Source: Trichlorobacter lovleyi SZ (lineage in GTDB: Bacteria; Desulfobacterota; Desulfuromonadia; Geobacterales; Pseudopelobacteraceae). Taken from it: a DNA stretch of 32,000 nt. This document shows positions 1 to 32,000 of this stretch, piece by piece. Position 1 is the stretch's first letter. Each line of letters opens with the position of its first letter. The stretch is taken from assembly GCF_000020385.1 (NCBI RefSeq), contig NC_010814.1, positions 1,080,001 to 1,112,000 on the forward strand. The letters are read 5' to 3'. The position numbers and the translations under genes are program-made. The notes beneath the pieces are model-generated. The model saw nothing but the letters and a program-made list of their open reading frames with translations, was not told the DNA's origin and did not search any database.

Positions 1-642
1 GCCGTGCTGCAGGCGAATCTCAAAAAGCCTCTCAAGCTGATCAACTATTACAAGGGGATTCCGCTTTCCTATCCGGCAACCATCGCCTCCATCAGCAAGG
101 GGATTGTCGATCTGGATGTGCATGAGGTGCAGGCCTTTACCATTGAGCAGACCCACTCAACCTTCATACGAAGTCCCCTGTTCAAGCATGCCCTGTTTGC
201 CCAGGCACAGTATGTCAATGTCAGTAAAAGGGCTGCAGCCTTTGTGCAGTTTTCCTACGTTGAAATCATGGCCGAACACCGGAGTTTCGTCAGGGTTGCG
301 GTTGATTCTCAGGAGCCGGTCTCGATTGAATCCCCGCTGGGGACAATTGAGGGGCAGTTATATGATATCTCACTCTCAGGGCTGAACATCCTGATTGACT
401 ACACCTGTCCGCTGGAACCAGGTGCCGAAACAACCGTGCAGTTTGTGCTCAGAAGCCCTGAAACAGCTCAGGCTATCAACGCCCGTCTTCCGGCGATCCT
501 GATCGGCATCGCCGGCGATGTCCCGCCCTACAGTTACCGTTTTGCCATCAGCCCTGAAAAGCAGCTTGAAAGCCAGATCTCACAGTATATCTTTCAACGT
601 CAGGTTGCGATTATCAGGGGGGTTAAGGAGGTGATCTCCTGA
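1..642 (+). CDS. PilZ-domain c-di-GMP receptor (5' end probably cut by the window edge)
   Basis: The frame-1 ORF is open to position 1. The C-terminal half carries both PilZ c-di-GMP-binding motifs, RxxxR (RSFVR) and DxSxxG (DISLSG). A strong terminator hairpin follows. Confidence 0.75.
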   Translation, partial: AVLQANLKKPLKLINYYKGIPLSYPATIASISKGIVDLDVHEVQAFTIEQTHSTFIRSPLFKHALFAQAQYVNVSKRAAAFVQFSYVEIMAEHRSFVRVAVDSQEPVSIESPLGTIEGQLYDISLSGLNILIDYTCPLEPGAETTVQFVLRSPETAQAINARLPAILIGIAGDVPPYSYRFAISPEKQLESQISQYIFQRQVAIIRGVKEVIS

Positions 643-662
643 TCACCTTCAGCGCAGAAGTG

Positions 663-707
663 AATCCAACGGGCAGCTCCTGCAGGGAACTGCCCGTTGG
701 ATTTTTT
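663..707 (+). terminator. Rho-independent terminator after the PilZ gene
   Basis: AATCCAACGGGCAG (663-676) pairs perfectly with CTGCCCGTTGGATT (690-703), and a T6 run follows. It lies between the convergent PilZ and MCP genes. Confidence 0.8.
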
Positions 708-720
708 GCGCTACGGAAGA

Positions 721-2706
721 CTACAGCTTGAAGCGTCCCACCAGACCTTCCAGATCTTTCGCCAGGCCGGACAGTTCTGAGGCTGCACCGGCGGTTTGAT
801 GGGCGCCGTTGGCGGTTTGTTGGACCACATCGGTGATCTGGTGGATGTTGGTGGATATCTCGCCGGTGACGGCGGTCTGCTCTTCTGCAGCCGTAGCAAT
901 CTGATGCACCTGCAGGGTGACTTCATTGATCCCTTCCAGGATCTGCTGCAGGGCATCACCGGATCGGCGTGAACTGTCCATCCCTTTCTCAACCTCTACA
1001 ACTCCCTGCTCCATTGAGGTCACAGCGCCACCGGTTTCCTGCTGGATCGCCTTGATCATCTCACCGATCTCGCGGGTGGCGCGGGTTGTCCGTTCTGCCA
1101 GGGCCCGTACTTCGTCGGCAACCACGGCAAAGCCGCGCCCCATCTCGCCGGCCCGGGCCGCCTCAATGGCGGCATTCAGGGCCAGCAGGTTGGTCTGGTC
1201 GGCAATATCCTCAATCGTTCCGACAATGGCCCCGATCTGGTCAGAGCGGGCCCCCAGTGCCTCAACCGTACGGGCCGATTCACGCACCTTCTCTGCAATG
1301 GTCTGCATACCTGAGATGGTTTCCTGTACCACAGAGGCACCACCATGGGCCATTTCACTGGCACGGTTGGCGATGTCGGACGCCAGGGTGCAATTGCGGG
1401 AGATGTCGTTGGAGGTGGCTGACATCTCTTCACTGGCTGTGGCAACCGTGGCTGACTGGCAGGCCACTTCCTCAGCAGCAGTCGCGATCTGTTCGGCAGT
1501 GCTGTGCAGCTGGTTGGATGCCGTAGCGACCTGGACCGTTGTGGTGGTGGCCTGGGAGATGATGGAGTGGATATTCTCAACAAAGCGGTTAAACCAGTGG
1601 CTTACTTCGCCAAACTCATCCTTGCGGTTGGCGTCCAGACGCCGGGTCAGGTCTCCCTCGCCCTGGGCTATATCCTGTAGCATCTCTACCAGCTTGCGCA
1701 ACGGTCCGGTAATACTGCCGACAATCAGCAGGCTGAGCAGCAGGGTCAGGACAGCCATTGTCAGTGATATGGCAATACTTAAAATCAGCGCCAGGCGGGC
1801 TGTGCCTGCCTGGTCGGATGCCTGTTGCAGGATTCCTTTTGCGATCCCGTCTTCGATCTCTTTCATCTGATCAATTTTAGCGGTAATGGCGCTAAACCAG
1901 GTTTCCGGCGTGATTTCAAAGCTGCCGGCCATCCCCTTTGCAAGCACGGCGTTGCGTAACTCATCCGCCTTTTTGAATGATTCAGACTGCGCCTTTTCAT
2001 CATAGGTTGTGACTGCGGCGCGTGACCCGAACTTGCGGAATCCTTCCATAAAGCTTTTTTGTGCAGAAAGAATACCGAAGGTGCGCTGGTAGGTCTCGTC
2101 ACTAAACGCATTGCCGGCAATGACGGCGTTCAGTGTGGCACGCTCTTTACCCATCTCCTCCTTGACCTTTGAAAAGGCAAAATAGGCGATGGCGGAGCGC
2201 ATCAGTGTCGGCTCCTTGCTGCTGCGTCCCACTGCTGCAACCACATCCAGGTAGGAGTAGTTAATGGCGGTATAAAACCCGAATGACTCCTTGCCTTCAA
2301 TTGTCAGTGCATCAACCTTGTTGCGGATATCAGAGAGTTTTTCCTGTTGTTTTGCTGCGGCATCAAGGGCCTGTCTGACGATTGTTGCCGCATCAGGAGT
2401 GGCAGCGATGAATGCTGCCAACTGCTTGAACTGCTCATCGCAAAGCCCACGCTGTTTAGCCAGTTCTGATCTGAATTTTTCGCCTTTTGCATTAATAAAG
2501 CCGGAAGAAAGCCCCCGTTCTTTCTGCAGTTCATGTACCAGTGCACCGGTGCGTACCGAGAGTCCGATCAGTTGCTCTGTCTGTCTGATGTCCTGCAGGG
2601 CTGCATACTTGTCAAGAACCTCGCGACCTGAAAAAAAGAGCAGTCCGAGAACCGGTAGCAAAAGCAGAAGTAACAGTTTGATGCGGATGCTGAGGTTCTT
2701 GAGCAT
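721..2706 (-). CDS. Methyl-accepting chemotaxis protein with a periplasmic NIT (nitrate/nitrite-sensing) domain
   Basis: ATG at 2706 is preceded by GGAGGAG; the longer ORF to 2787 is unlikely to be used. Order is TM1, a periplasmic region with the NIT-type motif [15 protein letters not shown] and a second KERATLN half, TM2, HAMP, then a conserved MCP signalling domain ([15 protein letters not shown]). Confidence 0.85.
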
Positions 2707-2780
2707 GGGGCTCCTCCGGGGCATTCTTGGGAAATGGATGCGTATCGGTGATTGTATACAATGATTCCGGCACCTATTCC

Positions 2781-2794
2781 TTGACATAAGTCAA
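2781..2794. promoter_or_regulatory. CRP/FNR-family box TTGACATAAGTCAA upstream of the NIT-MCP gene
   Basis: Perfect 5-4-5 palindrome. Its centre is 81.5 nt upstream of the MCP ATG. A minus-strand TACAAT -10 hexamer (2751-2756) sits at class II spacing. Confidence 0.6.
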
Positions 2795-2800
2795 ATTACA

Positions 2801-2838
2801 GCCATAACGGACTGCCGATACCGGCAGCCCGCTATGGC
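2801..2838 (-). terminator. Long hairpin downstream of nrfA (probable terminator)
   Basis: 17-bp stem with an ATAC loop. On the minus-strand RNA its two imperfections are G-U wobbles; on the plus-strand RNA they are A-C mismatches. A partial U run (UGUAAUUU) follows. Confidence 0.5.
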
Positions 2839-2859
2839 TATGCGGGGTGATGCTGTTGC

Positions 2860-4308
2860 TTACTTCTGCGGCCCGTAGGGGTCTTTCAACTCCTGCTCGG
2901 GCTTGAACATCAGCTTCTTGGCGCCACGGTTGTTGGTGTACTTGGACAGTTCAAGATCAATCTTGACCGGAACATCCACCCCGGCCTTGGTCAGAGCCTG
3001 ACGCAACAGACCATCGGCCTTGCCGGCGTACATGGTGGCATCACCCAGTATCCGCATCGCCTCGGTCGGGTTGTGGAAGCCGATGGAGTTTTCTGCGCCA
3101 AAGAACAGGTTACGGTAGAACCCTTCTTCATAGTAGAACTTGGCCTGGTCGTACATCTTCTGGTCGATCTGCTTGCCGGCGGCCTGCTGCTTGTGGGTCA
3201 TTTCAAACAGCTTGGCAACGGTGGCCAGGGCATAACCGGAGCGGATGTACTGGGAGGCAGCACGATCCTGAATCGTAATGACCTGGTTTTTCAACCATTC
3301 AGAAGACTCGCTGTGGCACTGTTTACAACCCTTGAAGTCGTTTTTGAGCGGGCTCATGATTCGGTGGTCTGAGATTTTCTTGCTGCCCACCTTGGTGTAC
3401 GGCATATGGCAGTCTGCACAGGAAACACCGGCCATCCAGTGTACGCTCTGGTTAGAGTACATCTCAAACTCGGGGTGGCGGATGTAGGCCATCTTGAAGC
3501 CGGTGACGGCCTGGGTCCATTCACCATAGGACTTGTCGCTGCGCATTTTCTTGATGATGTTCTCAATGCTGATCTTGCCCCACTTGCTCTCATCCCATGG
3601 GAAGAAAACGTCCTGCGACTTCATGTTGGCATCTTTGGGGATGGTGTAGGTCACGTGGCACTGGGCGCATACCAGACTGCGCTTGTCCTGATTGGTAAGC
3701 TTGGTCTGGTCAACTCCCATTTTGTCCAGAGCTTTTACAAGGGTAAAGCCTCGTGAAATTTTCAGACCCATATCCTTGTTGTTGTGGCAGTCGATACAGG
3801 CCACACCCATTTCCTGATGCTCTTTTGGGATCTGATTGACCGCATCGGCATATGATTGTGAGAAGTAGGTGACACCCTGCTTCTGAGCCAGTTGCGGTGC
3901 ATAGGGGGTTTTGCAGGTCAGACAGGCGCCACCACCCTTCAGGCGGGAAGGATCAATCTCCTTCTGATCCTTCATCATATAGACGTGGCCGCGTGGCTCG
4001 TTGTACTCAATACCAAAACCCCAGCCGTTGAACAGCAAGGCGATGAAGGGGTATTCAGACAGCTTGTCATAGACCTTGCCGCCGTCGTTGCCTTTTTTGT
4101 ACTTGCTTTTGCCTTCCGGGGTGGGCAGGGCAGTGTCTTTCCAGGTCTGGTATTCTTCAGGGTAATTCTTGCCCCAGACAGCCGGGTCAATCGTTCCGTC
4201 CGGAATCTCGGCAATCTTGGCCTGCTCGGCCTTGGGCGGGGCACAGGCGGTGATTGCGGCCCCGCACAGGGCGGCTGCCACAAGTGGTACCAACAGTTTG
4301 CTTCTCAT
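2860..4308 (-). CDS. nrfA: Pentahaem cytochrome c nitrite reductase NrfA (ammonia-forming)
   Basis: ATG at 4308 is preceded by GAGGAGGAA. It has the active-site CXXCK motif (CLTCK) plus four CXXCH motifs (CIDCH, CAQCH, CADCH, CKQCH). It also has the catalytic-Arg block EPRGH and the distal-His block RHPEFE. An N-terminal signal peptide is present. Confidence 0.93.
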   Translation of the reverse strand: MRSKLLVPLVAAALCGAAITACAPPKAEQAKIAEIPDGTIDPAVWGKNYPEEYQTWKDTALPTPEGKSKYKKGNDGGKVYDKLSEYPFIALLFNGWGFGIEYNEPRGHVYMMKDQKEIDPSRLKGGGACLTCKTPYAPQLAQKQGVTYFSQSYADAVNQIPKEHQEMGVACIDCHNNKDMGLKISRGFTLVKALDKMGVDQTKLTNQDKRSLVCAQCHVTYTIPKDANMKSQDVFFPWDESKWGKISIENIIKKMRSDKSYGEWTQAVTGFKMAYIRHPEFEMYSNQSVHWMAGVSCADCHMPYTKVGSKKISDHRIMSPLKNDFKGCKQCHSESSEWLKNQVITIQDRAASQYIRSGYALATVAKLFEMTHKQQAAGKQIDQKMYDQAKFYYEEGFYRNLFFGAENSIGFHNPTEAMRILGDATMYAGKADGLLRQALTKAGVDVPVKIDLELSKYTNNRGAKKLMFKPEQELKDPYGPQK

Positions 4309-4321
4309 AGGTGATTCCTCC

Positions 4322-4807
4322 TCAGGGGTTTGTTTGTAGTAACGGGTTGGTTTGCAGTGCACCGGTACCGGTATGGGTTACCCGGCGGTGGCAGCTCCAG
4401 CAGTTGCGTGACGTATCCATCTGCGATACCAGCGTTTCGTGGCATCTGATGCAGTTGGCCTTGACCACCTTGGCACCATGTTCAGACAGCGTGATCTTCT
4501 CCGGGACCTTGCCGGAGTAGAAGAACAATACGTCCTTCATACCGTCTATGGATTTCCAGATGTAGTGGCTGGCCAGGTTGTCGTTGGGCAGATGGCAGTC
4601 GACACATTTGAAGCGGCGATGGGCACCGGCATGCATGAAGGCGGTGTGCTGTGCTTCCATGACATGGCAGCTCGCACAGAAATCCGGTGATTCAGACTTG
4701 GCCAGCAGATGCGGCGGCCCCAGTGTCAGATACAGCCCCAACAGCGCACAACAGACTACTGCAATCAGCAGCGCCTGTTTCTGTGTGTAGCTCAGATTCT
4801 TCAGCAT
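4322..4807 (-). CDS. nrfH: Tetrahaem membrane quinol dehydrogenase NrfH (NapC/NirT family)
   Basis: ATG at 4807. It has one N-terminal TM helix and four CXXCH motifs (CASCH, CVDCH, CIRCH, CWSCH). The first is the NrfH-typical CXXCHxM (CASCHVM). It ends 13 nt upstream of nrfA. Confidence 0.88.
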   Translation of the reverse strand: MLKNLSYTQKQALLIAVVCCALLGLYLTLGPPHLLAKSESPDFCASCHVMEAQHTAFMHAGAHRRFKCVDCHLPNDNLASHYIWKSIDGMKDVLFFYSGKVPEKITLSEHGAKVVKANCIRCHETLVSQMDTSRNCWSCHRRVTHTGTGALQTNPLLQTNP

Positions 4808-4840
4808 CCCTTCACCCCCCTTCTGTCGTGGAATCAGGTA

Positions 4841-4879
4841 CAAAAACGCCGCCGGCAGTCTGCTGGACCACCGGCGGCG
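4841..4879 (-). terminator. Intercistronic terminator-like hairpin between hao and nrfH
   Basis: On the minus strand, CGCCGCCGG, a 15-nt loop and CCGGCGGCG form a perfect 9-bp GC stem, followed by UUUUUG. Confidence 0.5.
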
Positions 4880-4892
4880 CTGGTATCACCTG

Positions 4893-6149
4893 CTACTTCT
4901 TGCCGGCTTTTTTCTTCATGTCCTCCGCCATTTCACGGATCTCGGTCAGATCCTTCTTCATCTTGGCGTAACCATACCAGGTGGTGTAGTCAGGGTTCAT
5001 ATGGAACGCCCCCTGGAAGGTCTTCATGCGGTGATCCATGAACATCTCGTACAGGGTCTGTTCGATCTTGGTGTCAACATCGTAGAAGGTCAGCAGATCC
5101 GGGTAGGCAAACGGCTGATCTGCCTTCTTCTTGATGATTCCCTGCTGATACAGGTCGCCTACGATACTGATCGCTTCACTGAACAGTTTGTCTGCCTCTT
5201 TGCCCATCTGGTCAGCATTCTTGAAGTTTTCCTTCACAAAGTTGGGGGAGTGGCACTGCTGGCAGATCGCCACGTACTTGCCCCGCTCCTTATCAAACTC
5301 TTCCTTGGTCAGGCGGGCCACTTTACCTGCCTTGACCACATCCAGACGGCCGGTGGGCTTGCCAGCGGGATCAAGTACACCCATGCCTTTCAAAATAGTG
5401 GCGCGATAGCCCATCCACTCGGCATCGGCCTCTGGCAGGCGAACAGCCAGGAAGCCCCATGCTGACATTACGCGGTGGTTACCGTTGGGCATATGGCAGG
5501 TCTGGCACTTGGGTGCGCGGTTCTTTGCTCCGGGGTTGATGGCGCGGCTGGTCAGGTAGGCGGTTCCATGCTTGGAACCGGACCACATCTCCCACTGGGG
5601 ATGGTCAAACCCCATGTGGCAGGTCTGGCAGGCTTCAGGCTCGTTGGCTTCGGCCTTGGAGAAGGCGTGGCGGGTATGGCAGTTCTGGCAGTCCATGCCG
5701 TACTTGTAGTATTTGCGGGCCTCGGTCTCACGGCCTTTGGCATCAACCAATCCCAATGTGTGGCAGCCGCCGCAGCCTTTCTGGCCGGCCATGAACGCCT
5801 TGGGTTGATGGGGGGAGCGGGGCATTGCATCCAGAGCAACCTGACCAAGCACATGCTTGCCGTCCATATACTGGTTGGCCTGGTCCGGATGGCACTGCTT
5901 GCAGGTGGCGATGGTGGGGAGCTGTGCCTTGGCCACATCCTTCTCGCTGGTGTGATAGGTGCCGTGACAAGCCTCACAGGTCAGGCTTTTAGACATCTTG
6001 CCCCGGTTAAAGTCTTTGACCATCTCCGGCGAGATCTTGGCGTGGCAGGTCTCACAGTTGGACGGCTTGGCCAGTGCCAGTGCCGGCATCAGTGCCAGAC
6101 AGGCAACCATACAGATCAGCATGCTGCTAAACCGTTTCAATGCGCGCAT
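4893..6149 (-). CDS. hao: Octahaem cytochrome c of the hydroxylamine oxidoreductase (HAO) family, short epsilon-Hao-like form
   Basis: ATG at 6149 is preceded by AGGAGG, and a Sec signal peptide (ALALA/KP) is present. It has eight CXXCH motifs. The block CQNCHTRHAFSKAEANEPEACQTCHMGFDHPQWEMWSGSKHG closely follows the conserved HAO-family core as I remember it from Nitrosomonas HAO. It has no C-terminal membrane anchor. Confidence 0.75.
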   Translation of the reverse strand: MRALKRFSSMLICMVACLALMPALALAKPSNCETCHAKISPEMVKDFNRGKMSKSLTCEACHGTYHTSEKDVAKAQLPTIATCKQCHPDQANQYMDGKHVLGQVALDAMPRSPHQPKAFMAGQKGCGGCHTLGLVDAKGRETEARKYYKYGMDCQNCHTRHAFSKAEANEPEACQTCHMGFDHPQWEMWSGSKHGTAYLTSRAINPGAKNRAPKCQTCHMPNGNHRVMSAWGFLAVRLPEADAEWMGYRATILKGMGVLDPAGKPTGRLDVVKAGKVARLTKEEFDKERGKYVAICQQCHSPNFVKENFKNADQMGKEADKLFSEAISIVGDLYQQGIIKKKADQPFAYPDLLTFYDVDTKIEQTLYEMFMDHRMKTFQGAFHMNPDYTTWYGYAKMKKDLTEIREMAEDMKKKAGKK

Positions 6150-6226
6150 CTTCGTTCCTCCTTCAGGATGTGAGTGCTATCCAGCCAGATGCTGGTATCT
6201 ATACAAGTAGCAACTATGCAACAAGT

Positions 6227-6240
6227 TTGATGAAAGTCAA
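6227..6240. promoter_or_regulatory. CRP/FNR-family box TTGATGAAAGTCAA upstream of hao-nrfHA
   Basis: It matches TTGAC-N4-GTCAA at 9 of 10 positions, and TTTGA/TCAAA is a perfect palindrome. The centre is 84.5 nt from the hao ATG. A minus-strand TATAGA -10 hexamer (6198-6203) gives about 42 nt from centre to predicted TSS. Confidence 0.55.
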
Positions 6241-6335
6241 ATTTAGCAAAATAAAGTGGTAAATTAACGTTTACATGGACTTGTGAGATGTATTGATGCT
6301 TGACATGCTCTGGCTTTAGGCCTAGTTATGTAAAT

Positions 6336-6947
6336 ATGAAATCGCAAAATGTGCTCGAAAAAAAGGTAACACACGTAAGGCAAGCTGAGATTGTGCAGGC
6401 CGCCTTGAGTGTTATCGGCAGACTGGGTGTCAGTGGGCTAACCATCCATGAGGTGGCGCTGTCAGCCGGTATGAGTGAGGCCAACATCTACCGCCATTTC
6501 CGCAACAAGCAGGAGGTGGTCAAGGCGTTGGTAGAGTTCATCGGCGGCCAGGTCACCAGTCGGGCGGCTCAACTGGCCGGTTCAAGTGGCAAGCCGCTGG
6601 ACAAGCTGGAAAAGGTGATCCTGGCCCACACCGAGATGATTGCCAGAAATCCCGGTATACCAAGGCTTTTGTTCTCTGATGGCGGGATTGCCACCGGCGG
6701 CAGGATTGCCCAGATCATGTCCAGCCGGATAGAGAGCTTGCTGGATACCCTTGCAGGTCTGCTTGAGGCGGCTGCTACTGAAGGTGCGGTGCGTGAGGGG
6801 ATCGCTTCCCGCGAGACCGCCGTTACCATTTTGGGGATGATCCAGTTTAGCGTGCTGCGTTGGATCGGCAATCAAACCGAAGGCAAGCTGGTGGATGAAG
6901 TGGCGCTGTTGTGGGGTAATTTCAGGCGGCTTTTGGAGCGTCAGTAA
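6336..6947 (+). CDS. TetR/AcrR-family transcriptional repressor
   Basis: ATG at 6336. The N-terminal TetR HTH reads IVQAALSVIGRLGVSGLTIHEVALSAGMSEANIYRHFRNK. It lies immediately upstream of the efflux genes. Confidence 0.88.
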   Translation: MKSQNVLEKKVTHVRQAEIVQAALSVIGRLGVSGLTIHEVALSAGMSEANIYRHFRNKQEVVKALVEFIGGQVTSRAAQLAGSSGKPLDKLEKVILAHTEMIARNPGIPRLLFSDGGIATGGRIAQIMSSRIESLLDTLAGLLEAAATEGAVREGIASRETAVTILGMIQFSVLRWIGNQTEGKLVDEVALLWGNFRRLLERQ

Positions 6948-6968
6948 AGGGTGCAAATTTTTTTGCGC

Positions 6969-6994
6969 ACAATGTGAATATATATTTACATTGT
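6969..6994. promoter_or_regulatory. Candidate TetR operator, a 26-bp palindrome
   Basis: ACAATGTGAATAT/ATATTTACATTGT matches at 12 of 13 positions per arm. It ends 12 nt upstream of the adaptor gene ATG and overlaps an AT-rich -10-like TATATT. Confidence 0.55.
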
Positions 6995-7005
6995 GGGGGG
7001 CGGCG

Positions 7006-8157
7006 ATGATCAGGTCAAAAATGCAGCGGCGTACGCTGGTCTTGTTTGCAGGGGTGGCACTTTTAGCACTGTTGTTGCTATTGGTCATGTTTCGTTCAGG
7101 TCCGCTGGCGCCGGTTGAGGTGACGGTTGTTTCGGTGTCGTCCCAGGTGATCAGGCCGGCACTGTTCGGTATAGGCACGGTTGAGGCCCGTTACAGTTAT
7201 CAGGTTGGCCCGACAGCAGCAGGCAGAATCAAGCAGTTGCAGGTACAGGTGGGAGACCGGGTAAGAGCAGGACAACTGCTTGGAGAGATGGATCCGGTTG
7301 ACCTTAATGATCGTCTGCAGGCGCAACAGGCAGCCATCAAGCGTGCAGAGGCAAATGTGCAGGATGCCGAGGCCAGGCAGCGGTATGCGCATGCCCAGGC
7401 TAAACGGTATGGCGAACTGTTGCCGCTCAAAGCTACCAGCGAGGAAATAGTTTCAGCCAAGCGGCAGGAGTTGCAGACCGCTGATGCGGCGCTTGTCGCA
7501 GCCAGAGAAGAGCGTTCCCGGCTAACGTCTGAATATACGGGGCTGCGTTCCCAGCAGGGTAATCTGCGTCTGGCAGCCCCGGTTGCCGGGCTGGTAACGC
7601 TGCGCGGGGCTGAACCGGGCACCACCGTGGTTGCCGGACAAACCGTGATTGAGCTGATTGATCCGGCATCGGTTTGGATCAATACCCGTTTTGATCAGAT
7701 CGCGGCAAACGGGCTCAAGGCCGGTTTGCCGGCACGGATTGAGCTGCGTTCACGCAAGGGGACGCTGTTAAGCGGCACCATTGCCCGCATTGAACCAAAG
7801 GCCGACAGCATCACCGAAGAGGTCCTTGCCAAGGTGTTATTTGCACGTGTGCCAGAAAATCTACCTCCATTGGGCGAACTTGCAGAGGTAACGGTTGACC
7901 TCCCGCCGGCTGCCGCAACGCTGGTTCTGCCCAATGCGGCACTGCATCGTCTGGACAACCGGACCGGTGTCTGGCGTGTGAGTAAGGCCGGTGTTGAATT
8001 TGTTGCAGTAAAGCCTGGGGCAACTGATCTGGATGGTCGCGTACAGATTCTGGAAGGGCTTCAGAATGGGGATCAAGTGGTGCTGTACAGTGCCAAGGCT
8101 CTCACCCGTAAGAGTCGCATCAAGCTGGTTGAAAAGCTTTCGGTGGGCAGGCGATGA
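7006..8157 (+). CDS. Efflux membrane-fusion (periplasmic adaptor) protein, HlyD/DevB-like
   Basis: ATG at 7006. It has an N-terminal TM anchor, a coiled-coil hairpin region and a beta-barrel region typical of HlyD/MacA/DevB adaptors. It overlaps the next gene by 4 nt (ATGA). Confidence 0.85.
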   Translation: MIRSKMQRRTLVLFAGVALLALLLLLVMFRSGPLAPVEVTVVSVSSQVIRPALFGIGTVEARYSYQVGPTAAGRIKQLQVQVGDRVRAGQLLGEMDPVDLNDRLQAQQAAIKRAEANVQDAEARQRYAHAQAKRYGELLPLKATSEEIVSAKRQELQTADAALVAAREERSRLTSEYTGLRSQQGNLRLAAPVAGLVTLRGAEPGTTVVAGQTVIELIDPASVWINTRFDQIAANGLKAGLPARIELRSRKGTLLSGTIARIEPKADSITEEVLAKVLFARVPENLPPLGELAEVTVDLPPAAATLVLPNAALHRLDNRTGVWRVSKAGVEFVAVKPGATDLDGRVQILEGLQNGDQVVLYSAKALTRKSRIKLVEKLSVGRR

Positions 8158-9359
8158 TCAGTCTTGCCGGACGGGACATACTGCATGGTTGGGGTAAGTT
8201 TGTCTTTACCGGTGTCGGTCTGGGATTGTTGCTGGGGGTTACGTTGGTCATGGCCGGTGTCTACCGGGGGATGGTGGATGACGGCATGGCCCTGCTGGAC
8301 AACAGTGGTGCGGACCTGTGGGTGGTACAGCGCGATACGCTGGGCCCCTATGCCGAGTCTTCCAGCATCAATGATGATCTCTATCGCGGTATACGGGCCA
8401 TGCCGGGGGTTGCACAGGCCGCCAATATCACCTACCTGACCATGCAGGTACGAAAAGGACAGCAGGATGTGCGCTCTATGGTGGTGGGGGTGGCTTCCGG
8501 GCAGGTCGGGGCTGTTCCCGGATGGCCGACCTATCTGACGGCAGGTCGTCAGATGACACGGGGCCATTACGAGGCGGTGGCTGACCTGGCCACCGGTTTC
8601 AAAATCGGCGATCAGCTGGATATCCGGCGTAACCGCTACACTGTGGTGGGGCTGACCCGCCGCATGGTTTCATCAAGCGGTGATCCCATGGTCTTTATCC
8701 CGCTCAAGGATGCCCAGGAGGCCCAGTTCTTGAAGGATAACGATGCGATCTGGCAGGGCAGGCGGCGCACTGAAGCCAATCCAACCTTCAACCGTCCCGG
8801 TGTGCCCGGCCTGCTTAATGCGGTGCAGGCATCGCAGAGCAGCAATCCGTATGTCAATGCCGTACTGGTGACGATCAAAAACGGCCACGATCCTGCTGAG
8901 GTTGCCGAAGCAATCCGTCGCTGGAAGCGGCTGACCGTGTACAGCAGGACGCAGATGGAAGAGATTCTGGTGGGTAAGCTGATTGCCACCTCGGCCCGGC
9001 AGATCGGCATGTTTCTGGTGATCCTGGCCCTGGTCAGCGCCACCATTGTTGCCTTCATCATCTACACCCTGACCATGGATAAAATCAGGGAGATCGCCGT
9101 CTTGAAGCTGATCGGCACCCGCAATCGTACCATTGCCGCCATGATCATGCAGCAGTCGCTGGCCCTGGGTATCATCGGTTTTGCGGTGGGCAAGATCAGC
9201 GCAACCTTTGCGGCACCCTACTTCCCCAAGTACGTGCTGTTGGTGCCGATTGATTCCCTGATTGGCTTTCTGGTGGTGCTGGTGATCTGTGCGCTTGCCA
9301 GTCTGGTGGCCATCCGGATGGCGTTGCAGGTTGATCCGGCAGAAGCGATAGGGGGATAA
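8154..9359 (+). CDS. ABC transporter permease, FtsX/MacB/DevC-like
   Basis: 401 aa. Order is an N-terminal TM helix, a large periplasmic domain, then three C-terminal TM helices (FtsX-type topology). Confidence 0.85.
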   Translation: MISLAGRDILHGWGKFVFTGVGLGLLLGVTLVMAGVYRGMVDDGMALLDNSGADLWVVQRDTLGPYAESSSINDDLYRGIRAMPGVAQAANITYLTMQVRKGQQDVRSMVVGVASGQVGAVPGWPTYLTAGRQMTRGHYEAVADLATGFKIGDQLDIRRNRYTVVGLTRRMVSSSGDPMVFIPLKDAQEAQFLKDNDAIWQGRRRTEANPTFNRPGVPGLLNAVQASQSSNPYVNAVLVTIKNGHDPAEVAEAIRRWKRLTVYSRTQMEEILVGKLIATSARQIGMFLVILALVSATIVAFIIYTLTMDKIREIAVLKLIGTRNRTIAAMIMQQSLALGIIGFAVGKISATFAAPYFPKYVLLVPIDSLIGFLVVLVICALASLVAIRMALQVDPAEAIGG

Positions 9360-9363
9360 CACG

Positions 9364-10071
9364 GTGGCAGGTACCGGTATTCGTATTGAAGGACTGAGGA
9401 AACGCTACGGCAGTGGCGACACGGCGGTTGATGCCTTGCAGGGGGTGGAACTGCAGGTGGCGCCGGGTGAGGTGATCGGGCTGGTGGGGCCATCCGGTTC
9501 CGGCAAGAGCACCCTGCTGAAATGTCTGGGGGCGGTGATCGACCCGACTGCAGGACGGATCGTGCTGGGGGACGAGGTGATCTATGACAACGGCTGGCAG
9601 GTTCGGGATCTGCGTGCCCTTCGTCGCGACCGGATAGGCTTTGTCTTTCAGGCACCCTACCTGATCCCGTTTCTGGATGTGACCGATAATGTAGCCCTGT
9701 TGCCGATGCTGGCCGGTGTGCCGAATCAGGAGGCACGCAAGCGGGCCAGGGAGCTACTGGCCGCCCTGGAGGTGGAACACCGCGCCAAGGCCATGCCTGC
9801 ACAGCTTTCCGGCGGTGAACAGCAGCGAGTAGCCATTGCCCGTGGTCTGATCAACCGTCCCCCGGTTGTTCTGGCAGATGAGCCGACTGCCCCGCTGGAC
9901 AGTCAGCGGGCGCTGGGGGTGATCCGTATTCTCAATGATATGGCACAGCAGTATCAGACAGCGGTTATCGTGGTAACTCACGATGAAAAGATCATCCCTA
10001 CCTTCAAGCGGATCTACCATATCCGGGATGGCGTTACCCATGAAGAGGAGGGCGAGGGGCGGGTAATCTAA
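9364..10071 (+). CDS. ABC transporter ATP-binding protein (DevA/MacB-NBD-like)
   Basis: GTG start. It has Walker A (GPSGSGKST), the ABC signature (LSGGEQQR) and Walker B (VVLADEPT). Confidence 0.92.
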
Positions 10072-10228
10072 GGAAATATGGTTACGACAAACGACTTTAT
10101 CGGGTAACGAGGCGACAACATGACAAAGCGATGTCTGGTGCAAGGGTAAACAAGAAGATGCAGCTTTTTCAATTGTCTCGTTATTACAAATGATATTAGC
10201 GCTGACTGCTTATCTCACCATCTCGATT

Positions 10229-10642
10229 TCAGCCGAAGCGGATACGGTCCAGTTCCACCATGCGGGGATAGAGGACTGATTCCTCAGTGATAATCCGGTT
10301 ACCCAGCAGAGAGAAGATCCTGCCGATATCGCGGGCAAACACTACGCTCTGCTCCGGCGCTGGGTAGCGTTCGAAAAAGCGCTCCGCATCGGTGGCGATC
10401 TCCTGCATTTCGTTCTGGAAGCGATCCAGCAGAATCTGCAGATTCACGTCGTCGCGAGCCGCTTCTGCAAGGCGTGGATACAGATCTCGATCTTCATGCT
10501 GGAGATGGGCCTTTAAATTGTTACGCAGACGCTGTAACTCGGCAAACCCCTCCGCAGACACCACACCGGCCTGTTTGATGGCCGCGACCTGATTCTTCAA
10601 GGCTTGATGTTCGCGCTTGAGCGCGGTTATCAGCACCGACAT
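10229..10642 (-). CDS. Hemerythrin-like domain protein with a possibly degenerate metal site
   Basis: 137 aa and all-helical. It has an internal repeat, AHLQHEDRDLYPRL and RIITEESVLYPRM, resembling HxxxE...(F/Y)P hemerythrin half-motifs. Only 3 His are present in total. Confidence 0.5.
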   Translation of the reverse strand: MSVLITALKREHQALKNQVAAIKQAGVVSAEGFAELQRLRNNLKAHLQHEDRDLYPRLAEAARDDVNLQILLDRFQNEMQEIATDAERFFERYPAPEQSVVFARDIGRIFSLLGNRIITEESVLYPRMVELDRIRFG

Positions 10643-10743
10643 ACGTGTCTCCTTTGCCCGCTTTTACAGCATTGTTCCTATGTACCTGCCGGATCGATTC
10701 GTGACGGTTTTGTGATAATGCCATGCCTGCAATGCATATTTCA

Positions 10744-10757
10744 TTGACTCAGGTCAA
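10744..10757. promoter_or_regulatory. CRP/FNR-family box TTGACTCAGGTCAA between the divergent hemerythrin-like and NapH-like genes
   Basis: Perfect 5-4-5 palindrome. On the plus side, TATGTT (10780-10785), AGGAGG (10801-10806) and GTG 10814 fit a class II promoter. On the minus side, CATTAT (10715-10720) sits at the same spacing. Confidence 0.6.
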
Positions 10758-10813
10758 GGTCGTGCAATCGGTACTCCGGTATGTTGCGAGGAAAAAGCGA
10801 AGGAGGCATCAAC

Positions 10814-11818
10814 GTGTTACGCATATCAGCCGGGAACATTACCCGTGTCCGCCTGTTGGTGCAGTGGCTGTTTCTGTTCTGGATCATCGGCATCGGCATC
10901 CGCTTTGGCTTGTTTATAGCTGCAGTTGAACAGGGTAATCCGCAGCCGTTCTTTGGCCGGCCAGCCGGTGTTGAGGGCTTTCTGCCGATCGGGGCATTGA
11001 CCAGCCTGAAGCACTGGTTGGCCAGCGGACAGATTCACCCGGTACATCCGGCAGCACTGGTAATCTTTCTGGCAGTTCTGCTGATGAGTCTGCTGGCCAA
11101 GAAGTCATTCTGTTCCTGGATCTGCCCGGTGGGTACGCTGTCCGAGGTTGTGTATAAACTCGGGGTACGATTGCTGGGGCGTAATTTTAAGGTCTGGAGG
11201 CCGCTTGATCTGCTGCTGCAGGGGATCAAGTATCTGGTGCTGTTCTTCTTCGTGAAGATAATTCTGCTTGATATGCCTGCCTTTGCCGTTGCCGCCTTTC
11301 TGGATACCCCTTATTGGGCAGCCAGTGATGCCAAGATGCTGCATTTTTTTACCCAGATTTCTGCCACAACCGTTACGGTGCTGACGGTACTGACACTGCT
11401 GTCTCTGGTCTATCGTAATGTCTGGTGCCGCTACCTGTGTCCCTACGGTGCCCTGCTGGGTGTCCTGAGCCTGCTGAGTCCGTTCAAGATCCGGCGTAAC
11501 CCGCACACCTGTACTGATTGTCGCCAGTGCAGTCAGGCCTGCCCGGCAGGCATCAGCGTGCACAGCACAACCAAGGTTGTCTCGCCTGAATGCACCGGCT
11601 GCCTGACCTGCGTAGCTGCCTGTCCGCATCAGGAAGTGCTGGTCATGCAGCCATCGTTCTGGAAACGTCCACTGCCGGTCTGGCTTTTTCCGGCAGTTGC
11701 CCTGAGCCTGTTTATGGTCTCAATCGGGGTTGGTATGGCAAGCGGTCACTGGCAGACGGTGTTGACCTACGACGATTACCGCCAACTGTTGCCGATGCTG
11801 CCCTATCTGAGTCATTGA
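10814..11818 (+). CDS. Membrane-bound polyferredoxin of the NapH/MauN/NosR-C family (orphan NapH-like)
   Basis: It has several TM helices and two CxxxCP motifs (CSWICP, CRYLCP). Two C-terminal 4Fe-4S motifs follow (CTDCRQCSQACP, CTGCLTCVAACP). I prefer GTG 10814 with its AGGAGG RBS; the in-frame ATG at 10781 would fall inside the predicted -10 element. Confidence 0.8.
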   Translation: MLRISAGNITRVRLLVQWLFLFWIIGIGIRFGLFIAAVEQGNPQPFFGRPAGVEGFLPIGALTSLKHWLASGQIHPVHPAALVIFLAVLLMSLLAKKSFCSWICPVGTLSEVVYKLGVRLLGRNFKVWRPLDLLLQGIKYLVLFFFVKIILLDMPAFAVAAFLDTPYWAASDAKMLHFFTQISATTVTVLTVLTLLSLVYRNVWCRYLCPYGALLGVLSLLSPFKIRRNPHTCTDCRQCSQACPAGISVHSTTKVVSPECTGCLTCVAACPHQEVLVMQPSFWKRPLPVWLFPAVALSLFMVSIGVGMASGHWQTVLTYDDYRQLLPMLPYLSH

Positions 11819-11911
11819 GGATGGTTGACGCGGGCGACGGTTGGACGGCGGTCAGGATGGTACCCTGCAGAAAATTCAAAATTACTGCAGCACTGCTGCG
11901 CGTTCAATTGT

Positions 11912-12193
11912 TTACATGCCTTGCGTCTGAGGAGCGCCGTGACATGTACGACAGGCTTCTTCAGTCGCTTTGCGTTTAAGCAGGCTGTCTTTGTCTTTGG
12001 GTTGCCCTTTGCCCATCAGTTTTGCTCCCACTTTGTGGCAGCCAAAACATCCCTGTCCCTGTAGTGCCTTATGCATCTTGACCATAGCCGGGTTCTTGCT
12101 GTGGCAGACGGTACATTCAAAGGCTGCCACAGGCGGTGCAAGCAGCAGCATCAGTACCAGCAACATGCTTCTTGTGGTTTGTCTGTTTTTCAT
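11912..12193 (-). CDS. Small periplasmic trihaem cytochrome c
   Basis: ATG at 12193. It has a signal peptide (MKNRQTTRSMLLVLMLLLAPPVAA) and three CXXCH motifs (CTVCH, CFGCH, CRTCH) in about 70 mature residues. No Shine-Dalgarno sequence precedes the ATG. Confidence 0.8.
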   Translation of the reverse strand: MKNRQTTRSMLLVLMLLLAPPVAAFECTVCHSKNPAMVKMHKALQGQGCFGCHKVGAKLMGKGQPKDKDSLLKRKATEEACRTCHGAPQTQGM

Positions 12194-12227
12194 GCCGTTT
12201 GCATAGCACAACAGGAAGGGAATGGTG

Positions 12228-12241
12228 TTGACCGAAGTCAA
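12228..12241. promoter_or_regulatory. CRP/FNR-family box TTGACCGAAGTCAA upstream of the trihaem cytochrome gene
   Basis: Perfect 5-4-5 palindrome whose centre is exactly 41.5 nt from the A of the ATG. A minus-strand extended -10 (TGcTATGCA, 12200-12208) ends 6 nt before the ATG. Confidence 0.6.
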
Positions 12242-12287
12242 GTTTAGGTGTTGTTGCTATGTCTGGTTAACTGGTGATTGATAGCTG

Positions 12288-12340
12288 GTTTCCGAATCGG
12301 AAACAAACAATTTGTTATCCGGAGTTTCCGGATGGAAACT
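12288..12340. repeat. Cluster of three short palindromes
   Basis: They are GTTTCCGA-A-TCGGAAAC (12288-12304), AACAA-T-TTGTT (12306-12316) and AGTTTCC-GGAT-GGAAACT (12323-12340). The two outer ones share a TTTCC...GGAAA core. Confidence 0.6.
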
Positions 12341-12368
12341 AGTTAAGGCGGTGGGAAGTCCCTGCAGG

Positions 12369-12403
12369 TAAAAAGGCCGTCGGCAGTATGCCGGCGGCCT
12401 TTT
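12369..12403 (-). terminator. Rho-independent terminator after the bcp / ferritin-like operon (possibly bidirectional)
   Basis: GGCCGTCGGCA and TGCCGGCGGCC form an 11-bp stem with one non-Watson-Crick position. A-runs and T-runs flank it on both sides. It starts 22 nt downstream of the stop at 12426. Confidence 0.6.
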
Positions 12404-12425
12404 GGCAGAGGTTACGGAGAGAAAG

Positions 12426-12878
12426 CTAACCTTCAGTCAGTACCTTTTCATCGTAGAGCGCCTCAATCTTGCGCCGATGCCCCAGTTCAACCTCGGCAAA
12501 GGTCAAAAGGGTCTTCTGCAGCTTGGGATCTTCAGTCATGCCGGCCGCAGCCTTGTAAAGCTGGTACGCGCTCTCTTCGGCCTTCAGGGCAAAGGTCAGG
12601 ATCTCCTGATAGCTCATCTGGGGGTGAAAGGGGACATCCTTCAGATACTGGCCGATGGTTGCCTCAGGGATCTTGCAGACATTGACCTCTTCGATCTTTT
12701 CCGGATCAACCTTGGAAAAGACCTCTTTGTGTGTTGCCTCTTCCTGGGCCAGTTCCTCAAACATCTTGCGGGCAGCCGGGCTTACCGTCAGCTCGGCAGC
12801 ACGTTTATACATCTGATACGCGGTTTCCTCTCGTTCAACCGCAAAGTCCACCACTTCCTTAAGGGAAATAAAACTCAT
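12426..12878 (-). CDS. Ferritin-like diiron protein (rubrerythrin family, no rubredoxin domain)
   Basis: ATG at 12878 is preceded by AAGGAGGAG. It carries a duplicated E...ExxH diiron signature (EREE...EEATH and AEES...EVELGH). The start lies 10 nt after the bcp stop. Confidence 0.8.
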   Translation of the reverse strand: MSFISLKEVVDFAVEREETAYQMYKRAAELTVSPAARKMFEELAQEEATHKEVFSKVDPEKIEEVNVCKIPEATIGQYLKDVPFHPQMSYQEILTFALKAEESAYQLYKAAAGMTEDPKLQKTLLTFAEVELGHRRKIEALYDEKVLTEG

Positions 12879-12888
12879 CGACTCCTCC

Positions 12889-13362
12889 TTATTCACAGTG
12901 AAAATCTTTAATATACTCAAGAACCTGGGCCGGGTGTTGTTCGGCCTTGGCTACTTTGGTCCAATGTTTTCTGATGATACCGTCCGCACAGATCAATACG
13001 GTTGAGCGGATTACTCCGGAAACCTGTTTGCCGTACATCATCTTCTCGCCAAAGGCGTGATAAGCCTTCATCACACGGGCATCAGGATCAGACAGCAGCA
13101 CCATGTTCAGTTCATGATTATCAATGAAGCGCTGGTGTGAAGCCAGCGAGTCGCGGCTGATCCCCAGAATGACAAAGCCCAGTTTTTCAAATTCCGGCTT
13201 CAGGTCACGGAAGCCGACGGCCTCCTTGGTGCAGCCTGACGTGTTGTCCCTGGGATAGAAAAACAGCAACAGGCGCCGCCCCGCATAGTCCTGCAGGCGG
13301 TGGCGTCTGCCGTCACTCCCCTCCAGATCAAAGTCAGGGGCTTTATTGTCAATAAGGGTCAT
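12889..13362 (-). CDS. bcp: Thiol peroxidase / peroxiredoxin Bcp
   Basis: 157 aa. It has the PxxxTxxC peroxidatic motif (PRDNTSGC) and an AhpC/TSA fold pattern (FFYPRD...GISRDS). Confidence 0.9.
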   Translation of the reverse strand: MTLIDNKAPDFDLEGSDGRRHRLQDYAGRRLLLFFYPRDNTSGCTKEAVGFRDLKPEFEKLGFVILGISRDSLASHQRFIDNHELNMVLLSDPDARVMKAYHAFGEKMMYGKQVSGVIRSTVLICADGIIRKHWTKVAKAEQHPAQVLEYIKDFHCE

Positions 13363-13398
13363 GTCTGCTCCTTAAGGCTGAATACACAAGGTTGAATC

Positions 13399-13413
13399 TG
13401 TATACACTATACA
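13399..13413. promoter_or_regulatory. Fur/PerR-like AT-rich palindrome upstream of bcp
   Basis: TGTATAC-A-CTATACA has 7-1-7 geometry with 6 of 7 positions symmetric. Its centre is about 44 nt upstream of the bcp ATG. Confidence 0.35.
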
Positions 13414-13539
13414 TCAAAAAAGTCAACATTGGCTCGCAACTGCTCAAAGCTCATCAGAACCGGTGTTTGTTTCAGCCGGTTTGCCAAAGACAGGACTGGC
13501 CCGCCCGGCCAAGTTGTACGTGCAATTTTGAAGGAGTGA

Positions 13540-13557
13540 TGTTACTTTTATGTAACG
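13540..13557. promoter_or_regulatory. TGTTAC-N6-GTAACg inverted repeat just upstream of the sigma-54 activator gene
   Basis: TGTTAC TTTTAT GTAACG is symmetric at 11 of 12 positions. It has the same half-sites and spacing as the palindrome at 14977-14996. Confidence 0.4.
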
Positions 13558-13570
13558 AGGTGCCATTGCT

Positions 13571-14962
13571 ATGCAACAGCTGACAACAATCTACCGGGAT
13601 ATTCTGGAAAGTATGGCGGAAGGGATCATCTTTGCCGATGCTGATGATCGGCTGACCTTTATTAACCAGACTGCCGAGGAGATCAGGGGGATCAAGGCCG
13701 AAAATTTTATCGGCCGAACCATCTTCTCGGTGCATTCTCCCAACTCCGCCAAGCGTATCAAAGAGCTGTTGCAGAAGCTGCGTGATGGCTCCATCAAGCA
13801 GGCCCGGCGGGTAATTGAGGTGAAAGGGCGCTATTTTGAGAACAGTTACTATCCCGTGAGCAGTCCTGACGGGGGATATCTGGGAACATTGCTGATCAGC
13901 CGTGATGTTACTGAACGGCAGCAGTTGCAGCATGAAAACCAGTCGCTCAAACAGCGGATGGCCTGCGGCAGTTTCGGCGGGTTTGTCAGTATCAGCTCAT
14001 CCATGCTGCCGGTATTTCAGACCATTGGCGCTGTGGCGGGACTGGAGTCAACGGTGCTGATCACCGGTGAGAGCGGTACCGGTAAAGAGCTGGTGGCTGC
14101 GGCCATACACCGTAACAGCGCCCGCAATGAGCGGGCAATGGTAACGGTCAACTGTGCGGCGCTGCCGGAACATCTGGTGGAATCCGAACTGTTTGGTTAC
14201 CAGCGCGGTGCCTTTACCGGCGCAGTAGGCAACCACCGCGGTAAATTTGAACAGGCGGACAAAAGCACGATCTTTCTGGATGAGGTCGGAGACCTGCCGG
14301 CCAATGCCCAGGCCAAGCTGCTGCGGGTGCTGCAGGAGCGGACCGTCAGCCGGCTGGGATCTGAAAAGGATATCCGGGTGGATGTGCGGATTATTGCTGC
14401 AACCAATCGCAACCTGCAGCAGATGGTGGCGGATGGTCTGTTCAGGGAGGATCTCTATTACCGCCTGAATGTGATTTCATTGCCGGTGCCCCCGCTGCGG
14501 GAGCGGCGTGAGGATATCCTGCCCATGGCGGAGTTCTTTCTGAAAAGATTCAGTGAACGGATGGAACGTCCGCAGCTGGGGATTTGTGAGGCAACCCGGT
14601 CGGTGCTGCTTTCCTACGACTATCCCGGTAATGTGCGCGAGCTGGAACATGGGATTGAGCGTGCCGTTGCGCTCTGTCCCGGCTCGTGCATCTCTCCGGC
14701 AGACCTGCCTGAACAGTTTGTAGCGGCCCGCAGCTCCGGGGGGCCGGACTGGCAACACCCCCTGTCAGTACGGGCCGGAGATCAGTATCGTCCGGATGAT
14801 GCCGCTCCTGCCACCCTGGCCAATGCCCGTGAAGAATCGGAGCGTCGACTGATCCTTGACGCCCTGGTCAGGACCGGCGGCCGCAAGGCAGAGGCGGCAA
14901 AACTGCTGAATATCTCACGTAAAACCCTCTGGGAAAAATTGAAGCTGATTAACCAAACGTAA
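13571..14962 (+). CDS. Sigma-54-dependent transcriptional activator with an N-terminal PAS domain (PAS-AAA+-Fis HTH)
   Basis: It has Walker A (GESGTGKE), the sigma-54 contact loop GAFTGA and ESELFGY. The C-terminal Fis-type HTH reads [18 protein letters not shown]. There is no receiver domain. Confidence 0.92.
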
Positions 14963-14976
14963 CGTTTTTCAGTGCT

Positions 14977-14996
14977 ATGTTACCAAATGGTAACAT
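14977..14996. promoter_or_regulatory. Perfect 20-bp palindrome ATGTTACCAAATGGTAACAT (candidate enhancer/UAS)
   Basis: The 9-bp arms leave only a 2-nt centre and no U tract follows, so it is unlikely to be a terminator. It lies about 95 nt upstream of the TGGCAC element at 15081. Confidence 0.45.
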
Positions 14997-15080
14997 GAAT
15001 CCATCCTGTTCTCCCCTCTCTTGTTTTGTATCCTCAAAAAAAGTTAGCTAAACCAGGTTGTTGGCACTGCCCGGGAAAGT

Positions 15081-15096
15081 TGGCACAGCTCCTGTA
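15081..15096 (+). promoter_or_regulatory. Weak candidate sigma-54 -24/-12 promoter for the nap operon
   Basis: TGGCAC-AGCTC-CTGTA has a perfect -24 element and correct spacing. The -12 element reads TGT instead of TGC. Confidence 0.3.
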
Positions 15097-15229
15097 TACG
15101 CTGTCTGTACTGCAGGGGCATGGTGCGTATTTTTTGTGCATGGCCAGCTTGCGGATTTAACGTTCGGTGCTACCCTTGAATCAGCCAGAACTGGCGCAAA
15201 AATTGAGGGGCCGATAGGGTGAGGTGGGT

Positions 15230-15499
15230 ATGCCTGTTTCAGGTGTAGTACTGAGTTGCAGACCGGGAAAAGAGACCCTGGTCGCAGAACTGGCCAGGCT
15301 GGTGCCAGGCGTTGAGGTACACGGGGCACTGCCTGACGGGCAGGTCATTGCGGTGATTGAGGCTGCTTCGGTCCAGGCCGAGGTGGATATCGCCTCACAG
15401 CTTGAGCAGCTTGATGCGGTTATCAGTGTGCAGGTGGCGTACCATAACTTTGAAGATGTAACCCAAGAAGGAGGCGCAGATGGAACTGACGAGGCGTGA
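15230..15499 (+). CDS. napD: NapD chaperone for NapA maturation
   Basis: About 90 aa, with the NapD pattern VSGVVL...VPGVEVHG...GQVIAVIEA...ISVQVAYHNFED. An alternative GTG start is at 15224. It overlaps the napA start by 20 nt. Confidence 0.82.
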   Translation: MPVSGVVLSCRPGKETLVAELARLVPGVEVHGALPDGQVIAVIEAASVQAEVDIASQLEQLDAVISVQVAYHNFEDVTQEGGADGTDEA

Positions 15500-17792
15500 T
15501 TTCCTGAAGGCCAGTGCGGCAGCCGCCGCCTTTGCAGCAGCCGGGGCGCAGGCGCTTGCCCCCCGCCTGGCTTCTGCAGCCGATGACAAAGGGATCAAGT
15601 GGGGCAAGGCGCCCTGCCGTTACTGCGGCGTTGGCTGCTGTGTGCTGGTGGGGGTCAAGGATGGCAAGATCGTTGCCACCAAGGGTGACCCGGCCGGTCC
15701 GGTCAATAAGGGGCTCAACTGCATCAAGGGCTACTTTCTCTCCAAGGCACTCTACGGCAAGGATCGTCTGACCCATCCGCTGATCCGCAAGGGCAACAAG
15801 ATGGTCAAGGCCAGCTGGGATGAGGCCTTGAACCTGATTGCGTCCAAGTACAAGGAGGCGATTGCCAAGAACGGCCCTGACTCGGTGGCGATCTACGGCT
15901 CCGGGCAGTGGACCGTGTTTGAAGGCTACACGGCAGTCAAGCTGTTCAAGGGGGGGATCGGCACCAACAATGTGGAGCCCAATGCCCGGCTCTGTATGGC
16001 CTCGGCCGTGGTCGGCTTCATGAATACCTTTGGTTCAGACGAGCCGATGGGCTGTTACGATGACCTTGACCTGGGCGATACCTATATCCTCTGGGGGGCC
16101 AACATGGCAGAGGCCCACCCGGTACTGTTTTCACGTCTGATTGATAACAAGCTGAAGAACAAGAAGGTTAAAATCATTGATATTGCCACCCGCCGGACCC
16201 GTACCACCCAGATGGCGGATGAATATATCCCGATGCATCCCCAGGGGGATCTGGCTGCCCTGAATGCCATTGCCCACGTCATCCTGCGGGACAAGCTGTA
16301 TGATGAGTCCTTTGTCAAACAGCATGTCACCTTCAAGCGGGGTACCGAGAACCAGCCCTATGGTCTGAAGGATAAGGAAAACCCCAAAGAGGAACCCAAG
16401 CCGCTGACCTTTGATGAATACAAGCAGCTGATGAAGCAGTTTACCCCGGAGTGGGCTGAAAAGCTGTCCGGGATACCGGCCAAAAAGATTGAGCATCTGG
16501 CCCAGCTCTATACCGACAAGAGCCGCAAGGTCAATTCGCTCTGGACCATGGGGGTCAATCAGCACGTACGTGGGGTCTGGGTCAATAACCTGATCTATAA
16601 TCTGCACCTCTTAACCGGCAAGATCTGCAAGCCGGGCGAAAATCCACTCTCCCTGACCGGCCAGCCTTCCGCCTGCGGTACCGCCCGTGAGGTGGGCACT
16701 TTTGCCCATCGCCTGCCTGCCGACATGGTGGTGATGAACGAGGCCCATCGCAAAAAGACCGCCGAGATCTGGGGCGTTGATCCCAAAAAGATCTCGCCCA
16801 AGGTCGGACTGCATACCATGGAGATGTACCGCGCCATTGACCGTGGTGAGCTGAAGTGCCTCTGGATCCAGTGCACCAACCCGTTCCAGTCGATCCCGAA
16901 TCTCTCCCGTTACCGCAAGGCTGCCCAGGCCCGCAAGGCCTTCATTGTGGTCTCCGACATCTATCCCACCAGGTCAACGGAAGTGGCAGACGTGATCCTG
17001 CCCTCTGCCTCCTGGGTTGAGAAAGAGGGGGTCTTCGGCAACACCGAGCGCCGCACCCAGCACTGGTTCAAAATGATCGAACCTCCTGGCGAGGCAAAGG
17101 AAGATACCTGGCAATTGATTGAGCTGGCCAAACGGCTTGGTCATGGCAATCTCTTTCCTTACAGCCAGAAAAACTTCCACAAAGAGATGTGGGAGGAATA
17201 CCGCAAGTTTACCATTGGCACCGGTAAGGATCTGGCCCCCTATGAAACCTACTTTAAAGTGCGCGGGCTGCGTTGGCCGGTCAAGTCCAACGGTCAGGAA
17301 ACCCGCTGGCGTTATACCGATGCTGATGATCCTTACGTCAAGAAGGGGGAAGGGGTTAAATTCTACAAGGCGCCGGGTAACAAGGCCACAATCTGGTTCC
17401 GCCCTTATGAGCCGCCTGCAGAGAGCCCGAATAGCGAGTATCCGTTCTGGTACTGCACCGGCCGGCTGCTGGAACATTGGCACACCGCCACCATGACCGG
17501 CCGGGTACCTGAGTTGAAACGGGCCATGCCGGGGGCAACCCTGGAGATGCATCCGGAAGATGCCGCCCGCTTGGGGATCAAGAACCGCGACAAGGTCAAG
17601 GTCAGTTCCCGCCGGGGATCGGTGGTGCTGACGGCCGAGATCAATGGCCGCGGCAAGCCGGAGAAGGGCAATGTCTTCACCACCTTCTTTGATGAAACCA
17701 AGCTGATCAATGACCTCTGTATTGATGCCTTTGATCCGCTTTCCAAGGAGCCTGACTTCAAGAAGTGTGCGGTGAAGGTCGAGAAGGCCTAA
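15480..17792 (+). CDS. napA: Periplasmic nitrate reductase catalytic subunit NapA (Mo-bisMGD, 4Fe-4S)
   Basis: It has a twin-arginine signal (TRRDFLKASAAAAA) and the N-terminal cluster motif CRYCGVGCCVLV...GDPAGPVNKGLNCIKGYF, typical of NapA. Length is 770 aa. Confidence 0.95.
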   Translation: MELTRRDFLKASAAAAAFAAAGAQALAPRLASAADDKGIKWGKAPCRYCGVGCCVLVGVKDGKIVATKGDPAGPVNKGLNCIKGYFLSKALYGKDRLTHPLIRKGNKMVKASWDEALNLIASKYKEAIAKNGPDSVAIYGSGQWTVFEGYTAVKLFKGGIGTNNVEPNARLCMASAVVGFMNTFGSDEPMGCYDDLDLGDTYILWGANMAEAHPVLFSRLIDNKLKNKKVKIIDIATRRTRTTQMADEYIPMHPQGDLAALNAIAHVILRDKLYDESFVKQHVTFKRGTENQPYGLKDKENPKEEPKPLTFDEYKQLMKQFTPEWAEKLSGIPAKKIEHLAQLYTDKSRKVNSLWTMGVNQHVRGVWVNNLIYNLHLLTGKICKPGENPLSLTGQPSACGTAREVGTFAHRLPADMVVMNEAHRKKTAEIWGVDPKKISPKVGLHTMEMYRAIDRGELKCLWIQCTNPFQSIPNLSRYRKAAQARKAFIVVSDIYPTRSTEVADVILPSASWVEKEGVFGNTERRTQHWFKMIEPPGEAKEDTWQLIELAKRLGHGNLFPYSQKNFHKEMWEEYRKFTIGTGKDLAPYETYFKVRGLRWPVKSNGQETRWRYTDADDPYVKKGEGVKFYKAPGNKATIWFRPYEPPAESPNSEYPFWYCTGRLLEHWHTATMTGRVPELKRAMPGATLEMHPEDAARLGIKNRDKVKVSSRRGSVVLTAEINGRGKPEKGNVFTTFFDETKLINDLCIDAFDPLSKEPDFKKCAVKVEKA

Positions 17793-17801
17793 CCCCCTCA
17801 G

Positions 17802-17862
17802 TCCCCCTTGACAGGGGGGACGATAGATCTCCCATCTGAACTCCTCCCCTGACAAGGGGAGG
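17802..17862 (+). repeat. Two related GC-rich stem-loops between napA and napG
   Basis: They are TCCCCCTTGACAGGGGGGA (17802-17820) and CCTCCCCTGACAAGGGGAGG (17843-17862). Both have C-run/G-run stems around a (T)TGACA(A) loop. Confidence 0.6.
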
Positions 17863-17885
17863 CCGGGAGGGGTGAAAAGGTGTGT

Positions 17886-18548
17886 ATGGATTCTGACGCA
17901 AAAAATACCGGCATCTCGCGCCGCCTGTTTCTGAAGGGCAGTGTCCTGACCCCCCTGGCCCTTGCCTTGGGCAGTGCCGCCATCTCCGCGGTCTATCTGC
18001 GGCCTGCCCAGGCACGGGGCTTCTACCTGCGACCGCCGGGGGCGATTGAGGAAGCGCGTTTTCTGGCTGCCTGCGTCAAATGCGGCAAATGTGCCCAGGC
18101 CTGTCCGTACAAATCAATTGTCATGGCTGGTGGTGAGGCCGGTGCCGGGATCGGCACACCGCACATCATCCCCCGCGAGAACCCCTGTTACCTCTGTCCG
18201 GATCTGCCCTGTGTCAAGGCCTGTCCCTCCGGTGCGCTGGATAAACAACTGACCGAGGTGGAAAAGGTGCGGATGGGAACAGCGGTAATCGTTGACCGGG
18301 AGGGCTGTCTCTCAATCCGCGGCTTACGCTGCGAGGTCTGTTACCGCCAGTGTCCCCTGATCGACAAGGCGATTACCATTGAGAACCGGCATAATATCCG
18401 TACCGGTGAGCATACGATCATGGAACCGGTGATTCATAAGGACAAATGTGTGGGCTGCGGCATCTGCGAAAAGGTCTGTGTCCGGGAAAAACCGGTCATT
18501 GCCGTCCAGCAGCGGGTTACGGAACAGAAGGACTTTTATGAATTTTAA
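17886..18548 (+). CDS. napG: NapG periplasmic four-cluster ferredoxin
   Basis: It has a Tat signal (SRRLFLKGS) and four Cys clusters (CVKCGKCAQACP, CYLCPDLPCVKACP, CEVCYRQCP, CVGCGICEKVC). An alternative GTG start is at 17880. Confidence 0.88.
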   Translation: MDSDAKNTGISRRLFLKGSVLTPLALALGSAAISAVYLRPAQARGFYLRPPGAIEEARFLAACVKCGKCAQACPYKSIVMAGGEAGAGIGTPHIIPRENPCYLCPDLPCVKACPSGALDKQLTEVEKVRMGTAVIVDREGCLSIRGLRCEVCYRQCPLIDKAITIENRHNIRTGEHTIMEPVIHKDKCVGCGICEKVCVREKPVIAVQQRVTEQKDFYEF

Positions 18549-19356
18549 GCGCTGGGGCATAGCCCGTTGTGCGGTGCAACTGCTGATGATCGCCTTGCTG
18601 GCCTCCCCCTTGGCCGGCCTGGCGATCTTCACGGGTAACCTGGCAGCTGCAGAGCTGCTGGGGCTTCCCCTGGCAGACCCGCTGGCCTTTCTGCAGGCGC
18701 TGCTGGGAGGGCGGGTCTTTGTACTCTCTTATCTGCTCAGCGCCCTGCTGGTGGTCGGCTTCTATTTTCTGCTGGGTGGCCGCACCTTCTGTGGCTGGGT
18801 CTGCCCGGTGGGGCTGGTCACCGAGCTTGCGGACCGGCTGCGCAGAAAACTGGGAACCGGTACACAAACGCTGCCGCTTACCCTCAACCGCTGGAGTCTC
18901 GCACTGGTGTTGCTGGTGGTGATGGCCACCGGGGTTCCGCTGTTTGAGCTGCTCTCACCGATCGGCATTATCAGCCGGGCAATTGTGTTTGCTGCGCTGT
19001 TGCCGTTATTGCTGGTGGCAGCCATCCTGCTGATGGAACTGCTGGTGGCCAGACGGGTCTGGTGCCGTTCGCTCTGCCCGCTGGGCGGGTTCTACAGTCT
19101 GCTGGCAGCCTTCAGCCCGCTACGGATCGGGTTTGTTGCTGATCGCTGCACCCATTGTAATGACTGCCTCAAGGCCTGCCCGGTGGAAGAGGTGCTGCAG
19201 CCCTCTCTGGAACTGAATCATCCCCAGGTGGTTGCCGGAGACTGTACCCGCTGTATGGCCTGTCTGGATGCCTGTCCTGCAAAGGCTCTCAAAATTTCAA
19301 TCGGTTATCAACCGGTATCACGAGACGTAACAGACCCCCTCAAAGGAGGCCGATGA
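18538..19356 (+). CDS. napH: NapH membrane quinol-oxidising FeS subunit
   Basis: ATG at 18538 overlaps the napG end by 11 nt. It has TM helices, two CxxxCP motifs (CGWVCP, CRSLCP) and two C-terminal 4Fe-4S motifs (CTHCNDCLKACP, CTRCMACLDACP). Confidence 0.88.
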   Translation: MNFKRWGIARCAVQLLMIALLASPLAGLAIFTGNLAAAELLGLPLADPLAFLQALLGGRVFVLSYLLSALLVVGFYFLLGGRTFCGWVCPVGLVTELADRLRRKLGTGTQTLPLTLNRWSLALVLLVVMATGVPLFELLSPIGIISRAIVFAALLPLLLVAAILLMELLVARRVWCRSLCPLGGFYSLLAAFSPLRIGFVADRCTHCNDCLKACPVEEVLQPSLELNHPQVVAGDCTRCMACLDACPAKALKISIGYQPVSRDVTDPLKGGR

Positions 19357-19658
19357 TGAAACGTTCTGTGCAGCTTGTATCCCTGATCAGTTGTCTGCTG
19401 CTGCTGGCCCTGGTTCCTGTCCATGCCGACGAGCAGCCTGAGCCCAATCTTGCCGCTGATGCCGTTAAGGCGGAGAAACATCCGCCGGTCATTCCCCATG
19501 CGGTGCAGGATGATGCGGATGGCGCCTCGTGCAACGGTTGTCATACCGGCAGTTTCAAGGCACCCCATCCGGATCGCCTGAACTGTACCCAGTGCCATGT
19601 GCCGGGTGAGGTCAAAAAACCGGCGAAAAAAGGTGGTAAGAAGGCGGTTAAGAAGTGA
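19353..19658 (+). CDS. napB: NapB dihaem cytochrome c small subunit
   Basis: It has a signal peptide and two CXXCH motifs (CNGCH, CTQCH) in the NapB context PPVIPH...CNGCH...HPDRLNCTQCHV. It overlaps napH by ATGA. Confidence 0.82.
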   Translation: MMKRSVQLVSLISCLLLLALVPVHADEQPEPNLAADAVKAEKHPPVIPHAVQDDADGASCNGCHTGSFKAPHPDRLNCTQCHVPGEVKKPAKKGGKKAVKK

Positions 19659-20008
19659 CCATCTCCCGCAAGGAATTTTTCCGGCAGGGGATCTTCTCGC
19701 TGGGCGATACCCTGCTGAAGGCCACCGGCATACTGCAGCAACCTGCTGCGGGCGCCGGGGACGATGCCGTTGAGCTGCCCCACGGAGATCAACCGATGGT
19801 GGCACTGCCCCGCAATGAACGGTGTCTGGCAAAAAACTGTGGCTGTTTCAGCTGTGTGGAAAAATGTGAACAGCAGGCAATTGTGGTGGTGATGGGCGAG
19901 GGGATCAGAATTGATGCAACCCGCTGCAACGGCTGCGGCAGCTGTCTGTATGTCTGTCCGGTCACCCCCAAGGCGATTACGCTGCGGGTACGTGCTGAAT
20001 TGAATTGA
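19655..20008 (+). CDS. Small two-cluster ferredoxin, NapF-like
   Basis: GTG start overlaps the napB stop (GTGA). A vestigial Tat-like N-terminus (SRKEFFRQG) is present. Cys motifs are CGCFSCVEKC and CNGCGSCLYVCP. Confidence 0.6.
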   Translation: MTISRKEFFRQGIFSLGDTLLKATGILQQPAAGAGDDAVELPHGDQPMVALPRNERCLAKNCGCFSCVEKCEQQAIVVVMGEGIRIDATRCNGCGSCLYVCPVTPKAITLRVRAELN

Positions 20009-20056
20009 GTTCAGGTGAATAGTTTCACCAACATCCAGAAGAGAGGAGAATACGGT

Positions 20057-21682
20057 ATGCTGAAACAGAGACTGGCAGTTGCAGCAAGTATTGTCGGGCT
20101 TGGAGCCCTGTTGGCGATTCCTTCGCTGGCAGCACCCAAGGCCAAACCGGCAGCAAAACCTGCCAACGACGGACGTGAGCAGTGCTACATGTGTCACACG
20201 GAGGTAAAGGCGCTCAAGGAGGCATCCAAACATGCCGCACTGGCCTGTTCGGTCTGCCATGACAAGACCAAAGAGCACCTTGCCAATCCCGGCCCGGATA
20301 CCAAACCGGTAACCAAGCTGGACCCGGCGGTTTGTGGCTCCTGTCACAAGAATCAGTATCAGAGCTTCTTTACCCCGCACTACCCCGAGGGCGGGTCCCG
20401 TAAGGAAAAGGGCGTGCCCACCGGCCGTTCACCAATGCAGGATAAGCTGCTGGCCGGTCACGGCTTTACCTTTGAACATGCCGAGCCCCGCGGCCATGCC
20501 TTTATGGTGGTGGACCAGTTTGCAGTAGATCGTTTCCAGGGTGGACGCTACCAGTTTAAGGGTGGCTGGAAGAACTACGACAAGGTTGGCAAGACCTGGG
20601 ATGTGCTGGAAGACAAAGGTGCCAGCGCCAAACTGACCGAGACTGCCATGGCTGGTAACCCGACCTGTATCCAGTGCAAGACCTCCGACCTGATCCTGAA
20701 GTGGAAGTATCTTGGGGAAAAGGGCGGCAAGTTTGACCGTACCTCCAACGTGAATGATGTCATGAAGGATGTCCATAATCCGGTCGGCTGTATTGAGTGC
20801 CACGACCCCCACGGCACTCAGCCCCGCGTGATCCGTGATGCCCTGATTGCAGCCATTGACAAGGACCCGGCCAAGAATATCTTTGCCAAAAACGGCAAGA
20901 CCGACCTGAAGGTGGTTTCCTTCCGTGACGGCTTCCGCAAGATCGGCGTGATGGAGAAGACCGATTCCCGCATGATGTGTGCCCAGTGCCATGTTGAGTA
21001 CAATTGTAACCCCGGTACCCAGTGGAGCGACGGCAAGCCGGTGACCTTTGCCTCGGACCGTACCAACCACTTCCCGCTCAAGAATGCCAAAGAGATCCTG
21101 GCCCACTACAAGCAGCTTGATTTCTTTGACTTCAAGCATGCCGTAACCGGTGCCCGCCTGATCAAGCTGCAGCACCCCGAGGCAGAGACCTATGCCGGCT
21201 CCGTGCATGACAAGGCCGGTGTGCAGTGCCATCAATGCCATATGCCCAAGCTGAAGGGCAAAGACGGCAAGCCGTACTCGACCCACGGTGTGGTCAAGCC
21301 GATCAATATGGCCAAAGAGTCCTGCATCAGCTGCCATAAGGATTCCAGTGTCGAGAAGGCCAAGTGGCAGATCGACACCATCCGTAACTACACCAAGGGC
21401 AAGATGCGCAAGGCCGAATACTGGCTGGGCCAGCTGATTGACACCTATCTGGTGGCTTCCCGTGCCGGTGTCGCCCCTGCCGTACTGGATCAGGCCCGGG
21501 CCAAGCATGAAGAGGCCCATGTGCTGTGGGAATACTGGACCGCTGAGAACTCAGACGGTTTCCATAACCCTGCTCTGGCCCGTGAAACCCTGACCGGCTC
21601 CATTGCTGCCTCCAAGGCCGGGGTCAAGATCCTGAATGATGCCATGGCAGTGGCAAACAAGAAGGAAGAACCGAAAAAGTAG
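20057..21682 (+). CDS. Octahaem cytochrome c nitrite reductase (ONR, TvNiR-like)
   Basis: ATG at 20057 is preceded by GAGAGGAG, and a Sec signal is present. Three N-terminal CXXCH motifs are followed by CXXCK (CIQCK) and four more CXXCH motifs. NrfA-like catalytic blocks EPRGH, CHVEYNC and LQHPEAE are present. Confidence 0.85.
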   Translation: MLKQRLAVAASIVGLGALLAIPSLAAPKAKPAAKPANDGREQCYMCHTEVKALKEASKHAALACSVCHDKTKEHLANPGPDTKPVTKLDPAVCGSCHKNQYQSFFTPHYPEGGSRKEKGVPTGRSPMQDKLLAGHGFTFEHAEPRGHAFMVVDQFAVDRFQGGRYQFKGGWKNYDKVGKTWDVLEDKGASAKLTETAMAGNPTCIQCKTSDLILKWKYLGEKGGKFDRTSNVNDVMKDVHNPVGCIECHDPHGTQPRVIRDALIAAIDKDPAKNIFAKNGKTDLKVVSFRDGFRKIGVMEKTDSRMMCAQCHVEYNCNPGTQWSDGKPVTFASDRTNHFPLKNAKEILAHYKQLDFFDFKHAVTGARLIKLQHPEAETYAGSVHDKAGVQCHQCHMPKLKGKDGKPYSTHGVVKPINMAKESCISCHKDSSVEKAKWQIDTIRNYTKGKMRKAEYWLGQLIDTYLVASRAGVAPAVLDQARAKHEEAHVLWEYWTAENSDGFHNPALARETLTGSIAASKAGVKILNDAMAVANKKEEPKK

Positions 21683-21732
21683 CCATATATACACAAACGA
21701 TGTTCGAAACTTTAGGATGGGTATGAATGGAG

Positions 21733-21764
21733 GGCTGTCCGGTATTGGGCAGCCTTCCTTTTTT
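21733..21764 (+). terminator. Rho-independent terminator ending the nap-ONR operon
   Basis: GGCTGTCC, a GGTATT loop and GGGCAGCC form an 8-bp stem with one G-U pair. TTCCTTTTTT follows. Confidence 0.75.
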
Positions 21765-21884
21765 GCTTGATTTAATACAAAACAAACCGTATTTGTCTTT
21801 TTATTTTTTTACGACGCTATTTTGATGCAATGTGGTAAATTGGCGACCTGTTTTGGGGCATTTGTTATTGATTGAAGTCTCGTG

Positions 21885-24800
21885 ATGAAGTGGGGATGGG
21901 CAGACGGTATGTACATCGGCAAAATCAATAAATTTCGCCTGCAATGGGGGATACTGCTGTTTGGCTTGTTGTTGCTGGCCGGTGCTGTTATCCACAATCT
22001 CTACCGGAACTATGAGGATATCCTGGAGGCTGAGCAGCAGCGTCTGTTGACCCAGTCCCGCGTGATTGCCGTCAATGTAGCCAACCGCCTGGAGAGTACC
22101 GACAGGATTCTGCGTCTGATCCGGCGAGAGCTGGGCGCCTACTCTGAGAAGGAGTGGTCCAGCCAGATACCGCACCAGCGCTTTGAACTGATGGTGGATG
22201 CGCTTTCCGGGGTGCACAGCATGCTGGTGCTGGATGCCCGGGGAAAGGTTGTGATCAGCAATCACCGGGAGGCACTGGGAAGCAATCTGGGGGGGCGCCC
22301 CTATTTTCAGGCTGCCCTGCGTGACCCAAATCCGGAAAAACTTTATGTAACGCCGCCGTTCAAGACCCTGCCGGGAACCTGGGGCATTGCACTTGTGCGG
22401 GTTATCCTGAACAGCCAGGGGCAGTTTAGTGGTGTGGTGGTGGCAACCCTTAACCCTGAATACTTCAAAGTGCTGCTGGGCTCGGTGCAGTATGCGCCGG
22501 ATATGCGGTCGTGCCTTGCCCATGGGGATGGACTGCAATTCATCATGGAGCCGGACCGTCTCGGGCAACAGGGTATGAATCTGGCCAAACCCGGTTCATT
22601 TTTTACCCGTCACATGCAGAGCGGCAAAAAGGAAAATGTGCTGAGCGGCACGGTCTACTCCACCGGCGAACAGCGCTTGATGGCATTAAGCACGGTGCAG
22701 CTTGCAGTACTCGGCATGGACAGACCGCTGGTCATAGCGGTGAGTCGTGACCTGAAGCAACTCCATGCCGGTTGGCACAAACATGCGGTTAACCAGGCCA
22801 TCACCTTCAGTATCATCGTTGCTCTAAGTATCTCTGCCCTGATCGGTTTTCAGGGATATCAGCGTGAACAGTTGGCAAAGGCCCGTGCCGTTGAACAGGC
22901 ATTGCTTGATGCTCGTCAGCAACTTAATGATATTATAGACTTTTTCCCTGATGCGGTCTTTGTGATTGATCGGAACAAGCGGGTGACGATCTGGAACCGG
23001 GCCATTGAGAAGATGTCCGGGGTACCAAAGGAGGAGATGCTTGGCAAGGGGGATCACGAATACAGCATCCCGTTTTACGGACAGCGCCGAACCCAGCTGC
23101 TTGACCTGCTGGATCTGGATGATGCCGAGCTGGCGGCGAAATACAGTAATATCCGGCGTGTCGGAGAAGTACTGGATGCCGAGACCTTTTGCCCGGCCCT
23201 GCATGACGGCAAAGGGGCCTATGTCTGGGCCACCGGTGTACCGCTCTATAATGCCGCCGGGGAACGGATCGGAGCCATTGAGGCGATCCGGGACATCTCG
23301 GACCGCAAACAGTCCGAACTCTTCCTCAAGAAATTGACCCACGGAATTGAGAATAGCGCCAGCGCTGTTGTGATAACGGATACGCAGGGCGTCATTGAGT
23401 ATGTGAACAAGAAATTTATCCAGCTGACCGGGTTCAGCCTGGAAGAGGCGGTCGGGAAGAATCCCCGCATCCTGAAGTCGGAAGCGACGCCACCAGAGGT
23501 GTTTGTAGACCTCTGGAAGACCATTTTGAGCGGTCGGGAGTGGCGGGGCGAGCTGCTGAACCGCCGAAAAAACGGCGAGGTTTACTGGTCAATTACCTCG
23601 ATCAGCCCATTGCGTAATGATAGCGGCGAGATTACCCATTTTATTGCCAACGTTGAAGACATTAACGAGCGGAAAAACGCCGAGGCCACCATCGAACACC
23701 TGGCCTATTTCGATCCCCTGACCGACCTGCCTAACCGCCGCATGCTGCAGGATCGTCTGGAGCTTGCCCTGCGCCGCAGCCGGCGTCATGGCAGTAATGT
23801 TGCGCTTATGTATCTGGATCTGGATAGTTTCAAACATGTCAACGACAGTATGGGGCATCCGGCGGGTGACCTGCTGCTGAAGGAAATGGCGGGGCGTTTC
23901 AGCGGGGTGGTGCGCGACGATGACGTGGTCTGCCGGCTGGGGGGAGACGAGTTCGCCCTGATCCTGCATGATATCCATCAGGATCAGGATGTGGTGCCGA
24001 TTGCCCAGAAGCTGATCGAGGCCGTAGCGCAGCCGGTGCCGCTGGATGGCCGCGAAGTGGTGGTGACGGCCAGTATCGGCATTGCCCTGTTTCCCCGCGA
24101 CGGCGGGGATGTCAAGAATCTGGAAAAACATGCCGACATCGCTCTGTACCATGCCAAGGAAGAGGGTAAAAATACCTTCCGTTTCTACCTGGAGGAACTG
24201 AACAGTACCATCAGTACCCGGATTGCACTGGAACAGGGCTTGCGCTATGCCAAGGAACGGCAGGAGCTGGAACTGCACTACCAGCCCAAGGTCTGTGTGG
24301 CGAGTGGCAAGGTGAGCGGGGTGGAGGCGCTGTTGCGGTGGCATAGCCCGGATTTCGGCCTGGTGTCGCCTATCCGCTTTATACCGTTGGCTGAACAGAC
24401 CCGGCTGATTATTCCGATCGGCGAATGGGTGCTGCGCACCGCCTGTCTGCAGCAGGTGCAGTGGCGTGAACAGGGGTTGTTGCTCAACATGGCGGTCAAC
24501 CTGTCTGCTATTCAGCTCAAATCCCCCGGTCTGGTTGAGCGGGTCGCGGCCATTATCGATGAAACCGGTATACAGCCGGAACATCTGGAACTTGAGCTGA
24601 CCGAGAGCGCCCTGGTCAACAATCCCGATGAGGTCGTGCAACTGCTGGAGCGGTTGCGTACCCTGGGGTGCAGCATCTCCATCGACGACTTCGGCACCGG
24701 CTATTCCTCGCTCAGCTACCTCAAGTCCTTCCCGGTAACCATCCTCAAGATTGATCGTTCCTTTGTGCGCGATCTGGCCCATAACTCGGGCGATCGGGCC

Positions 24801-24992
24801 ATTGCCCGGTCGGTGGTAGATCTGGCGAATAACCTTGACATGAAGACCGTGGCGGAAGGGGTTGAATCAGAGGAACAGCTGACGATCCTGCAGCAGATCG
24901 GCTGTACCTATATTCAAGGCTTTATCTACTCCCGGCCGGTACAGGCTGATCAGGTTTCAGCAGTGGTGCGGAGATTAGGCGGGGCAGCGTAG
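21885..24992 (+). CDS. Sensor diguanylate cyclase/phosphodiesterase (TM, Cache-like periplasmic domain, TM, PAS, PAS, GGDEF, EAL)
   Basis: It has GGDEF (RLGGDEF) with an I-site RxxD (RDDD) five residues upstream. EAL-domain motifs are EALLRW, DDFGTGYSS and QGF. Alternative starts are GTG 21882 and ATG 21909. Confidence 0.9.
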   Translation: MKWGWADGMYIGKINKFRLQWGILLFGLLLLAGAVIHNLYRNYEDILEAEQQRLLTQSRVIAVNVANRLESTDRILRLIRRELGAYSEKEWSSQIPHQRFELMVDALSGVHSMLVLDARGKVVISNHREALGSNLGGRPYFQAALRDPNPEKLYVTPPFKTLPGTWGIALVRVILNSQGQFSGVVVATLNPEYFKVLLGSVQYAPDMRSCLAHGDGLQFIMEPDRLGQQGMNLAKPGSFFTRHMQSGKKENVLSGTVYSTGEQRLMALSTVQLAVLGMDRPLVIAVSRDLKQLHAGWHKHAVNQAITFSIIVALSISALIGFQGYQREQLAKARAVEQALLDARQQLNDIIDFFPDAVFVIDRNKRVTIWNRAIEKMSGVPKEEMLGKGDHEYSIPFYGQRRTQLLDLLDLDDAELAAKYSNIRRVGEVLDAETFCPALHDGKGAYVWATGVPLYNAAGERIGAIEAIRDISDRKQSELFLKKLTHGIENSASAVVITDTQGVIEYVNKKFIQLTGFSLEEAVGKNPRILKSEATPPEVFVDLWKTILSGREWRGELLNRRKNGEVYWSITSISPLRNDSGEITHFIANVEDINERKNAEATIEHLAYFDPLTDLPNRRMLQDRLELALRRSRRHGSNVALMYLDLDSFKHVNDSMGHPAGDLLLKEMAGRFSGVVRDDDVVCRLGGDEFALILHDIHQDQDVVPIAQKLIEAVAQPVPLDGREVVVTASIGIALFPRDGGDVKNLEKHADIALYHAKEEGKNTFRFYLEELNSTISTRIALEQGLRYAKERQELELHYQPKVCVASGKVSGVEALLRWHSPDFGLVSPIRFIPLAEQTRLIIPIGEWVLRTACLQQVQWREQGLLLNMAVNLSAIQLKSPGLVERVAAIIDETGIQPEHLELELTESALVNNPDEVVQLLERLRTLGCSISIDDFGTGYSSLSYLKSFPVTILKIDRSFVRDLAHNSGDRAIARSVVDLANNLDMKTVAEGVESEEQLTILQQIGCTYIQGFIYSRPVQADQVSAVVRRLGGAA

Positions 24993-25673
24993 TAGCCCTG
25001 CCGTTTGCAGGAAGTTCTGCAGCAGCCGTCTGGCAGTGTTTTGATACGTGCTTTGCACAGCCTGAAAGTCTGCCACCAGTGCATCTGTCCGGCAGGCAGT
25101 GGCCGGATCCCAGGCAGCCCAGGCACGAATGATCTGCTCGGTTACCTCGGGGTGGAACTGTAAACCCCAGGCGTTGCTGCTGACTCGAAAGGCCTGATGG
25201 GGACAGGCGGGCGATGACGCCAGCAGTGTGACCCCAGCGGGCAGGTCAAAACTGTCGTGGTGCCACTGGAAGGTGCTGAAGGGGGAGGGGATGCCGTGCA
25301 AGAGCGGGTCTGCCTCCCCTTTGTCTGTCTGGATTACCTGCAGGGTACCCAGCTCCTCCCAACGGCAGGAAATCACCGGTGTCCCCAATGCTGCAGCCAA
25401 CAGCTGCCCTCCCAGGCAGATCCCCAGATAAGGAATCCCGGCGTGGACCACCTCGGCGATCAACGCCTTGAGCGGTGTCAGAAACGGGTAGCGGGCATCA
25501 TCATTGGCCCCCATCGCCCCGCCCAGCACGATCAAGGCGGTCATCTCAGCCGGGCTGGGCAGCGCCTCACCACGGTAGAGATGATGGAGCCGGAACGCTA
25601 TTTCCAGGGTCTCCAGGTTTTCGGCAAGGTTGCCGGGGGGGACGTCCGGGTCATTTTGGATGATATGCAGCAT
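24975..25673 (-). CDS. Class I glutamine amidotransferase-like protein
   Basis: It has the nucleophile-elbow motif GICLGGQ and the downstream LQFHPE His/Glu motif. Length is 232 aa. Its 3' end overlaps the convergent GGDEF-EAL gene by 18 nt. Confidence 0.82.
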   Translation of the reverse strand: MLHIIQNDPDVPPGNLAENLETLEIAFRLHHLYRGEALPSPAEMTALIVLGGAMGANDDARYPFLTPLKALIAEVVHAGIPYLGICLGGQLLAAALGTPVISCRWEELGTLQVIQTDKGEADPLLHGIPSPFSTFQWHHDSFDLPAGVTLLASSPACPHQAFRVSSNAWGLQFHPEVTEQIIRAWAAWDPATACRTDALVADFQAVQSTYQNTARRLLQNFLQTAGLLRCPA

Positions 25674-25679
25674 AGATCC

Positions 25680-26471
25680 CTACTTCATCGGGTAGTCCGA
25701 TAGTTTGACAAACGTGAAACCACGCTTTTTCAGCTCCGGCATGGCAGCGATGATACCTGCACCGGTACCGGCCTCCGGGTGGTTCATGTGGGCAATGATG
25801 ATGTCACCGGGTTTTGCTGACAGCAGGGCGGTCTTGACCTGGGCTGCACTGTAGCTGGCGCCTGCATCGCCCAGCACAGAAAAACCAATGACCTCATGCC
25901 CGAGCAGCTGTGCAATCTGTACGGCAAACTCGTCGTAGTAGGCGGTGCCGGAGCGATAGTACCTGGTCCGCCTGGCGGTAAGCTTCTCAATCTTGCGGGC
26001 ATTCAGCTCAATCTCTTGCACCAGTTCGGATGCATTCTTTGTGCCGTCAATGCCATAGATCGAGCGGCCGTTGATTGAGGCCGGTTTATGCCACATCCCG
26101 TGGTTGGCTATCTCAAACAGCGGGTTGGCTGCCAGCTGTTTGAACAGCTCCGGGTTGGCATCAATCCAGCGGGCATTGATGAACAGGGTGGCAGGGATCT
26201 GCTGCTCTGCCAGAAAATCAATCAGTTTTTGATCAACGCCCTTTCCCTTGGGAGAACCGCAGGCATCCAGGGTCAGGGCCAGTACCTTGTCGGTCGTGAT
26301 AAGCCGGGTGCGTACACCGGGGACATTTTCAGCCCATTGGGCCGGCTGGGCGGTCTTGAATCCGGCGGTAACACGGTCGGTCAACTGTTGCATTGATTCT
26401 GCCGGTCCTGCCTGGCTCAGAGTGGAAATCAGAAGCATCAGCGCAATACTGAACAGGGCGAGTTTGGTCAT
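25680..26471 (-). CDS. Polysaccharide deacetylase family protein (NodB homology), secreted
   Basis: It has a signal peptide, an LTLDACGS motif and FINARW...ANHGMWH typical of NodB-type deacetylases. Confidence 0.82.
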   Translation of the reverse strand: MTKLALFSIALMLLISTLSQAGPAESMQQLTDRVTAGFKTAQPAQWAENVPGVRTRLITTDKVLALTLDACGSPKGKGVDQKLIDFLAEQQIPATLFINARWIDANPELFKQLAANPLFEIANHGMWHKPASINGRSIYGIDGTKNASELVQEIELNARKIEKLTARRTRYYRSGTAYYDEFAVQIAQLLGHEVIGFSVLGDAGASYSAAQVKTALLSAKPGDIIIAHMNHPEAGTGAGIIAAMPELKKRGFTFVKLSDYPMK

Positions 26472-26480
26472 CTCTTTCTC

Positions 26481-28577
26481 CTATTGAATCCGGTAGAGTG
26501 AGCGGTAGACCGCCATGTAGGCCACGATCTTTTTCACGTAGTCACGGGTCTCCTGATAAGGGATGTTTTCCACAAACTCGTCCCTGGGCAGGTCGCCAAA
26601 GGATTTACGCCAACGGTTGACCGCCCCTGCTCCGGCGTTGTAGGCGGCCAGGGTATAGATCTGATCCTGATGGTACTGGTTCAACAGTTCCCGCAGATGT
26701 TTGGTGCCCAGTCTGATGTTGTATTCCGGCTCGATCAGCCAGAGCGGGTTGTAGTTTTTGCCCTTGTAGCCGGCAGTCATCCGGGCCGTTGCCGGCATCA
26801 GCTGCATCAGGCCGATCGCCCCTGCATGGGATTTGACATCAGCCCGAAAGCTGCTTTCTGCCTTGGCCAACGAAAGCACCAGTGAGTCAGGCAAACCGTT
26901 TGCCGTGCTGTTGCGGCTGAACAGCTCAGCGTAGGGGCGGGGGAACCCGAGCGCCCAGAACGGCAGGGTGGAACGGTCAATTACAGCCGGGCGATTCTGG
27001 TGAAAGGTGACTATCGAACCGTGCAGGTCACCGGCAAGGTACTGCAGACGCGCCATGCCCGGTGCCGTCTCCTTGTCCGGGCCCTTGGCCTTGAAGGCGG
27101 CCAGCTCCGTGCGGGCCTCTTCCAGCATCCCCAGGGCTGCCAGTGCCTGAATCCGTTGGCTGCCTTCAGGCAGTGCAGGCTCGGGGATTCCTTCAGGCAA
27201 CGCCATCCAGCCGGTCGGCTTGTTGGTGCGCAGCCGGTGCCATGCTGCGTAAAAACCGTAGGGGTACTCGCCCAGCAGTTGTTTGTAGGCACGCTCTGCG
27301 TCTGCCGGCCTGTTTTGCCGGTCCTGGCTACGGGCATACCAGTACAGGGCCCGCTCACGATAGAGCGTATCCTTGAACAGCAATCTGAAACTTTCTGCAG
27401 CAGCCGGCAGGTTGCCTGCCAGATACTGGCCCCAGGCCAGCTCCCAGCCGGCCCGGGGGATCAGGCCGGATGACGGAAAATCTTTGATCAGGCGTTGCAG
27501 GATCTGGGATGCATCACTGTGGCGGCCGTTGTGTTTGTTGATCAGGGCTGCCTCCAGCAGGGCATCGTCGGCCAGTGCCCCCTTTTCGGAGGCCAGTGTC
27601 AGCAACCTGGCCAGTGCCTTTTCTGAACCGCCCTGCCGTTCTTCCACCCGTGCCAGCGTCAGCCTGGCCTCATCTCTGGTTGTTGCAGTACGGGCAGCTG
27701 CAGCCCGCTTCAGGAATGGTTCAGCAAGGGAGTAACGGCGCTGTTTGATTGCCGCCTGGCCTGATTTCAGCTCAATCTGTGCCAGCAGTTCTTCAGACAG
27801 ATTGGTGCGGGGGATGCCTGCAAAGACCCAGGCCGCTGCATTGGGCTGGTTGTTGGCCAGCAACAGCTGCCCCCGCCGGAACTGTTCTTCTGCCGTAAAG
27901 GAACCGGCATCCTTCTGGCCTTTCTTCTCCAGTGTCTTCAGGCGCTCCATGACCTTTGAGGCGGGTGTTGAGGCAGGATGCTGCAGATAGATGGTGCGAT
28001 AGAGTTGGGCTGCTGCGCTCAATTCATTCAAACCTTCCTGGCAGAGGGCAGTCTGAAACAGGGCGTCAACATGATCTCTGCCCAGGCTGTGGCGGGTGGT
28101 GAACTGGCGATAGGCAGTCAGGGCTGCCTTCAGGTCACCCGCTTCAAACAGTGCGTCGGCTGCCAGCTTTTCCATCCGGCGGCTGACCGCCGGTGTCGGT
28201 GAACGCTGCGCTGCAGTAGTGGCTGCGGCAGCAGCCTCACGGTACTGTTTTTTGCCGAACAGGGCATCGGCCTTCTGGGCCGCTGCAATATCAGCCAGCA
28301 GCGGATAGCTGCGCTCGGCATCAGCCAGATAGCGGATCGCCTCATCATACCTTTTCAGGCGTAGGGCTGCTTCACCGGCCAGCAGGTTGCGGGGGCCGTC
28401 GGCAGGTGCGTTGGCGGCGGCCTGCAGCGCCTCCTGGTTCTGGTTGTTGCGTAGCAAGCCGGCTGCCTTACGGAGTTGTTCGTTGGCGGTTATGGTGGAA
28501 CCGGCGCAGGTCAATGTTGCCGTGGCGGCCAGCATGGTCAGGGAGCCTGCCAGAAGACGATGCAGTTTGTAGGTCAT
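26481..28577 (-). CDS. Soluble lytic murein transglycosylase (Slt70-like: superhelical repeat domain plus SLT catalytic domain)
   Basis: The C-terminal SLT motif is LSLAKAESSFRADVKSHAGAIGLMQLMPATA...AYNAG. The long N-terminal region is Ala/Leu-rich and helical-repeat-like. I prefer ATG 28577 because it yields a signal peptide; the ORF extends to 28643. Confidence 0.85.
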   Translation of the reverse strand: MTYKLHRLLAGSLTMLAATATLTCAGSTITANEQLRKAAGLLRNNQNQEALQAAANAPADGPRNLLAGEAALRLKRYDEAIRYLADAERSYPLLADIAAAQKADALFGKKQYREAAAAATTAAQRSPTPAVSRRMEKLAADALFEAGDLKAALTAYRQFTTRHSLGRDHVDALFQTALCQEGLNELSAAAQLYRTIYLQHPASTPASKVMERLKTLEKKGQKDAGSFTAEEQFRRGQLLLANNQPNAAAWVFAGIPRTNLSEELLAQIELKSGQAAIKQRRYSLAEPFLKRAAAARTATTRDEARLTLARVEERQGGSEKALARLLTLASEKGALADDALLEAALINKHNGRHSDASQILQRLIKDFPSSGLIPRAGWELAWGQYLAGNLPAAAESFRLLFKDTLYRERALYWYARSQDRQNRPADAERAYKQLLGEYPYGFYAAWHRLRTNKPTGWMALPEGIPEPALPEGSQRIQALAALGMLEEARTELAAFKAKGPDKETAPGMARLQYLAGDLHGSIVTFHQNRPAVIDRSTLPFWALGFPRPYAELFSRNSTANGLPDSLVLSLAKAESSFRADVKSHAGAIGLMQLMPATARMTAGYKGKNYNPLWLIEPEYNIRLGTKHLRELLNQYHQDQIYTLAAYNAGAGAVNRWRKSFGDLPRDEFVENIPYQETRDYVKKIVAYMAVYRSLYRIQ

Positions 28578-28730
28578 AGCGGTACGGTAGTCCTGTGGGG
28601 GAAAATCTGGTTTGTTGAGCTGGTCTCTTTTCAGTAACATCATGCGGCTGTCAGGTCAATGGTGTGAACCGGGGTTTTTCAGCTTTCACTCCCCGCCTGT
28701 TGGGGTATACTCCACCAAAGCGAGGTTTCC

Positions 28731-31700
28731 ATGAACAGACTGACCACTGATTTCAAAGCTGTCTATCAGCGGCTGAACCAGGCCCAGCGCAAGGCTGTGG
28801 ACACCCTTGAAGGTCCGGTGCTGGTGATTGCCGGTCCCGGAACCGGCAAGACCGAGATCCTGGCGGCCCGGATCGCCAATATTCTGCTTTCCACCGATGC
28901 CACGCCGGAGAGTATCCTCTGTCTGACCTACACCGATGCCGGTACCGTGGCGATGCGCAACCGGCTGCTGCAGTTCATCGGTCCCAATGCCTACCGGGTG
29001 GATATCTTCACCTTTCATGCCTTCTGCAACCTGGTGATCCAGGAAAATGCCGATTATTTCGGCCTGCGCAGCCTGACCACCATCTCGGAGCTGGAGCAGT
29101 TCCGTTTTGTGCGGGAGATCATTGATGCCTTTCCCCATGAACATCCCCTGACCCGCTCCACCGGCGATATCCATTTTGAGTCGGACCGGTTACTGGCGCT
29201 GTACGAGATCATGAAGAAGGAAGACTGGTCCGCCGACTGGCTGGCTGCCCGGGTGGATGCCTATGCCGCCACCCTGCCGGATAATCCTGATTTTCTCTAC
29301 AAACGTCAGACCAGGGCCAGTGACGGTACGGTCTATAAAAAAGGTGATCTGAACGAGCGGAAGCTGCGGGAGGAACTGCGAAAACTTGAGCAGTTGAAGG
29401 CAGCGGCCCGAAGTTTTGATGACTACCAGCAGCTGCTGAAAGAGCGGGGACGCTACGACTTTGCCGACATGATCCTCTGGTGCAGTGCCGCCTTCAAACA
29501 GAATGCCGACCTGCTGGCCACGTATCAGGAACGCTACCTCTACCTGCTGGTGGATGAATTTCAGGATACCAGCGGTTCCCAGTTTGAGCTGCTGATGCAG
29601 CTGGCTGATTACTGGGATGCCCCCAACCTGTTTGTGGTGGGGGATGACGACCAGTCGATCTTCCGCTTCCAGGGGGCCAGTGTCGAGAACATCCGGCGTT
29701 TTGTGGAGCGTTACCGTCCGTCACTTACCACAGTTACCCTGACCGACAACCACCGTTCCTCGCAGTTGATTCTGGACGGGGCGGGGGCGTTGATCGGTCG
29801 TAATCAGGAACGTCTGAGCGATGAAAAACAGCTGATCGCCATGAACCCGGAAGTGGCTGCACTGCCGGAGCCGCCGCAACTGGAGGGGTACGCCACCCTG
29901 GCCCACGAGACCGTGGCGATTGCCAACCGGATCGGGGCGCTGCTGGATGCCGGGGTGCTGCCGGAACAGATCGCGGTGATCTACCGCAACCACAGCCAGT
30001 CAGAGGAGATCATCCGTTACCTGACGGCCCGCGGGGTGGCGGTACAGACCCGGCGGCGGGCCGATATCCTGCAGGAACCGCTGATTCTCAAGCTGATGAA
30101 CGTGCTGCGCTATCTGGCCACTGAACTGGAACGGCCCCATTCCGGTGAACGGCTGCTGTTTGAGATATTGCATGAACCCTGGTTCGGGGTACCACCTCTG
30201 GCCCTGGCCAGGCTGTCGGTGGAGATCGCCCGGCAGCGGACCGAGAAACGTCCCAGCTACTGGCGTGAGCAGTTGCCGCTGCGGGGAATGGACAAGGGAC
30301 AACAGGCCCTGTTTCCGGCCAGCGATGACCTGCACCTGCGTCAGGCCGGCGAGACCATTGAAGAACTGCTGCGGGATGCTGCCACCATGACCCTGCAGGA
30401 GCTGCTGCACCATGTCATCACCAGGCTGGGGATTCTGGCCCAGGCCCTGTCGGCCCACGAACGGGTCTGGCATCTTGAACTGCTGAACACCCTGTTTGAC
30501 TTCGTGCGGGAGGAAACCGCCAAACAGCCGCTGTCGCTGCCCGAGCTGCTGGCCATGCTGGCTGATATGCAACGCCAGGGGATCAGTCTGGCCGTGGAAA
30601 AGCTCAGCTATACCGGCGCCGGGGTCAACTTCCTGACCGCCCATGGCTCCAAGGGGTTGCAGTTTGACCATGTCTTCATGCTGGGCTGTACCCGTGGTGT
30701 CTGGGACAGTGCCTCCCGCAACCGTACCTACAGCATGCCCCCTACCATCTGGTCCGGCCCGGCCGGCAGTGAGGAGGAGGAATCGCGCCGTCTGTTCTAT
30801 GTGGCCATGACCAGGGCCCGCAAACAGCTGGTGATCTCCTGGCCGGAGCGGGACAACAAGGAAAAAGAGCTGGAGAAGAGCCGTTTTGTGGCTGAACTGG
30901 CAGAAAGCGGGGGCGGCAGCATCCGCCAGCACGTGCTGAGTGACGACGAACTGCTGGCCTTTGGCAATGCCGTGTTGCAGGCACTACCGGCACGGCTTCC
31001 TGCCGAACTGATTGACGACGCCTTTGTGGACAGTCTGCTGCAGAAGTATTCCCTCAGTGTCACCCACCTGAACAGCTATCTGCGCTGTCCGCTCTCCTTC
31101 TACTTCAACACCCTGCTGCGGGTGCCGGCACCGATGAGTTCTGCCCTGACCTTCGGCTCGGCGGTTCATCACGCCCTGGAACAGCTCTTCCGCAAGATGA
31201 AGGCAGATCCGGCCGGACGGTTTCCCACTGCGGATGTCTTTGTGGAGGATTTCCGCTGGTTCATGCGTCGGCACGAGGAGGGCTTTACCCCGGCAGAGTT
31301 CAGGCGCAGGCTGGAGTATGGCGAGACGATCCTGCCCGGCTTTTACGCTGCCCACCATGCCGGCTGGAAACGGGATGCGCTGGTTGAGTACCCCTTCCGC
31401 AACATCCTGATGGACGGTATCCCGCTGAACGGCAAACTGGATATGCTGGAGTTTTCGGGCAACCATGTCACGGTGGTGGACTACAAGACCGGCAACCCCC
31501 AGAATGCGCGCAAGAAGCTGAATCCGCCCGACCCGGAGAAGGTCGCCAAGGCGCTGGCTGAAGGCAGGGAACCGCATGATGATGACCGGCTGGGCGGTGA
31601 TTACTGGCGACAGGCGGTCTTCTACCGGATTCTGGTGGAACATGAGCCACGCCGCAGCTGGGTGATGACCTCGGCCCGCTTCGAGTTTGTAGAGCCGGAA

Positions 31701-31877
31701 AAGGAAAGCGGCGAATTCCGGTCGGCCCGCTTTGAGGTCTCGGATGATGAGGTGGCCCAGGTCAGGCAGCAGGTCAAAGAGGTCTACGCAAAGATTCAGG
31801 CCAAACAGTTTCACAACGGTTGCGGCAAACCGGAATGTGAATGGTGCAGCTTTGTAAAGCGGTTTGAAGGACGCTGA
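28731..31877 (+). CDS. UvrD/PcrA-type superfamily 1 helicase fused to a C-terminal PD-(D/E)xK (RecB/Cas4-type) nuclease domain
   Basis: Helicase motifs are Walker A (AGPGTGKT), motif II (LLVDEFQDT), VGDDDQSIFRFQGA and YVAMTRAR. The C-terminus has LDML...VVDYKTG (D...DxK). Four Cys are present: YLRCP plus CGKPECEWC. Confidence 0.88.
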   Translation: MNRLTTDFKAVYQRLNQAQRKAVDTLEGPVLVIAGPGTGKTEILAARIANILLSTDATPESILCLTYTDAGTVAMRNRLLQFIGPNAYRVDIFTFHAFCNLVIQENADYFGLRSLTTISELEQFRFVREIIDAFPHEHPLTRSTGDIHFESDRLLALYEIMKKEDWSADWLAARVDAYAATLPDNPDFLYKRQTRASDGTVYKKGDLNERKLREELRKLEQLKAAARSFDDYQQLLKERGRYDFADMILWCSAAFKQNADLLATYQERYLYLLVDEFQDTSGSQFELLMQLADYWDAPNLFVVGDDDQSIFRFQGASVENIRRFVERYRPSLTTVTLTDNHRSSQLILDGAGALIGRNQERLSDEKQLIAMNPEVAALPEPPQLEGYATLAHETVAIANRIGALLDAGVLPEQIAVIYRNHSQSEEIIRYLTARGVAVQTRRRADILQEPLILKLMNVLRYLATELERPHSGERLLFEILHEPWFGVPPLALARLSVEIARQRTEKRPSYWREQLPLRGMDKGQQALFPASDDLHLRQAGETIEELLRDAATMTLQELLHHVITRLGILAQALSAHERVWHLELLNTLFDFVREETAKQPLSLPELLAMLADMQRQGISLAVEKLSYTGAGVNFLTAHGSKGLQFDHVFMLGCTRGVWDSASRNRTYSMPPTIWSGPAGSEEEESRRLFYVAMTRARKQLVISWPERDNKEKELEKSRFVAELAESGGGSIRQHVLSDDELLAFGNAVLQALPARLPAELIDDAFVDSLLQKYSLSVTHLNSYLRCPLSFYFNTLLRVPAPMSSALTFGSAVHHALEQLFRKMKADPAGRFPTADVFVEDFRWFMRRHEEGFTPAEFRRRLEYGETILPGFYAAHHAGWKRDALVEYPFRNILMDGIPLNGKLDMLEFSGNHVTVVDYKTGNPQNARKKLNPPDPEKVAKALAEGREPHDDDRLGGDYWRQAVFYRILVEHEPRRSWVMTSARFEFVEPEKESGEFRSARFEVSDDEVAQVRQQVKEVYAKIQAKQFHNGCGKPECEWCSFVKRFEGR

Positions 31878-32000
31878 CGGCTTTTCTGGGAATTTGGGGT
31901 ATTACTAAAATTCAGACAAATCAGGGGCGGCGATCAACAGCTGTGCGGCATCGTTACCCGTAAAAAGCAGATTGTTGACTGGCTGGGAGGTGCACATTGA

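Follow-up and report, generated by a model that had tools for sequence, protein, structure and literature searches.

Conserved palindromes upstream of nitrate-induced genes in Trichlorobacter lovleyi SZ point to a probable HcpR/DNR-type class II regulon

The class II promoters of Escherichia coli FNR carry a 5-4-5 inverted repeat with the site at -41.5. FNR detects O2 by means of an N-terminal Cys4 [4Fe-4S] cluster, and its preferred site is TTGAT-N4-ATCAA. The DNR/NnrR-type activators of denitrifiers recognize an FNR-like TTGAT/C-N4-GTCAA box and activate genes for N-oxide respiration. A further group, HcpR "profile 2", has the consensus wyTTGACnnnnGTCAArw and was predicted for Geobacter and Desulfuromonas, the organisms being Geobacter sulfurreducens, G. 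metallireducens, Desulfuromonas and Desulfotalea (Rodionov et al. 2004, PMC545781; 2005, PMC1274295). Its predicted targets include nrfHA-COG0348, the GSU0105 cytochrome c and cytX upstream of nrfA-yccM, together with polyferredoxin, TetR-family regulator and hemerythrin-like genes (PMC545781, PMC1274295). In Desulfovibrio, EMSA and footprinting give experimental support to HcpR1 and HcpR2 as CRP/FNR regulators that respond to NO and act on hcp and nap; nrfHA there lacks an HcpR site and is presumably under the control of NrfS-NrfR (Cadby et al. 2017, PMC5701242).

The window we analysed, 32,000 nucleotides of the T. lovleyi SZ chromosome, spans Glov_1040 to about Glov_1066. A motif search finds exactly four perfect TTGAY-N4-GTCAA palindromes in it, the same four that the initial annotation had listed (given here without strand): box 1, TTGACATAAGTCAA (2781..2794), upstream of a gene for a nitrate/nitrite (NIT) chemoreceptor; box 2, TTGATGAAAGTCAA (6227..6240), upstream of hao-nrfH-nrfA and divergent from a TetR gene; box 3, TTGACTCAGGTCAA (10744..10757), common to the divergent hemerythrin and NapH-like genes; and box 4, TTGACCGAAGTCAA (12228..12241), upstream of a trihaem cytochrome c gene. 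Seven of the eight half-sites read TTGAC/GTCAA, and the remaining one is of the TTGAT/ATCAA type. The motif gives 7 strand-hits; in 100 dinucleotide-preserving shuffles the mean was 0.17, and none of them reached 7. All four boxes are intergenic, as had been claimed: our gene map assigns 92.6% of the window to coding sequence, and the boxes lie in the remaining 2368 non-coding bases (7.4%), a placement with a random probability of about 0.074^4 = 3e-5. Chance does not account for them. The earlier statement that the window holds no further perfect copy stands, but the 9/10 match at 22062 is not the only one; two others, at 22906 and 25705, are both located within coding sequence.

The boxes are also conserved. 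Relatives retain the 5-4-5 palindrome in the orthologous promoters while its spacers and flanks vary, and several orthologous half-sites read TTGAT/ATCAA. The half-sites of box 1 recur in loci L082, L083, L084, L092/93 and L095 with different spacers (TTAT, TTGT, GTGC), in L083 beside an unrelated upstream flank. Box 2 is retained together with its -10 element in seven Desulfuromonadales loci (L001, L002, L003, L082, L084, L092 and L095). The orthologues of box 3, TTGACTTAGGTCAA in L095 and TTGACCCAGGTCAT in L001, form islands amid diverged flanks; box 4 is identical in L095 and appears as TTGATATCCGTCAA, again with diverged flanks, in L001. In several relatives the box is associated with marker genes of HcpR, in the arrangements hao-hcp-nrfHA (L001, L092, L095), box-hcp (L002) and box-hcp-frdX-hao (L005-L007); the order box-frdX-hao is found in L010, L013 and L066. 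More broadly, 29 of 75 loci from Geobacterales, Acidobacteriota and Thermodesulfobacteriota have a perfect box at most 400 nt upstream of a hao-like gene, and in about two-thirds of these 29 the distance between the box centre and the beginning of the protein match is 60-115 nt. The four boxes are real and conserved.

Pfam searches and haem-motif counts confirm the identities first given to the genes under the boxes, and published RNA-seq of the same strain, of which we draw on a portion, reports Glov_1041-1044 and Glov_1049-1051 as induced on nitrate. Glov_1041 (721..2706, minus strand; exact match ACD94764) encodes a NIT-HAMP-MCP chemoreceptor, with a log2 fold change of 5.6. The hao-nrfH-nrfA operon (Glov_1044-1042; 2860..6149, minus strand), induced with values of 4.1-4.6, encodes in the same direction a HAO-family octahaem cytochrome (4893-6149), NrfH with four CxxCH motifs (4322-4843), and NrfA with four CxxCH and one CxxCK (2860-4308 or 4362), which matches PDB 6V0A from end to end. 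The hemerythrin-domain protein is Glov_1049 (10229..10642, minus strand; Pfam, exact match ACD94772; 5.3). Its divergent neighbor Glov_1050 (10814..11818, plus strand; Pfam Fer4_5, exact match ACD94773; 4.57) is a NapH/YccM-like membrane polyferredoxin; judging from the AGGAGG that precedes it, the GTG at 10814 is most likely its start, and an independent gene call also gives a protein of 334 aa. The alternative start, ATG 10781, falls within the predicted -10. Glov_1051 (11912..12193, minus strand) is the trihaem cytochrome c, with three CxxCH motifs; it has a value of 2.4 and the KEGG hit gsu:GSU0105 in the RNA-seq table. In the portion of the table used here, the box-bearing units are thus up by log2 2.4-5.6 on nitrate versus fumarate, in line with the N-oxide regulon that had been proposed, and the box-less genes Glov_1045-1048 and 1052-1054 are absent among its up-regulated genes. 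Nitrate induction is nevertheless no proof of a role for the box; the same data report equally strong induction of the box-less nap-ONR operon.

The arrangement of the boxes relative to putative promoters agrees with the predicted class II geometry claimed earlier: a -10-like hexamer of the form TAnnnN or CAnnnT lies 22-23 nt past the box at all five promoters, with the box centres at predicted positions -41.5 or -42.5. Downstream of box 1 we read TATACA (2753..2758, minus strand) at 22 nt, giving a centre at -41.5; TGTATACAA at this -10 is kept in L082, L083, L084 and L095, despite the unrelated upstream flank in L083. A strong terminator-like hairpin of 20 pairs (2798..2841, minus strand) follows nrfA, and its T-tail extends into box 1, which sets the chemoreceptor gene apart as a separate transcription unit. 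Box 2 is followed at 23 nt by TATAGA (6198..6203, minus strand; centre at -42.5), and GTATAGA or GTATACA stands at a constant distance from the box in L082, L084, L092, L095 and L002. Box 3 has a candidate -10 on either side, CATTAT for the hemerythrin gene (10715..10720, minus strand) at 23 nt and TATGTT for the NapH-like gene (10780..10785, plus strand) at 22 nt, the latter kept in L095. At box 4 the predicted -10, TGcTATGCA (12200..12205, minus strand), lies 22 nt away. The start predicted from it is the A of ATG 12193, which would make the cytochrome mRNA leaderless or nearly so; in the L001 promoter the TGCTA block is present and the ATG lies 6-8 nt past the hexamer. These starts are predictions only, and -10-like hexamers at single sites easily arise by chance. 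Across 26 non-redundant hao promoters, mean -10 scores are highest at gaps of 22 and 23 nt (-1.3 and -0.9); most other gaps score roughly -4 to -6.

A CRP/FNR-family gene was found neither in the window, where Pfam and ORF searches bear out the initial annotation on this point, nor in the 10-kb flanks of close relatives. The annotation's assignment of the boxes to this family is upheld by the conserved 5-4-5 palindrome, the match to the HcpR profile-2 consensus and the neighborhood in other phyla, where the box precedes a hao-like gene adjoining DNR/HcpR-like regulator genes. CRP/FNR-family ORFs occur nearby in 11 loci, in three of which the box is directly upstream of the regulator gene. Nine of these regulators combine a P-E-(T/V)-x-S-R recognition helix with the absence of the FNR N-terminal Cys cluster. 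Of the solved relatives of the two that were searched, Pseudomonas aeruginosa DNR (3DKW) comes out best or among the best. The motif alone does not discriminate HcpR from DNR-, Anr- or FNR-type regulators.

We consider it probable, at roughly 0.8, that the boxes are sites of one HcpR/DNR-type CRP/FNR activator that co-induces five units on N-oxides in class II fashion, a reading that supports the original interpretation. A single dimeric regulator, responsive to NO or nitrite and with its gene at another place in the T. lovleyi SZ genome, would bind all four palindromes, each centred about 41.5-42.5 bp upstream of a predicted sigma-70 start with a recognizable -10 and no -35. The bound dimer would substitute for the -35 contact and recruit RNA polymerase. 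Nitrite and NO formed during nitrate respiration would be the N-oxide signal that jointly turns on the chemoreceptor gene, hao-nrfH-nrfA for nitrite reduction, the hemerythrin and polyferredoxin genes from the one bidirectional box between them, and the small trihaem cytochrome c gene with its probably leaderless mRNA.

An oxygen-sensing FNR/Anr-type regulator with a [4Fe-4S] cluster, for which the signal would be anaerobiosis and not N-oxides, is an unlikely occupant of the boxes. The 5-4-5 layout and the -41.5 position match E. coli FNR class II promoters, and TTGAT/ATCAA does occur in one window half-site and several orthologous ones; however, the other seven window half-sites have the profile-2 form. 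In addition, the Cys cluster is missing from the regulators that adjoin box-bearing hao genes in other phyla, and DNR ranks first or near the top among the solved relatives of the two searched. Together, hcp, frdX, nrfHA, hemerythrin and a DUF1858 protein form a typical nitrosative-stress regulon. The units are also induced on nitrate versus fumarate in the portion of the RNA-seq source used here, both cultures being assumed anaerobic.

It is quite improbable that the boxes are instead operators of a repressor, either a negative CRP/FNR protein or the adjacent TetR, overlying promoters that use TTGAC as their -35, so that induction would be de-repression. Against the activator reading, a promoter scan pairs the box 2 half-site TTGACT with CATAGT at 16-nt spacing and a sigma-70-like score, and at box 4 of L001 a distance of 17 nt separates the half-site TTGATA from a perfect TATAAT; such -35-like geometry would fit a repressor, or a promoter that works without any factor. 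A TAnnnT hexamer occurs 8 nt past the box in 6 of the 26 hao promoters, and a TetR gene adjoins box 2 in the window, L001, L082, L084, L092 and L095. However, the gap-8 hexamers are weak and restricted to two lineages, whereas the signal at 22-23 nt is general. The tblastn screen of loci yields TetR homologues of at least 50% coverage solely in L001, L082 and L084 (those in L092/93 and L095 are by gene call), while box and hao occur in three phyla alongside CRP/FNR neighbors. Boxes 1, 3 and 4 have no adjoining TetR gene, and the TetR operator is more plausibly another conserved inverted repeat, GTAAA-N6-TTTAC (6259-6274). That the boxes are chance or compositional palindromes, such as symmetric -35 elements, with no common regulator has in its favor only that TTGAC looks like a -35 hexamer, and is effectively refuted by the shuffles, the intergenic placement of all four and the conservation of both half-sites across orthologues while spacers drift.

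The suggestion that nitrate and nitrite reduction are under separate circuits is supported only in part. The nap operon has no box, as the initial annotation had noted: none with up to two mismatches lies upstream of napD/napA (14963-15479). A gene for a sigma-54 activator adjoins nap. The operon itself, however, encodes a nitrite reductase (ONR), and in L001 a separate box serves the Fer4-ONR genes, which lack neighboring nap genes there.

Compared with known systems, the locus shares with E. coli FNR class II promoters the 5-4-5 repeat, the centre predicted at -41.5 or -42.5, the missing -35 and the control of nitrite reduction genes, but differs in that the hao-linked regulators of other phyla lack the FNR Cys cluster. 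With the DNR/NnrR systems it shares the form of the box, and DNR (PDB 3DKW) ranks best or among the best of the solved relatives for the two hao-linked regulators searched; the targets of those systems are denitrification genes (nir, nor, nos), whereas here they serve ammonification and detoxification. Desulfovibrio HcpR1 and HcpR2 differ in binding a CRP-like TGTGA-N6-TCACA box (PMC5701242). HcpR profile 2 has a consensus identical to the window motif and matching kinds of target: nrfHA with a COG0348 polyferredoxin, a small cytochrome c, a TetR regulator and hemerythrin-like genes, with hcp and frdX in the same lineage. Profile 2 is a comparative-genomics prediction for other species, its lists do not include T. 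lovleyi, the NIT chemoreceptor or the HAO-family octahaem gene, and in G. metallireducens nitrate reductase genes (napC, nar) have boxes, whereas nap in the window does not. The finding is correct and mostly not new, an HcpR-type regulon having been predicted in 2004-2005 for related Geobacter.

A pattern search found exactly four TTGAY-N4-GTCAA sites in the window, starting at 2781, 6227, 10744 and 12228 (boxes 1 to 4, ending at 2794, 6240, 10757 and 12241), which bears out the copies and positions given in the initial annotation. Counted by strand, the pattern gives 7 hits, whereas shuffles that preserve dinucleotides average 0.17 and never reach 7. A Pfam-based gene map assigns 92.6% of the window to coding sequence, and all four boxes fall within the 2368 non-coding bases, with a random-placement probability of about 3e-5; their intergenic position therefore stands, as do the identities of the adjoining genes, namely a NIT-HAMP-MCP chemoreceptor (box 1), HAO-family, NrfH and NrfA genes (box 2), a hemerythrin and a NapH/YccM-like gene (box 3), and a trihaem cytochrome c (box 4), for which haem motifs were counted. 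The sites have the architecture of CRP/FNR-type sites, with two 5-bp half-sites (TTGAY and RTCAA) around a 4-bp spacer in four perfect copies, and 7/8 half-sites have the TTGAC/GTCAA form. The 9/10 match described at 22062 does lie in coding sequence, but it is not the sole one, as further ones occur inside coding sequences at 22906 and 25705. No Rfam family matched anywhere in the window, the hairpin-rich spacer at 12242-12400 included.

Every box has a -10-like hexamer 22-23 nt away and no -35 element. Read from the sequence, these hexamers are TATACA (2758-2753) from box 1 towards the chemoreceptor, TATAGA (6203-6198) from box 2 towards hao, CATTAT (10720-10715) and TATGTT (10780-10785) from box 3 towards the hemerythrin and the NapH-like gene, respectively, and TATGCA (12205-12200) from box 4 towards the cytochrome c. 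This spacing predicts box centres at -41.5 or -42.5, with predicted starts at about 2746 (-), 6191 (-), 10708 (-), 10792 (+) and 12193 (-), so that the class II distance proposed earlier would apply at all boxes with respect to these starts. When 26 non-redundant hao promoters, which are not phylogenetically independent, were aligned at the box, the -10 score averaged -1.3 at a gap of 22 and -0.9 at a gap of 23, against roughly -4 to -6 at most other gaps. This positional peak statistically supports a class II geometry with predicted starts. Class II activation of N-oxide genes by CRP/FNR-type proteins is a textbook mechanism. An alternative explanation, which finds some support, is that the boxes are repressor operators overlapping a -35 element, as the arrangements TTGACT-16-CATAGT at box 2 and TTGATA-17-TATAAT in Geobacter sp. 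UBA6802 (L001) would allow; however, this geometry occurs in a few lineages only, whereas the signal at gaps of 22-23 is general.

The activator geometry also makes predictions about gene starts. The NapH-like gene should start at the GTG at 10814, preceded by AGGAGG, and an independent gene call (334 aa) places the start there. For the trihaem cytochrome c, the mRNA would begin at the A of the ATG at 12193, i.e., it would be leaderless. This gene region (12191-12241) has no Shine-Dalgarno sequence, and the ATG coincides exactly with the predicted start, 41.5 nt away from the centre of the box; L001 has the same arrangement, with the sole in-frame ATG 8 nt past a conserved TGCTA -10 block. The cytochrome mRNA is thus probably leaderless. 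A gene caller began the protein at the second ATG (84 aa) in L089, an identical contig, but at the first (93 aa) in L095. A strong terminator-like hairpin of 20 pairs (2798-2841) lies 3' of nrfA and abuts box 1, and the chemoreceptor gene is therefore a separate transcription unit. On the TetR side of box 2 the best hexamer comes at a gap of only 19 nt, and the TetR gene has a promoter of its own (TTGACA-17-TAGTTA); box 2 therefore probably does not activate it. An inverted repeat, GTAAA-TTAACG-TTTAC (6259-6274), adjoins box 2 on the TetR side, with a core, ATTTACC, that does not vary across seven Desulfuromonadales loci; this repeat is likely the operator through which the neighbouring TetR-family protein represses the HlyD-MacB-ABC efflux operon. 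Within this cassette (TetR, HlyD, MacB, ABC; 6336-10071), the MacB-type permease shares 83-85% identity with betaproteobacterial proteins (Thiobacillus denitrificans, Thauera, Allopusillimonas). This is much more than usual between phyla so far apart and suggests that the efflux cassette has moved horizontally between nitrate reducers.

For comparison, a scan with the Hao-like protein, one genome per species, returned 80 loci, a chemoreceptor scan of metagenomes returned 7, and T. lovleyi-like contigs were added by searching with Hcp and MacB. Box 1 reads TTGAC-TTAT-GTCAA in the window and L083, -TTAT-ATCAA in L082 and L095, -TTGT-GTCAA in L084 and -GTGC-GTCAA in L092/93; across these orthologues the half-sites persist and the spacer varies freely. 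In the chemoreceptor promoter of L083 the upstream flank is unrelated, yet box 1 and TGTATACAA are retained. The comparison of box 2 with L001 is uninformative, since the spacer is 99% identical, and conservation was therefore judged from L082, L084, L002 and L003. Box 2 and a GTATAGA/GTATACA -10 sequence keep a fixed spacing in seven Desulfuromonadales loci, where column identity is about 61%. L095 retains boxes 3 and 4, and L001 has them as islands within diverged flanks. The cargo behind box 2 differs among close relatives: hao-nrfHA in strain SZ (4844-6240), and hao-hcp-nrfHA in L001 (9139-12452), L092/93 and L095. In L082 (4060-4400) hao is missing, with a 19-codon 5' remnant left before nrfH, and the chemoreceptor is 99% identical. 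SZ and L001 share 98-99% identity across hao and its promoter but about 86-91% in the neighbouring genes; the higher identity of hao hints at a recent exchange.

Seven window proteins are identical, residue for residue, to proteins in the series ACD94764 to ACD94779 of Trichlorobacter (formerly Geobacter) lovleyi SZ, and two public contigs show 100% DNA identity. Accession offsets agree with locus-tag offsets wherever the annotation could be checked in a published table (MCP, Glov_1041; 4Fe-4S protein, Glov_1050; NapA, Glov_1056), so that the window corresponds to Glov_1040 to about Glov_1066. The window NrfA matches PDB 6V0A over its full length; the crystallised NrfA of T. lovleyi SZ, a strain that serves as a laboratory model for nitrate ammonification by Geobacterales, is thus encoded here. 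The locus tags allow comparison with RNA-seq of strain SZ on nitrate versus fumarate (PMC11972089), in the section of Table S3 that lists up-regulated rows down to log2FC 1.09. In these rows all box-bearing units are nitrate-induced, in line with the expected response to N-oxides, at log2FC 2.4-5.6: the NIT chemoreceptor (Glov_1041) at 5.6, NrfA (Glov_1042) at 4.54, NrfH (Glov_1043) at 4.63, the Hao-like cytochrome (Glov_1044) at 4.13, the hemerythrin (Glov_1049) at 5.3, the NapH-like protein (Glov_1050) at 4.57 and the cytochrome c (Glov_1051) at 2.4. The interleaved box-less units, Glov_1045-1048 (TetR, efflux) and Glov_1052-1054 (rubrerythrin, AhpC, sigma-54 activator), are absent from the same rows; within this part of the table, the boundaries of induction therefore coincide with box-bearing promoters. 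Four conserved boxes tied to exactly the induced transcription units provide a concrete, testable regulatory model. However, induction does not prove that the boxes are causal, because the box-less nap-ONR operon (Glov_1055-1061), which encodes an octahaem nitrite reductase (ONR), is likewise induced in these rows (log2FC 5.3-5.8).

That nap-ONR operon was earlier taken to mark two separate circuits for nitrate and nitrite reduction. A napD-like ORF (15224-15499, 91 aa, Glov_1055) precedes napA, so the nap leader is 14963-15223 and not the whole 517-bp gap; upstream of napD/napA there is indeed no box at up to 2 mismatches. A gene for a PAS-containing sigma-54 activator precedes nap, and a second palindrome, TGTTAC-N6-GTAACA, is found upstream of the activator gene (13540-13557, one mismatch) and upstream of napD (14978-14995, perfect), with 3 hits at up to 2 mismatches against 0.45 expected. 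This palindrome may be the binding site of the sigma-54 activator and provide separate control of nap-ONR. A search for sigma-54 -24/-12 promoters was uninformative (27 matches, 25 expected); the best candidate near nap, TGGCACagctcCTGTA at 15081, is weak and does not have the conserved GC. The missing box, the activator gene and the second palindrome together make a separate circuit for nap plausible, but the division is not one between nitrate and nitrite, as the last gene of the nap operon encodes the octahaem nitrite reductase. L001 (985-1240) has neither the sigma-54 activator gene nor napDAGH, and a separate box, TTGACCAAAGTCAA, directly precedes its Fer4-ONR genes; in SZ (13357-13575, 19655) the nap island takes the place of this box-ONR junction and ONR has no box. 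The difference suggests that the regulon was rewired, either through an insertion or through a loss. The predicted targets of HcpR, a CRP/FNR regulator responsive to NO and nitrite, include napC and nar of G. metallireducens (PMC1274295). Upstream of ahpC-rbr, a block running from CTGTATACACTATACA to AAAAAAGTCAACATT (13395-13435) is conserved between SZ and L001 while the remaining spacer has diverged; it contains a lone GTCAA half-site, is not a box, and may be a peroxide-stress (PerR-type) operator.

The window itself has no CRP/FNR-family ORF, as originally noted, and no such gene lies in the 10-kb flanks of any close relative. Using approximate E. coli FNR/CRP queries, phmmer found none in the window, L001-L004, L044, the Geomonas loci or L082-L084; Pfam listings had none for L089-L095, and there is none in the stretch past hcp in L002. 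A CRP/FNR-family ORF does occur near box-bearing hao genes in 11 distant loci, with the box immediately upstream of the regulator gene in three of the 11 (L054, L064, L070). In nine hao-linked regulators, from phyla other than that of the host, the recognition helix reads P-E-(T/V)-x-S-R, with Pro at the position of CRP Arg180; the signature that Rodionov et al. described for profile-2 HcpR, the form with the Geobacter/Desulfuromonas motif, combines the E--SR residues of FNR with Ser or Pro replacing CRP Arg180. Two hao-linked regulators were compared with solved structures, and P. aeruginosa DNR (3DKW) ranked first or among the first of their relatives; none of the hao-linked regulators reaches an NCBIfam equivalog cut-off.

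FNR proper, the O2 sensor, carries an N-terminal Cys cluster for a [4Fe-4S] centre and prefers TTGAT-N4-ATCAA. Binding of the boxes by such an O2-sensing FNR would account for their general form but is disfavoured: seven of the eight half-sites have C/G at position 5, the content of the regulon speaks against it, the regulators seen in other phyla do not have the Cys cluster, and induction was between nitrate- and fumarate-grown cultures, both assumed to be anaerobic. TetR is unlikely to be the box-binding protein, since it accompanies only box 2, and this only in Trichlorobacter-like loci. Chance -35 elements are excluded by the shuffle counts, the non-coding placement and conservation in orthologous promoters.

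The interpretation of the boxes as a CRP/FNR-type N-oxide regulon is thus supported and consistent with the transcriptome of the strain. Among 75 loci, 29 have a perfect box within 400 nt upstream of a hao-like gene (Geobacterales, Acidobacteriota, Thermodesulfobacteriota), and in about two-thirds of these the box centre lies 60-115 nt from where the protein match begins. In these three groups the box precedes hao at a predicted class II distance, often with a regulator gene alongside, and hao is often joined in operons to hcp, frdX or nrfHA. Perfect FNR-type boxes about 60-170 nt upstream of the hao match were also noted in L039, L046-L052 and L057-L079, from Acidobacteriota, Thermodesulfobacteriota, Geomonas and Thermosulfurimonas, often with a DNR/HcpR-like regulator gene a few kb away. 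We tentatively propose, with a probability of roughly 0.4, that the HAO-family octahaem cytochrome is a core member of a cross-phylum, NO-responsive regulon of the DNR/HcpR type, and that the T. lovleyi regulator also drives the NIT chemoreceptor. If true, this would point to a role of HAO-family cytochromes in NO, hydroxylamine or nitrite detoxification, and would couple nitrosative-stress sensing to nitrate/nitrite taxis through the NIT-domain chemoreceptor.

The literature places these boxes within a known family of sites. The 2025 transcriptome paper speaks of "regulated acclimation" to nitrate, and term searches of its text and supplements returned no mention of a Crp-family regulator (PMC11972089); a 2025 review on NrfA regulation does not mention HcpR, and a full-text literature search returned no paper in which 'lovleyi' and 'HcpR' co-occur; HcpR and hydroxylamine oxidoreductase occur together in a single paper. 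The FNR-like HcpR motif of Desulfuromonas and Desulfotalea was given as ATTTGACCNNGGTCAAAT (Rodionov et al. 2004, PMC545781) and later, for Desulfuromonas, Desulfotalea and two Geobacter species, as wyTTGACnnnnGTCAArw (Rodionov et al. 2005, PMC1274295). The window boxes agree with this profile-2 consensus, and boxes 1 and 3 have GTCAAgg flanks like published HcpR sites. Table S1 of the 2005 study lists as targets, among others, nrfHA-COG0348 polyferredoxin (GSU3155), cytochrome c GSU0105 and cytX-frdX in G. sulfurreducens, and a TetR-family regulator and cytX2 "upstream of nrfA-yccM" in G. metallireducens, and its main text adds hemerythrin-like genes (PMC1274295); the RNA-seq table, in the rows consulted, gives GSU0105 as the KEGG hit of Glov_1051 (PMC11972089). 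Thus all box units of the window have a precedent except the NIT chemoreceptor and hao, neither of which is in these target lists (Table S1, PMC1274295). The marker genes of HcpR, hcp and frdX, are found behind the box in relatives: hcp behind box 2, as hao-hcp-nrfHA, in L001, L092/93 and L095, box-hcp in L002, box-hcp-frdX-hao in L005-L007, and box-frdX-hao in L010, L013 and L066. The hcp genes of SZ itself are Glov_0585 and Glov_2647; Table S3 counts both among 133 genes induced on nitrate, together with a hemerythrin gene (Glov_2650), nar (Glov_2651-2657) and Glov_0202-0223 (PMC11972089). About 8 kb past the left end of the window, at a place that in SZ corresponds to Glov_1034/1035, L084 (20868-20926) and L095 (21201-21258) carry two boxes, spaced by about 45 bp, between a gene for a DUF1858-SBP (solute-binding protein) and a PAS-only gene; in SZ these genes are nitrate-induced (log2FC 4.56 and 2.5 in the rows consulted). 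They add further putative members to the regulon, and the paired boxes may form a tandem-site promoter.

These comparisons support the conclusion that the window boxes belong to the HcpR-type regulon that had been predicted earlier for Desulfuromonadales and is now placed in T. lovleyi SZ. What is new here is modest: the NIT chemoreceptor for nitrate/nitrite and the HAO-family octahaem cytochrome as two plausible additions to the regulon, a cytochrome mRNA that is probably leaderless, and the cross-phylum link between box and hao. The motif itself was predicted for sister species twenty years ago.

Follow-up and report, generated by a model that had tools for sequence, protein, structure and literature searches.

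The window (the whole 32,000-nucleotide stretch of DNA analyzed here) was found to carry the DNRA locus Glov_1041 to Glov_1061 of Trichlorobacter (Geobacter) lovleyi, from strain SZ or one almost identical to it. Its content is explained, with a probability of roughly 80%, by two nitrate-induced respiratory modules, a Tyr-less HAO-like reductase and attachment of haem to CXXCK motifs in trans. The locus was identified on the basis of an NrfA with 100% identity to PDB 6V0A (482/482 residues) and a gene order and number agreeing with locus tags Glov_1041–1061 (PMC11972089). It represents mostly known biology with one modest new annotation, that of Glov_1044. NrfA-1/NrfH, Nap and ONR ("NrfA-3") of T. 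lovleyi were described, and found to be nitrate-induced, in 2025, when the redundancy was counted as NrfA-1, ONR and NrfA-2, a second copy (Glov_0211) outside the window (PMC11972089). Glov_1044 has been published only as a "conserved hypothetical", and its reading as a Tyr-less HAO-like reductase encoded immediately upstream of nrfHA is unreported in the searchable literature.

The first module (hao-like, nrfH and nrfA-1) is located on the minus strand, beside a gene for a chemotaxis protein:

721..2706, minus strand: Glov_1041, NIT-domain methyl-accepting chemotaxis protein (PF08376 1.4e-57, with HAMP and MCPsignal)
2798..2841, minus strand: terminator-like hairpin 3' of nrfA (20-bp stem with 11 GC pairs, then a T-rich tail)
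2860..4308, minus strand: nrfA-1, Glov_1042, pentahaem cytochrome c nitrite reductase (PF02335 4e-163)
4322..4807, minus strand: nrfH, Glov_1043, tetrahaem NapC/NrfH-type quinol dehydrogenase (four CXXCH)
4845..4881, minus strand: GC-rich hairpin, terminator- or attenuator-like, between hao and nrfH (16-bp stem, then U5)
4893..6149, minus strand: Glov_1044, HAO-family octahaem cytochrome c (PF13447 84.1 bits, cut-off 21.9)

The second module, napDAGHB(F)-onr, is encoded on the plus strand. The ~9 kb between the two modules contain unrelated genes for TetR, MacAB-type efflux, hemerythrin, Bcp and rubrerythrin-like proteins. From this interval onward the features are:

10781..11818, plus strand: Glov_1050, NapH/NosR/YccM-like polytopic Fe-S protein (two Fer4_5 and a dicluster domain; match to the NapH subfamily model under the cut-off)
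11912..12241, minus strand: Glov_1051, small trihaem c7/c3-type cytochrome (three CXXCH, Pfam c3/c7 domains)
13571..14962, plus strand: Glov_1054, PAS-sigma54 activator (PAS_4, Sigma54_activat and HTH_8 domains)
15224..15499, plus strand: napD (PF03927 3.4e-20)
15480..17792, plus strand: napA (NF010055 1065 bits, cut-off 904)
17880..18548, plus strand: napG (TIGR00397 185 bits, cut-off 178.85)
18538..19356, plus strand: napH (NF007013 242 bits, cut-off 234; the ORF opens at 18448 and the likely start is ATG 18538)
19353..19658, plus strand: dihaem NapB-like cytochrome (two CXXCH; PF03892 25.8 bits, marginal)
19655..20008, plus strand: Glov_1060, NapF-like 4Fe-4S protein (Fer4 domains), labeled 'NapF?' in PMC11972089
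20057..21682, plus strand: onr, Glov_1061, octahaem nitrite reductase of TvNiR/TaNiR type (CIQCK as fourth motif)

NrfA-1 has 482 aa from its likely start (the longest ORF extends to 4362), with CLTCK at 129 followed by CXXCH at 171, 214, 297, and 328. NrfH scores 145.9 bits against TIGR03153 (cut-off 134.2) and has 161 aa, as it is also called in flanking locus L003, where the chemotaxis protein, whose NIT domain is nitrate/nitrite-sensing, is called as 661 aa. ONR has 541 aa when read from the ATG that follows GAGGAG (555 aa if the ORF is opened at GTG 20015), with haem motifs at 43, 64, 93, 204 (CIQCK), 245, 308, 391, and 423. Glov_1044 (418 aa) has eight CXXCH, at 32, 58, 83, 126, 154, 174, 215, and 296. 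The initial annotation had placed all three enzyme types within 19 kb, next to a Nap system, and this is upheld: the nrfA and onr stops are 18,823 bp apart, and onr is immediately preceded by the nap genes. The three genes are intact at the coordinates first assigned to them, with no loss-of-function lesion found in their products, and the 418-aa and 541-aa proteins stay inside the HAO family (PF13447, HAO-only PDB matches) and the ONR family (TvNiR, 8RV0), respectively.

Published expression data (log2FC, nitrate vs. fumarate; PMC11972089) give values of 4.54 for NrfA-1, 4.63 for NrfH, 4.13 for Glov_1044 and 5.5–5.8 for the Nap and ONR genes, with 5.6, 4.57, and 2.39 for Glov_1041, Glov_1050, and Glov_1051, respectively. 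The redundancy earlier remarked upon, all of these genes being nitrate-induced, is already covered by the published count. On the basis of family and homologues, NrfH would oxidize menaquinol and pass electrons to NrfA-1, a Ca-independent pentahaem enzyme predicted to reduce nitrite to ammonium. By analogy with T. ammonificans, NapGH would draw menaquinol electrons for NapAB (nitrate to nitrite) and may also supply the octahaem ONR (nitrite to ammonium). The idea that the enzymes differ in electron donor thus finds partial support, NrfA-1 being paired with the quinol dehydrogenase NrfH and ONR lying behind NapGH, both under nitrate induction.

Glov_1044 is a periplasmic HAO-family octahaem protein in which Trp replaces the cross-linking Tyr. 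Its significant PDB matches, by sequence and Foldseek, are HAO-family enzymes only, although its AlphaFold model is poor (pLDDT 65) and makes the fold evidence weak on its own. In the alignment with KsHOX all eight haem motifs are in register, and NeHAO Tyr467 (cross-linking) pairs with W391, with a conserved His eight residues earlier. The Trp suggests that Glov_1044 reduces nitrite, NO and/or hydroxylamine rather than acting as an oxidase, with electrons probably coming from NrfH or small soluble cytochromes. An oxidative hydroxylamine or hydrazine dehydrogenase is highly improbable. Some homologues do carry the JGI label "hydroxylamine dehydrogenase", and the top NCBIfam match of Glov_1044 is the HDH model, but the score of 74.8 bits is far below that model's cut-off of 900. 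Tyr392, beside W391, is invariant in the close family, and in a single HMMER alignment the insertion of a gap brings it opposite the cross-link Tyr of KsHOX; in a set of 47 divergent family members, however, position 392 is Tyr in only 17, with Trp at 391 in 26. The host is moreover an anaerobic nitrate ammonifier which induces the gene during nitrate reduction.

The best sequence and fold match of Glov_1044 is kustc0458 (HAOr; identity ~22%), which reduces nitrite, NO, and NH2OH, is incapable of NH2OH oxidation and yields NO from nitrite (PMC8042395). The earlier proposal of nitrite-to-ammonium chemistry for all three enzymes is consequently not established for this one. Glov_1044 could itself be an NO-forming nitrite reductase like this closest solved relative, and not an ammonifying or detoxifying enzyme, a reading which we regard as unlikely. 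It would accord with the presence of hcp beside the family gene in some relatives and with family members at 59–62% identity in Geomonas species, studied for DNRA-derived N2O; an mBio 2024 paper credits Nar or NrfA with NO by inference and does not consider a Glov_1044-type protein. By extension, NO from Glov_1044 would pass to Hcp and contribute to the N2O of DNRA Geobacteraceae. Against this, the identity to kustc0458 is only ~22%, enzymes of the HAO family show catalytic promiscuity in vitro, a kustc0457-like partner is absent, and the epsilon-Hao enzymes, also Tyr-less, are said to make ammonium.

Co-transcription of hao with nrfHA is not assured, because what looks like a strong terminator hairpin separates hao from nrfH (RNA fold of 4800–4900, minus strand: -43.4 kcal/mol, z = -3.16). 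Together with the ~9 kb of unrelated genes, this hairpin favors an incidental three-way clustering, in which hao, nrfHA, and nap-onr would form two or three independent transcription units, neighbors by chance on a chromosome with many N-oxide genes, and the three enzymes would have no functional coupling. The wider families point the same way: nrfH and nrfA are both absent nearby in 76 of 80 genomes with HAO-like family members, so NrfH is not the general electron donor of this very widespread family, whose linkage to nrfHA is limited to the lovleyi lineage, and ONR is apart from nrfHA in 41/43 informative loci. Nevertheless, we consider incidental clustering somewhat unlikely. All units are co-induced by nitrate, and the ~35 nt from the hairpin to the nrfH start leave no space for a separate promoter, so that nrfHA transcripts begin within hao or upstream. 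In L011, from a relative whose Hao is 82% identical, the block of NIT-MCP, hao, nrfH, nrfA, and a yccM-like gene is kept together, the first adjoining hao and the last, of Glov_1050 type, adjoining nrfA; in Geobacter sp. UBA6802 hcp sits between hao and nrfH, and in L155/L156 nap-onr-nrfH-nrfA are contiguous. Elsewhere a Glov_1050-type gene is near Hao in 8/80 loci, napA is upstream of onr in 13/31 informative ONR loci, and a PAS-sigma54 activator gene is 5' of nap-onr in several related loci. Hcp and Crp/Fnr-type genes occur repeatedly near members of the Glov_1044 family, and these neighbors, with NIT-MCP and nrfHA, are counted as tying the HAO-like gene to N-oxide metabolism.

The window was also said to hold no CXXCK haem lyase gene, which is factually correct. 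Every sizeable window ORF was compared with Pfam/NCBIfam, giving no match to the ResB, CcsA/CcmF/NrfE, CcmH or NrfG families, and a six-frame scan found no WWD motif in the window or flanking loci L001 and L003, while the same regex detected a CcsA-type ORF in L171 as positive control. Neither the window nor the ~7–10 kb past either end contained a haem-lyase gene of System I or System II. To our knowledge, a cis-encoded CXXCK lyase exists only as NrfEFG (enterobacteria) and NrfI (Wolinella). The absence was over-read, however: it is normal for the group and not anomalous, because a CcsA-type (WWD-domain) gene lies within 10 kb in only 1/80 related ONR loci and because G. sulfurreducens and G. 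metallireducens each have, at a distance from nrfA, four ResB/ResC pairs (PMC2700814). Haem attachment at both CXXCK sites would occur in trans, Geobacteraceae probably relying on System II and on several pairs of ResB/ResC genes that lie away from the locus, as counted in other Geobacter species; one pair may be CXXCK-specialized, or a general synthase may accept CXXCK. With no lyase homologue at the locus, any specialized synthase is therefore encoded elsewhere. That CXXCK is served in Geobacterales by the housekeeping synthase of System II, with no dedicated paralogue, is conceivable, though the odds lean against it. A lyase gene is lacking in cis here and in 79/80 ONR loci, no cytochrome-maturation gene is among the 200 nitrate-regulated genes, and S. 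oneidensis, which has no cis-encoded CXXCK lyase, handles this motif through CcmF and CcmI (PMC12285233). On the other hand, one of the four Geobacter pairs could be a constitutive CXXCK specialist, and the general synthase CcsA2 of Wolinella does not perform the task of NrfI (PMC12285233).

Compared with known systems, NrfA-1 is the same protein as the G. lovleyi NrfA of PDB 6V0A, with the CXXCK active-site motif and adjoining nrfH. The window NrfA and ONR share this motif with the substrates of NrfEFG (E. coli) and NrfI (Wolinella), of which no homologue occurs in the window or flanks. The second module resembles the Nap-TaNiR module known from T. ammonificans (PMC11972089, PMC12142623) in its gene order, napDAGHB-onr, and in the 81% identity (494 aligned positions, 1.4e-293) of ONR to PDB 8RV0, which is probably TaNiR; T. 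lovleyi, however, retains NrfHA, whereas T. ammonificans is without pentahaem NrfA (PMC11972089). TvNiR of Thioalkalivibrio (515 bits, 1.9e-153) has its catalytic residues Lys188, Arg131, Tyr303, Cys305, and His361 all kept in ONR.

Kuenenia stuttgartiensis HAOr (kustc0458, PDB 6H5L) is likewise an HAO-family octahaem protein with eight motifs in register, Trp for the cross-linking Tyr and the conserved His eight residues before. Glov_1044 differs in being ~100 residues shorter, with little sequence N-terminal to haem 1, in having no counterpart of the dihaem partner kustc0457, and in adjoining nrfHA in a DNRA bacterium, HAOr being from an anammox bacterium. Epsilon-Hao of the Campylobacterota is also a Tyr-less HAO-like reductase of nitrate/nitrite-reducing anaerobes with Trp at the Tyr position, but, compared by description, its residue eight positions ahead of the Trp is Met, where the Glov_1044 family has a near-invariant His that is also found in HAO, HOX, and kustc0458. 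A link of epsilon-Hao with NrfH/NapC-type quinol dehydrogenases and Hcp has been proposed (the reverse-HURM idea; Haase et al., 2017, per PMC8940962).

The window corresponds to Glov_1041–Glov_1061 of T. lovleyi SZ, as established by the identity of its NrfA and by the gene order, which agrees one to one with the locus tags. The main open reading frames (ORFs) were translated and scanned against Pfam and NCBIfam, and the resulting map, to which a hairpin has been added, is as follows.

Features of the window (coordinates, strand, description)
721–2706, minus: methyl-accepting chemotaxis protein (MCP) whose NIT domain senses nitrate/nitrite, Glov_1041 (PF08376, 1.4e-57)
2860–4308, minus: nrfA (Glov_1042, NrfA-1)
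4322–4807, minus: nrfH (Glov_1043)
4845–4881, minus: terminator-like hairpin, a 16-bp GC-rich stem followed by U5, in the hao-nrfH intergenic gap
4893–6149, minus: hao (Glov_1044), 418-aa HAO-like protein
6300–10071, mixed strands: TetR regulator and MacAB-type efflux system
between the modules, mixed strands: hemerythrin, trihaem cytochrome, rubrerythrin-like protein and Bcp peroxiredoxin
10781–11818, plus: NapH/NosR/YccM-like polytopic Fe-S membrane protein (Glov_1050)
13571–14962, plus: PAS-sigma54 activator
up to onr, plus: napD, napA, napG, napH, a dihaem napB-like gene and a napF-like gene, in that order
20057–21682, plus: onr (Glov_1061), 541-aa octahaem protein
remainder of the window: PAS-GGDEF-EAL protein and housekeeping genes

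The initial annotation had assigned three of these products to the pentahaem NrfA, the octahaem nitrite reductase (ONR) and the HAO families, and all three assignments were borne out by haem motifs, PDB matches and the Pfam profiles PF13447 and PF02335. The haem motifs agree exactly with those it gave, no loss-of-function lesion (frameshift or missing motif) was found in the three proteins, and by HMM the 418-aa and 541-aa proteins fall inside the HAO and ONR groups (PF13447 for the former, PF02335 and Cytochrom_c3_2 for the latter). It is the standard view that NrfA, ONR and HAO are evolutionarily related (PMC9250108).

In a family profile alignment, haem motifs 1–8 of the HAO-like protein are in register with those of KsHOX (4N4J) and Brocadia HOX (6T5E), and with these eight CXXCH motifs and a PF13447 score of 84.1 bits (gathering cut-off 21.9) Glov_1044 is placed in the HAO family. 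The significant PDB relatives are exclusively HAO-family proteins, namely Kuenenia kustc0458, KsHOX, Brocadia HOX, HDH, Nitrosomonas HAO and Ignicoccus IhOCC. Exactly eight haem motifs are present in 41 of 46 representatives of the HAO-like family. An AlphaFold2 model built from a 30-sequence alignment was poor (pLDDT 65, below 50 in the haem core) and lends weak support; with Foldseek it gave nine matches at E ≤ 1e-4, all to HAO-family structures and with TM-scores of only 0.40–0.49, the next match having E > 2.

The cross-linking tyrosine of Nitrosomonas HAO (NeHAO Tyr467, in the motif ggwtYteg) aligns with W391 of the HAO-like protein, eight residues past a conserved His, with the caveat that one HMMER alignment pairs the neighbouring Y392 with the KsHOX tyrosine by way of an opened gap. 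In a set of 47 divergent representatives of the family, Trp occupies position 391 in 26 and His383, at −8, is kept in 46, while Y392 is Tyr in just 17. A Trp also occupies the cross-link position in the Kuenenia reductase kustc0458. Membership of the oxidative HAO/HOX/HDH subgroup was rejected, as W391 stands at the place of the P460-forming Tyr, and the HDH equivalog model reached 74.8 bits, its cut-off being 900. Since the protein lacks this Tyr, Glov_1044 reads, from its residues, as a Tyr-less and hence reductive HAO-like enzyme. The epsilon-Hao proteins were weighed as an alternative placement; they are described in PMC8940962 as having a Trp at the Tyr position together with a conserved Met at −8. 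Glov_1044 shares the Trp, but has His383 instead of Met at −8, and was therefore filed as a separate Tyr-less clade apart from epsilon-Hao. No Campylobacterota name occurs among the ten named representative clusters of the HAO-like family.

The family itself is very large, with at least 7019 matches at E ≤ 1e-10 and 1133 clusters when grouped at 50% identity. The best 120 matches all share at least 64% identity and are mostly 405–435 aa in length, and at 58% identity or above the family is present in at least 594 species-level genomes. Among the matches listed are members of Desulfobacterota, Acidobacteriota, Krumholzibacteriia, Fibrobacteraceae, Aquificota, KSB1, Geomonas and Thermosulfurimonas.

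An adjoining nrfH-nrfA pair was found beside hao in only two of 80 species-level loci, with nrfA lying ~6 kb off in a third. In Geobacter sp. UBA6802 the Hao is 98% identical to that of the window and nrfH-nrfA adjoins it, with a 542-aa hcp inserted between hao and nrfH (locus L012, 10687–12315) to give the order hao-hcp-nrfH-nrfA. In the metagenome-assembled genome SKS1.bin79 (locus L011; Hao 82% identical) the whole block of NIT-MCP, hao, nrfH, nrfA and yccM-like gene is repeated. Elsewhere the HAO-like gene is usually solitary. The recurrent neighbours over the 80 loci are sigma54 regulators, Crp/Fnr-type regulators, YccM-like proteins and Hcp, the most frequent neighbour family occurring in at most 12 loci; Hcp is encoded near the HAO-like gene in six of the 80 and in locus L010. 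NrfH as a general partner of the family was rejected on these counts, being absent from 76 of the 80 loci, with no neighbour exceeding 12. In our reading, the lovleyi lineage recruited the HAO-like gene to nrfHA as an add-on, and this gene is functionally tied to the handling of nitrite, NO or hydroxylamine. NrfH may plausibly serve as electron donor of the HAO-like protein.

The region of the hao-nrfH hairpin folds at −43.4 kcal/mol (z = −3.2). The distance from hairpin to nrfH start is just ~35 nt, so that nrfHA transcripts must begin within hao or upstream of it. Such a structure suggests attenuation or transcript processing within the cluster, and it probably acts by attenuation.

The window NrfA-1, with its motif set of CLTCK129 and four CXXCH, is matched by PF02335 at 4e-163 over profile positions 1–427 of 438, i.e., full-length, and agrees at all 482 residues (100% identity) with PDB 6V0A, named as Geobacter lovleyi NrfA (PMC12285233; PMC9250108). 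An NrfH-type quinol dehydrogenase (TIGR03153 above cut-off) adjoins it across an intergenic gap of 13 nt. On the basis of (i) motif set, (ii) identity to a characterised NrfA and (iii) the neighbouring NrfH, its place in the pentahaem NrfA family is clear. The end of the NrfA-1 signal peptide (residues 1–22; 4243–4308, minus strand) reads ...AAITAC and fits the lipobox I-T-A-C, so that the enzyme might carry a lipid anchor and not be soluble.

The ONR has eight haem motifs, of which the fourth is a CXXCK (CIQCK), and consists of a trihaem extension (Cytochrom_c3_2 at the N-terminus) and an NrfA-like core (PF02335 over residues 198–548). Its match to the octahaem nitrite reductase of PDB 8RV0 (1.4e-293) covers 494 positions, of which 81% are identical, and the two proteins share their motif pattern, CIQCK included; Thioalkalivibrio TvNiR is matched at 1.9e-153. 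On alignment to 2ZO5, the TvNiR residues Lys188 (proximal), Arg131, Tyr303, Cys305 and His361 correspond to K208, R159, Y315, C317 and H373 of the ONR (541-aa numbering), the TvNiR chain numbering being consistent in that the CXXCK Lys falls at 188. Motif layout and catalytic residues thus identify the protein as an ONR of the TvNiR type. Of the 31 ONR loci that reach far enough upstream, 13 have a napA gene upstream of onr in the same orientation. In two metagenomic relatives (L155, 1351–5048; L156, 6934–13821) the order nap-onr-nrfH-nrfA is contiguous, ONR and NrfHA being directly adjacent there whereas they are ~14 kb apart in the window, which indicates that the association recurs in other arrangements.

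The NIT-MCP gene Glov_1041 next to nrfA is among the nitrate-induced genes (log2FC 5.6), and such a gene is also found upstream of hao-nrfHA in SKS1.bin79. Glov_1050 (log2FC 4.57) lies outside the nap operon, recurs beside nrfA in the same SKS1.bin79 locus and lies close to the HAO-like gene in eight of the 80 family loci; its product may offer electrons another, quinol-linked way in. The interval 6300–13362 between the respiratory modules, with its TetR/MacAB-type efflux, hemerythrin, rubrerythrin-like and Bcp genes, resembles a stress-defence set. Among the nitrate-induced genes covered, Glov_1050 and Glov_1051 were the only ones found from it. No sigma54 −24/−12 promoter within three mismatches was found upstream of hao, napD, onr or six other genes. 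Upstream of napD, the sequence TGGCAC-N5-CTGTA (15081–15096, plus strand) is an imperfect −24/−12 element (GG-N10-GT); it neighbours the gene of the PAS-sigma54 activator, which is slightly repressed on nitrate (log2FC −1.14). Consensus scans of the window for sigma70 promoters and terminators gave counts not above those of shuffled sequence, and no Rfam families were found in the window.

The initial annotation had also remarked that no dedicated haem lyase gene for the CXXCK sites accompanies these enzymes. Among the window ORFs no member of the ResB, CcsA/CcmF/NrfE, CcmH or NrfG families was detected with Pfam or NCBIfam, and a six-frame scan of the window and of two loci extending ~7 kb upstream and ~10 kb downstream of it found no WWD motif; as a positive control, the same regular expression detected a genuine CcsA-type ORF in another locus (L171). 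A dedicated lyase in cis, whether NrfEFG or NrfI/CcsBA, was accordingly rejected beside both nrfA and onr. The absence, confirmed for the window and its flanks, is expected: over 80 metagenomic loci with close ONR relatives (865 kb in total), a CcsA-type ORF lies within 10 kb of onr in only one, so that absence in cis is the rule for this clade and not a peculiarity of the window. That sole CcsA/ResC-type (WWD-domain) ORF (L171, 16123–16974, minus strand) is cut by the contig end and is located 4.5 kb downstream, on the opposite strand, of the most distant ONR (~64% identity). No cytochrome-maturation annotation occurs among the 200 nitrate-regulated T. lovleyi genes. S. oneidensis does without a dedicated lyase (PMC12285233). 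The genomes of G. sulfurreducens and G. metallireducens each encode four ResB/ResC pairs and an extra ResC-like gene; these genes adjoin those of other cytochromes and have no assigned specificity (PMC2700814). The question is a general one, of the System II synthase that acts on CXXCK in organisms other than Wolinella; the window itself holds no answer, and T. lovleyi, with three CXXCK proteins, would be a sensible choice for addressing it.

Much of the locus has been described by Tabares et al. (ISME J 2025; PMC11972089), who reported NrfA-1 (Glov_1042) with NrfH (Glov_1043), the nap cluster (Glov_1055–1060) and the ONR as "NrfA-3" (Glov_1061), with a second pentahaem enzyme, NrfA-2, elsewhere in the genome. 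According to the same study, the three nitrite reductases make T. lovleyi unusual, and all three are induced together with nap on nitrate vs. fumarate. The redundancy of nitrite reductases, which the initial annotation had singled out, is thus real and already published, as are the modules with different electron inputs, and most of the locus finding is already known. Glov_1044 appears there only in the expression table, as a "conserved hypothetical protein" (log2FC 4.13); it is never discussed, and neither "hydroxylamine" nor "Hao" occurs in the main text. Its locus tag was found in no main text of the literature searched, and a 2026 review of T. lovleyi mentions neither hydroxylamine nor octahaem proteins. 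What is new, judging from sequence comparison, is that this nitrate-induced "hypothetical" protein would be a Tyr-less HAO-family reductase heading the nrfHA cluster and belonging to a very widespread, uncharacterised clade.

A more novel reading, to which a probability of about 0.3 is given, is that Glov_1044 belongs to a large, highly conserved and biochemically uncharacterised clade of Tyr-less HAO-like octahaem reductases, its gene having been placed before nrfHA in the T. lovleyi lineage. It could be a fourth periplasmic N-oxide reductase drawing on NrfH, possibly an NO-forming or a hydroxylamine/NO-scavenging step which governs nitrite toxicity and N2O release in the DNRA of Geobacterales. 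In soils and wastewater, Geobacterales of the T. lovleyi kind are prominent as nitrate ammonifiers, and nitrite toxicity and N2O release are traits limiting or characterising their DNRA. Recognition of Glov_1044 provides a concrete candidate for knockout and assay.

A nitrate-induced HAO-like enzyme beside nrfHA was considered in none of the literature searched. Published models of the locus omit Glov_1044, credit T. lovleyi with three nitrite reductases and trace NO and N2O formation in the family back to Nar or NrfA together with Hcp. The nap-onr arrangement has been likened to the Nap-TaNiR module of T. ammonificans (PMC11972089; PMC12142623). For the HAO-like protein the closest relative of solved structure is Kustc0458 (HAOr), which converts nitrite to NO and also reduces NO and hydroxylamine, and oxidises neither hydroxylamine nor hydrazine (PMC8042395).

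Follow-up and report, generated by a model that had tools for sequence, protein, structure and literature searches.

A periplasmic nitrate reductase (Nap) operon that ends with an octahaem nitrite reductase (ONR) gene raises the question of whether nitrate reduction and nitrite ammonification are transcribed together, and of which module delivers electrons to the ONR. We examined such a locus in a window of 32,000 nucleotides (nt), i.e., the whole stretch of DNA that was analyzed, from whose first letter all positions are counted. Seven + strand genes at positions 15224 to 21682 (napD, napA, napG, napH, napB, a ferredoxin gene, and the ONR gene, onr) are best explained, with a probability of roughly 0.85, as the nitrate-ammonification module already described for Trichlorobacter (Nap-ONR), transcribed as one unit.

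The napD gene (15224 to 15499), which encodes the NapA chaperone, matched Pfam NapD (E = 3.4e-20; 72.3 bits, cutoff 28) and scored 24.1 bits against the NCBIfam E. coli-type equivalog, below the value of 113 set for that model. The napA product (15480 to 17792) exceeded the cutoffs of NCBIfam NapA NF010055 (1065.5 bits; cutoff 904) and TIGR01706 (1026.9 bits; cutoff 930.55), carries the Pfam domains TAT_signal, Molybdop_Fe4S4, Molybdopterin, and Molydop_binding, and has E. coli NapA (2nya; E = 1e-264) as its best solved relative in a PDB search. NapG, a Tat-exported periplasmic poly-ferredoxin with an SRRLFLK motif, is encoded from 17880 (GTG) or 17886 (ATG) to 18548 and reached 185.2 bits with TIGR00397 (MauM/NapG; cutoff 178.85) and 265.6 bits with NF007012, slightly below the cutoff of 269. 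NapH (18538 to 19356), the ferredoxin subunit of the membrane quinol dehydrogenase, passed both TIGR02163 (238.5 bits; cutoff 213.05) and NF007013 (237 bits; cutoff 234). The napB-like gene (19353 to 19658) encodes a short dihaem cytochrome c with two CXXCH motifs and a Lys-rich C-terminal tail; it scored 25.8 bits with Pfam NapB (cutoff 25.1) and gave no match in the NCBIfam search, and its PPxIPH and R-x-x-C-T-Q-C-H-V-P signatures align with those of Cupriavidus NapB (3ml1_B; PDB search E = 0.027). This short variant is kept in all nap-linked relatives. ORF calls and profile searches found no NapC/NirT-family ORF within 15224 to 21764, in agreement with the original prediction of an operon that lacks a NapC or NrfH homologue. 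Judged by its sequence, the cluster is a Nap system of the NapGH-dependent type, for which nitrate reduction and menaquinol oxidation by NapGH are predicted. A NapC-independent Nap system is known from the Campylobacterota, where Wolinella succinogenes (napAGHBFLD) uses NapGH as the menaquinol-oxidizing module and has a separate nrfHAIJ locus. The two systems share the A-G-H-B-F order, the NapGH module, and the lack of napC, but here napD comes first rather than last, napL is missing, the "F" gene product scores below the cutoff of the NapF model, and an ONR gene has been added at the end.

The last gene (20057 to 21682, + strand) encodes a TvNiR/TaNiR-type ONR with a Sec signal, seven CXXCH motifs (residues 43, 64, 93, 245, 308, 391, and 423), and one CXXCK motif (CIQCK at residue 204), which is the fourth haem motif. 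Over residues 39 to 532, the protein matches the octahaem nitrite reductase structure 8rv0 (E = 1.4e-293), and it shares 81% identity with the TaNiR chain, the solved enzyme of T. ammonificans; TvNiR of Thioalkalivibrio nitratireducens (2ot4 and 2zo5) aligns over residues 41 to 530 with 49% identity (E about 1e-153). NrfA structures matched at 1e-31 at best, along the C-terminal part alone, and the score against the NrfA equivalog was 128 bits (cutoff 595). The active-site residues Y315 and C317 (HVEYNCNPG), H361 (FKHA), and R145 (HAEPR) show no variation among 15 ONRs, TvNiR included. Assignments as OTR, HAO, or pentahaem NrfA were rejected on account of the CXXCK motif at haem 4, the full-length homology to TvNiR and TaNiR, and the score far below the NrfA cutoff. 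For TvNiR and TaNiR, hexameric assembly and six-electron reduction of nitrite to ammonium are reported in the literature. The likeness to TvNiR comprises full-length homology, eight haems, CXXCK at haem 4, and the active-site Tyr-Cys pair, His, and Arg, whereas the beta- and gammaproteobacterial ONR loci sampled have no nap genes; several betaproteobacterial ones are followed by ccmABC-E-F-type maturation genes (the ccm identity was read in locus L026 and assigned by gene sizes in the others). With the pentahaem NrfHA system, the ONR shares the reaction and the catalytic haem motif, but it has three extra N-terminal haems and no adjoining NrfH gene.

The seven genes are closely packed, with short or overlapping junctions and a ribosome binding site (RBS) at each. 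The overlaps of 20 (napD/napA), 11 (napG/napH), 4, and 4 nt claimed in the original prediction agree exactly with our ORF calls, as do the gaps of 93 nt with two stem-loops between napA and napG and of 48 nt between the ferredoxin gene and onr, the former provided that napG starts with ATG; with the GTG, which is nearer to a GGAGG, it shrinks to 87 nt. A good RBS (GAGAGGAGA) lies 7 to 8 nt 5' of the onr ATG. An intrinsic terminator at 21729 to 21764 (+ strand; 13-bp stem with 8 GC pairs, 4-nt loop, then TTTTTT) closes the unit, its hairpin spanning 21729 to 21758 with the T-run directly 3'. The earlier claim of a single clear terminator stands in that this is the sole strong site, but its coordinates (21733 to 21764) were a few nucleotides off. 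Altogether, 10 terminator-like sites were found, within the expectation from shuffled sequences (7.8 ± 3.7), and the other nine have stems of 5 to 6 bp. Between the operon start and onr, the terminator scan found no internal terminator, including after the ferredoxin gene, so that onr follows the nap genes directly on the same strand.

A run of 22 genes in succession agrees in order, annotation, and flanking genes with Glov_1041 to Glov_1062 of T. lovleyi SZ (numbering and annotations from the supplement of PMC11972089), the order being NIT-MCP, NrfA, NrfH, multihaem cytochrome, TetR/HlyD/MacB/ABC, hemerythrin, 4Fe-4S protein, small cytochrome, rubrerythrin, Bcp, regulator, NapD to ONR, and GGDEF/EAL. 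By this gene order, the operon is almost certainly Glov_1055 to Glov_1061. In that study (ISME J 2025), T. lovleyi is described as having a NapC-less nap cluster that includes a NapF-like gene and is directly followed by "NrfA-3" (the ONR), all induced in nitrate-ammonifying cultures; the log2 fold changes were 5.31 to 5.82 for all of Glov_1055 to Glov_1061 and 1.12 for the downstream Glov_1062. According to citing papers, PMC11972089 among them, a Nap-TaNiR complex or module of T. ammonificans was published in 2023 (Sorokin et al., ISME J). The locus type is therefore already known, from T. ammonificans (2023) and T. lovleyi (2025), and no new system is presented here. The module of T. ammonificans G1 (structures 8rv0, 8rvm, and 8rxu) is likewise made up of a nap locus and, after it, an octahaem nitrite reductase, but T. 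ammonificans has no pentahaem NrfA (PMC11972089), whereas the present window also contains nrfHA. A search of the main text of PMC11972089 found no mention of a sigma-54 promoter, an activator, hairpins, or a synteny survey. Our additions are the sigma-54-type promoter and palindrome with a PAS activator in four loci, the linkage survey, the loss of napGH, the ferredoxin that tracks onr, and the NrfH gene 10 kb upstream.

The gene spacing and the uniform published fold changes lend indirect support to cotranscription of nap and onr. Could onr instead be an independent transcription unit that happens to follow nap and has a promoter of its own inside or upstream of the 48-nt spacer, with similar fold changes arising from a common regulon? 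That spacer is the second largest gap in the series, its length varies from 36 to 137 nt in four relatives (L081, L083, L084, and L086), and the many relatives with a solitary onr need a promoter for it there. Against this, the sigma-70/sigma-54 promoter scan gave no match upstream of onr, no terminator follows the ferredoxin gene, in L156 and L157 the ferredoxin gene extends 7 and 4 nt into onr, and the fold changes of the seven genes stay within 0.5 log2 units and drop sharply at the next gene. We therefore consider a separate onr unit very improbable. The same spacing, RBSs, and fold changes, together with the lack of internal terminators and promoters, support the original prediction that one unit is formed by a NapC-less napDAGHB, a NapF-like gene, and an ONR gene of the TvNiR type.

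How might this unit be switched on? Upstream lies a gene (13571 to 14962, + strand) for a PAS-domain sigma-54-dependent transcriptional activator (bEBP; Pfam PAS_4, Sigma54_activat [3.9e-70], AAA_lid_14, and HTH_8), which is also found directly 5' of napD in L081, L084, and L086. It is followed by a palindrome, TGTTACCAAATGGTAACA (14978 to 14995, + strand; GTTAC-N6-GTAAC), which may serve the bEBP as an upstream activator site, and by a sigma-54-type promoter-like site, TGGCACAGCTCCTGTAT (15081 to 15097, + strand; TGGCAC-N6-TGT), 143 nt 5' of napD. The latter is the only match to TGGCAC-N5-YTGY in the 32 kb, one chance match being expected about half the time, so that the putative promoter draws its weight solely from conservation: it aligns with TGGCAC-N6-TGC of L081, L084, and L086 (with GT at the -12 element here but GC there), and the palindrome lies 92 to 112 nt upstream of the -24 element. 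Both sites occur in all four loci with the bEBP gene and in none of the five without it. It is probable that the bEBP regulates the operon, which hints at how the Nap-ONR module is switched on.

In our proposed mechanism, the bEBP would bind the palindrome about 100 nt 5' of the sigma-54-type promoter and drive transcription from some 140 nt before napD, yielding one transcript of about 6.5 kb that would run from napD through napA, napG, napH, napB, and the ferredoxin gene to onr and end at 21729 to 21764. NapD is predicted to chaperone the Tat-exported NapA, NapH and NapG to form a menaquinol-oxidizing pair of membrane and periplasmic iron-sulfur proteins, and NapB to serve as dihaem donor to NapA. 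Electrons would then pass from menaquinol via NapH/NapG and NapB to NapA, as in NapC-less Nap systems, to reduce nitrate to nitrite, and the nitrite would be reduced on the spot by the Sec-exported ONR, whose CXXCK active-site haem is predicted to convert it to ammonium.

The linkage of nap and onr is not peculiar to this locus, a possibility that the original prediction had itself raised: of the 18 Geobacterales ONR loci that could be evaluated, 10 have it. The full napDAGHB-ferredoxin-onr layout is found in L003, L009, L081/L082, L084, L156, and L157, and a napDA-napB-ferredoxin-onr layout without napGH at the locus in L008, L013, L083, and L086; a napH remnant is kept only in L086, and napGH is therefore missing there through deletion. 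The nap-less onr genes of the other eight loci (62 to 77% identity) are solitary in six close relatives (L002, L007, L011, L053, L085, and L087) and preceded by the ferredoxin gene only in L005 and L006; a search upstream of the solitary genes found no nap or ferredoxin remnants. Mucispirillum (L033, L047, L048, and L057) and Dissulfurispiraceae (L020) have nap and onr side by side in other gene arrangements. Among about 45 more distant ONR loci, none had a same-strand nap gene upstream.

These variants bear on the electron donor. Relatives that keep the ONR without napGH or without any nap gene argue against an obligate tie to NapGH/NapB. The claim that NapGH is the only quinol-oxidizing module holds for the operon, within which there is no NapC or NrfH gene, but not for the neighborhood. 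About 10 kb upstream, nrfH (4322 to 4843, - strand; TIGR03153, 145.9 bits, cutoff 134.2; four CXXCH motifs) encodes a tetrahaem quinol dehydrogenase and is the only NapC/NirT-family gene in the window; it adjoins a pentahaem nrfA (2860 to 4362, - strand), the pair spanning 2860 to 4843. Since the window contains nrfH, whose counterpart in T. lovleyi, Glov_1043, is coinduced (log2 fold change, 4.63; PMC11972089), NapGH is not the only nearby quinol-oxidizing candidate. A second NapH-like membrane ferredoxin is encoded at 10781 to 11818. The ONR could thus be cotranscribed with nap and yet be reduced by this NrfH, or by the general pool of periplasmic multihaem cytochromes that other inner-membrane quinol oxidases feed in the Geobacterales, with the nap linkage serving only to coexpress and colocalize the producer and the consumer of nitrite. 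This is consistent with the 8 of 18 loci that have onr alone or with the ferredoxin gene only, the four more without napGH, the distant loci without upstream nap, the coinduced NrfH, and the match of the N-terminal trihaem part of the ONR to cytochrome c3/c7 families. Pointing the other way, onr lies in, and is equally induced with, a napGH operon here, and the Mucispirillum nap-ONR clusters also include napGH. T. ammonificans, which has no NrfAH, is also said to respire nitrite with TaNiR, NapGH having reportedly been proposed as the donor by Sorokin and colleagues in 2023. PDB searches with NapA, NapG, NapH, NapB, and the ferredoxin returned no solved structure containing NapG, NapH, or a Nap-ONR complex. 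We regard a donor other than NapGH as a plausible though somewhat doubtful alternative and give even odds that the ONR of this operon draws on the NapGH/NapB branch.

A different role for the ONR, mainly in detoxification (of nitrite, hydroxylamine, NO, or sulfite) while pentahaem NrfAs carry the respiratory flux, seems unlikely to us. T. lovleyi does have two pentahaem NrfAs, and NrfA-2 was induced about 20-fold more strongly than the ONR (log2 fold changes of 9.97 versus 5.67; PMC11972089), so that the ONR may be a minor route there; moreover, respiration versus detoxification by ONR enzymes is called unclear in PMC10949509. However, a proven in vivo role as ammonifying nitrite reductase of T. 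ammonificans is ascribed to the close homologue TaNiR, and the active-site residues are fully conserved. For the module as a route of nitrate ammonification, the wider interest is that this process retains nitrogen in soils and sludge that would otherwise be lost as gas, and that the Geobacterales are emerging as important ammonifiers; in 2023 and 2025 it was already pointed out that coupling Nap with an octahaem nitrite reductase in one operon provides a compact route in place of the classical NrfAH pathway.

The ferredoxin gene (19655 to 20008, + strand) deserves separate consideration. Its 117-amino-acid product (N terminus, MTISRKEFF), a 2x[4Fe-4S] protein described as NapF-like, matched Fer4 families only and failed the NapF model TIGR00402 (27.9 bits; cutoff 102.2), of whose 149 positions only 102 to 146 aligned. 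Its homologues have eight conserved Cys residues (two clusters) and a conserved S-R-K-[ED]-F-F motif, the Tat-like motif being R-K, never R-R, in 13 of them. In a scan of metagenome contigs with the pattern GCGxCx[YD][VI]CP, generic ferredoxins dominated, and only one short full-length relative was found. With E. coli-type NapF, the protein shares its nature as a small cytoplasmic-type poly-ferredoxin of a nap cluster and a Tat-like N-terminal motif, but it differs in its length, its two cluster motifs, the R-K, and its persistence beside onr in two loci without nap; wherever nap and onr share a strand, its gene is directly 5' of onr. One speculative scenario, which we think rather improbable, is that this ferredoxin is a partner of the ONR rather than NapF: napDAGHB-ferredoxin-onr would be ancestral in the Geobacterales, with napGH and then all nap genes repeatedly lost and ferredoxin-onr kept, NapGH would be dispensable for the ONR, and the ferredoxin and/or the Lys-tailed NapB variant, not a quinol dehydrogenase of the NapC/NrfH or NapGH type, would act in electron entry into, or maturation of, TvNiR-type enzymes. 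Natural variants without napGH (e.g., Geobacter sp. FeAm09), together with the onr-tracking ferredoxin, offer test cases for six-electron delivery to the ONR.

A minor feature of the operon is the pair of G/C-rich hairpins without a T-run in the napA-napG spacer (17801 to 17862, + strand), each with a 7-bp G/C stem (GTCCCCC/GGGGGAC at 17801 to 17821 and CCTCCCC/GGGGAGG at 17843 to 17862); the minimum-energy fold unites both in a single long hairpin (-49.9 kcal/mol; z = -2.46). The motif gave four strand-matches (0.6 expected), all within the napA-napG gap, and a repeated REP-like element was rejected because the motif is absent elsewhere in the window. An Rfam scan of 14900 to 21900 at a permissive threshold gave two sub-threshold chance matches only, and the hairpins therefore match no known RNA family. 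The hairpins are a species-specific insert, the spacer being just 9 nt long in L081, the closest full-length relative, and they might affect read-through or processing of the transcript.

The seven ORFs from napD to the octahaem nitrite reductase (ONR) gene, onr (15224-21682, plus strand), form a putative single unit whose co-transcription is well supported. ORF calls reproduced the spacing originally described, with overlaps of 20 nucleotides (nt) between napD and napA, 11 nt between napG and napH, and 4 nt at both the napH/napB and the napB/ferredoxin gene (fer) junctions; the operon junctions are translationally coupled or short. The 48-nt gap ahead of onr is present and contains a strong ribosome-binding site 7 to 8 nt 5' of ATG 20057, no promoter-like or terminator-like site was found before onr, and in two relatives (loci L156 and L157) fer and onr overlap by 7 and 4 nt. 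The 93-nt napA-napG gap stands if napG starts at ATG 17886 and shrinks to 87 nt with the GTG start at 17880, the better placed of the two behind GGAGG. The two stem-loops claimed for this spacer are 7-bp G/C hairpins (17801-17821 and 17843-17862); the motif is restricted to the spacer, whose fold is more stable than those of shuffled sequences (z = -2.46), the optimal fold joins both into one long hairpin, and neither is followed by a T-run. As predicted, a single clear terminator (13-bp stem plus T6, 21729-21764) was the sole convincing one within 14800-22000, a scan in which the count of terminator-like sites was within chance expectation. The published log2 fold changes (log2FC) of the seven genes are 5.31 to 5.82, and that of the next gene is 1.12 (PMC11972089).

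Homology identifies the predicted enzymes and their export routes. NapD scored 72 bits against its Pfam profile, and NapA, which has a Tat signal and the NapAB-type Escherichia coli enzyme as closest solved relative, scored 1065 bits in the profile search (cutoff, 904). NapG exceeded the MauM/NapG cutoff and NapH both NapH cutoffs. The 101-amino-acid (aa) dihaem protein (19353-19658) gave borderline NapB scores, aligns with the NapB of Cupriavidus at the PPxIPH and CTQCHVP signatures, and is predicted to be a shortened NapB, a form conserved with its Lys-rich tail across all related loci. At 93 to 125 aa, the clade's NapB-like proteins are unusually short, and every one ends in such a tail, e.g., KKPAKKGGKKAVKK. 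The final gene product, an octahaem cytochrome with Sec export, seven CXXCH motifs, and CIQCK at residue 204, is by its sequence assigned as an ONR. It matched the solved octahaem nitrite reductase 8rv0 (TaNiR, from Trichlorobacter ammonificans) with an E value of 1.4e-293 and 81% identity to the chain, matched Thioalkalivibrio nitratireducens TvNiR across its full length at about 1e-153, and has the invariant active-site Tyr/Cys, His, and Arg; its best match in the genome collection was a Trichlorobacter metagenome-assembled genome (98%). NrfA, OTR, and HAO were rejected as identities on the basis of the full-length 8rv0/TvNiR match and the CIQCK at residue 204.

The observation of a nap-onr operon is correct and its interpretation sound, and the system has already been described. 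In 2023, Sorokin and colleagues reportedly found a nap locus with an octahaem cytochrome gene directly after it and conserved in many Geobacteraceae, and are said to have proposed NapGH as the electron source of both NapAB and TaNiR. For T. lovleyi, PMC11972089 described a nap cluster without canonical NapC that includes a NapF-like gene and has the ONR gene ("nrfA-3," Glov_1061) immediately downstream, "suggesting functional pairing"; its searchable text credits Sorokin et al. 2023 with an equivalent partnership in T. ammonificans. A 2026 review refers to "a novel Nap-TaNiR complex," and a further paper regards the role of TaNiR as an ammonifying nitrite reductase as proven in vivo. Because of these publications, both the finding and the question of the ONR donor that the original prediction left open are already in the literature. 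Its interest as a discovery is low, and some value lies in refinements concerning regulation, naturally occurring variants that lack napGH, and the ferredoxin linked to onr.

An ONR-anchored survey covered 80 loci, one genome per species, to which annotated contexts were added; arrangements were counted for Geobacterales ONRs outside the window with enough upstream sequence. The full napDAGHB-fer-onr order was found at six distinct loci (L003, L009, L081/L082, L084, L156, and L157), napDA-napB-fer-onr without napGH at four (L008, L013, L083, and L086), fer-onr only at two (L005 and L006), and onr alone at six (L002, L007, L011, L053, L085, and L087). In L086 (Geobacter sp. FeAm09, CP042466.1), the 390-nt napA-napB gap holds a napH pseudogene remnant (6919-7128; 37% identity to NapH residues 94 to 162, E = 1.7e-8) within an otherwise napDA-napB-fer-onr locus, indicating that napGH was deleted there. 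A further complete genome with the napGH-less order is OW818669.1. On a quick neighbor-joining ONR tree (without support values), loci of the four types are interspersed, which suggests an ancestral full cluster that was repeatedly eroded. At more distant ONR loci, no nap gene was found upstream on the same strand, with two exceptions: Mucispirillum (L033, L047, L048, and L057), where onr is divergent to tetrahaem-napA-napD-napG-napH, and a Dissulfurispiraceae contig (L020) with onr-tetrahaem-napA on one strand. In both, a soluble tetrahaem cytochrome of 139 to 140 aa lies between onr and napA, replacing the NapB variant. In Betaproteobacteria, ccm-type maturation genes come after onr at several loci that share the same gene sizes downstream, with the ccm identity read in L026. 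The linkage is thus conserved in Geobacterales and, in other phyla, recurs with varied gene orders, a pattern that supports functional coupling; loci without nap exist too, and the linkage is not obligatory.

The most constant onr neighbor is fer, which is retained even without nap. Its 117-aa product, a two-cluster ferredoxin, fails NapF membership (27.9 bits; family cutoff, 102.2); at its N terminus, S-R-K-[ED]-F-F is conserved, always with RK. An orphan copy in Geobacter sp. AOG2 (L155, 7001-7405) has bcp on one side and, on the other, the same downstream genes as those bordering napDA-napB-fer-onr in L086; this locus has apparently lost the nap and onr genes from around the copy. Of all parts of the locus, this ferredoxin alone might still yield a modestly novel result.

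The predicted gene content gives the window the look of a nitrate/nitrite island. In order, it encodes a NIT-domain chemoreceptor, then nrfA, nrfH, and another octahaem cytochrome (these three on the minus strand), followed by an efflux system, hemerythrin, a NapH-like protein, a trihaem cytochrome, rubrerythrin, Bcp, and a PAS/sigma-54 activator, and finally the nap-onr genes and a GGDEF/EAL protein. This order and its annotations match Glov_1041-1062 of T. lovleyi SZ gene for gene (supplement of PMC11972089). At its flank, the methyl-accepting chemotaxis protein with the nitrate/nitrite-sensing NIT domain is encoded at 721-2787 (minus strand); in L081, too, this gene precedes the nap-onr cluster. 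The complete nrfH-nrfA pair (2860-4843, minus strand; NrfH above the equivalog cutoff, pentahaem NrfA with CLTCK) is 10 kb from the operon, which puts a NapC/NirT-family quinol dehydrogenase close at hand. Directly upstream on the same strand, a 418-aa cytochrome with eight CXXCH motifs (4893-6149) resembles HAO/hydrazine-dehydrogenase-type proteins in its N-terminal half (NF052343, 74.8 bits, far under the cutoff); it corresponds to Glov_1044, "conserved hypothetical," with a log2FC of 4.13 (PMC11972089). The second NapH-like membrane poly-ferredoxin (10781-11818, plus strand; TIGR02163, 87 bits, under the cutoff) is convergent with the gene for the 109-aa trihaem cytochrome (11912-12241, minus strand), and their counterparts Glov_1050 and Glov_1051 are induced (log2FC, 4.58 and 2.40; PMC11972089).

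By analogy with established Nap biology, electrons would pass from menaquinol through NapH/NapG to NapB and NapA, and the operon implies that nitrite made by NapA may be consumed by the co-expressed ONR. That the shared NapGH/NapB branch also feeds the ONR in T. lovleyi has, in our estimate, a probability of about 0.5; it is favored by the place of onr in the operon, by its equal induction, and by the Mucispirillum clusters. The co-induced NrfH encoded 10 kb upstream and the napGH-less and nap-less relatives speak against an obligatory tie of the ONR to NapGH/NapB, and a different donor is a more tentative proposal.

The site TGGCAC-N6-TGT (15081-15097), 143 nt 5' of napD, aligns with TGGCAC-N6-TGC in three relatives, and a GTTAC-N6-GTAAC palindrome (14978-14995 in the window) lies 92 to 112 nt upstream of it. 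Both elements were found at all four loci with the PAS/sigma-54 activator gene (13571-14962 in the window) by napD and at none of five loci without it. We infer a sigma-54 promoter, with GT as the -12 element in the window, that would be driven by this activator; these elements are apparently absent from the discussion in the searchable text of PMC11972089. Directly after the terminator, a dCache/PAS/GGDEF/EAL protein is encoded at 21882-24992, and its gene is only weakly induced (log2FC, 1.12; PMC11972089). A conserved cyclic-di-GMP link is hinted at, since onr is followed by a similar gene in L081 and, in L157, by one encoding PAS-GGDEF domains.
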